From: Planctomycetota bacterium
Lineage (GTDB): Bacteria; Planctomycetota; Planctomycetia; Pirellulales; Lacipirellulaceae
Reading direction: 5' to 3'
DNA: 43,852 nucleotides
Assembly: GCA_039190745.1 (NCBI GenBank)
Contig: JBCCXZ010000029.1
Location: 1 to 43,852, forward strand
This document shows positions 1 to 43,852 of the stretch, piece after piece. The translations under genes were made by a program, and so were the position numbers. The notes beneath the pieces were generated by a model that worked only from the letters and a program-made list of their open reading frames with translations, had not been told where the DNA came from and made no database searches. Every line of letters begins with the position of its first letter. Positions within the stretch are counted from its first letter, which is position 1.

Positions 1-164
1 CCACACGGGCGGCCGGGGCGTGCCTTGTCTCCCGCGGACGACGCGGCGACAAGTCGCTGATCGTCGTCGTCCTCGGCGCCGGCTCGACCCCCGGACGTTA
101 CGCCGACTCGCGCAACCTGTACCGGTGGGCCTGGAATCAGTTGGAGGAGCAAGCCGGGGAATGA
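1..164 (+). CDS. 3' end of a D-alanyl-D-alanine carboxypeptidase (peptidase S11 / PBP5-like), partial, runs off the left edge
   Basis: Not in the ORF track. Frame starting at base 3 reads TRAAGACLVSRGRRGDKSLIVVVLGAGSTPGRYADSRNLYRWAWNQLEEQAGE*, stop TGA at 162-164. This matches the segment after the KTG motif of S11 enzymes (TxxAGxCLV...LIxVVLG...RxxDxxxL). Confidence 0.75.
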   Translation, partial: TRAAGACLVSRGRRGDKSLIVVVLGAGSTPGRYADSRNLYRWAWNQLEEQAGE

Positions 165-318
165 ACCGCAGAGGACGCAGAGAAAGGTCAAGAGAATTGT
201 GGGAGGGCTCTCCGAGCCCGATTACGCTTCTCATTGGAGAGCGTTATCGGCCTCAGAAAGGCCTCCTACAGATCGATCATCTGTTCTCTGTCTCTGCGAT
301 CTCCGCGACCTCTGCGGT
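165..318. repeat. Composite palindromic element A: outer ACCGCAGAGGACGCAGAG-type inverted repeat enclosing a REP-like pair (198-270)
   Basis: Left arm accgcagaggacgcagaga (165-183), right arm tctctgcgatctccgcgacctctgcggt (291-318). Inner pair TGTGGGAGGGCTCTCCGAGCCCGAT (198-222) and reverse-complement TGTAGGAGGCCTTTCTGAGGCCGAT (246-270). Confidence 0.8.
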
Positions 319-373
319 GAAAACACGTAGCTAAACCAAACAGCCAAGCCAGCAAGAAACGAAAAGCGACCGA

Positions 374-2065
374 ATGGAACCCCACCCCTACGGCTGGCTG
401 AGCGTCGCACCGCCACTCGTTGCGATCGTGCTCGCTATCGCCACCCGCCGGGCGGCCCTCTCGCTCATCGCGGGCATCTTCTGTGGCGCCCTGCTCACCA
501 ACCACGGCAACCCATTCGGGGCCGTCTACGACACGCTTGAGGTGCACCTCTGGCCCACGGTCACCGACCCCGGCAAGCTGCGCGTCTTCTCGTTCACGCT
601 GCTGATGGGCGCCACCATCGGCGTCATCTGCCGCTCCGGCGGCATGCTCGGGCTGATCTCCCTCATCTCGCCGCTCGCCCGCACCCGCCGCGGCGGCCAG
701 CTCACCACCTGGGGGCTGGGCATGATTATCTTCTTCGACGACTACGCCAACACGATCCTGCTCGGCGGCACGCTCCGACCCGTGTGCGACCGGCTCCGCA
801 TCTCCCGCGAGAAACTCGCTTACCTCGTCGATTCCACCGCCGCTCCCGTCGCCGCATTGTCGCTCCTCTCGACTTGGGTAGCGGTCGAGATCGACTACAT
901 CCGCTCCGGCATCGAGACGCTCCCCGCCGGGTCTGGCGTCACCGCCATCGACCTCTTCCTGGGGAGCATCCCGTTCCGCTTTTACATCCTGATGTCGCTC
1001 GCATTCATCTTTATCCTGGCTTGGACGGGCCGAGACTTCGGACCGATGCTCGCCGCGGAGAAAGAACGCCTCAAAACCGACCACCCGCCCGAGTCGGTCT
1101 CCAGCGGCACCGCCGCGCTCGACCAAGATCTCGCCAGCGTCCAGCCCGCCCACTGGGCCCACGCCATCGTGCCGATCGTGGTCACGCTCGGCACCGTCAT
1201 GGCGCTGCTCTACACAACGGGCAAACAAGCGATGATGGAAGTGCTCCCGGATGGCGACTTCGGCATCCGCGAAATCCTGGGCGCGGCGGCTTCCAGCTTC
1301 TCACTCCAGTACGGCGCGCTTGCGGGGCTGACCACCGCGGTGCTCATGGGCCGCGTCGCCGGCGTCCTCGACCGGCACGCCGTGCTCGACGCCGCCGCGA
1401 AGGGCGCGCGGGTCGTCCTGCCCGCGATCGCCATCCTGTGGACCGCCTCCGCGCTCTCGCGGCTGACCAGCGACAAGTCGTACGAAGGCGAACCCAGCAC
1501 CACCGCCTACCAGTTCAAAGACCACCGACTCTACACGGGCGTGTTTCTCACCGGCATCCTCACCGACGGCGAAGCACCGACCGAGTCCGGAACGCTATCG
1601 ACGACTGCCAAACTGATGCCGACAGTGGTCTTCCTGCTCGCGGCAGCGCTATCGTTCAGCACCGGCACCAGCTTCGGCACGATGGGCATCCTGCTCCCGA
1701 TGGTGGTCGCGCTCACCTATTCCCTCCTCGCCGCGGGGGGCGTCACCAACACCGCGGAGAACCCCATCCTGCTCGCCTCGGTCGGGGCCGTGCTCGCCGG
1801 CGCCGTCTTCGGCGACCATTGCTCGCCGATCTCCGACACCACGATCCTCTCTTCCCAATCGTGCGCCTGCGACCACATCGCCCATGTTGTCACCCAACTG
1901 CCCTACGCAGCCACGGTGGCGGTCGTCTCCATCCTCTGCGGCACGCTGCCGCTCGGGTGGGGGGTCTCCGTCTGGCTGCTGCTGCCGCTGCAACTCGCCG
2001 CGTTGTGCGTGTGCGTTGCCCTGCTAGGGTCCCGGGCAGAAGACCTCGCCGAGGCCGCCGCATGA
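374..2065 (+). CDS. NhaC-family (Na+/H+ antiporter / amino-acid-type) membrane transporter
   Basis: 563 aa with many TM segments; family motifs IFFDDYAN, SREKLAYLVDSTAAP, SFSTGTSFGTMGI, GAVFGDHCSPISDTTILSS, HVVTQLPYA. Confidence 0.88.
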   Translation: MEPHPYGWLSVAPPLVAIVLAIATRRAALSLIAGIFCGALLTNHGNPFGAVYDTLEVHLWPTVTDPGKLRVFSFTLLMGATIGVICRSGGMLGLISLISPLARTRRGGQLTTWGLGMIIFFDDYANTILLGGTLRPVCDRLRISREKLAYLVDSTAAPVAALSLLSTWVAVEIDYIRSGIETLPAGSGVTAIDLFLGSIPFRFYILMSLAFIFILAWTGRDFGPMLAAEKERLKTDHPPESVSSGTAALDQDLASVQPAHWAHAIVPIVVTLGTVMALLYTTGKQAMMEVLPDGDFGIREILGAAASSFSLQYGALAGLTTAVLMGRVAGVLDRHAVLDAAAKGARVVLPAIAILWTASALSRLTSDKSYEGEPSTTAYQFKDHRLYTGVFLTGILTDGEAPTESGTLSTTAKLMPTVVFLLAAALSFSTGTSFGTMGILLPMVVALTYSLLAAGGVTNTAENPILLASVGAVLAGAVFGDHCSPISDTTILSSQSCACDHIAHVVTQLPYAATVAVVSILCGTLPLGWGVSVWLLLPLQLAALCVCVALLGSRAEDLAEAAA

Positions 2066-3300
2066 AACAAAGCGCATTTGCCGCGTTCGCCGTCCTGGCA
2101 ATCACAACCGCTGCCGCCGCGGCACAGGAACCGGCGCGGGGCACGGTCGTGCTTACCGACGCCGCGCAGAAACTCCACGGCGAGTCGCTCGTCTTCGACG
2201 GCCACAACGACCTCCCCTGGGAGCTCCGCGCCCAGGGCTCGATCGGCTTCGAGCGCCTGGATCTTGCCCAACGGCAGAAGGGGCTCCACACCGATATCCC
2301 GAAGCTCCGCCAGGGGGGCGTCGGGGCCCAGTTCTGGTCGGTCTACGTCCCCGCCTCCACCGACCGCCGCGGCACAGCGCTCGTGACCACGCTCGAGCAG
2401 ATCGAGCTGGTCCACGCCATGGTCGACCGCTACCCGCAAACGTTCGAGCTGGCACTCACCGCCGACGATGTCCGCCGCATCTATGCCGACGGCAAGATCG
2501 CCTCGCTCATCGGCCTGGAAGGCGGGCACTCCATCGAGAACTCGCTCGGCGTGCTCCGCCAGCTGTTCAATCTCGGCTGCCGCTACATGACGCTCACCCA
2601 CTCCGACAGCCTCGACTGGGCCGACTCCGCGACCGACGCCCCCAAGAGCGGCGGGCTTTCCGAGTTCGGCGAAGACGTCGTTCGGGAAATGAACCGCCTC
2701 GGCATGCTGGTCGACCTCTCCCACGTCTCGCCCGCCACGATGAAACACTCCCTACGAGTGACCAAAGCGCCGGTCATCTTCTCACACTCTTCCGCCGTCG
2801 CGGTAGCCGACCACCCGCGCAACGTGCCCGACGACGTGCTCCGGCTGGTCGACCAAAACAACGGCGTGGTGATGGTCAACTTCTACTCGGCGTTTGTCGT
2901 CCCCCAAGCAGCCGCACGCGATCAGAAGTACCTCGACCTCCGCCGCGAGCTTGAGAACCAAGGCCTGCCCGACACGCGCATCCGCGCCGAACTCACCCGC
3001 TGGGCCAAAGCCAACCCCACCGACGAGGGCACGATCCACGACCTGATCGACCACATCGTCCACATTGCCGAGGTCGCTGGCGTCGAGCACGTCGGCCTCG
3101 GATCGGACTACGACGGCGTGAGCATCCTGCCCAAACAACTTGAGAACACCGCCCGCTACCCTTACATCACGCAGGCGTTGCTCGACCGCGGGTTCTCGCC
3201 CGAACAGGTCAAGCTCGTCCTGGGAGAGAACGTGCTCCGCGTGATGGATGACGCCGAGCGGGTTGCTGCCGAACTGCAGGCAGAACAGCCGCTCGAATAA
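2062..3300 (+). CDS. Exported membrane dipeptidase (peptidase M19, amidohydrolase fold)
   Basis: True start ATG 2062 overlaps the upstream TGA (ATGA). Signal peptide MKQSAFAAFAVLAITTAAAAA; motifs DGHND, LEGGH, MTLTH, VDLSH, FSHS, GSDYDG. Confidence 0.92.
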   Translation: MKQSAFAAFAVLAITTAAAAAQEPARGTVVLTDAAQKLHGESLVFDGHNDLPWELRAQGSIGFERLDLAQRQKGLHTDIPKLRQGGVGAQFWSVYVPASTDRRGTALVTTLEQIELVHAMVDRYPQTFELALTADDVRRIYADGKIASLIGLEGGHSIENSLGVLRQLFNLGCRYMTLTHSDSLDWADSATDAPKSGGLSEFGEDVVREMNRLGMLVDLSHVSPATMKHSLRVTKAPVIFSHSSAVAVADHPRNVPDDVLRLVDQNNGVVMVNFYSAFVVPQAAARDQKYLDLRRELENQGLPDTRIRAELTRWAKANPTDEGTIHDLIDHIVHIAEVAGVEHVGLGSDYDGVSILPKQLENTARYPYITQALLDRGFSPEQVKLVLGENVLRVMDDAERVAAELQAEQPLE

Positions 3301-3307
3301 TCTCCGG

Positions 3308-5008
3308 CTAGTCCCTCTGGGCGCGGCCAACCTTCCCCGGAACACGAGGGTCGTGGACGCCGATCAAGCCGCCGGACGGATCCAACCCGATCGCCTGCGT
3401 CACCCCCGCCGAGCGGCCCGAGGAGACCTCGTGCCCGATTCGTGACAGGCCCGTTCCAAGCGAGGCGGGGGCCGCCTCCTCAATCATCACCACGTCGGGT
3501 CGCCATTGGTGGTGGAACCGCGGCGCCGCCACCGCCTCACCAAGCGGCATCCCGTAGTCGAGCGTCCGCACCAGACCCAGCACCACCTGCGTGATGATCT
3601 TCGGCCCGCCCGCGGCCCCCAGGGTCATTACCGGTTCGCCGCCCTTAAGCACAATCGTCGGGCTCATCGATGAGAGCGGCCGCTTGCCCGCCTTCACCGA
3701 GTTGTTCTCCGCTCCCAGCAATCCAAAAGCGTTCGGCACGCCCGGCTGCGCCGAGAAGTCGTCCATCTCGTTGTTCAACACCACGCCCGTTCCCGGCACG
3801 ACGACTTTCGAACCGAAGCTCGTGTTCACCGTCGCGGTGATCGCGACCCAGTTGCCCTCCGTGTCGGCGGCGGCGATGTGCGTCGTGTGCCGTTCGGCGG
3901 TTTGCCGATTGAACAATCGCGTCGCCGCGTCCGGCGGATCCCCGTGCCCATCCACAACCGCCACCGAACCCCGCTCGATCTCGCCCGCCAACTCGTCGGC
4001 GTAGACCTGATCCACCAACCCCGCAGGCACTTCCGCGAAGTCCGCATCCCCGAGCCAGTAAGCACGGTCCGCAAACGCCAGCTTCATCGCCTCCACAATC
4101 AAGTGCGTCGCCCCGACCGGGTCGCGCTGCTTCTCGGTTGCCAGGTCGAACGATTCGAGCATGTTGAGGATCTGAGCAACATGGATGCCCCCCGAACTCG
4201 GCGGCGGGAAACCCACCACATCCCAGCCCCGGTAAGTTGACCGCACCGGTTCTCGAGCCACCGCCCGATACGATGCGAAGTCGTCCGTGGTTATCACGCC
4301 TCCGTTCGCCGCCATCCACGCGCCTACACGCTTGCTAAACGGCCCGTCGTAGAACCACTCGGGCCCGTGCTCGGCGATGGCCCGGTAGGTGCGGGCGAGG
4401 TTCGGTTGCTTGAGCGTCTCGCCCTCCGCGTAAGGGGAGCCGTCCGGCTTCAGCAACGCGGCTGCCGAGCCCTCGAACCGGCGCAGCACCTCAGCAGTCG
4501 AGGCCAGTCGCCTCGCGTAAACCCGGTCCAGCGCAAACCCCTGCTCCGCGATGTCCGCCGCCGGCCGCAGCAGTTCCGGCAGGGTGAGCGCCCCGTGTTC
4601 GTTGATCGCCTTCGAATACGCCGCCAGAGCGCCCGGTACGCCGCTGGCGAGCGGCCCGGTCTGGCTCAACTGCGGAACCGCCTTGCCGTCGCGCAGGAAC
4701 ATGTCTCGCGTAGCCGCGGCCGGGGCCATTTCTCGCCCGTCGATCGCTGCAATCGCCCCGTTGGCCCGACGAATCAGGATAAAGCACCCGCCGCCGATCC
4801 CCGAGTTGGGCGTATCCACCACACCGAGCGTCAGGGCCGTCGCTACCGCGGCGTCAATCGCGTTCCCGCCCCGCCGGTACGCCTCGAGTCCCGCATCGGT
4901 CGCCAGCGGCTGGACCGAGGCCACGACACATTCGCCCGCGGCCGCCGGCAGCCCGAACGAGGCCCATAGCGAAACGCCCACTAGGCCGCAAAAACACAAA
5001 CGTTTCAT
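3308..5008 (-). CDS. ggt: Gamma-glutamyltransferase, exported
   Basis: Start at MKRLCFCG (signal-peptide-like). Motifs GGNAIDAAVA, SGIGGG, IDGREMAP, PPPSSGG, HTTH (autocatalytic Thr), LNNEMDDFS, RPLSSMSP. Confidence 0.93.
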   Translation of the reverse strand: MKRLCFCGLVGVSLWASFGLPAAAGECVVASVQPLATDAGLEAYRRGGNAIDAAVATALTLGVVDTPNSGIGGGCFILIRRANGAIAAIDGREMAPAAATRDMFLRDGKAVPQLSQTGPLASGVPGALAAYSKAINEHGALTLPELLRPAADIAEQGFALDRVYARRLASTAEVLRRFEGSAAALLKPDGSPYAEGETLKQPNLARTYRAIAEHGPEWFYDGPFSKRVGAWMAANGGVITTDDFASYRAVAREPVRSTYRGWDVVGFPPPSSGGIHVAQILNMLESFDLATEKQRDPVGATHLIVEAMKLAFADRAYWLGDADFAEVPAGLVDQVYADELAGEIERGSVAVVDGHGDPPDAATRLFNRQTAERHTTHIAAADTEGNWVAITATVNTSFGSKVVVPGTGVVLNNEMDDFSAQPGVPNAFGLLGAENNSVKAGKRPLSSMSPTIVLKGGEPVMTLGAAGGPKIITQVVLGLVRTLDYGMPLGEAVAAPRFHHQWRPDVVMIEEAAPASLGTGLSRIGHEVSSGRSAGVTQAIGLDPSGGLIGVHDPRVPGKVGRAQRD

Positions 5009-5099
5009 CGAGACCTCATCGCATAGCGCAGACGGCAGAGGAACACACGATCCCCGAGACAACTTCGACGAAGCCACACCCGCCGGCAAGCCCTCAGTG

Positions 5100-5115
5100 T
5101 GTGAACTGTGCCACA
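5100..5115. promoter_or_regulatory. Possible CRP/FNR-family box between the divergent ggt and amidase genes
   Basis: TGTGA-actgtg-CCACA, one mismatch from TGTGA-N6-TCACA. Confidence 0.25.
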
Positions 5116-5283
5116 GCCCTGCGCAGCATCGACGCTAGTATGCGCTTCGAGGATGTTCTCCTGCGGCCGAATCGGGTCCGAGATCGGGCAAACTGTGGGA
5201 AGAATCGCGTGCGGTGCTTACACTAGTGTACTGCGCGAATAGCGGAACGGGTTCGCGCGTCTTGGAACAGGAGCAGAGAGACC

Positions 5284-8200
5284 ATGCGTCGTAAAAAGCG
5301 TAAGCAAGCCGCCCGTAGGAAGGCGCAAACCCGTCCGGACCGCGGGCTGAGGATCGAGCCGCTCGAGCCCCGCATCGCCATGAGTGCGGCCGGCTTGGTG
5401 GACGTCGGCACGCAGCCCGAGGGAGGTCTTTCAGACAAAATCGTCTACACCCACGCCGGCCACGGGTACACCACCGTCAACAATGGCCAGGCGAACGCCT
5501 TCTGGGCCTTCCAGCGCCCGTACCTGTTGGGCATGGTCGAAGACCTCGGCAACTACGACCAACAAACGATCCTGGCCGATTACCTCTTCCGCGCCGGTGC
5601 GACCGTCGTCCCCATGCGGCCGATCGGTTACCAAACCAACGAGATCATCCTCGACAACGACGATGTCGAGGTCACATTCAGCGGCGCCTGGAGCAACAGC
5701 AGCTCGACCATCTACTTCGGCGACGTGGGCGACGTCCCCTACCGGTTCGCCAGCACGAGCCTCACCGAAACCGCCACCGCAACGTACCGTCCAAACATCA
5801 CGGAAGAAGGCCATTACCCCGTCTACGCCTGGACACGCTACGGCTCCGACCGAACCGAACAGCTCTATCGCATCAACCATTCCGGCGGCAGCACCGAGGT
5901 CACCGTCAACCACCGCCGAGTGGGCAACGGCCTGGTCTACCTCGGCACCTACCATTTCGAGAACGGCACCGCCGGCTCGGTCGAGATCAGCAACCGCTCC
6001 GACGAAACCGGCCGCGTTGTGATCGCCGATATGATCCGCTTCGGCAACGGCATGGGCGACATCGACCGTGGCGCGGGCATCTCGGGCCTCCCGCGCGAAG
6101 ACGAGGCCGGACTCTACTGGGTCCAGTGGCACGTCGACCGCTCGCAGGGGGTCCCCACCAGCGAGTACCGCACCAGCAGCTCCGACTCCAGCGCCACCGT
6201 GAGCCTCGCCCCGCGTTACTCGGAATACATGAACCGCTCCACCGACGGCAGCCTTTCCGACCGGGTGCTGGTGAGCTTCCACTCCAACGCCGGCGGCGGC
6301 GGGGCCCGCGGCACGCTCGGCCTGCACAACACCAACCAGGGAGGCAACACGCCCAATCAGTTCTTCCTCGCCGACACGCTCGGCCAAGAAGTCAACGACG
6401 ACCTGGTCGCCCAAAACGGCCAATACGAGCACAACTGGTTCGACCGTGGCAACAACGTCACCTTCCAGACCACCTTCAACTACGGCGAGCTCAACAACCT
6501 CTACATCAACAACGAATTCGACGCGACGATCCTCGAAACCGCCTTCCACGACAACCAGCTAGACGCCGAGCTGATGCGCGACCCCAAGGCCCGCGACGCC
6601 ATCGGCCGCGCCACCTACCAAGGCATCGTGAAGTACTTCAACGGCGTCGACAGCGGGGCCACCAGCCTCACCATGCTCCCGGGCGCAGTCGAAACCATCC
6701 GCGCAGAAACCGCCGGCCCCGACAGCGTGACCCTCACCTGGACGGCCCCGAACGTAAACTCCTACGACGGCAGCGCCCCCACCGGCTACATGGTCTACGG
6801 CTCGACCAACGGCAAGGGCTTCGACGGAGGGACCTTCGTCTCCGGCGGCGGCACGACCACCTACACCGTCACCGGACTCGACCCCGCCGAAGGGGCGTAC
6901 TACTTCAAAGTCGCCGCGGTCAACGCCGGCGGCGAGGGCGTGGCCTCCGAGGTCGCGGCCGCGATCCCCGGCAACGCAAATGCCAGCAACATACTGATCG
7001 TCAACGGCTTCGACCGGAACGATCGCTTCCTCAGCCCCACGGTTAGCTACCCCGGCGGCTCGGCCCAACGCATCCGCCCGCAGAACACCAATTCGTTCGA
7101 CTACGCTGTGCAGGTCGCCTCGTCGATCGAGGCGTACAACGAGCCCCTCGTGGTCGACACCGCCTCGAACGACATGGTGGAAAACGGCTCGGTTGTGCTC
7201 ACCGACTACGACGCCGTGATCTGGATCCTCGGCGAAGAGTCGACCGAAAACGAGACGTTCAGCAACGTCGAGCAAACGCTCGTCTCCGGCTACCTGGCAG
7301 CCGGCGGGCAGCTCCTGGCGACCGGAGCCGAAATCGGCTGGGACCTCGACGCACAGAACGGAGGGACCAGCTTCTACAACAACTCGCTCCGGGCGAACTA
7401 CGTCGCTGACGACGCCAACACGTACAACGTCAATGCCGTGCCGGGCTCGATCTTCGACGGCGTTGCCTCGTTCGCCTTCGACGACGGCAGTGAGTTCTAC
7501 GATGCCCAGTTCGCGGACGTGATCTCCCCCTCCGCCGGGTCGACCGCGGCGTTGACTTACTCCACCGGCGGAACCGCCGCCGTCCAGTATGTCGGCGGAG
7601 CCGGGGAGCGGGTCGTCACCTTCGGGTTCCCCTTCGAGACCATCACCACCGAGTCTGCGCGCAACGCCGTCATGGCTGGCGTGCTGGACTTTTTCGTCAC
7701 CGAGAGCGTTCCGCTCCAACCCTTGCAGCTGGTTCTCGATAACGACGACGGCCCAACCGTCTACTCTGAGACCGGCACATGGTCGAACGGCCCAGACGCC
7801 GGGTTCAACGGCGGGACTTACCGGACGGCGGTCGTGGGAGAATCCTCGGTCGCAACCTGGACTTTTAACGCACCCTACTCCGGCACGGCCGAAGTATTCG
7901 TGCAGTACCGCGCCGAGCCGGACCGCGCCTCTAATGCCCAGTATGTGATCGAGTTCGGATCAGGCATTGGGTTCGCCGCGGCAGACCAGCAGGCCCCGAA
8001 CCTGGAGTGGATGTCCTTGGGCAACTTCGACATTTCGGCGGGCCAGAACTCGGTCTCCCTCGCTGCGCTGCTAAGCTCTGGCGGCACGACAGTTGTCGCC
8101 GATGCCGTCCGAGTCGATCTCTTGCCGGCTCTGAATGCGGACTTCGACGGCGACGCCGACATCGATCTCTTTGACCTCCTCCGCCTCCAGCGGGGTTTCG

Positions 8201-8577
8201 GCGCCGGCACAACCGTTGCCGAAGGCGACGCCGACCGCGACGACGACGTCGACGCCGACGATCTCGAGTACTGGGTCACCCAAGCGGGCGCCGGCTCGGT
8301 GCAGACCGCACCGTCGATCGCGGTGCAGGCCTCCACAACTGCTGCCCTTGTGACCGGACCGCACTGGCTCGCCCAGCCGATCGTCGAGCGGCAGGAGCAA
8401 GCCATACTGACATCGGAATTCGCTGGCGACGCAGCCTTGCCTCAGCTGTGGGATCGGTGGCTGGAGTCAACCGCACCCAGTCAAACAAGCAACGAAGACC
8501 TGTTCGAGGACGATCGGGAGCCACGCGACGAAGACGAAGCCTTCGCGCAGCTCTTCGAAGACGGCGAACTTGCTTAG
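5284..8577 (+). CDS. Secreted multidomain N-acetylmuramoyl-L-alanine amidase (Amidase_3-like with inserted Golvesin/xanthan-lyase CBM-like domain, FN3, second CBM-like domain, dockerin-like repeat)
   Basis: Leader RGLRIEPLEPRIAMSA. Zn-amidase motifs KIVYTHAGHG, MVED, VSFHSNA, ILETAFHDN. FN3 segment SVTLTWTAP...YYFKVAAVNAGGEG. Two LDNDD...W...AD(M/A)(I/V)R modules. C-terminal ADFDGDADIDLFD / GDADRDDDVDADD. Confidence 0.75.
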   Translation: MRRKKRKQAARRKAQTRPDRGLRIEPLEPRIAMSAAGLVDVGTQPEGGLSDKIVYTHAGHGYTTVNNGQANAFWAFQRPYLLGMVEDLGNYDQQTILADYLFRAGATVVPMRPIGYQTNEIILDNDDVEVTFSGAWSNSSSTIYFGDVGDVPYRFASTSLTETATATYRPNITEEGHYPVYAWTRYGSDRTEQLYRINHSGGSTEVTVNHRRVGNGLVYLGTYHFENGTAGSVEISNRSDETGRVVIADMIRFGNGMGDIDRGAGISGLPREDEAGLYWVQWHVDRSQGVPTSEYRTSSSDSSATVSLAPRYSEYMNRSTDGSLSDRVLVSFHSNAGGGGARGTLGLHNTNQGGNTPNQFFLADTLGQEVNDDLVAQNGQYEHNWFDRGNNVTFQTTFNYGELNNLYINNEFDATILETAFHDNQLDAELMRDPKARDAIGRATYQGIVKYFNGVDSGATSLTMLPGAVETIRAETAGPDSVTLTWTAPNVNSYDGSAPTGYMVYGSTNGKGFDGGTFVSGGGTTTYTVTGLDPAEGAYYFKVAAVNAGGEGVASEVAAAIPGNANASNILIVNGFDRNDRFLSPTVSYPGGSAQRIRPQNTNSFDYAVQVASSIEAYNEPLVVDTASNDMVENGSVVLTDYDAVIWILGEESTENETFSNVEQTLVSGYLAAGGQLLATGAEIGWDLDAQNGGTSFYNNSLRANYVADDANTYNVNAVPGSIFDGVASFAFDDGSEFYDAQFADVISPSAGSTAALTYSTGGTAAVQYVGGAGERVVTFGFPFETITTESARNAVMAGVLDFFVTESVPLQPLQLVLDNDDGPTVYSETGTWSNGPDAGFNGGTYRTAVVGESSVATWTFNAPYSGTAEVFVQYRAEPDRASNAQYVIEFGSGIGFAAADQQAPNLEWMSLGNFDISAGQNSVSLAALLSSGGTTVVADAVRVDLLPALNADFDGDADIDLFDLLRLQRGFGAGTTVAEGDADRDDDVDADDLEYWVTQAGAGSVQTAPSIAVQASTTAALVTGPHWLAQPIVERQEQAILTSEFAGDAALPQLWDRWLESTAPSQTSNEDLFEDDREPRDEDEAFAQLFEDGELA

Positions 8578-8768
8578 GCATATTCACTGGTTGGCGCGTG
8601 GGAAATACGATCAACCCTTCGCAATTGCGCGGAAGAATTGCGCTTCCGCGGGGCGTAAGCGGCGGGGAGAATCCACACTTTCCACTATACTAATTGAGAT
8701 TACTATCACCCTCACTGGCGGCGTCCCCTAGCGTCACCCACCGAGAAGCGTCTTCAGGAGTCTATGCC

Positions 8769-9884
8769 TTGAGTCTCACTCTACCTGCGCCTTCCAAGCT
8801 GCGTCGCCCTAGTGGCTTTACGCTCGTCGAACTCCTGGTGGTCATCGCCATCATCGGCATCCTGGTGGCCCTGCTGCTGCCGGCGATCCAGTCCGCCCGC
8901 GAGGCAGCGCGGCGGATCCAATGCCAGAACAACCTGAAGCAAATCGGTCTCGGGTCTCTAAACCACGAGAGCACTTACGGCTTCTACATGACCGGCGGCT
9001 ACAGCTTCGATTGGGTAGCCGACCCGGATCGAGGGTTCGACGAGAAACAACCAGGTGGCTGGGCGTATAGCTTGCTGCCGTTCATCGAACAGCAAGCCCT
9101 CCGCGATCTTGGGACAGGCACTGGCCTTACCTCAACCGAGCGCACCGAGGCCTTGAGTCTCTTACTGACGACGCCTGTAGATGCATACCTCTGCCCATCA
9201 CGAGGCCGCGAACCTGTAAGCCTGGCTCGCTGGGGCAGGCCGATCAACGGACCGGCAGCACTCGAGACCCTCGCGCAGACGACCGGAGTTTTCAAAGTAG
9301 ACTACGCCGGCAACTCTGGCGACTCGCGGTACTTCGATGGCGCCAACTACGTGGCTGGCGGCGGCCGCGGCGGCGTTTACCGAATCGACACTGCAGGGCT
9401 CAGCCAGGACCCAAATCTCTGCGACGACCCTACGAATAGTCTCTACGAGTTTTGCCAGTCGGGCATCTTCTACCCTCAGAGCGAGATGAAGATCCGTGAG
9501 ATCACCGACGGCACCTCCAATACCTACCTTATCGGTGAGAAATTCATGTCTGTCGACGCCTACGAGGGCGCTATCGACAGCAGCGATGCTGGCTTCTCGT
9601 TCGGCACGAACCAGCCTGCCTATTGCGGCTATGAATGGGACAACTACCGCGTCGCGTGGAACCCCACTTTCTATTCGGTAGACGATCAAGAACTATTCCA
9701 GCCGAGGGCTGACCAACCGGGAGACGCTCCCAATCCACCGTTCATGTTCGGCAGCGCTCACCCCGCATCGTGGCACGTAGTGATGTGCGACGGGTCAGTA
9801 CAAGGGCTAGCCTACGACATCGACCCAAACCTGCACCGCAATCTAGCCGTACGTTTCGACGGGCAAGTCGTGTCGCTCGACTAG
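8769..9884 (+). CDS. DUF1559 (prepilin-type N-terminal cleavage/methylation) protein
   Basis: [77 protein letters not shown] start at 8769 with AGGAG 8 nt upstream. Confidence 0.9.
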
Positions 9885-9923
9885 AACTGTTCGAGGTCGC
9901 TGCTCTGCTGCAGGAAGCCCGGG

Positions 9924-10571
9924 TCAGTTCGATTCCAGATTAAGCAAGAGAGGTCGTGTGCTCTGCATCGCTGGGTCGTCCTTTGAAACCTGCTGACCTA
10001 GCATCGTCTCGGCGTTATAGCGGGTTGGAAACTTTTCGCTGCCATTCTCAAGCTTCGACACCTGAATGCGGTAGAAGCCAGTCTGCATCCCTGCAGGGCT
10101 GGTTGGGCTTGGTCGTTGATCTTTGGGAATCTTGATGTTGGCCTGCCCCTGAATGTTGGTGGTGCCCCGCGCGGGCTGGATCGCCCCCTTGAGGTATTCC
10201 ACCGGCTCGAACGTAACCGTCGCGTCCTTCACCGGTTGGCCGTCCAACATCACAGTGCAGCGGCAACCCGTCAGCCCTACTTTCGAGTCGATCCAGCTCT
10301 GGATCCGCGCCTCAATCTCAGCCTGGCTGACCTTTTGGTCGCCGTCGGTATCGAGTGTTGACATAGCGGCCTTGAGTTCCGGGGCCGAATCTAATTCCTC
10401 GCCCGCGATCAGCCCGTCGCCGTCGCTGTCGTAGAGGTCCATCGCCTTCGACGCATCGCGGCTGGGGCTGAAGCCCGGCACGTCGATCCGCCCCGGCCCG
10501 CCGCCGCAACCGACCGCAGCTATCAAACCAACAAACCCGCACGCGGCGGCCAGGTAACGCAGGGTACTCAA
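9924..10571 (-). CDS. Lipoprotein with EF-hand pair and carboxypeptidase-regulatory-like beta-sandwich (DUF1559 partner type)
   Basis: Lipobox AAVG-C; EF-hand-like loops [12 protein letters not shown] and [38 protein letters not shown] pattern. TTG start with GAGG upstream. Confidence 0.75.
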
Positions 10572-10879
10572 GGGTCGTTCCTCTTGTTCGTGGGACAGTC
10601 CGCGGTGAGAAATCGGTCTCTCCGCGGTGCAGCTCTTACTCGCAGTTCAGCACTAACGTAGTGCAAGGCGATGCAGCCCAGCAACTGGCGACCGCACCGG
10701 CGCGGCAGGCGTGTGCGGTCGGCCGCCTCTCTGTTCTGCGCAGGGCCACTCGCCCGGTGCGCACTACGACGTCCCGCTCCAGAAGTTTGCTTGCCGAAGC
10801 AGCCGAGTTCGCACAAGATACTCACCATGACGTTGAGCAGAGGGAGGCGCCACTCACTCAACCGTTCACGAGGCCACGT

Positions 10880-12058
10880 GTGCGCACCTACCAGTCTCCC
10901 TCAAGCTCCGCCCGCCGCGCCGCGGCCTTCACCCTCGTCGAGCTGCTGGTGGTCATCGCCATCATCGGCATCTTGGTGGCTTTGCTGCTGCCCGCGATCC
11001 AGGCCGCCCGCGAAGCGGCACGGCGCATCCAGTGCCAGAACAACCTCAAGCAGATGGGCGTTGCCTCGCTCAACCACCTCTCCACCTACAATTACTACCC
11101 CAGCGGCGGCTGGGCCTACGACTTGGCGCCCGACCCAGAACGGGGCTACGGCAAAACCCAACCCGGCAGTTGGGCCTACAGCCTGCTTTCGTTCATGGAA
11201 TTGCAGAACCTCCGCGATCTCGGCTCCGGAACTGCATTGAACTCCGCCGAGCGAGCAGAGGCGCTCATCTTGCTGCACCAGACACCGGTCTCCGGATTCC
11301 TCTGCCCGACACGCGCCAAAGAAGCCATTACGCTTGCCGTGTGGAACGGTTTGGCGAATGAGACAACCGGCGCCTTGGTATCAGCCGCACGACAAACGGG
11401 GGTCATGAAAGGCGACTACGCGGCCAGCTCCGGTGATTCCGTAGAATTCGACAGCTTCTGGTTCTATACCCCCTCCGGCGGCGGCCGGGCCGGCGGCAGC
11501 GCGTACTCGCAAGTAGATGCTAACGGTATGAATAGGCTTACCAATGTCTGCGACGATCCCACGGATGACCGAGCTACCGAGTCGATCCCCATAGGAGAGG
11601 GCGGCTACTCAGCCTGCCAGTCGGGGATCATTTACATCCAGAGCGAGACCACTACCGCAGATATCCCGGACGGCACGTCCAACACCTACTTAATCGGCGA
11701 GAAGAACATCGCCCCGGACGCTTACGACGGGACCGGAGTCAAGCAAACGTCCGGCTGGTCTCTCGGGACCAACCAGTCGCTCTACGCGGGCTACGACTGG
11801 GACAACCATCGAGTCGCCTGGAATCCAGCAATCTTCGACGAAGCCGCAAGAGAGTTCTTCCAGCCGATGATCGACCGCGATGGGAGTTCAGGCAACCCGA
11901 CGCGGAGGTTTGGAAGTGCGCATGTTGCGGGTTGGAACATGATGTTCGCCGACGGTTCAGTCCACCAACTCTCCTACGAAATCGACCCACTCGTCCACAG
12001 CTATTTGGCTACGCGCTTTGACGAGAACATCGTTACGGTTGAGGACGGCCAGCGCTGA
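10880..12058 (+). CDS. DUF1559 prepilin-type protein, paralog of 8769-9884
   Basis: [48 protein letters not shown] start at 10880 after GAGG; the ORF-track extension to 10661 is probably not coding. Confidence 0.9.
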
Positions 12059-12083
12059 GACCATCTGTGATCGGCCTATAAAG

Positions 12084-12734
12084 TTAGCGGGCCTCCACCT
12101 CGAATTCTGCAGGCAGCGTGCTGCCTGTTTGTGGATCGTCCATGGCAATCTGTAGTCCGAGCACCGTCTCTTCGTTGAATTCAGCGGCGATCGTCTCTCC
12201 GTCAGCAGCTGGCTTGGTAATCCGCACAATGTAAATCCCCGCGCGCATTCCGGGGGGAAAGTCTGTCGTGGGCCGGTCTTCTTTGGGGATCGTTAGCATC
12301 GCCTCGCCTGTCCGAGCGGTCTTGCCGCTCCCGGTTTGGATCACGTCCTCCAAGAACGGGTCAGGCTCCAACGATACTACAGCGCCCGCTAACCTCTTCC
12401 CTCCCATCTTCACCACGCAACGGCAACCCGTCACCCCGATACCCGAATCGATCCAAGCCTTCACCCGGGCCGCGACCTCCGCTTCAGAAACCTTGCCGTC
12501 CCCATCAGTATCGAGCGTCGACATCGTCGCCTTCAGGCCTGGTGCGTTCTCCAACTCCTCCCCGGCCACAAAGCCATCGCCGTCGGTGTCGTACAGTTCC
12601 ATCGCACGGCCTGCGTGGTACCCCGGCCGGAACGCGGGTACGTCGATCGCGCCGGGCCTCCCGCTGCACCCCGCCAAAACGAGGTCAACCAAGAGCACGC
12701 AAACGCAACACGATTCCGATTTCAGCTTCGGCAT
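12084..12734 (-). CDS. Lipoprotein with EF-hand pair, paralog of 9924-10571
   Basis: VLAG-C lipobox; DTDGDGFVAGEE and DTDGDGKVSEAE loops; shared motifs IDVP.F.P, WIDS..G.TGCRC. Start may instead be 12764. Confidence 0.72.
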   Translation of the reverse strand: MPKLKSESCCVCVLLVDLVLAGCSGRPGAIDVPAFRPGYHAGRAMELYDTDGDGFVAGEELENAPGLKATMSTLDTDGDGKVSEAEVAARVKAWIDSGIGVTGCRCVVKMGGKRLAGAVVSLEPDPFLEDVIQTGSGKTARTGEAMLTIPKEDRPTTDFPPGMRAGIYIVRITKPAADGETIAAEFNEETVLGLQIAMDDPQTGSTLPAEFEVEAR

Positions 12735-12979
12735 CTCGCTCTTAATCCTCACGTAAAGACTCATAGGGAACGGGGCTCACCAGGCCTCGAAACGACAGGC
12801 AAGCCGGGGGAATTGGCGATGCCGAATCCGCCCGATTCCTCATCGCTGCGCACCCCCGCCACATCGACGCGCAAGCCGGTCCGACTTTGAGCTGCCGCGG
12901 TTGAATCCGAGTCTGGCCCCCATCATCATAGCGCGTTCGCGGCCCGACCGACGCAGCAGCTTAACCGCAGGGAACGAGA

Positions 12980-13828
12980 ATGGAAGACACCTGGCCGATC
13001 GGCGTGTTCACAAGCTTCGACGCCGGCCTGGGCCTCAGCCTGCCCGTTGCCCGCAGTTTGGGCCTGGAGACCATCCAACTGCACGCCCCCACCAGCGGGG
13101 CCCGTTCGACCGAGCACGTCGAAAAGCTCCAGTCCGACCTTGCAGAAAGCGGCATCCGCGTCACCTGCGTCTTCGCCGGGTTCGACGGCGAGAGCTACGC
13201 CGACATCCCCACGGTGGCCCGCACCATCGGCCTCGTCCCGCCGGAAACCCGCGACCAGCGTTGCGACGAGCTCAAGGCGATCGCCGATTTCGCCAAGGGA
13301 TTGGGCGTCGATGCGGTCGGCCTGCACATCGGCTGCGTGCCGCACGACCCCGCCGACGAAACCTACGCCGCGGTGCTCGCCGCCACGCGCGACGTGTGCG
13401 ACCACTGCCGCTCGCAGGGCCAAGCCGTCCACCTCGAAACCGGGCAGGAGCCAGCCGAAGTGCTGCACCGCTTCCTCACCGATTCCGAGCGCGACAACCT
13501 CTTCGTGAACTTCGACCCCGCGAACATGATCCTCTACGGCTGCGGCGAGCCGCTGCCCGCGCTCCGCGAGGTCGCCCCCTTCGTCCGCAGCGTCCACTGC
13601 AAGGACGCCAAGTGGTCCGATCGGCCCGGCGAAACCTGGGGCCAGGAAACGCCCCTCGGCGGCGGCGACGTCGGCATGCGTGACTTCCTGGCCGTCCTCA
13701 AGGAAATCGGGTACCGCGGCCCGCTCACCATCGAGCGTGAGATCCCCGAAGAGCCCGAACGGCAGAAGGCCGAGATCGGCCAGGCCGTAGAACTGCTACG
13801 CAGCCTCAAGACGGAGCTCTTGCCGTGA
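12980..13828 (+). CDS. Sugar phosphate isomerase/epimerase (xylose-isomerase-like TIM barrel, AP_endonuc_2)
   Basis: Metal-binding pattern HLETGQE, NFDPANMILYG, SVHCKD, GYRGPLTIERE. Confidence 0.85.
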   Translation: MEDTWPIGVFTSFDAGLGLSLPVARSLGLETIQLHAPTSGARSTEHVEKLQSDLAESGIRVTCVFAGFDGESYADIPTVARTIGLVPPETRDQRCDELKAIADFAKGLGVDAVGLHIGCVPHDPADETYAAVLAATRDVCDHCRSQGQAVHLETGQEPAEVLHRFLTDSERDNLFVNFDPANMILYGCGEPLPALREVAPFVRSVHCKDAKWSDRPGETWGQETPLGGGDVGMRDFLAVLKEIGYRGPLTIEREIPEEPERQKAEIGQAVELLRSLKTELLP

Positions 13829-13859
13829 GCCACTGCCAGCCCCGACGGAGGCGTCACGC

Positions 13860-14903
13860 ATGATCCGCGTAGGCATTGCCGGGCTTGGGTTCATGGGCAT
13901 GGTCCATTACCTGAGCTACCAGAAGATCCGCGGCGTGAAGGTCGCCGCCATCTGCGAGAAGAACCGCAAACGGCTCGAAGGAGACTGGCGGGGCATCCAG
14001 GGCAACTTCGGCCCCGCCGGAACGCGGATGGACCTCTCCGGCGTCGCCACGTATGAGAACCTCGACGACATGCTCGCCGACGACTCGCTCGACCTGATCG
14101 ACGTCACGCTGCCGCCTTCGTTGCATGCCGGCGTGGCGGTCGCGGCGCTCAAGCACAGCAAGCACGTCTTCTGCGAAAAGCCGATGGCGCTCGAGCCCCG
14201 CGACTGCCGCAAGATGAACGCCGCGGCCCAGAAAGCCGACCGCCGCCTGCTCATCGGCCACGTCCTGCCGTTCTTCCCCGAGTACGCCTGGGCACTCAAG
14301 GCCGTGCAATCCCGCCGCTACGGTAAGCTCCTCGGCGGAGAGTTCCGCCGCGTGATCTCCGACCCCAGCTGGCTGGCCCACTACTGGAAGCTCAACGTCA
14401 TCGGCGGCCCGATGCTCGACCTCCACGTCCACGACGCCCACTTCATCCGCCTGCTGTTCGGCATGCCCCGCTCGGTGCACACGGCCGGCCGCATGCGTGG
14501 CGACCTCTGCGAGCACTGGCACACCCTGTTCGACTACCCCGACGCCTCCGTAGCGGCCACCAGCGGCACGATCGAACAGCAGGGCCGCTCGTTCGACCAC
14601 GGCTTCGAGCTCCAGCTTGAGAAGGCAACGCTCGCCTTCCGCTTCGCCGTCAGCGGCGGCGACGGTCGCTACCTATGCGAGCCCACCGTGTACGACTCGA
14701 AGGGCAAGACCAAGCCCGCCAAGCTCGCCGGCGGCGACCCCATGGACGCCTTTGCCGCCGAGCTGCGTCATGTCGCGCGTTGCGTGCGCACCGGAGAGGA
14801 CGCGGGCCCGCTCGAGTCGGCCGCGGCCGAGGACGCGATCCTCCTCTGCCAGAAACAAACCCAGAGCCTCACCAAGGGCAAACCGGTCAAGGTTGTGTCA
14901 TAA
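13860..14903 (+). CDS. Gfo/Idh/MocA family NAD(P)-dependent oxidoreductase
   Basis: RVGIAGLGFMG Rossmann start, HVFCEKPMA, GGPMLDLHVHD. Confidence 0.9.
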   Translation: MIRVGIAGLGFMGMVHYLSYQKIRGVKVAAICEKNRKRLEGDWRGIQGNFGPAGTRMDLSGVATYENLDDMLADDSLDLIDVTLPPSLHAGVAVAALKHSKHVFCEKPMALEPRDCRKMNAAAQKADRRLLIGHVLPFFPEYAWALKAVQSRRYGKLLGGEFRRVISDPSWLAHYWKLNVIGGPMLDLHVHDAHFIRLLFGMPRSVHTAGRMRGDLCEHWHTLFDYPDASVAATSGTIEQQGRSFDHGFELQLEKATLAFRFAVSGGDGRYLCEPTVYDSKGKTKPAKLAGGDPMDAFAAELRHVARCVRTGEDAGPLESAAAEDAILLCQKQTQSLTKGKPVKVVS

Positions 14904-14944
14904 TACAGGTTCAAGCACCTCTCCCGATACAAAACAAGCCACCC

Positions 14945-16909
14945 ATGAAGACCCGACCCGAGAACGCCGAACTCGAATTCGCCGACCCCGCCCACGAGCG
15001 TGAGAAGACCCCCTGCCACGTCTTCCCCCACGCCCGCGAGGCGAGCGTCTACGTCGCCAACCGCATTGCCGATCTGATCCGAGCGCGCGCCGCCACGGGC
15101 GACCGTTGCGTGCTCGGGCTCGCGACCGGCAGCACGCCGGTGACTGTCTACAACGAGCTCATCCGCATGCACCGGGAAGAGGGCCTGAGCTTCGCGAACG
15201 TCGTCACGTTCAACCTCGACGAGTACTTCCCGATGCAGCCCGAAGAGCTGCAGAGCTACGTGCGGTTTATGCGGGAGCACCTGTTCGACCACGTCGACAT
15301 CCCCGCCGAGAACGTGCACATCCCCGACGGCACGCTGCCCGCCGAAGAGGTCTTCGAGCACTGCCGCCAGTACGAGTTCGCCATCCGCGACGCCGGCGGC
15401 ATCGACATCCAAGTGCTTGGCATCGGCCGTACCGGGCACATCGGCTTCAACGAGCCCGGCTCCGGACGCGCCAGCCGCACCCGGCTGATCACCCTCGACA
15501 AGGTCACCCGCGGCGACGCCGCGAGCGACTTCTTCGGCGAAGAGCACGTCCCCCGCCGCGCCATCACCATGGGCGTCGGCACCATCCTCGAAGCCAAGCA
15601 GGTCTACCTGCTCGCTTTCGGCGAGGGTAAAGCGCCGGTCGTCGCCAAAGCGGTTGAGGGTGAGATCTCCAGCATCATCGCCGCGAGCTTTCTGCAGGAG
15701 CACCCCGACAGCAAGATTATCCTCGACGAGGCCGCCGCCGAGCAGCTCACCCGCCTCCGCTGCCCGTGGGTGCTCGGCTCGGTAAAGTGGAACGAGTTCA
15801 AAATCCGCAAGGCCGTCATCTGGCTCGCCAAGCGGCTCAAGAAGCCGATCCTCAAGCTCACCGAAGAGGACTACAACGAAGAAGGGCTGCAGGACCTGCT
15901 CGCCAGCCACGGCCCCGCCTACGAGATCAACCTCCGCGTCTTCCGGCAGTTGCAAGGGACCATCGTCGGCTGGCCCGCCGGCAAGCCCGAGGACGCCCGG
16001 CAGCCCGGTGACCGGCCCCAGCGGCACGACGACATCTTCCCCAAGCGCGTGCTCGTCTTCTCGCCCCACCCCGACGACGACGTCATCAGCATGGGCGGCA
16101 CGCTCATCCGGCTCGCCGACCAGGGGCACGAGGTCCACGTCGCCTACCAGACCTCCGGCAACATCGCCGTGTTCGACGACGACGCACTGCGCTTCGCGGA
16201 GTTCTTCGGCGACTTTGCCCGCGCGACCGACATCGCGTCGGGGCCGGCCTCCGACGTGCAACGCCGCATCGAGGAGTCGATCCAGAACAAGCTCCCCGGT
16301 CAGGTCGACGCCCCGGAAATCCAGCACATCAAGGGGCTTATCCGCCGCGGCGAGGCCCGCGCCGCCACCCGCGCCAGCGGCGTGCCCGGAGAGCGGCTCC
16401 ACTTCATGGATATGCCGTTCTACGAGACCGGCCGCGTCCGCAAGAAGCCGCTCGGCGAGGAAGACATCGCCATCACGGTCGACCTGCTCAACAAGGTCCG
16501 CCCGCACCAGATCTACGCCGCGGGCGACCTCTCCGACCCCCACGGCACGCACCGCACCTGCCTCAGCGCCGTGCTGCAGGCCTGCAACCGCGTTGCCGAA
16601 GAAGACTGGTACGAGTTCTGCACCGTCTGGCTCTACCGCGGCGCCTGGCAGGAGTGGGGCCCGCACCAGATCGAGATGGCCGTCCCCCTGAGCCCCCGCG
16701 AGCTGATGCGCAAGCGGGTCGCGATCTTCAAGCACGAGTCGCAGAAAGACCGCGCCCTGTTCCCCGGCTCCGACCCCCGCGAGTTCTGGCAACGGGCCGA
16801 GCAACGCAACCGCGCTACCGCCGAGCTGTACGACGGCCTGGGCCTCGCCGAGTACGAGGGCATCGAAGGCTTCGTCCGCTGGAAGGGCGACCTCGACTAC
16901 GTGCTCTAG
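14945..16909 (+). CDS. nagB: Glucosamine-6-phosphate deaminase with C-terminal PIG-L/LmbE deacetylase-like domain
   Basis: VLGLATGSTP, FNLDEY, GHIGFNEPG, AITMGVGTI; C-terminal FSPHPDDDVISMGG and DPHGTH. ATG at 14945. Confidence 0.92.
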   Translation: MKTRPENAELEFADPAHEREKTPCHVFPHAREASVYVANRIADLIRARAATGDRCVLGLATGSTPVTVYNELIRMHREEGLSFANVVTFNLDEYFPMQPEELQSYVRFMREHLFDHVDIPAENVHIPDGTLPAEEVFEHCRQYEFAIRDAGGIDIQVLGIGRTGHIGFNEPGSGRASRTRLITLDKVTRGDAASDFFGEEHVPRRAITMGVGTILEAKQVYLLAFGEGKAPVVAKAVEGEISSIIAASFLQEHPDSKIILDEAAAEQLTRLRCPWVLGSVKWNEFKIRKAVIWLAKRLKKPILKLTEEDYNEEGLQDLLASHGPAYEINLRVFRQLQGTIVGWPAGKPEDARQPGDRPQRHDDIFPKRVLVFSPHPDDDVISMGGTLIRLADQGHEVHVAYQTSGNIAVFDDDALRFAEFFGDFARATDIASGPASDVQRRIEESIQNKLPGQVDAPEIQHIKGLIRRGEARAATRASGVPGERLHFMDMPFYETGRVRKKPLGEEDIAITVDLLNKVRPHQIYAAGDLSDPHGTHRTCLSAVLQACNRVAEEDWYEFCTVWLYRGAWQEWGPHQIEMAVPLSPRELMRKRVAIFKHESQKDRALFPGSDPREFWQRAEQRNRATAELYDGLGLAEYEGIEGFVRWKGDLDYVL

Positions 16910-16925
16910 TCGGCTGATTAAGAGT

Positions 16926-17092
16926 TAGCCGCAGAGGGACGCCGATAAACCGGTGCCGTGCCCACGCTCGCGTGGGCATGGCTCTATAGGGTGGCACGGA
17001 CTGCCGGCCGCAACCTGTTCTGTGATCGGGCAAAGCTCCACCGGCCGGTTGTCCGTGTGCGAAGCACAAGAGGCAATCCGGCCGCGTGCCAT
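16926..17092. repeat. Mosaic of palindromic (REP-like) units between convergent nagB and selD; may also act as terminator
   Basis: Hairpin gccgtgcccacgc-tc-gcgtgggcatggc (16955-16982); gtggcacg...cgtgccat (16991-17092) enclosing cacggactgccggccg / ccggccggttgtccgtg and gtgc-gaa-gcac; preceded by a half-site gccgcagagggacgccgataaac. Confidence 0.65.
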
Positions 17093-17113
17093 TGAGACGC
17101 GACCAGCTCATCG

Positions 17114-19339
17114 TCAGCCGGTGGCCCCGAGACAATCGATCCGGGAACCCAACGGCTCTTCTGCAGATTTCCGCACAGTCCCGATAACTGCCGCGTCTGC
17201 ATAGCCCTCACCTCGCAAAAGACCTACCACGTCGCCCGCCCGCTCCACGTCGACCCCAAACAGTAATCCCCCTGCGGTCTGCGGGTCGAACAACGCCGCG
17301 CACTCCGGCACGGCACGCTGCTTGGGCGTCGCATCGATCGCCGCTTCCACGCCGCGGTTGGCCGCCGCCATCGAGCTCTCCTCACCCCGTACGAACAACT
17401 CAGCTGCACCCGGCAGAAGCGGCAGCGCACCGAGATCGATCTCGGCACTCACTCCGCTCGCCCGCAGCATCTCAAGCATGTGGCCGGCCAAACCGAATCC
17501 CGTGACATCCGTCGCCGCCGTCACGCCGCACTCCGCCAGCATGCCGACAGCAGGCCCATTGCTGCGCAGCATCGCGTCTAAAAGGGACTCCATCCACTCC
17601 GCCCGGCACTCTGCACGCCCTTGCGCCGCGAACAACACCCCGCTCCCCAAAGGCTTGGTCAGAACCAACGTCTGCCCTGGACGCAAACCGCCTTTCGTGA
17701 ACAAGCCCTCGTCACGCGGCTCCGCAAGCACCGTGTACCCGACGGTAAAGCGGGGCCCCTCGATCGTGTGCCCGCCGGCGAGTTCCGCCCCGGCCGCACG
17801 CAGCTCACGCACGCCGCCGGTCAATAGCTCGTAGAGCGCGTGTTCCTGCGCCGTCTCGGCGCCCTCGGGCAGCGTCACCGAAGCCAGCGCAGCCACCGGC
17901 CGCGCATTCATCGCGAAGGCGTCGCTGAGCGCGTTGAGCGCAGCCACTCGCCCGACTATGTAGAGGTCGTCCAGCGGCGGCGCGAAAAAATCGACCGTCG
18001 CGACGGCCCGGCCGCCACCCAACCGAACCACCGCCGCGTCGTCCGCAGCCCCGAGCCCAACCTCAACCGCTCCGCCACCGGCAGATACGCCGAGCCGCCC
18101 AAGCACCCGCTCCAACACGCGCCCGCCAACCTTGCCGCCGCACCCCACGCACCGCATCGGCTCGTCGGCCGTCGGTTTTGGCGGCGACATCCGCGGCAGC
18201 GAGTAGTCCTGGTACATCCGCATGAACTTCCCGTCGACGTGCTGCTTCCACCGCCAACACCAGCCCGCGTGGGCCGACCGGCCTCGGTAGTCGGCGATCG
18301 CCCGCCCATCGCCCGTGTTCAGCAGCTTCAAAAACCCGCGCTGCGGCCGGTAACGCTCAAGCTGACGACCTTTGAGCAGGCGACGTACGTTCTCCCACAG
18401 CACCGGCCCCTGCCGCACGGCGTACACACCAGCTTTGGGGACATCGCCCCACTGGATGCTGCCGCTGTCGCCCACCGCGAACGCCGGCTCACCGCTCGTT
18501 GACCGCAGCGTGTCGTCCGTCAGCAGGAATCCGCGTTCATCCGTCGGCAGCCCCAGCCGCCCCAAGAGGGTCGGCGCTCTCGCCGAAGTTCCCAGCACCA
18601 ACAGGTCAAACTCAACCCGCACCCCGTCCTCGAACACCGCGGCACCCGGTTCCACCGCAGCCACCCGCCGCCCCACCTCCAACCGCACGCCCCGCCGCTC
18701 CAGCTCCGCCAACACCTTCCCTTGCGCAGCGTCGCTTAGGCCCCGGCCTATCCCGGAGCCGTCGATCAGCGTCTGCTCGATCTCCACACCCGGGTGCTCC
18801 GCTGCAAACCACCCCGGCAAACAGAAGGTGATCTCCACCCCCGCCGCACCCCCGCCGAGCACCGCCACCCGCAGCGGTCGCCCAGCCGCCCGCCTGACCG
18901 CCACCCGCGCCGCGACAGCCAACCGGTCAAGGAATGTTTGCATCGGCTTGATCGGAACCACCCCAGCAGCCCCGTCGCGCACGAACGACATGTCCGGCTC
19001 CGAACCAATCCCCACGCTCAACACGTCGAAGGGCAGGGCAGGGCGGTCCTCGAATAAAAGTTCCTGCCGAGCAGGATCGCAACCGACAACATCGTTGCAG
19101 ATCAGCGTCGCCCCCGCCGACTTGCACAGCCGCACCAGATCGATCTCCATCGCTCTCCGCGGCAAGAGCCCGGCGAGCGTTCCAGGCAGCATGCCCGAGT
19201 ACGTCGCCGTGCGGAAGTTGCTCACGCACATCAGCCGCGTACCCGCTGGCCTATGCATCCGCCACATCCGCAGCACGTGCGCATTGGTGTGACCCACGCC
19301 CAGCAGCACGACGGTCTTGGAGGCAAGCTTGGTGTTCAT
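17114..19339 (-). CDS. selD: Selenide, water dikinase (selenophosphate synthetase) fused to an N-terminal FAD/NAD(P) pyridine-nucleotide-disulfide oxidoreductase domain
   Basis: N-terminal LLGVGHTN, YSGMLPG, GGGAAGVE, FAVGD, PKAGVYAVRQG. C-terminal MRCVGCGGKVG (Cys form), DDAA, TVDFF, NALSD, GGHT, TKPLGSG, TDVTGFGLAGH, DPQTAGGLL. Confidence 0.93.
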   Translation of the reverse strand: MNTKLASKTVVLLGVGHTNAHVLRMWRMHRPAGTRLMCVSNFRTATYSGMLPGTLAGLLPRRAMEIDLVRLCKSAGATLICNDVVGCDPARQELLFEDRPALPFDVLSVGIGSEPDMSFVRDGAAGVVPIKPMQTFLDRLAVAARVAVRRAAGRPLRVAVLGGGAAGVEITFCLPGWFAAEHPGVEIEQTLIDGSGIGRGLSDAAQGKVLAELERRGVRLEVGRRVAAVEPGAAVFEDGVRVEFDLLVLGTSARAPTLLGRLGLPTDERGFLLTDDTLRSTSGEPAFAVGDSGSIQWGDVPKAGVYAVRQGPVLWENVRRLLKGRQLERYRPQRGFLKLLNTGDGRAIADYRGRSAHAGWCWRWKQHVDGKFMRMYQDYSLPRMSPPKPTADEPMRCVGCGGKVGGRVLERVLGRLGVSAGGGAVEVGLGAADDAAVVRLGGGRAVATVDFFAPPLDDLYIVGRVAALNALSDAFAMNARPVAALASVTLPEGAETAQEHALYELLTGGVRELRAAGAELAGGHTIEGPRFTVGYTVLAEPRDEGLFTKGGLRPGQTLVLTKPLGSGVLFAAQGRAECRAEWMESLLDAMLRSNGPAVGMLAECGVTAATDVTGFGLAGHMLEMLRASGVSAEIDLGALPLLPGAAELFVRGEESSMAAANRGVEAAIDATPKQRAVPECAALFDPQTAGGLLFGVDVERAGDVVGLLRGEGYADAAVIGTVRKSAEEPLGSRIDCLGATG

Positions 19340-19374
19340 TCAGTACGCTTGCCGAAGCCCGGCCGCACTATTCT

Positions 19375-19406
19375 ATTGGCGAGAGAAACATCCATTGGCG
19401 AGAGAA
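19375..19406. promoter_or_regulatory. Perfect 13-bp direct repeat in the selD/selB divergent promoter region
   Basis: ATTGGCGAGAGAA at 19375-19387 and 19394-19406 (period 19). Confidence 0.45.
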
Positions 19407-19466
19407 CCGCCCACACCCTCGGTCCATAGTCCTCACCCAGCCCGCAAAGCTCAAGCCCCGCCCCCG

Positions 19467-21386
<1,920 letters not shown>

Positions 21387-21399
21387 CGACGAGCCCGCT

Positions 21400-22806
21400 T
21401 TGGACGAACCGCAGAACCCACTCCGCAGCATCCCCTCGGTCAGCCGGCTGCTAGCCGACCCCGCCGTGCAGTCCCGCGCGGAAGGGCTCTCGCACGCCGA
21501 GGTCGTCCGCGCCGTCCGCACCGCCGTCGACGCCCGCCGCGCAGACCTGCAGTCCAGCGACCCGCGACAAACCGACCTCGTCGCCGACATCCTCGACCAA
21601 CTCGACCGCGTCCCCCGCAACCCGTTGCCGCCTGTCATCAACGCCACCGGCGTGCTGCTCCACACCGGCCTCGGCCGGGCGCCGCTCACCGAAGCCGCCG
21701 CGGAGGCTGTCGCCCAGGCCGCCCGCAACTACGTGCCGCTGGAGATCGAACTCGCCACCGGCGACCGCGGCAGACGCGCCGACACGGTCCGACCGCTGCT
21801 CACCGCGCTCACCGGCGCCGACTCGGCCGCAGTCGTCAACAACGGCGCGGCGGCGCTGGTGCTCGCGCTCGCAGCCGTCGCCGCCGACAAAGAAGTAATC
21901 GTCTCCCGCGGCGAGCTGATCGAGATCGGCGGCGGCTTCCGCCTCCCCGAGATCATGCAGGCCAGCGGAGCCCGGCTCGTCGAGGTCGGCACCACCAACC
22001 GCACCCGCCTGGCCGACTACCGCCGCGCCATCGGCCCCGACACCGCCGCGGTGCTCAAGGTCCACCCCTCCAACTACCGCATCACCGGCTTCAGCGAGTC
22101 GATCGACGTGGCGCCTCTGGCCGCGCTCGCCCGCGAACACGAGCTGCCGATGCTGTTCGACGCCGGCTCCGGCGCCCTGGCTGATCAAACCCAGCAGGGC
22201 CTCCCCGCCGAGCCGTCCATCCAGGCCGCCGTCGCCGACGGCGCCCACCTCACGATGTTCAGCGGCGACAAGCTGCTCGGCGGCTCCCAGGCCGGGCTGA
22301 TTGTCGGCCATTCCGACTGGGTCCGCCGCTGCGAAACCCACCCACTCATGCGGGCCTTCCGCGTCGACAAGCTCACCCTCGCCGCGCTCGCCGCGGTGCT
22401 CCGGGCCCACGCCGACGCCGGCCCATCCCCCGAAGACCAGTCGCCCGTCGCCATCGCTGCCGCGACCGAGAGCCTCGACACTCTCCGCTGCCGCGCCGAG
22501 AGCATCCTCGCGCAGCTCGCCGGCCTCGAAAGCCAAGCCACCGTTAGTATCGAGCCCGCCGAGGCCTACCTCGGCGGCGGCTCCACGCCCGACGCGGCGA
22601 TCGAGAGCATCGCCCTCCGGGTGGCGCCCGCTACAATGACCGAAGACCGCCTCGCCGAGCGGCTCCGCACCGGCCCCGTGCCGGTTGTGCCCCGCCTGCG
22701 GGACGGCGCCGTCTGGCTCGACCTGCGGAGCGTCTTCCCCCGCCAGGACGAGCCGCTCGCCGCCGCCCTCCGGCAGGCGCTCGGCAGCGAGACAACAGAC
22801 GACTAG
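21400..22806 (+). CDS. selA: L-seryl-tRNA(Sec) selenium transferase (selenocysteine synthase)
   Basis: VINATGVLLHTGLGRAPL, VVNNGAAA, VSRGELIEIGGGFRLP, EVGTTNRT, KVHPSNY, FSGDKLLGG (PLP lysine). Confidence 0.96.
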   Translation: MDEPQNPLRSIPSVSRLLADPAVQSRAEGLSHAEVVRAVRTAVDARRADLQSSDPRQTDLVADILDQLDRVPRNPLPPVINATGVLLHTGLGRAPLTEAAAEAVAQAARNYVPLEIELATGDRGRRADTVRPLLTALTGADSAAVVNNGAAALVLALAAVAADKEVIVSRGELIEIGGGFRLPEIMQASGARLVEVGTTNRTRLADYRRAIGPDTAAVLKVHPSNYRITGFSESIDVAPLAALAREHELPMLFDAGSGALADQTQQGLPAEPSIQAAVADGAHLTMFSGDKLLGGSQAGLIVGHSDWVRRCETHPLMRAFRVDKLTLAALAAVLRAHADAGPSPEDQSPVAIAAATESLDTLRCRAESILAQLAGLESQATVSIEPAEAYLGGGSTPDAAIESIALRVAPATMTEDRLAERLRTGPVPVVPRLRDGAVWLDLRSVFPRQDEPLAAALRQALGSETTDD

Positions 22807-22837
22807 ACTACTGCGTTTATCAAAACCGAGACCTCAG

Positions 22838-22935
22838 GGGAGTGTGTGCACGCCTGGTGGCGGCCGCGGGCTTCAAACCCGTTGTGGGGGCTGTCGATGC
22901 AACCCTCAGGTGGGTTCGATTCCCATCCACTCCCG
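22838..22935 (+). tRNA. selC: tRNA-Sec (anticodon UCA), CCA not encoded
   Basis: GGGAGTG...CACTCCC-G acceptor; small D loop TGGT; anticodon arm GCGGG-CTTCAAA-CCCGT; long variable arm; T arm GTGGG-TTCGATT-CCCAT; 31 nt downstream of selA. Confidence 0.95.
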
Positions 22936-23062
22936 CTTCCGATACTCGCTTCTGGACCGTAATGGATTTTGCTTCAGATGATTAAGTTTGCCCGTCTCTA
23001 TCAACGACACTTATTCGTAAACCACACCTTGTTCCTCTCGTTGACTCTAAAACATACCTGCC

Positions 23063-23830
23063 ATGAATCTCTCACCCTTAGAAGAGTTACTAGGCCGTCC
23101 GGTACCGACAGCAATAGTATCGCTGTACAGCCAACTTGACCCAGTTGGCAACACCCTCGACGTCATGAGGCTACTGACAGTAGCCGAAGCCGTCCAAGCT
23201 ACCCTAGACATTCGGGCGTTTTACACCGATCTAAGCACTGAATTGTTGTTTCTGTGGACAGATGACAATAGCAACTACGCCGGCGTGTATACCGCCGGAG
23301 ACTTGGCTCCCCGAGTCGCTATACTCGACCACGAAGAACCTGATGCTACTCCTGCTTTTTTTGGAATTGAGTCGTTTCGATCTACTCGTCAGCTCGCGGC
23401 CCAAGAGGGCTTGTCGTGGTACGAATTCTCGACTGACTACCCAGTTCGTGTTGAGGAGGATTACCCACTGGCACAGGCTGACATAGCCCTGGGAGTTCAG
23501 TATCTAAAGCGCTACCAGGACCAGCCGGAAAACAATCGATCCCTTGCCTTCTACGCACTTAACCTACTGCCTACATCGCATATGGGAATGACGAGAGACC
23601 TCCTATTCTCGAAAGACATGTGGGTACAGGAAAGGGCTTGCGAAGTAGTTGGTATGCGACAACACGCTCCGGCAATCGATGACCTAGAGAGTGTTGCTCG
23701 TGAAGGACTACATAACGGTAGAATCGCCGCGATCATTGCCCTAGAGTCCATTGGGACAACCGAAGCAAATGCCAAGCTCAGGACCTTGTCAAGAGAGCTT
23801 GGCCCGAATTACCTCCCTTACTTCCGATGA
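23063..23830 (+). CDS. SMI1/KNR4 (SUKH)-like domain plus C-terminal HEAT-like repeats; putative toxin immunity protein
   Basis: LEELLGRPVPTAIVSLY, RLLTVAEA, LWTDDNSNYAGVY, ILDHEE resemble SUKH; DMWVQERACEVVG and RIAAIIALESIG are HEAT-like. Visibly AT-richer than flanking genes. Confidence 0.6.
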   Translation: MNLSPLEELLGRPVPTAIVSLYSQLDPVGNTLDVMRLLTVAEAVQATLDIRAFYTDLSTELLFLWTDDNSNYAGVYTAGDLAPRVAILDHEEPDATPAFFGIESFRSTRQLAAQEGLSWYEFSTDYPVRVEEDYPLAQADIALGVQYLKRYQDQPENNRSLAFYALNLLPTSHMGMTRDLLFSKDMWVQERACEVVGMRQHAPAIDDLESVAREGLHNGRIAAIIALESIGTTEANAKLRTLSRELGPNYLPYFR

Positions 23831-23975
23831 ATTGATTCCGTGGCCGATGGGCTGTCAGGTTCGGTTGCTGCCTAGCACTGATATCCTTTAGTCGATGGAT
23901 CAACAGCCGGCTAATCCTCTTGGCACTATCGAACGAAAGCTTGCCAACCCGTCTTCACCGGCCCTTGCATCGCAA

Positions 23976-24941
23976 TCAGCCAACCACATTCCTCACCACC
24001 CCCGCCTGCCACGCCGCAAGGTTCCCCACCACGCAATCCAACAACCGCCGCCGCGCCGCCGTCGTCGCCCACGCGATGTGCGGCGTCACGTAGCAGTTCT
24101 TCGCTGAGAGCAGCGGGTTGTCGGCCGGCGGCGGCTCGGTTGAGAGCACGTCCAGCCCCGCCCCCGCGAGTTGGCCCGCGTTGAGCGTGTCGGCCAGCGC
24201 CGCTTCGTCCACCAACGGGCCCCGGCCGGTGTTCACCAGCCACGCCGTCGGCTTCATCGTCGCCAGCCGCTCACGGCTGACCAGCCCCGCCGTTTCCGGC
24301 GTCAGCGGGCAGTGCAGGCTCACCACGTCCGAGGCGGCAAACACCTCGTCCACCGTCGCCGGCCGCACGCCGGCCGACGCTTCGACCGGACGCCGCGACG
24401 CAGCGAGCACCTCCATCCCAAACGCCCCGGCGATCCGCGCCACCGCCCGGCCCGTCTTGCCGAAACCGACCACGCCCAAGGTCCGCCCGGCCAGCTCCAC
24501 TAGCGTGCCGTCCCAGAAGCAGAAGTCCGGCGACGCCGTCCACCGCCCGTCGCGGACCGCCGCCGCGTGGCCCGCCGTCCGGTTCGCAAGATTCAAGATA
24601 TGCGCGAACACCGCCTGGGCAACCGACTCTGTGCCGTAGTCCGGCACGTTCGTCACCGCGACGCCCCGCTCGGCCGCCGCCGCGAGGTCCACGACGTTCG
24701 TCCCCGTGGCCGTCACGCCGATGTACCGCAGCTCCGGCAGCGCCTCAATAGCGGCCCGGTCGAGCACGCACTTGTTCGTCAGCAACGCCGCCGCCCCCGC
24801 GGCCCGCTCCAGCAGCTCCGCCGGCGCGGTGCGGTCGTGAACCGTCAGCTCCCCCAACGCCTCCAGCGGCGCCCAATCCAGATCGCCCGGGTTCATCGTG
24901 TGCCCGTCGAGCACGACGATCTTGGTTGCAGTGGCGCTCAA
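23976..24941 (-). CDS. D-2-hydroxyacid dehydrogenase (glycerate dehydrogenase / HprA-like)
   Basis: [60 protein letters not shown]. Probable TTG start at 24941 overlapping the upstream TGA. Confidence 0.9.
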
Positions 24942-25846
24942 GCTTGGCCCCACTCAAAGCCCGACATCCGTGACAGCGCCTTCACCAGCGCATGCGTGCC
25001 GTCCTTCGCGTGCCCTTCCAAAGCGGCCCGGTCGTAGAGTTCCTTGGCCAGCTCCAGCCCCGGCATCTGGAGGCCCATCCGCTCGGCCTCTTCCAGCGCT
25101 ATGCCCATGTCCTTCAGGAAATGCTCGATAAAGAACCCCGGCTCGAAGTTGCCGGCGATCATCCGCGGCCCGAGATTCGAGAGCGTCCAGCTCCCCGCCG
25201 CCCCGGGGGCGACCGACTGCAAGACCGTCTCCAGGTCGAGCCCCGCACGGTGGGCGTAGATGAGCGCCTCGCAGACGCTGATCATAATGCCCGCCACCAG
25301 CGTCTGGTTCGCCATCTTCGTGTGCTGCCCGGCGCCCGGCCCGCCCTGGCGGACCCAGGTCTTGCCCATGATCTCCCACAGCGGCGCCAAGTCGCTCACG
25401 GCTTGCTCCTCACCGCCGATCATGATCGACAGCGTCCCACCGCGGGCCCCGATGTCTCCGCCGGAGACCGGCGCGTCGATCGCCGCCACGCCGCGGGCCG
25501 CTGCGGCCTCGGCGATCTCCACCGCCAGCGCCGGCTGGCTGGTGGTCATGTCGACCAGCACCCCGCCTTCCCGCATCGCGGCGAGCGCCCCGCCGTCGCC
25601 AAGTAGCACGTTGCGCACGTCGTCCGGCATCCCAACGATAGAAAAGACCACGTCCGAAGCCTCGGCCACCGCCGCCGGCCCGTCGACCGCCGTCGCCCCC
25701 AGCTCCACGAGCGGCGCAGTCTTCGCCGCCGTGCGGCTGTAAACCGTCGCCGAGTACCCCGCCTCGATCAGCCGCCGGCACATACTGCCGCCCATGACCC
25801 CCGTGCCAATCCAGCCGATGCGTGTCTGTTCCGGATTGATTTGCAT
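24938..25846 (-). CDS. 3-hydroxyisobutyrate dehydrogenase / 2-hydroxy-3-oxopropionate reductase family NAD(P)-dependent oxidoreductase
   Basis: [42 protein letters not shown]. Confidence 0.9.
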
Positions 25847-25851
25847 GATGT

Positions 25852-26025
25852 AACCGCCGATGAACGCGGATGAACGCGGATGAAGAAAAAAGGGATTCGA
25901 GTACCTTCTCTAGGAGGGTTCTCTGTGCTCGATTCATTCTCACGTCAAGAAAACGTTATCGCCCTCGGAGAGGCCTTCTTCAATCTGTCTTTCTTATCTG
26001 CGTCAATCGGCGTTCATCGGCGGTT
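25852..26025. repeat. Composite palindromic element B: outer (GATGAACGCG)n-type inverted repeat enclosing a degenerate copy of the element A REP pair (25909-25982)
   Basis: 30-bp arms aaccgccgatgaacgcggatgaacgcggat (25852-25881) and atctgcgtcaatcggcgttcatcggcggtt (25996-26025), 4 mismatches. Inner TCTAGGAGGGTTCTCTGTGCTCGAT and reverse-complement TGAAGAAGGCCTCTCCGAGGGCGAT. Confidence 0.8.
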
Positions 26026-26036
26026 CCGTTCTTGGG

Positions 26037-26942
26037 TCAAAGTTTCCAATCCGCCGCCCGCTCGCGCACCAGCTCCGTCAGCCGCAGCAGCGTCGGCACG
26101 TCCAGCTGCTCCGTGCGCGTGTCCTCGGTAAACTCCATCTCCGCGAGCACCTCATCGACTTCGGCCTTGGTGAGGTGACGCTTCATCGCCGCCACGACGT
26201 TCGCCCGCAGGAACTTCCGGCGGTGCAGGAACAACGCCTTGGTGAACTGGTGAAAGTAGTGCAGGTCGGGCACCGTCGACCGACGCTCCGGGTCGACCGT
26301 GATCCGCACGATCGCCGAATGCACCTTCGGCGCCGGCCAGAACACCTTGGGCTGCATCACCCGCACGATCTCGGTCTCCGCCTGGCACTGCATCCACACG
26401 CTCAGCGAGCCGTAGTCCTTCGACCACGGGTCCGCCACGATCCGGTCCGCCAGCTCCTTCTGGATCGTCGCCGTCATCGAGTGCGGCAGGTGCTCGCACG
26501 AGAGCAGGTTCGACAGCACCGGCGTGGCGATGTTGTACGGCAGGTTGGCGACCAGCTTGAACCGCCGACCCGGGTGCTCGGCGAGCTTCTCACCCACCGC
26601 CTCCATCACCGCCGGGTGGAAGTGGTTCTTGTTCTTCAGCGCGTCCTGCTGGAGCATCGTCACGTTGCCCAGCGGCAGGAGCAGCTCGCTGGCGAGCTCG
26701 AAGAGGTGCCCGTCGATCTCCACGGTCACTACTTCAGCGGCCTGCTCGGCCATGAGCGCCGTGAGCGCCCCCGTGCCGGTGCCGACCTCCAGCACGATGT
26801 CGTCTTTGGTGAGCAGCGCCGAGTCGACGATCATCCTCTGCAGGTTGAGGTCGATCAGAAAATTCTGCCCGTGCCGCGTCGCCGGCTCGATCCCGACCTC
26901 ACGGAACCGCTCCATCAGAAAAGACTTTGTTTGACGGGGCAT
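26037..26942 (-). CDS. rsmA: 16S rRNA adenine dimethyltransferase (KsgA)
   Basis: HGQNFLID, LEVGTGTGALT, VANLPYNIATP, YGSLSV, FWPAPKVHSA, RRKFL. ATG at 26942. Confidence 0.95.
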   Translation of the reverse strand: MPRQTKSFLMERFREVGIEPATRHGQNFLIDLNLQRMIVDSALLTKDDIVLEVGTGTGALTALMAEQAAEVVTVEIDGHLFELASELLLPLGNVTMLQQDALKNKNHFHPAVMEAVGEKLAEHPGRRFKLVANLPYNIATPVLSNLLSCEHLPHSMTATIQKELADRIVADPWSKDYGSLSVWMQCQAETEIVRVMQPKVFWPAPKVHSAIVRITVDPERRSTVPDLHYFHQFTKALFLHRRKFLRANVVAAMKRHLTKAEVDEVLAEMEFTEDTRTEQLDVPTLLRLTELVRERAADWKL

Positions 26943-26999
26943 AGAAGTCCGCTGGTGTTGTTCCAAGGGTCCTAGGCACGATCTCTTCGTCGATGAAGA

Positions 27000-27362
27000 C
27001 TATCCGTGTTCGGGTGTGCCGTCCGATTCCGGGGATCTCAGTATAAAATCCGTTATCTGTTGGGAGAAATGATCGCCATTCGCAAACATCTCAAGCGTTT
27101 CGATAAAGCCCGCGCTGTCCAGGAAGATCAGAGCCCCACCGCCATGTTCAATGCCTTCTGACTCAATAAAGGGCCCGTCGATCGGAGATTTGCAATGCAG
27201 CGCAGGCAAGTTGGCAGGTACGGCGAGCGTAGTGAAGGACCCGCATCCCGTGAATTCACGGCTACAAGGCTTCGCACTGCGAATCTGTATCGACAGGTTG
27301 GGGATTTCTATGTTTTGAGCAATCCACTCCAGAACACTCTTTTCTAGCTCCGTGTATTCCAT
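27000..27362 (-). CDS. Small hypothetical protein (REFTGxG motif), possibly immunity-protein-like
   Basis: 120-aa ORF filling the gap between ribE and rsmA on the same strand; AT-richer; SREFTGCGSFT and HGGGALIFLD..GFIETLEMF. Confidence 0.6.
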   Translation of the reverse strand: MEYTELEKSVLEWIAQNIEIPNLSIQIRSAKPCSREFTGCGSFTTLAVPANLPALHCKSPIDGPFIESEGIEHGGGALIFLDSAGFIETLEMFANGDHFSQQITDFILRSPESDGTPEHG

Positions 27363-27420
27363 CGTTTTCAGAAACGAGCGTTAGGTGTGCGGAGTGCAAT
27401 AAGCAGCTGCAAGGCCCTAC

Positions 27421-28023
27421 TCATCGCTTATCGTTCATCGCTTTCAACTGCTGTTCGACATACTTTGCCAGCACGTCCGTTTCTAGGTTCACCCGATCGC
27501 CAACCGCCCGCCCGCCCAGCGTCGTTACCGACAGAGTGTGCGGGATGAGCGCCACGCTGAACCGCTCCGCCTCGACGTCCACCAGCGTCAGGCTCACGCC
27601 GTCGACCGCTACCGAGCCCTTGCTCGCCATCTGCCGGGTGAGCCCCGCCGGAACACGGAACCAGAACGTCGACCACTCCTCATCGTCGATCCGCTCGTCG
27701 ACCGTGCCGACGCCGTCGACGTGCCCCTGCACGATGTGCCCGCCGAGCTTGTCGCCCGCCGCGAGCGACGGCTCCAGGTTCACGCGGGCGCCCGCCGCGA
27801 ACTCGCCGAGGTTGGTCCTTGCCAACGTCTCCGGGCCGGCCTCAAAGGCGAGCGCGTCGCTCGCGATCTCTACCACGGTCAAGCAGCAGCCGTTGATCGC
27901 GACGCTGTCGCCAATCCCCGCGCCCGCCGCTATCGACGCGTCCTCGATCACCAGCCGCTTCCCGGGCGGCGCATCAATTACTTCTCGCACCGTCCCCAAA
28001 CTCTGCACCAACCCGGTAAACAT
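27421..28023 (-). CDS. ribE: Riboflavin synthase (alpha chain)
   Basis: MFTGLV start, GDSVAINGCCLTV, GGHIVQGHVDG, KGSVAVDGVSLT, VNLETDVLAKY. Confidence 0.96.
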   Translation of the reverse strand: MFTGLVQSLGTVREVIDAPPGKRLVIEDASIAAGAGIGDSVAINGCCLTVVEIASDALAFEAGPETLARTNLGEFAAGARVNLEPSLAAGDKLGGHIVQGHVDGVGTVDERIDDEEWSTFWFRVPAGLTRQMASKGSVAVDGVSLTLVDVEAERFSVALIPHTLSVTTLGGRAVGDRVNLETDVLAKYVEQQLKAMNDKR

Positions 28024-28056
28024 CGTCCTCTCGCTTCCTTCAAACCTCGCCGCAAC

Positions 28057-29511
28057 TCATCCCAGCACCGGGCACGTATCAAACCACTCACGCCCCTGTC
28101 GGCTCATCCACTCGGTGCACTCCGTCGGGCCCCAGAAGCCGGGGTCGTACATGTACAGCGTCGGCCGGTCGCTCCCCCGCCACGCCTCCAGGATCGGGTC
28201 GCACACCCGCCACGCCGCCTCCACTTCGTCGGCCCGCGCGAACAGGCTCGCGTCGCCCTCCAATGCGTCAAGCAGCAGCCGCTCGTACGCCTCCGGCATC
28301 CCGCCCTGGAACTCCTTCCGGTAATCGAAGCTGAGGTCGGTCTGCCGCGTCTTCATCCCCTGGTCGGGCACCTTCGTCTGGAAGTGCAGCTGGATGCCCT
28401 CTGCTGGCTGCACCTGGATCACCAGCCGGTTCGCCCCGCGGAGCGAACCGCCCGCCGAGTCGAACAGCTGGTGCGGCGGCTCGCGGAACTGGATTACGAT
28501 CTGTGTCGTACGGCACGACATCGCCTTTCCGCTCCGCAGGTAGAACGGCACGCCGTGCCACCGCCAGTTATCAATCGACAGTTTCAGCGCCGCGAACGTC
28601 GCCGTCCGGCTGGTCGGCTCCACGCCCTCGGCGGCGGTGTACCCCCGGTACTGCCCGCGGAACGTGTTTTCGAGGATCTCTTCGCGCTCCGACTTGCGGA
28701 CCGCCTCTAGCACCTTCACCTTCTCGTTGCGGATCGCCGTGGCGTTGTACTGCGCCGGCGGCTCCATCGCCGTCACCATCAGCAGCTGCAGCAGGTGGTT
28801 CTGGATCATGTCCCGCACCACGCCCGCGCCGTCGTAATACCCGGCCCGGCTGCCGACGACCACCTCTTCGGCCACAGTGATCTGCACGTGGTCGATAAAG
28901 TTCCGGTTCCACAGCGGCTCGAAGATCGTGTTGCCGAACCGCAGCACCATCAGGTTCTGCACCGTCTCTTTGCCGAGGTAATGGTCGATACGGTAGACCT
29001 GATGCTCGGCGAACGACCTGTGGATCACCTCGTTCAGTGCGTGCGCCGAAGCCAGGTCGGTCCCGAACGGCTTCTCAATAATCACGCGGCAAGACGCTTT
29101 GTCCTCGCAGGTCAGCCCCGCCTTGCCCAGGTGGGCGATCGCCGGCTCGTAGAACCGCGGGGCCGTCGACAAGTAGTACAACCGCTGCCGTGCTTCGCCG
29201 CCCTCGATCTCTTCCAGCCGGTCGGCGAGTGCCTCGAAATCCTCCGGCTTGCCGATGTCCCCCGGCTGGTAGTGCACACACGCGGCGAAGGCGTCCCACT
29301 GCTCCTGGTGGAACGAATCGCCCGTGAACTGCGCCGTCGTCTTGGCAAGTTCCTCCCGCCAAGCCGCGTCGGTGTACGGCGTCCGCGACACGCCCACCAC
29401 GCGCAGCTCGCCCTCGATCCGCCCTTTGCGGTGCAGGTGGTAGAGCGCCGGAATGAGCTTCCGGCTGGTGAGGTCGCCCGAGGCGCCGAAGATCACGATC
29501 GTTGATGACAC
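28057..29511 (-). CDS. zwf: Glucose-6-phosphate 1-dehydrogenase
   Basis: IFGASGDLTSRKLIPALY, IIEKPFG, RIDHYLGKETVQN, RDMIQNHLLQ, WHGVPFYLRSGK. Confidence 0.97.
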   Translation of the reverse strand: MSSTIVIFGASGDLTSRKLIPALYHLHRKGRIEGELRVVGVSRTPYTDAAWREELAKTTAQFTGDSFHQEQWDAFAACVHYQPGDIGKPEDFEALADRLEEIEGGEARQRLYYLSTAPRFYEPAIAHLGKAGLTCEDKASCRVIIEKPFGTDLASAHALNEVIHRSFAEHQVYRIDHYLGKETVQNLMVLRFGNTIFEPLWNRNFIDHVQITVAEEVVVGSRAGYYDGAGVVRDMIQNHLLQLLMVTAMEPPAQYNATAIRNEKVKVLEAVRKSEREEILENTFRGQYRGYTAAEGVEPTSRTATFAALKLSIDNWRWHGVPFYLRSGKAMSCRTTQIVIQFREPPHQLFDSAGGSLRGANRLVIQVQPAEGIQLHFQTKVPDQGMKTRQTDLSFDYRKEFQGGMPEAYERLLLDALEGDASLFARADEVEAAWRVCDPILEAWRGSDRPTLYMYDPGFWGPTECTEWMSRQGREWFDTCPVLG

Positions 29512-29519
29512 AGGTTATT

Positions 29520-29674
29520 CACCGCAGAGGACGCGGAGGTCGCAGAGGAAACATAGGAGTAAACCAAGAAACGAAAAACGAATGGCCTCTCTCATCTTGA
29601 TGATCCGCACGGGTGTCGAACGAAAAACAAATCGCAGATTGAAACCCTCCGCGCTCTCTGCGTCCTCTGCGGTG
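29520..29674. repeat. Palindromic element C: same outer inverted-repeat family as element A, with an unrelated A-rich core
   Basis: caccgcagaggacgcggaggtcgcagagg (29520-29548) and cctccgcgctctctgcgtcctctgcggtg (29646-29674); occupies nearly the whole gndA-zwf spacer. Confidence 0.82.
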
Positions 29675-29683
29675 CAATCCGAC

Positions 29684-31126
29684 TTACGAAGGCTCACGCC
29701 GCAAATCCAACCACTCCGTATGGAACATCTCCCCCCGCAGCTTGTCGACCCGCTCATACGTGTGGGCGCCGAAGTAGTCACGCTGCGACTGCAACAGGTT
29801 CGCCGGCAGCCGGTCGCGGCGAAAGCCGTCGTAGTACGCCAGCGCGGTCATAAACGCCGGAATCGGCACACCCAAGAGCGATGCCTGCGACACCACGTGC
29901 CGCCAAGCCGGCTGGGCTTGGTCCACCGCTTCGGCGAAGTACGGCGCGAGCAGCAGGTTTTCTAGGTTCGGGTCCTTGTCGAACGCCTCCTTGATCCGGT
30001 CCAGGAACACCGCCCGGATGATGCACCCGCCCCGCCACAGCATCGCGCAGTCGCCGTAGTTCAGCGGCCAGTCGTGCTCGGCGGCCGCCGCTTGCAGCTG
30101 CACGAATCCCTGGGCGTAGCTCACGATCTTCGAGGCGTAGAGCGCCTGCCGGATTTGCTCGATGAACTCCTGCTTATCGCCCGCGTACGCCGGTGCCGGG
30201 CCCTTCAGCACGCCGCTTGCGCGGACCCGCTCTTCTTTCCGCGCCGACAGCCCGCGGGCGTACACCGCCTCGGTCACCAGCGTGCTCGGCACGCCGAGGT
30301 CCAAGGCCAGCTGGCTCATCCACTTGCCCGTGCCTTTGGCGCCGGCCGTGTCGAGCACCTTGTCGACCATATACCCGCCGTCGTCGTCCTTCACGCTGAA
30401 GATGTCGCGCGTGATCTCGATCAGGTAGCTGTCCAGCTCGCCCGTGTTCCATTCGGCGAACACGTCGTACAGCTCGTCGTTCGAAAGGCCGAGGCACTGC
30501 TGCATCAAGAAGTACGCTTCGCAGATGAGCTGCATGTCGCCGTACTCGATGCCGTTGTGCACCATCTTCACGTAGTGCCCGGCGCCGCGGGGGCCGACCC
30601 ACTCGCAGCAGGGGATGTCGTCGTTGGGGCCGACCTTCGCCGCGATCGCCTGGAAGATTGGCTTCACCATCGGCCACACGTCGGGGCTGCCGCCCGGCAT
30701 CATGCTGGGGCCCAGCAGCGCGCCTTCTTCCCCGCCGGAGACGCCCGTCCCCGAGTAGAGCAGCCCCTTGGCTTCGACTTCCTTCGTCCGCCGCTCGGTA
30801 TCGGCGTAGTAGGTGTTCCCGCCGTCGATCAGAACGTCGCCCGGCGAGAGCAGCGGCACGAGCGAGTCGATCAACGCGTCGACCGCCGGCCCCGCCTTCA
30901 CCATCATCATCACCAGCCGCGGCGGCTTCAGCGCCGCGACAAGCTCCTCCAGCGTGTGGCAGCCCACGAAGTTCTTCCCGGACGCGCGCCCGGCGATGAA
31001 CTCGTCGACCTTGCTCGTGGTCCGGTTGTTCACCGCCACTTTGTAGCCGCGGCTCTCGACGTTCAGGGCCAGGTTCTCGCCCATCACCGCCAACCCGATC
31101 AGCCCGAAATCACAGTCACCGGACAT
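29684..31126 (-). CDS. gndA: 6-phosphogluconate dehydrogenase (NADP+-dependent, decarboxylating)
   Basis: GLIGLAVMGENLALN, IDGGNT, GVSGGEEGA, VKMVHNGIEYGDMQ, KGTGKW, QRDYFGAHTY. Confidence 0.97.
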   Translation of the reverse strand: MSGDCDFGLIGLAVMGENLALNVESRGYKVAVNNRTTSKVDEFIAGRASGKNFVGCHTLEELVAALKPPRLVMMMVKAGPAVDALIDSLVPLLSPGDVLIDGGNTYYADTERRTKEVEAKGLLYSGTGVSGGEEGALLGPSMMPGGSPDVWPMVKPIFQAIAAKVGPNDDIPCCEWVGPRGAGHYVKMVHNGIEYGDMQLICEAYFLMQQCLGLSNDELYDVFAEWNTGELDSYLIEITRDIFSVKDDDGGYMVDKVLDTAGAKGTGKWMSQLALDLGVPSTLVTEAVYARGLSARKEERVRASGVLKGPAPAYAGDKQEFIEQIRQALYASKIVSYAQGFVQLQAAAAEHDWPLNYGDCAMLWRGGCIIRAVFLDRIKEAFDKDPNLENLLLAPYFAEAVDQAQPAWRHVVSQASLLGVPIPAFMTALAYYDGFRRDRLPANLLQSQRDYFGAHTYERVDKLRGEMFHTEWLDLRREPS

Positions 31127-31271
31127 AAATGCTATCTCTTTTTGCAGCCGTAAAGGGGAAACACGCCGGCGCCTGCTCTAGAAGAACGAACCGAGAAGCT
31201 CCGGGGCCGGCGATTCTAACCGCCCCCCGCCAAGCGAACAATCGAGCGGCGATCGCACCCAACGGCTACCG

Positions 31272-33044
31272 CTATCGGCCGCGGTACACCGGCAAGCCGT
31301 CGATGAGCTCCGCGACCCCTTCGAGTTCTCGCTTTAGCTCGTCTCCTGGGTAGCGCTCGCGGAGCTCCGCGGCCGTTAGCCCTTCCGGAAAACCGTCTAC
31401 CGGGGGCAGGAAATCCGACACGCGGAAACCGCCTCGAATGTCGCCTAGATCGGCCGAGCCGTCGATCACCGCGGAGGCGAACCGCACGCCCGCGTAGTTC
31501 GCCGCCATGTCGGCAAAGCTGAACCCGCTGCCGCCGTTCGCGTCCATCACCTCTTTGGCAAGCCCGATCTGCTCGGCACGCTCGGCGCTTGTGACAGAAG
31601 TCAGCAACGCCGAGATAAAGAAGTGCTTCGCCAGGTCGTGCCGGTCGTGCACCGTAGGCACGCCCGCCGACTCAAGCCTTCGCAGGCGTTCCGCTTCGGT
31701 CTCAACCGCGTCACAGATCGTCTTCGTGAGCGGGTTCTGCCGCAACGCCTGCGTGTCGTCGACGAACACCCCCATCCCAATCAGCAGGGCACGCCGCGCT
31801 TCCTCGCCCTCGCCCACGCCGAGCGCAGCCGCGGCCGCGTGCCGGACGTAGTGGTTGGTCAACGCATCGCCCGCCTTGGGGGGCGGCCCCGACGAGTCGC
31901 TCGCGGCCTTCTCACGTTCCGCTGCCGCAAACGACAGGCTCCTCAGCACGCGCTTCGCCTTGCTGAAGGTCGAGCCCCGCGGCGAGTTGTGCCCCATCAG
32001 CCGCACCAACACCTGGGCGGCCGTATCGCCGGGCAGCGTCTTGCCGACCGCCGTGTAAACGCCGCGCATCCGCTGACGCGTCACCGCCGTGAGGCCGCTG
32101 AGCCCGCGTGCGCCGCCGCGCATCTCCTCGGCGACCATCCCCATCAACAGCGTGCTCACCGGGTCGAACCGGATCTGCGCGCCGCGGGCACGCTGCAGAC
32201 CGCCGGTGATCACCGGCCGCATCACGCTCTCTGGTTCCGGGCTGTGCGCCGCCCCGAGGTAGTGACCGAGCTCGTGCACCAGCAGCTCGGCCCGCTCGGT
32301 CTCACGCACGTTCGGCGACCGCTCCTTCAAGAGGATCCACGGGTGCAGCGGGCCGCGCGTGCCGCCCAGGTGCACCCGCCCCCGCGCGATCTGGTACTGG
32401 CTGCTGAACCCGATCGCGACCTGTGCCGGCGCCGGCCGCACCTCCCGCTCGAACTCCATCAGGCTGCGCGAGAACTGCTTGTGCTTGTCGTTCGACTCCC
32501 AGGTCTGGACCGCAACCACCTCGAGCGCCACGCCCGCGTGCTTCTCGATAACTGCCGAAGCAGCCTTCACCCGCTGACGCAACCGCTGTTCCCACAGATG
32601 CCGGTGACGCGGCTCGTCTTCGTCGACAAGCAGCTTGACCGTGACGACAAACGGTTTAGAGTCCGCCGGCGGGTCGTCCGGCAGGCTCGGCGGCGGGGTC
32701 TTCGGGCCGTCCTCGCCAAGCCGCACCTGCTGCAGCACGGTCGCACCGTCGGGCACGCGCAACGCAAACCCGTACACCGTGTACGGCCGCAACGCCATCG
32801 TGGCCATCCGGTCGCCGCTTCGGAAACGCACGATCAGGTCTTCGGCGAAGAACACCGGGACCGACTCCGAAGGGGCCAGCCGCCGGCTCAGCACCGTCCG
32901 CCCTCGGCTCTGAGCACTGACCGCCACCGGCGTGTTCAGCCAGTTGGTTAGCACCGATACTTCCGCGCCGGCCTCCGACGCAGACAGCACCAACGAGCAG
33001 CACGCAAGAAACGCCAAACAGCCCGGAGTCAAACCGTTCGGCAT
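31272..33044 (-). CDS. Exported metzincin-type zinc metalloprotease domain protein with a C-terminal YfiM/DUF2279-like region
   Basis: Signal peptide; HELGHYLGAAH (HExxHxxGxxH) followed by Met-turn SVMRP; C-terminal DLAKHFFISA...GLAKEVMD..GSGFSFADMAAN. Confidence 0.65.
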   Translation of the reverse strand: MPNGLTPGCLAFLACCSLVLSASEAGAEVSVLTNWLNTPVAVSAQSRGRTVLSRRLAPSESVPVFFAEDLIVRFRSGDRMATMALRPYTVYGFALRVPDGATVLQQVRLGEDGPKTPPPSLPDDPPADSKPFVVTVKLLVDEDEPRHRHLWEQRLRQRVKAASAVIEKHAGVALEVVAVQTWESNDKHKQFSRSLMEFEREVRPAPAQVAIGFSSQYQIARGRVHLGGTRGPLHPWILLKERSPNVRETERAELLVHELGHYLGAAHSPEPESVMRPVITGGLQRARGAQIRFDPVSTLLMGMVAEEMRGGARGLSGLTAVTRQRMRGVYTAVGKTLPGDTAAQVLVRLMGHNSPRGSTFSKAKRVLRSLSFAAAEREKAASDSSGPPPKAGDALTNHYVRHAAAAALGVGEGEEARRALLIGMGVFVDDTQALRQNPLTKTICDAVETEAERLRRLESAGVPTVHDRHDLAKHFFISALLTSVTSAERAEQIGLAKEVMDANGGSGFSFADMAANYAGVRFASAVIDGSADLGDIRGGFRVSDFLPPVDGFPEGLTAAELRERYPGDELKRELEGVAELIDGLPVYRGR

Positions 33045-33089
33045 CGGATCAGACCCGCCTCAATAGATAGACCGCGACCGCCGCAGCGG

Positions 33090-33803
33090 CTAGGGACGCT
33101 CCCGCTTTGGACGCCGCAGCAGCAACTGGAGTTCCTCCATCGCTAGCATATCCCGCTCGCGGCTCGCCGCGGAGAGCGCCGCCTTCAGGTTGCCCAGCAG
33201 ACGGAACAACCACTGCCGATGGCTCGCCCGGGCAAACGCCTGCGACCGATCTGCCGGCGACTGGCCGATCGCCATCGAAACCCGCCGGATCACGTCGTCC
33301 GGGTCGAGCGACTCGCCCCCGTGGAACGGGTCGATATAAAGCGGCGCACGCCCGGCGGCCTCCGGCTCGATCTCCACCAGGAAATGCCCCGGCGCGTTTA
33401 CCCCGTGCGTCCGGAAGCCCACCTTGTCCGCCACCAGCTTGTAGACCAACGACAGCGTGATCGGCAGCCCCCGACGCGACGACAGCACGTCCGGAACGTA
33501 GCTATTGGCCGGGTCGTAGTAGTCCTCCGCGTTGCCCCGCAGCCCGTAGACCTCGAACAGCACGTCGTGCAAGTGAGCCAGCAGCGCGTCGCGGCTCTCG
33601 GACGCCACCCGGCGCCGGACGGTGTAGGCGAGGTTCTCGATCACCGTTTCCACCGCTGCCAAGTCTGCTTCCGGCCGATCGTGCAGGGCCACCGCGAACG
33701 CGCCGCGCAGCAGCCCGTCGTTCGTTTCAACCGACTGCAGCGCAGCCAGAAACGCCTCGTAAGCGGCCGGCCGACAGTGGGCGGGGGGGTGGATCTCGCT
33801 CAT
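33090..33803 (-). CDS. SirB1-family / transglutaminase-like domain protein
   Basis: GNAEDYYDPANSY, VLSSRRGLPITLSLVY, GVNAPGHFLV, YIDPFHGG, RLLGNLK. Start probably MSEIHPP at 33803. Confidence 0.82.
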   Translation of the reverse strand: MSEIHPPAHCRPAAYEAFLAALQSVETNDGLLRGAFAVALHDRPEADLAAVETVIENLAYTVRRRVASESRDALLAHLHDVLFEVYGLRGNAEDYYDPANSYVPDVLSSRRGLPITLSLVYKLVADKVGFRTHGVNAPGHFLVEIEPEAAGRAPLYIDPFHGGESLDPDDVIRRVSMAIGQSPADRSQAFARASHRQWLFRLLGNLKAALSAASRERDMLAMEELQLLLRRPKRERP

Positions 33804-33963
33804 CCAACGCAGCTTATCCAACGCCCCTGACGCTGTCACTACGCCCACCCGCACGGTTCTTACCACACGGTTTTCGTCGTCGAACTACGCCCCAACGCAA
33901 CCCCGCCACACGCTCGCCTAGCCGAGTTGTCTCCCCACCGCCGGCCGCCCATACTGACGAGCC

Positions 33964-35172
33964 ATGCCGCCAGAAACTGCTACCACCGCGCTCCCGCTGA
34001 TCCAATCCCCCGCAGGAGTCCTCGCTGCGCTCGCCTCGGTCGGGGCCTTCTTCTTCTGGCTCCAACGCACCACCCGCTGGCGGCTGTTCGACTACCTCCC
34101 GCCGCTGATCTACATCTATCTCGTCCCCGTGCTGCTCTCGAACCTCCCCGCCGTGCAGGGCAGGGCGGTGCTGCCGACCGAGTCCGCCGTCTACGACGCC
34201 CTCGGCGCCCTTGTGCTGCCGCTGATGCTGGTGCTGCTCCTGATGAACGTCGATGTCGGCGGGGCCCTCCGTGTCCTCGGCCGCGGCGTCGGCGTCATGC
34301 TCTTCGGCACGCTCGGCGTCGTCATCGGGGCGCCGCTCGGGCTGCTCGCAGTCCGCGGCTGGATCGGCCCCGACGCCGACAAGGCCTTCGGCACCCTCGC
34401 CGGCAGCTGGATCGGCGGCACCGGAAACATGGCCGCCGTGCAGCAGATGATCGGAGCCGGCGAAACAGACCTAGGGCTCGCCGTGCTCGGCGATACCACC
34501 ATCTACATCCTCTGGCTCCCCATCCTCTTGGGCTGCAAGAAGTACGCCGAGAGCTTCGCCTGCTTCACGGGCGTCGACCCCGGCCGCGTCGAACGCATGG
34601 AACGCATCGCCCTGGAACAAGCCGAAGAAAAACGTCCGCCAACGACGCCCGACTTCCTCGCGCTGCTCGCCGTCGGCCTCCTAGTAACCTGGGCCGCCAC
34701 CGCCATCGCCGCAGCCATCCCCGAAGCCCCGCCATACCTCTCCACAAGCACCTACCGCATCCTGCTCGTCACCACCCTAGGGATCGGCCTCTCGTTCTCG
34801 CCCATGCGCCGCGTCCCCGGCAGCCACGAACTCGGCATGGCGCTGGTCTACCTCTTTGTCGCCCGCATGGGCGCCTCGGCCCAGCTCGACCGTCTCGCCG
34901 GGCAGGCCCTGCCGTTCCTGGCCGGCGCCACGCTCTGGATCTTCATCCACGGCGCCTTCTGCCTGCTGGGTGCGAAGCTCCTCAAGGTCGACATCCACAC
35001 CGCCGCGATCGCCAGCGCCGCCAACATCGGCGGGGCCGCCTCGGCCACCGTCGTCGCCTCGCACCACCGAGAAAGCCTCGTCCCCGCCGCCGTGCTGATG
35101 GCCCTGGTCGGCTACGCAGTGGGCAACTACGCCGCGTACCTCGCGTGGTACCTCTGCAGCCTCGGGGGCTGA
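33964..35172 (+). CDS. DUF819 family membrane protein (putative transporter)
   Basis: About 11 TM segments; LAGSWIGGTGNMAAV, IASAANIGGAASA, LVGYAVGNY. Confidence 0.85.
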   Translation: MPPETATTALPLIQSPAGVLAALASVGAFFFWLQRTTRWRLFDYLPPLIYIYLVPVLLSNLPAVQGRAVLPTESAVYDALGALVLPLMLVLLLMNVDVGGALRVLGRGVGVMLFGTLGVVIGAPLGLLAVRGWIGPDADKAFGTLAGSWIGGTGNMAAVQQMIGAGETDLGLAVLGDTTIYILWLPILLGCKKYAESFACFTGVDPGRVERMERIALEQAEEKRPPTTPDFLALLAVGLLVTWAATAIAAAIPEAPPYLSTSTYRILLVTTLGIGLSFSPMRRVPGSHELGMALVYLFVARMGASAQLDRLAGQALPFLAGATLWIFIHGAFCLLGAKLLKVDIHTAAIASAANIGGAASATVVASHHRESLVPAAVLMALVGYAVGNYAAYLAWYLCSLGG

Positions 35173-35202
35173 CACCCGCAAACCAAACCGCTGCGACCGC
35201 AC

Positions 35203-35241
35203 AAAAAAACCGGCCGCCCCCTCAAAGGGAGCGGCCGGTTT
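35203..35241 (-). terminator. Rho-independent terminator between the convergent DUF819 and PEP-CTERM genes
   Basis: aaaccggccgc-ccc...ggg-a-gcggccggttt stem; A7 tract on the + strand gives a U tract on the - strand. Confidence 0.75.
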
Positions 35242-35272
35242 CACAAGATTACTAGAGCCGAGGGGTTTGTCC

Positions 35273-35992
35273 CTAGCGGCGGCGACGGACGAGCGTCAGG
35301 GCCACGCCCGAAAGACCGAGCAACGCGGCGGTCGGCTCGGGAACAACGCGTTCAAACAGATACCCTGCAGCACGCATCGAGCTGAAACTGTTGCTGAAGG
35401 CAACCTGCTCCAGATCGATCGACCCGCTGGTGTAGCTGACCTCACCGACCTTTACCCAGACGTGACCAAGGCCGGGGGAGCCGGGCTGAGGACCCGGGGC
35501 GGGGATAATGATCGGAAACCCGTTCTGGTCGATTTGCACGCTCGAAGAGTCGCCCGAGGTTGTAACGTTGTACGTGACAGGGCCGCCGCTGACGTTGCTG
35601 GTGAACGGCCACGTGGCGTACACAGCGTAGAGCCCAGGGCCGCCGCCTACCAACCCGCTCGCGGTGTTGCCGTCGCCCAGGTCCGTACCGGCTGCCACAG
35701 CCAAGTTGTCGGCCATCGAATCAGGCGAGTAAGTGGCGGTGTAGGTGTCGAGGTCTGCCGACCCGTTGCCGCCGAAGATGCTATTGCCGCCGTTCATGCC
35801 GAACGCGGTGGACGGGATGCTCGCGGTGGCGGCGGTGGTATCGCCGCCGAAGCTAAAGAGCGGATTGAACGTGACGGAGCCGTTGCTAAGGCCATCGGTG
35901 TCTATTTCGAGTAGGAACGCTGCATTGGCAACGCCCGCGCCGACGAAGAGCACGCCGACGACTAGAAGAGTAAAGAGCTTTCTCAAATGCAT
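35273..35992 (-). CDS. PEP-CTERM sorting domain protein with a Golvesin/xanthan-lyase CBM-like beta domain
   Basis: Signal peptide ending VANA; C-terminal VPEPTAALLGLSGVALTLVRRRR; core GLYAVYATWP...VTYNV...VQIDQ...WVKVG. Confidence 0.82.
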   Translation of the reverse strand: MHLRKLFTLLVVGVLFVGAGVANAAFLLEIDTDGLSNGSVTFNPLFSFGGDTTAATASIPSTAFGMNGGNSIFGGNGSADLDTYTATYSPDSMADNLAVAAGTDLGDGNTASGLVGGGPGLYAVYATWPFTSNVSGGPVTYNVTTSGDSSSVQIDQNGFPIIIPAPGPQPGSPGLGHVWVKVGEVSYTSGSIDLEQVAFSNSFSSMRAAGYLFERVVPEPTAALLGLSGVALTLVRRRR

Positions 35993-36252
35993 TAGGTCAT
36001 TCTCCTGTACGAAAAACCGTCGTTCAAAGATGCTGAGCGAAACAGCGTTGCTGGCCGGACTTCGTCCGAGCTGCGATGCGATCGACCGCCTGGAAACTGC
36101 TGCTTTTTCACTTTTCTCAGACTAAACGCTAACCCATGTTGCGGCAACGATTTTCGCGCAAAACTTCCACAAACCTGCGCAGCCCGCAACGTTGCATTCG
36201 GCCCCCGACAGCGCGAGCGGAACCCTCTTGGGTCCAGTATCCACGCTATCGG

Positions 36253-36696
36253 CTAGGGAAGCGAAAAGTCGACCTTCTGAGGATCCTCGTCCCCGGTCAC
36301 CGTGAGCGACATGCCTGAACTACCGTAGCGGCCAAACCGCTCAGGCACTTGGGGGGGAGGAAGCTCCGGGAGAGGCTGCCCCTCCACGTAGTCGTCGGGG
36401 AACTTCACCGGCGTCGCGACACGCACCTCGTAAGTGCCGGCCGGCAGCTCAAACCGGAAGGTGCCGTCTTCGCCGAGCCCGCCGCCCAAGGGCTTACCCC
36501 CGGAAGCGACAAAGTTGATCAAACCGCCGCGGACGGGTTCTCCCTCGTAGGTAACGCTCCCCTCGACGCTGAAAGTCCGGGGCCCCGTGTCGCAACCGAC
36601 GATCGGCGTGAGCACCAGACCGGCAAGAAGCACTCTTACTGCTCGGCAGCAGACACAGAGGAATATTGAGGAAGAACGCAGAGCTGTTATCACCAA
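36253..36696 (-). CDS. Small lipoprotein, carboxypeptidase-regulatory-like domain (DUF1559 partner type)
   Basis: IVG-C lipobox; VEGSVTYEGEPV.GG.INF, DGTF, GTYEVRV, P.RFG....SGMSLTV....Q..DFSL. Begins immediately after the DUF1559 stop; exact start uncertain. Confidence 0.78.
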   Translation of the reverse strand: MVITALRSSSIFLCVCCRAVRVLLAGLVLTPIVGCDTGPRTFSVEGSVTYEGEPVRGGLINFVASGGKPLGGGLGEDGTFRFELPAGTYEVRVATPVKFPDDYVEGQPLPELPPPQVPERFGRYGSSGMSLTVTGDEDPQKVDFSLP

Positions 36697-36698
36697 GC

Positions 36699-37796
36699 TT
36701 ACTCGAGGACCAGGGTTTCTTGACCGTTGCCCGAGGCGAGGGCTAGGTACGTGTCGATGTCGACATCATCCGAGATGAAATGGACGCTTGCGTCGCCGTA
36801 GGCGAAATTCAGGCCCCCCGGGTGGAAGCTGCCGAAGAGCAAATCGTTGAAGTTCATGGTCCTCGGCGCCCCGTCGGGCATGAAGGGCCGCTGGCCCCGC
36901 TCGTTGCTGTGGTTGGTATAGTAGCCGACCACGTTGAGATTCGCATTAGGGGGATACAACGCCGTAATGTTCTTGGCCGATGAGGAGGCGACGTCACGGC
37001 CCATCAGGCCCGTCTTCGGCACCGTTTTGAATCCCACGCCTCGGACGGCACCGTAGCCGGCCGGGGCGCCGCCGAAATAAGAGCCCGCGGTCCAGGCCCG
37101 AGCTTGGTACCAACGCTCTCCGATCAGGAACGTGTTGCTGGTGCCGTCGGTCACCCTCTGCATTGTGGTCTCGCTGCCCGGGTAGAGGATGCCGTCGGTA
37201 TTCACAGCCGACCAAGCGCTGTTCACGCAGGGGATGCCTGCCGACCACGGACCACAGTCGGCGGGCACGCCCAGGCGGCTCGCCCGCGAGACGTGCGAAC
37301 CCATCACGCCGTAGTAGCTCGTCGAGCCCTTGTTGGTCACCGAAGCCTCTACGGTGTCGGCGACCAGATCGGGGTCGCTGGGGCACCTGTAGAGGTCCAG
37401 CTGCAGGTCGTTGACAAAGTCCAGGTCCTGGATGTCTTCATTGCTCTCGTCCTCCACAAGCGCTCTCAGCCGGGCGTCGACTTCGTCCGATAGTGCGCCC
37501 TGCTCGGCGTAGGGAAGAATCAGCACCAGGAAGCTCGCCCCGTTGGCCCCGTTGCGGGAGGTGTTCACCGAGCTGGGAGGGTAGACGTTCCTGGCCGTCT
37601 CGTAGTTGAGGCACGCCAGGGCGATGTTCTTCTCGTTGTTCTGACAGCTCATCCGGCGGGCCGCCTCGCGGGCAGACTGAATGGCCGGAAGGAGCAGCGC
37701 TATCAAGACCCCGATGATCGCGATCACCACAAGAAGCTCCACCAGCGTGAAGCCTCGAGCAAGCCTTCCTAATCTGCTCGTGGGTCGCCTACTCAT
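36699..37796 (-). CDS. DUF1559 prepilin-type protein
   Basis: [50 protein letters not shown]. Confidence 0.92.
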   Translation of the reverse strand: MSRRPTSRLGRLARGFTLVELLVVIAIIGVLIALLLPAIQSAREAARRMSCQNNEKNIALACLNYETARNVYPPSSVNTSRNGANGASFLVLILPYAEQGALSDEVDARLRALVEDESNEDIQDLDFVNDLQLDLYRCPSDPDLVADTVEASVTNKGSTSYYGVMGSHVSRASRLGVPADCGPWSAGIPCVNSAWSAVNTDGILYPGSETTMQRVTDGTSNTFLIGERWYQARAWTAGSYFGGAPAGYGAVRGVGFKTVPKTGLMGRDVASSSAKNITALYPPNANLNVVGYYTNHSNERGQRPFMPDGAPRTMNFNDLLFGSFHPGGLNFAYGDASVHFISDDVDIDTYLALASGNGQETLVLE

Positions 37797-37867
37797 TTCG
37801 TTGCGCCATCCAAGTGGAACAGGAGAAAACGCAGATGATCACCACCCCCCGTAGAGAGGGCATCACA

Positions 37868-38971
37868 TCACGGCTGATCAAACACTTCTTGTCCGTTGCG
37901 CGACCCGAGGGCTGTGTAGACATCACCATCGATGTCGTCGGGGATGAAGTGCACACTGCCATCCGTGTAAACAAAGTTCGCCCCGCCGGGATGGAAACTG
38001 CCGAAGAGGTGGCTGTTGTACTGCATTTCACTATCAGGTGCTCCCTCGGGCATCTCGGGGCGATCGTCGCGGCCCCCGCTGTTGCGATGAAAGCTTGAGT
38101 AGCCCACCACGTTCAGGTTTGCATTCGGGGGGTACTCACGAGCAATGTTCTTGGCCGAGTGCGACGCGGTGCCGAACAACGTCAACCCCACGCCGCCCTC
38201 AGGGTACGTATAGACGAGCTGCGCGTAGTTGCCCTCCAGCCAGCCCCGGAGTTGATACCATTGCTCACCGATCAGGAAGGTGTTGCTCGTGCCGTCGATA
38301 ACGCTCCTTCCTTCCACGACGCTCCCGGGGTACATCATGCCGTCGGTGTTGATGGGACCAAAGAACGTACCGTTCACCCATTCCTGAGTGGGGTCGTTCG
38401 CATCTAGGCTGAGACCCAATTGCGTCCAGCGGCTGACAAAAGAACCCATTACGCCGGAGTAGTTCGACCCCTGGATATTCTCGTTCAGCTCCGAGGTGGC
38501 GTCGTCGTCGCTGGGGCACTGCAGTACCTCGACACGCGTTTCGTTGAGCCGCACGCCTTGGGGGAACCGCCCGTCGAGGAACGAGGCGCTGAGGATGTCG
38601 CCGTTGTTGTTCGTGGCCCACTCGTCGATGCGTCGCTGAATCTCGTCTCCAATCGCCCCGCCCTCCATGTAGGGCAGGATGATCGCCCGCCAGCTCAGGC
38701 CGTTCTCCCCCTCTCCCGACTGGTTGCTGTAGAACGAACCCGGGGGGAAGACGCCTTTGGTCGACTCGTAGTTGAGGCAGGCCAGACCGATGTTCTTAAT
38801 GTTGTTCTGGCAGCTCATCCGGCGGGCCGCCTCGCGGGCGGCCTGGATCGCGGGCAGCAGCAGCGCCACAAGCACGCCGATGATGGCGATCACCACCAGC
38901 AACTCGACCAGCGTGAATCCACGGCGGCAGGAGGCTCCTCGCCGATGAGATTGAAAGGACATGAGCATCAT
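37868..38971 (-). CDS. DUF1559 prepilin-type protein, paralog of 36699-37796
   Basis: [49 protein letters not shown]. Start at one of the ATGs 38971/38968/38962. Confidence 0.92.
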   Translation of the reverse strand: MMLMSFQSHRRGASCRRGFTLVELLVVIAIIGVLVALLLPAIQAAREAARRMSCQNNIKNIGLACLNYESTKGVFPPGSFYSNQSGEGENGLSWRAIILPYMEGGAIGDEIQRRIDEWATNNNGDILSASFLDGRFPQGVRLNETRVEVLQCPSDDDATSELNENIQGSNYSGVMGSFVSRWTQLGLSLDANDPTQEWVNGTFFGPINTDGMMYPGSVVEGRSVIDGTSNTFLIGEQWYQLRGWLEGNYAQLVYTYPEGGVGLTLFGTASHSAKNIAREYPPNANLNVVGYSSFHRNSGGRDDRPEMPEGAPDSEMQYNSHLFGSFHPGGANFVYTDGSVHFIPDDIDGDVYTALGSRNGQEVFDQP

Positions 38972-39129
38972 CAAAGGCCCGCCAAGGAAGGAAGCGTGTG
39001 GGAAAAGAGTGTTCCGGTGCAGCCTACAACTGCCCACATTCAATATCGTACGAAAGCGGCCCAAAAGGGCCAAGAAAAATCGGCGCAAAAGTCTCTCACC
39101 TTTGCGTTGAATGGAGGCTCGGTAGAAGG

Positions 39130-39176
39130 AAAAAACCCGTGCCGCGGCCCGCTCAAGGGCAGCGCGACACGGGTTT
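39130..39176 (-). terminator. Rho-independent terminator after the PEP-CTERM gene 39212-40393
   Basis: aaacccgtg...gccc-gctcaa-gggc...cacgggttt stem with A6 on the + strand (U tract on the - strand). Confidence 0.7.
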
Positions 39177-39211
39177 GATCACATGCCAGGATTCGTGAGG
39201 CGCCGAAACGG

Positions 39212-40393
39212 TTAGCGGCGCCGGCAGGCCGCCAAGCCGACGACCGCCGAAACCAGCAGCAAAGCCGAAGTGGGCTCGGGCACTGCCACGACCGCGGAGA
39301 TTGCCGACCCGGTCCCGAAGTTGGTCGACCAGTCACCGCCCACGGTAAGCGTCTCGCCATCCCGCTGCCCCCGCAAGGCGTCGGCAACATCGACGTCGCC
39401 GTCGCCGTCGAAGTCACCCGGTTGACCGGCCGACGGGGTGATCGTCTCCAGGATCACGTTGTCGACGACCCCTTCCAGGTTGGCTGATACGCCAGAGGGA
39501 GCGCCGATACGGAGGCTGGTGAAGGGGTCGGGCCCGCCGGAGGTGTTGGTGGCCGACGTAAACATCTCGACCGGGATCACTACCTCGGCGTCGACTCCAG
39601 GTGCGCCTACGCCCACCTCAATGTCGCCGTCCAGGTCACGGGTCAGATTCTTCACTCCATCACGGAACAGGTCGAGGGTCACCGTAACGGTGGTAGGCGT
39701 GACGACGGCCTCGTAGCGGTGCCAGCCCGCTCCGATGTCGCCCTGATCGACCAGCTCGTCCTCGTCGGTGTCTAACGAAGGATCGAGCTGGAAATACTGC
39801 CAATTCGGGTTCTGAATGTTGGCGCCGCCATTGGCGCCGAACAACGCGATACGGTAGGCGTAGCCCGTAGTGGGGATGGGCGTCACGCCATCCGTAGGGT
39901 CGACCGCGTCAGCGTTCCAGAAGCCAAGCTCAAGGAAGTTGGTCCCGAACACGCCCGGGTCACGCTCGAACGTGTCGTTGCGGAGACCGATCGTCGACCG
40001 ACGGTTGGCATCGATATTGTCATAGAAATCACCGCCGTACCGAACAGAGAGGCTCTCGGTGGGCACGAGCTCGAAGGGAGGCGGACTCTGCGTGAAACCG
40101 CCGCCATTCCACTCATTGATCCCGTCGAAGACGTTCACGCCGTTCCCCTGGATGCCCGGGGGATCGTCGTACGGGGGAGTGAGGCCGATACCCGTGTTAG
40201 GCACGAGCTGCCCGGTAGAGACGATGCCCGTTAGGTCGAAGGTGCCATCGCTGGTGGTCGCCTTCCAAACGGTTTCCAGGTCGGTCGTGCTTGTGTAGCT
40301 GTCGAAGTCGTCATCGACGATGACGACTTGAGCATGGGCCGTGGCGGCCGTTAACGCGAGGGTCAATCCAAGGAGCAGAATACGAGCGGGCAT
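39212..40393 (-). CDS. PEP-CTERM protein with lectin/LamG-like beta region and dockerin-like repeat
   Basis: Signal peptide ending TAHA; GWHRYEAVVT and VVDNVILE beta-sandwich-like pattern; GDFDGDGDVDVAD; VPEPTSALLLVSAVVGLAACRRR. Confidence 0.82.
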   Translation of the reverse strand: MPARILLLGLTLALTAATAHAQVVIVDDDFDSYTSTTDLETVWKATTSDGTFDLTGIVSTGQLVPNTGIGLTPPYDDPPGIQGNGVNVFDGINEWNGGGFTQSPPPFELVPTESLSVRYGGDFYDNIDANRRSTIGLRNDTFERDPGVFGTNFLELGFWNADAVDPTDGVTPIPTTGYAYRIALFGANGGANIQNPNWQYFQLDPSLDTDEDELVDQGDIGAGWHRYEAVVTPTTVTVTLDLFRDGVKNLTRDLDGDIEVGVGAPGVDAEVVIPVEMFTSATNTSGGPDPFTSLRIGAPSGVSANLEGVVDNVILETITPSAGQPGDFDGDGDVDVADALRGQRDGETLTVGGDWSTNFGTGSAISAVVAVPEPTSALLLVSAVVGLAACRRR

Positions 40394-40686
40394 AAGCAAT
40401 CAGTCCTCTGGCGTGCCGCCGTCACGGGCCAGCACGCTCTCTTAGAAGCCATGGATCCAATGGAAGAAAAGCCTGGGTACGGTCGCCCTCTATTTTGCCA
40501 ACCAAACCCGGATCAACCAAACAAAACGAGCGCATTTTTTCCTTTTACGTGCGCAGCATTTTTTGATTGACTTGCCAGACCGAGGGAGCCTCCAAGAAGG
40601 CCCGCACTACTGGCAAAGGCCATCTTCACAGCCCCTGGCGGAACCCTAAGTAAGAAAATCCGCGAAGAGGCGCGAGAGAAGAGAAG

Positions 40687-40759
40687 TGGAGCCGGACGGG
40701 ATCGAACCGACGACCTCCGGCTTGCAAAGCCGGCGCTCTCCCAGCTGAGCTACGGCCCC
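40687..40759 (-). tRNA. tRNA-Ala (anticodon UGC), CCA not encoded
   Basis: GGGGCCGTAGCTCAGCTGGGAGAGCGCCGGCTTTGCAAGCCGGAGGTCGTCGGTTCGATCCCGTCCGGCTCCA; G3:U70 alanine identity pair. Confidence 0.97.
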
Positions 40760-41352
40760 TCACGACGCACCCGATCAGCCGGACGCATTCCAGAGCGGTG
40801 ACGTGGAATTCTAGCCCACGCCCATCCCTCCGCAAGCCGACCACCCCGGCGGCCCAGGCGCAGCCTGCTAATGCGGACACCAACTTAGCCGGATTCTCGT
40901 AGTAAATGGCCACTTGCTCTGATACACAAAGAGGGGTCGCCAAGCCGATCCCGCCGCATCAGAACCGCGATAACGTGCGAGGGGTAGCGTGCACCCGCAA
41001 ACATCCCCAAACGCCCTAATATAGTCACGAGAAACTCGGCCCCTAAGAACCTAAACCGGCCTTCATTAAGACCGATGCCCCGCAGGCTGCACACAGCAAA
41101 ACCAGTACTCGACGGCGGTCCGAGCCGGACAAAACGCCCGACTTTTGGCGTATCGCCGCGTGTACCCGTTTCCGTGCCTAAAGGACAAAACCCGGCCGAG
41201 TGTTGCCATTCCGCAACACCGCGCTGCCCCGCCGCAACAACCGTTTGGGCCCCCGCCGCCGCGGCGTCTACTGTGCTCAGAATGCTAGGGCCCAGAACGC
41301 TCCCGCCCAGCGACCAAGCCCGCAACCGGGCCCCCCACAGGAACACATAAAC

Positions 41353-42132
41353 GTGCAGATCCTCCTAACCAACGACGACGGCATCTACGCCCCCGGCCTC
41401 GCCGCAATGGAACGCCAGTTGCGGTCTATGGGTGACGTGCAGGTCGTCGCCCCGCTCACCGAGCAAAGCGGCGTCGGGCACGCCATCACCTACTTAACCC
41501 CGCTCATGGCAAGAGAAGTCTTCGACGAAGGCAACCACCGCGGCTGGGCCGTCGAAGGCAGCCCCGCCGACTGCGTCAAACTCGCCGTCGCCGAGCTCTG
41601 CCAGCAGCGGCCCCAACTCGTCATCAGCGGAATCAACAGCGGCCAGAATTCAGGAATCAACGTCCTCTACTCCGGCACCGTCGCCGCGGCCATCGAAGGA
41701 GCCTTCTTCGGCATCACCAGCATCGCCGTCTCCCTGGAGTACGACGACAACCCCAACTACGACCGAGCCGCGGAACTCGCCCTCCAACTGATCCAGCAAG
41801 TCCTCCAACACAAAGACGACCGCCCCCAACTCTACAACCTCAACATCCCGACCGCCGCCCTCGCCGGCACGCCCACGGTGAAGGTCGTCCCGATGGCCAC
41901 CTCGCCCTGGGGCGAAGCCTTCGAGCGACGCACCGGCCCCCGCGGCAAACCATACTACTGGGCCGTCGGCAAACAACCCGTCACCCCCCAACACGCACCG
42001 ACCGACCTCTCCGAACTACGCCAGGGCGACATCACCCTCACCCCGCTCGACTTCGACATGACCCTGCACGAAGAACTCGAAACCATGCGTTCGTGGAACC
42101 TGTCGGTCAGCAACAACGAACCGGCCTCATAA
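41353..42132 (+). CDS. surE: 5'/3'-nucleotidase SurE
   Basis: ILLTNDDGIYAPG, VAPLTEQSGVGHAIT, GSPADCV, SGINSGQNSG, YSGTVAAAIEG. GTG start at 41353. Confidence 0.95.
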   Translation: MQILLTNDDGIYAPGLAAMERQLRSMGDVQVVAPLTEQSGVGHAITYLTPLMAREVFDEGNHRGWAVEGSPADCVKLAVAELCQQRPQLVISGINSGQNSGINVLYSGTVAAAIEGAFFGITSIAVSLEYDDNPNYDRAAELALQLIQQVLQHKDDRPQLYNLNIPTAALAGTPTVKVVPMATSPWGEAFERRTGPRGKPYYWAVGKQPVTPQHAPTDLSELRQGDITLTPLDFDMTLHEELETMRSWNLSVSNNEPAS

Positions 42133-42176
42133 CCAATCCAACAGCGACTCCCCAAACCAAGCGAAGGAATGCCCGG

Positions 42177-42704
42177 ATGACCATACCCAAGAAAACCCAA
42201 ACACTGATGGCCGCCCTGCTGACCGCAGCCTTCGTCGGTTGCGAGGTACCGGAAGTGGAAACCGTCGATGTCCCCACGCCCCCGCCCACCGCAGCCGCCG
42301 AAGCCGAGCCGGAGCCCCAAGCCGAAGAAGGCTTCCTGCCCGACGGCCGCCTCGACATGTCCGGCGTCCCCGACGAACCGCCCATGACCAGTGCAGTCCC
42401 ACGCCCAGTAACGGCCAAGGACCCGCTCAAAGGCAAGCGTTCCCGCCGCGCCGGCGGCTACCTCGGAACCACCGTTGGAACGCTGCCGTGGGCCGAGAAC
42501 GAAATCCTCTTCATCAAGATCAAGTCCGACCTCGAAGTCTACAACGCCATGAACGGCGACTACCCCCAGTCGCACGAGGATTTCATGGAGAAGTTCCTGC
42601 CTCAAAGCGTCCAAACGCTCCCCAAACTTGAGCCCGGCGACGAGTACCTCTACGACCCGGAAGACAACACCCTCAAAATCTGGCGACCCGGCGATGCCGG
42701 TTAA
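42177..42704 (+). CDS. Hypothetical lipoprotein with Pro/Glu-rich linker
   Basis: MTIPKKTQTLMAALLTAAFVG-C lipobox; C-terminal IKSDLEVYNAMNGDYPQSHEDFMEK...LPKLEPGDEYLYDP. Confidence 0.7.
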   Translation: MTIPKKTQTLMAALLTAAFVGCEVPEVETVDVPTPPPTAAAEAEPEPQAEEGFLPDGRLDMSGVPDEPPMTSAVPRPVTAKDPLKGKRSRRAGGYLGTTVGTLPWAENEILFIKIKSDLEVYNAMNGDYPQSHEDFMEKFLPQSVQTLPKLEPGDEYLYDPEDNTLKIWRPGDAG

Positions 42705-42739
42705 CCGATCACCACTTTCTCCTCTCCGTGACCAGCACC

Positions 42740-43507
42740 ATGAACGACCCACGCAACAACACGCTGCCCTCGTACGTCTGGCGACTGATCCTCGCCGCGG
42801 CCGTCGTTGCCGCTGCGCTCTTGGCCGGCTCGCAGGCCCGGGCAGAAAACACCGGAGTTGCGCAGGTCACCTACCAACGCACGCCCGCGAGCTGGGTCTT
42901 CGCCCGCAGCCGCTACAGCCACGACCCGGCCACCGGCGCCCGCGTCGGGCAGTTCGCACAGGTCGAACCCGTCGAACCGCTCCCCGATCCCCGCGACGTC
43001 ACCAGCGGCTACACCCGCACCCGCACCGTGCTCCGCGGCCCCGACGGCGGCATCAGCACCAGCTACCGCGTACAGAGCTTCGGCAACGGCCGCGGCGGGC
43101 TCGACGCTGAATTCGAGCGGTTCCACGACGCCTGGCGCGGCTCGACCATCGATGGCAGCGGCTTCCAAGGCAACTTTCAGCAGCAGTTCGCTCCATTCGG
43201 CTTCGTCCCGGGCTTCGGCGTGGGGTACGGCCCCGGCTACGGTGGCGGATACGGGCATCATGGATTCCCCGAAGACGACCCCCGCTTCCGGTTCGACCGC
43301 CGCCGCTTCGGGCCGCGGGGCCTGAACAGCGAAGGCTTCAACCATGGGTTCGACAACCCGGCCAACGGGCGGATCGACCCCGACGGCGCCGACAGCTTCC
43401 GCGACGGCCGCCGCCGCACGCCGGACCGCGACTTCTACCCGCCCGGGTTCCGGCCCGGAGTGGAGTCGTTCCTCTTCCGGCCCGACAGGATCGAAGAGTT
43501 CGACTAG
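42740..43507 (+). CDS. Hypothetical exported protein with Gly/Phe/Arg-rich C-terminus
   Basis: Signal peptide ending QARA; SWVFARSRYSHDPATGARV core; GC3-rich codon pattern. Start may be GTG 42728. Confidence 0.65.
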   Translation: MNDPRNNTLPSYVWRLILAAAVVAAALLAGSQARAENTGVAQVTYQRTPASWVFARSRYSHDPATGARVGQFAQVEPVEPLPDPRDVTSGYTRTRTVLRGPDGGISTSYRVQSFGNGRGGLDAEFERFHDAWRGSTIDGSGFQGNFQQQFAPFGFVPGFGVGYGPGYGGGYGHHGFPEDDPRFRFDRRRFGPRGLNSEGFNHGFDNPANGRIDPDGADSFRDGRRRTPDRDFYPPGFRPGVESFLFRPDRIEEFD

Positions 43508-43852
43508 TTGCCCCGACGCCAGCGGCGGAGGTCGAGCGGTTTGCCGTCCTGGTAGATGTCGTAATCAGCCAGCAGCCACTCGCCGGAGGAGTTGGTCCAC
43601 ACCAGCAGCACCTCGTCGAAGAAGAACACCGGCTGACTGCTGCGGGGGTGGCTGCCGTCGAGCCGCCCGCGGAACCGGCTCTCGGCCTGCTGGCCGGTAA
43701 CTGAAACGCGGAGGCTCGTCGCGCCGGCGTCGGTCACCTGGACCTGCGACATCAACGCTTCCACGCCCGACGCCAAGCCGGAGTTGGGGTCTAGCAATCG
43801 CACCACGCCGACCGGGTCGTTGGCCTCAACCGCGGCGACGATCTGCTCCACG
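43504..43852 (-). CDS. Hypothetical protein, 3' part (5' end beyond the window); possibly NTF2-like alpha+beta domain
   Basis: Open frame to the window edge: EQIVAAVEANDPVGVVRLLDP...W....GEWLLADY. Stop overlaps that of the convergent gene. Confidence 0.55.
   Translation of the reverse strand, partial: VEQIVAAVEANDPVGVVRLLDPNSGLASGVEALMSQVQVTDAGATSLRVSVTGQQAESRFRGRLDGSHPRSSQPVFFFDEVLLVWTNSSGEWLLADYDIYQDGKPLDLRRWRRGN

Follow-up and report, generated by a model that had tools for sequence, protein, structure and literature searches.

The window, i.e., the whole 43,852-nucleotide stretch of DNA analyzed here (contig C29 of the host genome G000 in its entirety), opens with the downstream end of a locus that is conserved, spans about 37 kb (41 kb including the nagB operon), and, judging from its gene content, probably enables this marine planctomycete to digest and feed on peptidoglycan made by other bacteria. 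Wall-cutting enzymes and importers are located behind a shared motif and wall-building genes were not found in the host, so feeding on the walls of other bacteria is likely. An earlier note on this DNA had suggested extracytoplasmic digestion of foreign cell walls, a proposal supported by the co-conservation of the genes, the genes located upstream, the motif, and the absent wall-building genes. A literature search returned no published description of such a locus.

Synteny with a same-genus genome (G001) orders three contigs as C43-C92-C29, indicating that the locus extends from the window into two further contigs. Since base 1 of the window is the contig start, no upstream reading is possible inside the contig. 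The first 21–77 bases of the window do not occur a second time in the assembly, the C92–C29 join was deduced from G001, with no contig of run X1 bridging the gap, and the first 112 bases of C92 featured neither a match to G001 nor coverage in run X1. All genes previously listed for the first 17 kb were recovered by profile searches. However, the DUF1559 modules, which had been placed at the centre of the locus, lie at one end of its full extent. The following features were distinguished in the window:

3..164, + strand: S11 tail, the C-terminal 53 amino acids of a fusion protein (DacD, E 1.3e-5; Pfam S11 only E 0.009)
374..2065, + strand: NhaC-family transporter (PF03553), accessory; within 50 kb of the amidase gene in 4 of 19 relatives
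2062..3300, + strand: M19 dipeptidase with N-terminal leader (PF01244, E 3.6e-110)
3308..5008, − strand: gamma-glutamyltransferase (GGT) with N-terminal leader (TIGR00066 above cut-off)
5116..5152, + strand: operator-like site between the divergent GGT and amidase genes (14.7 bits)
5284..8577, + strand: secreted-type N-acetylmuramoyl-L-alanine amidase; Amidase_3 split by Golvesin_C, then Fn3, a second Golvesin_C, and a dockerin-like tail
8614..8650, + strand: operator-like site before DUF1559-1 (23.2 bits, best in the genome)
about 8769..9884, + strand: DUF1559 prepilin-type protein 1 (PF07596 and PF07963); start uncertain, pilin motif at 8814
9924..10571, − strand: EF-hand lipoprotein 1, tail to tail with DUF1559-1
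10880..12058, + strand: DUF1559 protein 2, genus-level duplicate of protein 1 (SH-aLRT 99); start uncertain, pilin motif at 10925
12084..12764, − strand: EF-hand lipoprotein 2, tail to tail with DUF1559-2
12843..12879, + strand: weak operator-like site between lipoprotein 2 and the AP-endonuclease operon (10.8 bits)
12980..13828, + strand: AP_endonuc_2 TIM-barrel protein, accessory; in 2 of 20 fetched regions
13860..14903, + strand: Gfo/Idh/MocA oxidoreductase, accessory, order-wide; near the amidase in 2 of 19 relatives
14945..16909, + strand: NagB glucosamine-6-phosphate deaminase fused to a PIG-L deacetylase domain (PRK02122 above cut-off); near the amidase in 5 of 19 relatives
35273..40559, − strand: second block with two PEP-CTERM-type proteins, two DUF1559 genes, and a small lipoprotein; three operator-like sites at 36149, 39076, and 40523

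The synteny check across relatives, proposed along with the original hypothesis, revealed that the genes are co-conserved. Among 40 relatives, 19 hold the amidase, and GGT (15/19), M19 (15/19), and MurQ (16/19) genes were found within 50 kb of it; the value of 17 out of 20 fetched regions for GGT includes a G019 region 700 kb off, the linkage count being 15/19. The gene clustering exceeds chance. Furthermore, the full-length amidase, MurQ, and one DUF1559 subfamily co-occur in the same 18 out of 24 family genomes. Presence was counted by tblastn, because gene calling was incomplete in G019 and, to some extent, in G020. The NhaC-family transporter, likely serving amino-acid or peptide uptake, and the AP-endonuclease/Gfo/nagB operon were rejected as core parts given their low linkage, and the Gfo/Idh/MocA oxidoreductase is represented by one copy each in 36 of 41 genomes.

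Further murein genes were anticipated upstream, and epimerase, anmK, murQ, and GH3 genes were indeed detected on the neighbouring contigs. AnmK and MurQ exceeded their NCBIfam cut-offs on C43, with a BadF-type kinase between them and a XylR-type AraC regulator gene adjoining anmK, whereas matches to NagZ (GH3), AmpG-like, LdcA, DgcA-like, and DgcN-like proteins remained below the cut-off. For the adjacent DgcN/DgcA-like genes, DgcN and DgcA were the best NCBIfam matches (scores 273/480 and 227/400, under the cut-offs), and the DgcA-like protein may also act as an L-Ala-D/L-Glu epimerase. NamZ (NamZ_N/NamZ_C), two GHL10 proteins (closest to Cwp19, E 1.6e-78), an SSF symporter, and PG_binding_1 are encoded upstream as well. 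The hallmarks of a salvage operon were found, namely MurQ with a MurNAc/anhMurNAc kinase, NagZ, NamZ, and an importer (NagZ and AmpG under cut-offs). The earlier impression that ampG, murQ, and a glycan-backbone hydrolase were missing does not extend beyond the window, as AmpG-like, murQ, and the two GHL10 glycan hydrolase genes reside on these contigs. The S11 tail ends a fusion of beta-lactamase-like, PG_binding_1, and S11 D,D-carboxypeptidase domains (taken from the G020 orthologue), the main part of which is located on C92; the gene is intact in G001, where it spans the contig gap. S66 and M14 peptidase genes lie on contig C8 here and inside the cluster in many relatives, a GH25 lysozyme gene was found elsewhere in the regulon, and Amidase_2 and MpaA-like genes elsewhere in the genome, while relatives' clusters gain SpoIID-dockerin, GH25, and Amidase_2 genes. 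The presence of MurQ and NagB, with no Mpl among the Mur-ligase matches, indicates a catabolic direction. 'Exported' status was assigned from N-terminal hydrophobic leaders judged by eye.

The product of 5284..8577 is predicted, from sequence and structure model, to be an Amidase_3-fold enzyme with intact catalytic residues that would cleave the MurNAc-L-Ala bond. Its Amidase_3 match (26.7 bits) is just under the Pfam gathering cut-off of 27 because a Golvesin_C domain is inserted within it. The zinc ligands His, Glu, and His and the catalytic Glu (H60, E86, H333, and E418, corresponding to H16/E42/H289/E374 in homologue-alignment numbering) are invariant in 61 homologues. The model reached a pLDDT of 93, with Foldseek matches to Ami1, CwlD, LytH, and AmiA (E 1e-6 to 1e-4), and a profile search against solved structures returned CwlV (E 6.5e-7); phmmer of the amidase region against the PDB gave no useful match.

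A motif, TGCGC-N16-TGCGC, representing a 21-bp-period repeat, was learned from the relatives and is common to the DUF1559 gene, murQ, anmK, and the GHL10 operon. The site before DUF1559-1 ranks top among 38 DUF1559 upstream regions, its 23.2 bits being obtained with a matrix built without this genome or G001, and at the place matching 12843..12879, G001 has a site of >12 bits. Above 15 bits, sites were detected in 4 of 10 cluster intergenic regions as compared to 15 of 1958 genome-wide (P 5e-7). In held-out amidase loci, 48 sites were counted in 589 kb (22 of 34 loci), versus none in 222 kb of control loci, which are mostly coding. The genome-wide number of matches (22) is within the range of column-shuffled matrices (4–28); the signal is the position of the sites, not their number. 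The XylR-type AraC regulator encoded beside anmK probably binds the repeat, and the cluster may be co-regulated by this local regulator.

Taken as a pathway, the GHL10 hydrolases, the GH25 lysozyme, and the large amidase, secreted or at the surface, would cut sacculi into glycan pieces and stem peptides, and the S11 fusion and the S66 and M14 peptidases would trim D-Ala and cross-links. The M19 enzyme could then remove L-Ala from L-Ala-gamma-D-Glu-mDAP, in which the D-Glu alpha-carboxylate is free, before GGT splits gamma-D-Glu from mDAP or Lys, an order that would reverse that of glutathione breakdown, and the DgcN/DgcA-like pair may turn D-Glu into L-Glu. NamZ and NagZ would free MurNAc and GlcNAc, fragments would enter through the AmpG-like permease and the sodium symporter, and the sugar would be consumed by AnmK, the BadF-type kinase, MurQ, and NagB. 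The least certain step is the capture or uptake of wall fragments at the envelope, which a dedicated DUF1559 pseudopilin and its lipoprotein might perform.

The canonical peptidoglycan-building pathway was not found in profile searches of the host genome, which is 95% complete. No match was obtained in G000 for FtsW/RodA, transglycosylase, transpeptidase, MraY, MurJ, Ddl, or MreB, the search for MurA returned an AroA match only, and just two Mur-ligase matches (MurE-like and FolC-like, no Mpl) were found, while murB, murE-like, and murG-like genes persist. In the positive control G026, Mur ligases, MraY, transpeptidase, FtsW/RodA, MurJ, Ddl, and MreB were all detected. The same absence pattern was observed in the single-contig genomes G018 and G023, each with one PF00953 match that leaves MraY and WecA undistinguished. 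Of the 47 genomes without an FtsW/RodA match, 32 had MurQ, as opposed to none of the 14 with such a match; this contrast is not independent because it mostly sets one family against the rest. The lack of core wall-building matches favours foreign walls as the substrate.

It could be argued that the cluster instead recycles the host's own peptidoglycan, made by a divergent pathway missed by the profiles, in which case it would serve turnover, as does the Bacillus subtilis murQ-amiE-nagZ-namZ operon. The retained murB, murE-like, and murG-like genes fit this explanation, AmpG, AnmK, NagZ, LdcA, and S11 are classic self-recycling enzymes, and, according to the relevant part of Jeske et al., polymeric MurNAc/GlcNAc and DAP occur in Rhodopirellula baltica, another member of the Pirellulales (PMC4432640). 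We nevertheless consider own-wall recycling quite unlikely, as polymerase, transpeptidase, MraY, MurJ, MurA, and Ddl were not found in the host, six family genomes likewise without FtsW/RodA have no cluster, order members keeping FtsW/RodA have no MurQ match, and the presence of hydrolases bearing dockerin, PATR, or PEP-CTERM elements points to activity outside the cell. Even less credence is given to a weapon or predation kit for lysing living neighbours, as opposed to the scavenging of dead walls: the secretion of lysozyme-type and amidase enzymes by an organism seemingly without its own wall to protect would suit it, but the fetched regions showed no delivery-system or immunity genes and the cluster consists mostly of import and catabolism functions.

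For individual components of the foreign-wall pathway, other roles have to be weighed as well. GGT followed by a dipeptidase is the textbook route of glutathione breakdown, and the two enzymes might be a plain salvage pair for glutathione or gamma-glutamyl peptides, located in the cluster and not acting on stem peptides. GGT, with its nucleophile Thr and binding motifs invariant in 15/15, resembles the standard enzyme 2e0w most closely and CapD only distantly, GGT orthologues (≥57% identity) also occur in five genomes without the amidase and M19 in seven, and outlying copies were found 700 kb (GGT, G019) and 2.9 Mb (M19, G023) from the amidase. This assignment appears unlikely, however, since 13/19 relatives have GGT no more than 10 kb from the amidase, in varying orientation, and many relatives possess a single operon that carries the S11 fusion and DgcA/DgcN-like genes with M19 behind them. 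The M19 metal-site residues are unchanged in all aligned rows of 16, and its closest PDB structure is 3id7 (E 2.6e-103), which presumably has L-Xaa-D-Xaa dipeptidase activity. No glutathione synthetase scored above cut-off in 41 genomes, with no match at all in G000, leaving only outside glutathione as a substrate.

The two DUF1559/lipoprotein pairs described previously are present, each lipoprotein gene being on the strand opposite its DUF1559 gene. That they take part at the envelope in wall-fragment capture or uptake is a tentative assignment from sequence, and by analogy we infer that a pair may act as a SusCD-like receptor. It may well be, even if we stop short of calling it probable, that foreign walls are eaten while the pair represents a co-regulated adhesin, a pseudopilin for hydrolase secretion, or a passenger, an explanation that overlaps the preferred one and differs only in the DUF1559 step. 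Its grounds are the prepilin leader resembling those of type II secretion pseudopilins, the 38 DUF1559 paralogues in G000, the lack of an identified binding site, the opposite strands, and the EF-hand lipoprotein orthologue missing from 10 of 20 fetched regions. A mere passenger is at odds with one subfamily being kept at the locus, as in 15/19 relatives the gene that best matches the window's DUF1559 across the whole genome sits no more than 10 kb from the amidase (at most 50 candidates scored per genome), and with the best motif site standing before DUF1559-1. No TonB receptor was found in G000 (PF00593), G001, or G023, which also counts against this alternative, while a secretion or adhesion role would be consistent with these data. 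DUF1559-1 belongs to the cluster-linked subfamily according to genome-wide best matches and a tree, the latter from a quick IQ-TREE search without bootstrap (rows <200 aa dropped) comprising all 38 G000 paralogues and relatives' copies only from the fetched regions. For lipoprotein 1, the best relatives are located in the cluster in 10 genomes, and an atlas search returned 'EF hand family protein' as the sole name. The predicted DUF1559–lipoprotein complex provides weak support (score 0.39 versus 0.13 for the best control; ≥84% of contacts agreeing between runs; partner pLDDT ≥85); of the solved pairs, 116 of 157 attained the mark, and of the mismatches, 2 of 215, both of the latter in this low range.

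The locus was compared with known systems. In the E. coli recycling route, AmpG-NagZ-AmpD-LdcA-AnmK-MurQ act together, and peptides are broken down by Mpa/YcjG; AmpG-like, NagZ, LdcA, AnmK, MurQ, and an epimerase-family gene are shared, whereas here no Mpl was found and exported-type GGT and M19 occur in one large regulated cluster. Bacteroidota SusC/SusD loci cluster a regulator, surface hydrolases, inner-membrane transporters, and catabolism, and the same gene classes are clustered and apparently co-regulated here; instead of SusC/SusD, of which none was found among the scanned cluster genes, the conserved envelope pair consists of a pseudopilin-like DUF1559 protein and an EF-hand lipoprotein. 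The B. subtilis murQ-murR-murP-amiE-nagZ-namZ operon digests peptidoglycan sequentially to sugars and peptides (PMC8054146, relevant part). MurQ, GH3 NagZ, NamZ, and a beta-lactamase-fold (AmiE-like) domain are common to both, but as far as described there, the present locus differs by the fusion of the AmiE-like domain to NamZ, by an SSS symporter, AmpG-like permease, and kinases in place of the PTS, by an AraC/XylR-type regulator in place of MurR, and by endo-acting hydrolases and peptide catabolism in a host without recognizable wall synthesis. Tannerella forsythia, with AmpG, NamZ1/2, and MurT-MurK-MurQ, builds its own wall from scavenged MurNAc (PMC10465942, relevant part). Outside wall fragments, AmpG, NamZ, and a BadF-type kinase beside MurQ are shared features; since wall-building genes were not found here, the use would be as food, unlike in T. 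forsythia, and DUF1559 pairs, GGT, M19, and the Golvesin_C-split amidase go beyond that system as outlined there. The adjacent DUF1611 and enolase-superfamily racemase genes (scores below cut-off) resemble the DgcN-DgcA D-glutamate pathway as presented in the relevant part of PMC10845958.

DUF1559 forms the largest paralogue group in Planctopirus limnophila, without known function (PMC10632474, section concerned), and the players in planctomycete macromolecule uptake are referred to as unknown in the relevant part of PMC12673574. The term DUF1559 is absent from the fucoidan paper PMC11685898, so no planctomycete loci are defined by it there. Linkage, tree, and operator motif tie one DUF1559 subfamily to a defined substrate, which would be the first testable one for DUF1559, and the locus names candidates for macromolecule uptake. 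The presence of a wall in Planctomycetia is described as still debated in the sections concerned (PMC10632474, section 11; PMC12673574); an enzyme set for eating walls, carried by genomes in which wall-building genes were not found, offers another origin for wall markers and suggests that Lacipirellulaceae recycle bacterial necromass. Confirmation of an M19/GGT route that takes apart gamma-D-Glu stem peptides, and of an amidase split by Golvesin_C, would add new enzymology. A more far-reaching and rather doubtful extension would be that this family, having lost peptidoglycan synthesis, consists of specialist wall eaters that use the M19-then-GGT route and in which, within the regulated locus, one dedicated DUF1559 pseudopilin and its EF-hand lipoprotein capture wall fragments instead of SusCD. 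On that view, the DUF1559 paralogues, numbering in the dozens, would encode uptake specificity for individual substrates, and the wall sugars detected in some Pirellulales might stem from food and not from their own wall.

The genes further down the window (selD, selB, selA, zwf, and ksgA) have the amidase gene in their vicinity in just one of the 20 fetched regions, that of the same-genus genome, and an Rfam scan detected only tRNA-Sec and one tRNA, both away from the cluster. The DUF1559 proteins of the second block (35273..40559) group with cluster copies from seven relatives (SH-aLRT 97), and this block likely belongs to the same regulon.

The genes at the start of the window belong to a genuine locus for peptidoglycan catabolism, which is conserved and apparently co-regulated; that its substrate is a foreign wall is considered fairly probable. 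The window represents the entire contig C29 of the host genome (G000; 3.9 Mb, 95% complete), and the stretch was also present in one marine metagenome run. By means of profile searches, all genes named by the earlier note within the first 17 kb were confirmed, including the S11 tail, which comprises 53 residues (window 3-164). The amidase, for which the nearest titled record (86% identity) originated from a Lacipirellulaceae bacterium, achieved 26.7 bits against the Pfam Amidase_3 profile, just below the cut-off of 27, as its Amidase_3 domain is split by a Golvesin_C insertion. Residues H60, E86, H333, and E418 were unvaried in the alignment of 61 homologues, and the alignment-based model (pLDDT 93) resembled solved Amidase_3 enzymes in structure and profile comparisons, its insert being similar to the xanthan lyase C-terminal module and to CBM6/CBM35 folds. 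The catalytic residues of GGT and M19 were kept in every aligned orthologue (15 and 16 sequences, respectively), and both enzymes are predicted to be exported, as judged by eye from their N-terminal leaders. In several relatives, the amidase occurs in two or three tandem copies (regions L145, L147, L151, L153, L157, L159, and L169), a few of which feature an altered non-ligand residue of the first motif.

A full-length amidase was detected in 19 out of 40 relatives, namely, in 18 of the 24 within the family and in one from another family. Distances were taken genome-wide from the amidase in these 19 holders, and the linkage that the earlier note had proposed to check by synteny was recovered: GGT was located within 10 kb in 13/19 and within 50 kb in 15/19 genomes, and M19 and MurQ were found within 50 kb in 15/19 and 16/19, respectively. 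Unlinked cases mostly represent fragmented assemblies; true separations were found for GGT in G019 (700 kb off) and for M19 in G023 (2.9 Mb off). Since the order of the cluster genes differs among genera, passive synteny does not account for the linkage; of the other window genes, selD, selB, selA, zwf, and ksgA were near the amidase in 1 of 20 regions, that of the same-genus genome G001. As one locus, the original gene list holds for amidase, GGT, M19, and DUF1559, but not for NhaC, nagB, and the Gfo gene, which were linked to the amidase in 4/19, 5/19, and 2/19 holders. The Gfo gene was present in 36 of 41 genomes, and the AP-endonuclease/Gfo/nagB operon, being order-wide, has joined the cluster in some lineages only. 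Genomes lacking the amidase encoded orthologues of GGT (five genomes) and M19 (seven genomes). Among 36 further loci from the species collection, GGT, DUF1559, and MurQ were found within 10 kb in 15, 14, and 9 cases, respectively; several loci titled Phycisphaerae or Sumerlaeota had few or zero query genes nearby.

In G001, the region collinear with the window is preceded by counterparts of the G000 contigs C92 and C43, suggesting that C92 would join the window. The first 112 bases of C92 (L075:1-112) differ from G001, received no coverage in the sequencing run X1, and are likely an assembly artefact; no contig bridging the C92-C29 gap was found in this run. The following genes are encoded on the G000 contigs concerned:

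Genes on G000 contigs beyond the window
C92: remainder of the fusion of beta-lactamase-like, PG-binding, and S11 domains
C92: DgcA-like epimerase; DUF1611 DgcN-like gene
C92: two GHL10 hydrolases; GH3 NagZ; AmpG-like permease
C43: PEP-CTERM gene; additional DUF1559 pair
C43: XylR-type AraC regulator; AnmK; BadF-type kinase; MurQ
C43: sodium symporter; fusion of beta-lactamase fold and NamZ
C8 (L077:2014-6169): operon of M14 peptidase, SpmA/SpmB-like Gate proteins, and S66 LD-carboxypeptidase

The dipeptide epimerase family, anmK, murQ, and GH3, which the earlier note had sought upstream, were thus located on C92 and C43, and the lack of ampG, murQ, and a glycan-backbone hydrolase that it had remarked upon does not extend to these contigs, which carry the AmpG-like permease, MurQ, and both GHL10 hydrolases. 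Regarding the NCBIfam cut-offs, AnmK and MurQ scored above and NagZ, AmpG, DgcA, DgcN, and LdcA below. The solved structure nearest to the GHL10 protein was Cwp19 (E 1.6e-78), a peptidoglycan-cutting enzyme. The M14, SpmA/B-like, and S66 genes, residing on C8 in G000, fell inside the fetched cluster region in 8, 6, and 10 of 20 relatives, respectively, and the Gate proteins may represent a peptide or D-amino-acid transporter. Extra cluster genes in relatives encode SpoIID-dockerin, GH25, and Amidase_2 proteins.

In relatives, TGCG-N17-TGCG was enriched upstream of cluster genes, being detected in 69 of 184 regions (15 genomes) compared to 79 of 2117 background regions of G000. A matrix of 52 sites, from which G000 and G001 were left out, yielded the consensus TGCGC-N16-TGCGC with a 21-bp period. 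Its top-scoring G000 site was found at window position 8614, immediately upstream of DUF1559-1, and further sites occupy the regulator-anmK, murQ-symporter, and GGT/amidase gaps (14.7 bits for the latter) as well as the region upstream of the GHL10 operon; one C43 site is at position 7784. Scores above 15 bits were achieved for 4 of 10 cluster intergenic regions versus 15 of 1958 overall (P 5e-7), and held-out amidase loci contained 48 sites in 589 kb versus 0 in 222 kb of control loci, the controls being mostly coding. The genome-wide total of 22 lies inside the shuffled-matrix range (4-28), and several of the genome-wide matches had no clear wall connection. The locus appears to be co-regulated, and from its gene position and the tandem site spacing, which is typical of AraC-family regulators, we infer that the AraC protein adjoining anmK binds the motif.

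The G000 genome features 38 DUF1559-like genes. In a quick-search tree, DUF1559-1 and -2 represented a genus-level duplication (SH-aLRT 99). The enclosing clade (SH-aLRT 93) otherwise comprised copies located in the clusters of nine other genera, plus a single G000 paralogue from contig C4. Since relatives were represented by cluster-region copies only, a genome-wide best-match search free of this bias was used, placing the best match no more than 10 kb from the amidase in 15/19 holders and on a different contig in the other four. At E 1e-70, the subfamily was found in 18/24 family genomes, identical to those with amidase and MurQ, and an extra weak match was obtained in G025. For the EF-hand lipoprotein, the top match fell inside the cluster in 10 genomes, and its gene was tail to tail with that of DUF1559 wherever both were called. 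Profile searches for TonB-dependent receptors returned none in G000, G001, and G023, and one or two in G007 and G018. The DUF1559 pair may function in capture or uptake of wall fragments, the weakest step of the reading.

Based on the gene content, its linkage, the preserved active sites, and the motif, all of which are established, we infer the following route. Glycan and amide bonds would be cut outside the cytoplasm, D-Ala would be trimmed from the stem peptides, and L-Ala would be taken off by M19 before D-Glu is released by GGT; M19 requires a free carboxylate and GGT a free glutamyl amino group. D-Glu would be racemised via N-acetylation, Ala-Glu epimerisation being the alternative, and the sugars, after import and phosphorylation, would enter the MurQ and NagB steps. 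Since NagA was not found in G000 or G007 (matches in G001, G018, and G023 being below the cut-off), the deacetylase step may be carried out by the PIG-L domain of the NagB fusion.

Concerning the origin of the wall, FtsW/RodA, transglycosylase, MraY, transpeptidase, and MreB gave zero matches in G000, and MurA, MurJ, and Ddl nothing above the cut-off; G026, which keeps wall-building genes, served as positive control. Two Mur-ligase matches, read as MurE-like and FolC-like, were obtained in G000, together with murB and a weak murG. The single-contig genomes G018 and G023 displayed the same absences, except for one untyped PF00953 match each. Among 61 genomes, weak matches counted, MurQ was present in 32 of the 47 in which FtsW/RodA was not matched versus 0 of the 14 in which it was, a contrast inflated by kinship. 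The conclusion of a foreign wall is not firm because, according to Jeske et al. (PMC4432640), polymeric MurNAc/GlcNAc and DAP were detected in R. baltica, and the essential synthesis genes were stated to be present in all species analysed. Rivas-Marin et al. describe the mur and dcw genes of P. limnophila as dispensable (PMC10632474). The murG-like, murE-like, and murB genes, which persist on C8 (40240-43103 and 55738-56556) although the remaining pathway is missing, are putative relics.

The sugar arm would function in the manner of the B. subtilis murQ-amiE-nagZ-namZ operon (PMC8054146) and of T. forsythia scavenging (PMC10465942); the cluster is not of the SusCD kind. Full-text searches, which covered the main texts of non-subscription papers, did not return any account of a comparable planctomycete cluster, and neither did keyword passages of PMC13315336, PMC7717034, PMC12078418, PMC10864421, PMC12673574, and PMC11685898; a prior mention may nonetheless exist. 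The present analysis contributes a DUF1559 subfamily dedicated to the locus, a regulon motif, and the contrast to wall-building genes.

Motif sites were also observed elsewhere in the genome. A second DUF1559/PEP-CTERM block (window 35273-40559) carries sites at 36149, 39076, and 40523, which are conserved at corresponding positions in G001. It is adjoined by a DUF819 membrane protein gene (33964-35172), found among the fetched regions only in G001; this family occurs beside dipeptide epimerase genes, and the protein may therefore import stem-peptide pieces. A GH25 lysozyme on C42 (L129:10507-12878), featuring a PATR repeat and a PEP-CTERM-like tail, is preceded by a 20-bit site and, 2 kb ahead, by a DUF1559 gene. 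On C20, a 17.8-bit site precedes the gene of an L-lysine 6-transaminase (L177:2174-3630; score above cut-off), which may serve to catabolise stem-peptide lysine or DAP. On C51 (L174:2489-10565), sites lie ahead of an operon of DUF1559, PEP-CTERM, and NMT1-type ABC genes, which is divergent from an ADP-ribosylglycohydrolase gene; its DUF1559 member was sister to the cluster clade in the tree.

Further along the window, a selenocysteine block (17114-22934) comprises an oxidoreductase-SelD fusion, selB, selA, and tRNA-Sec. Right after tRNA-Sec, G+C falls to 0.52 (23001-24000) around a HEAT-repeat ORF (23063-23830), and a secreted-type M10/M12-like metallopeptidase adjoins a transglutaminase-like gene at 31272-33866.
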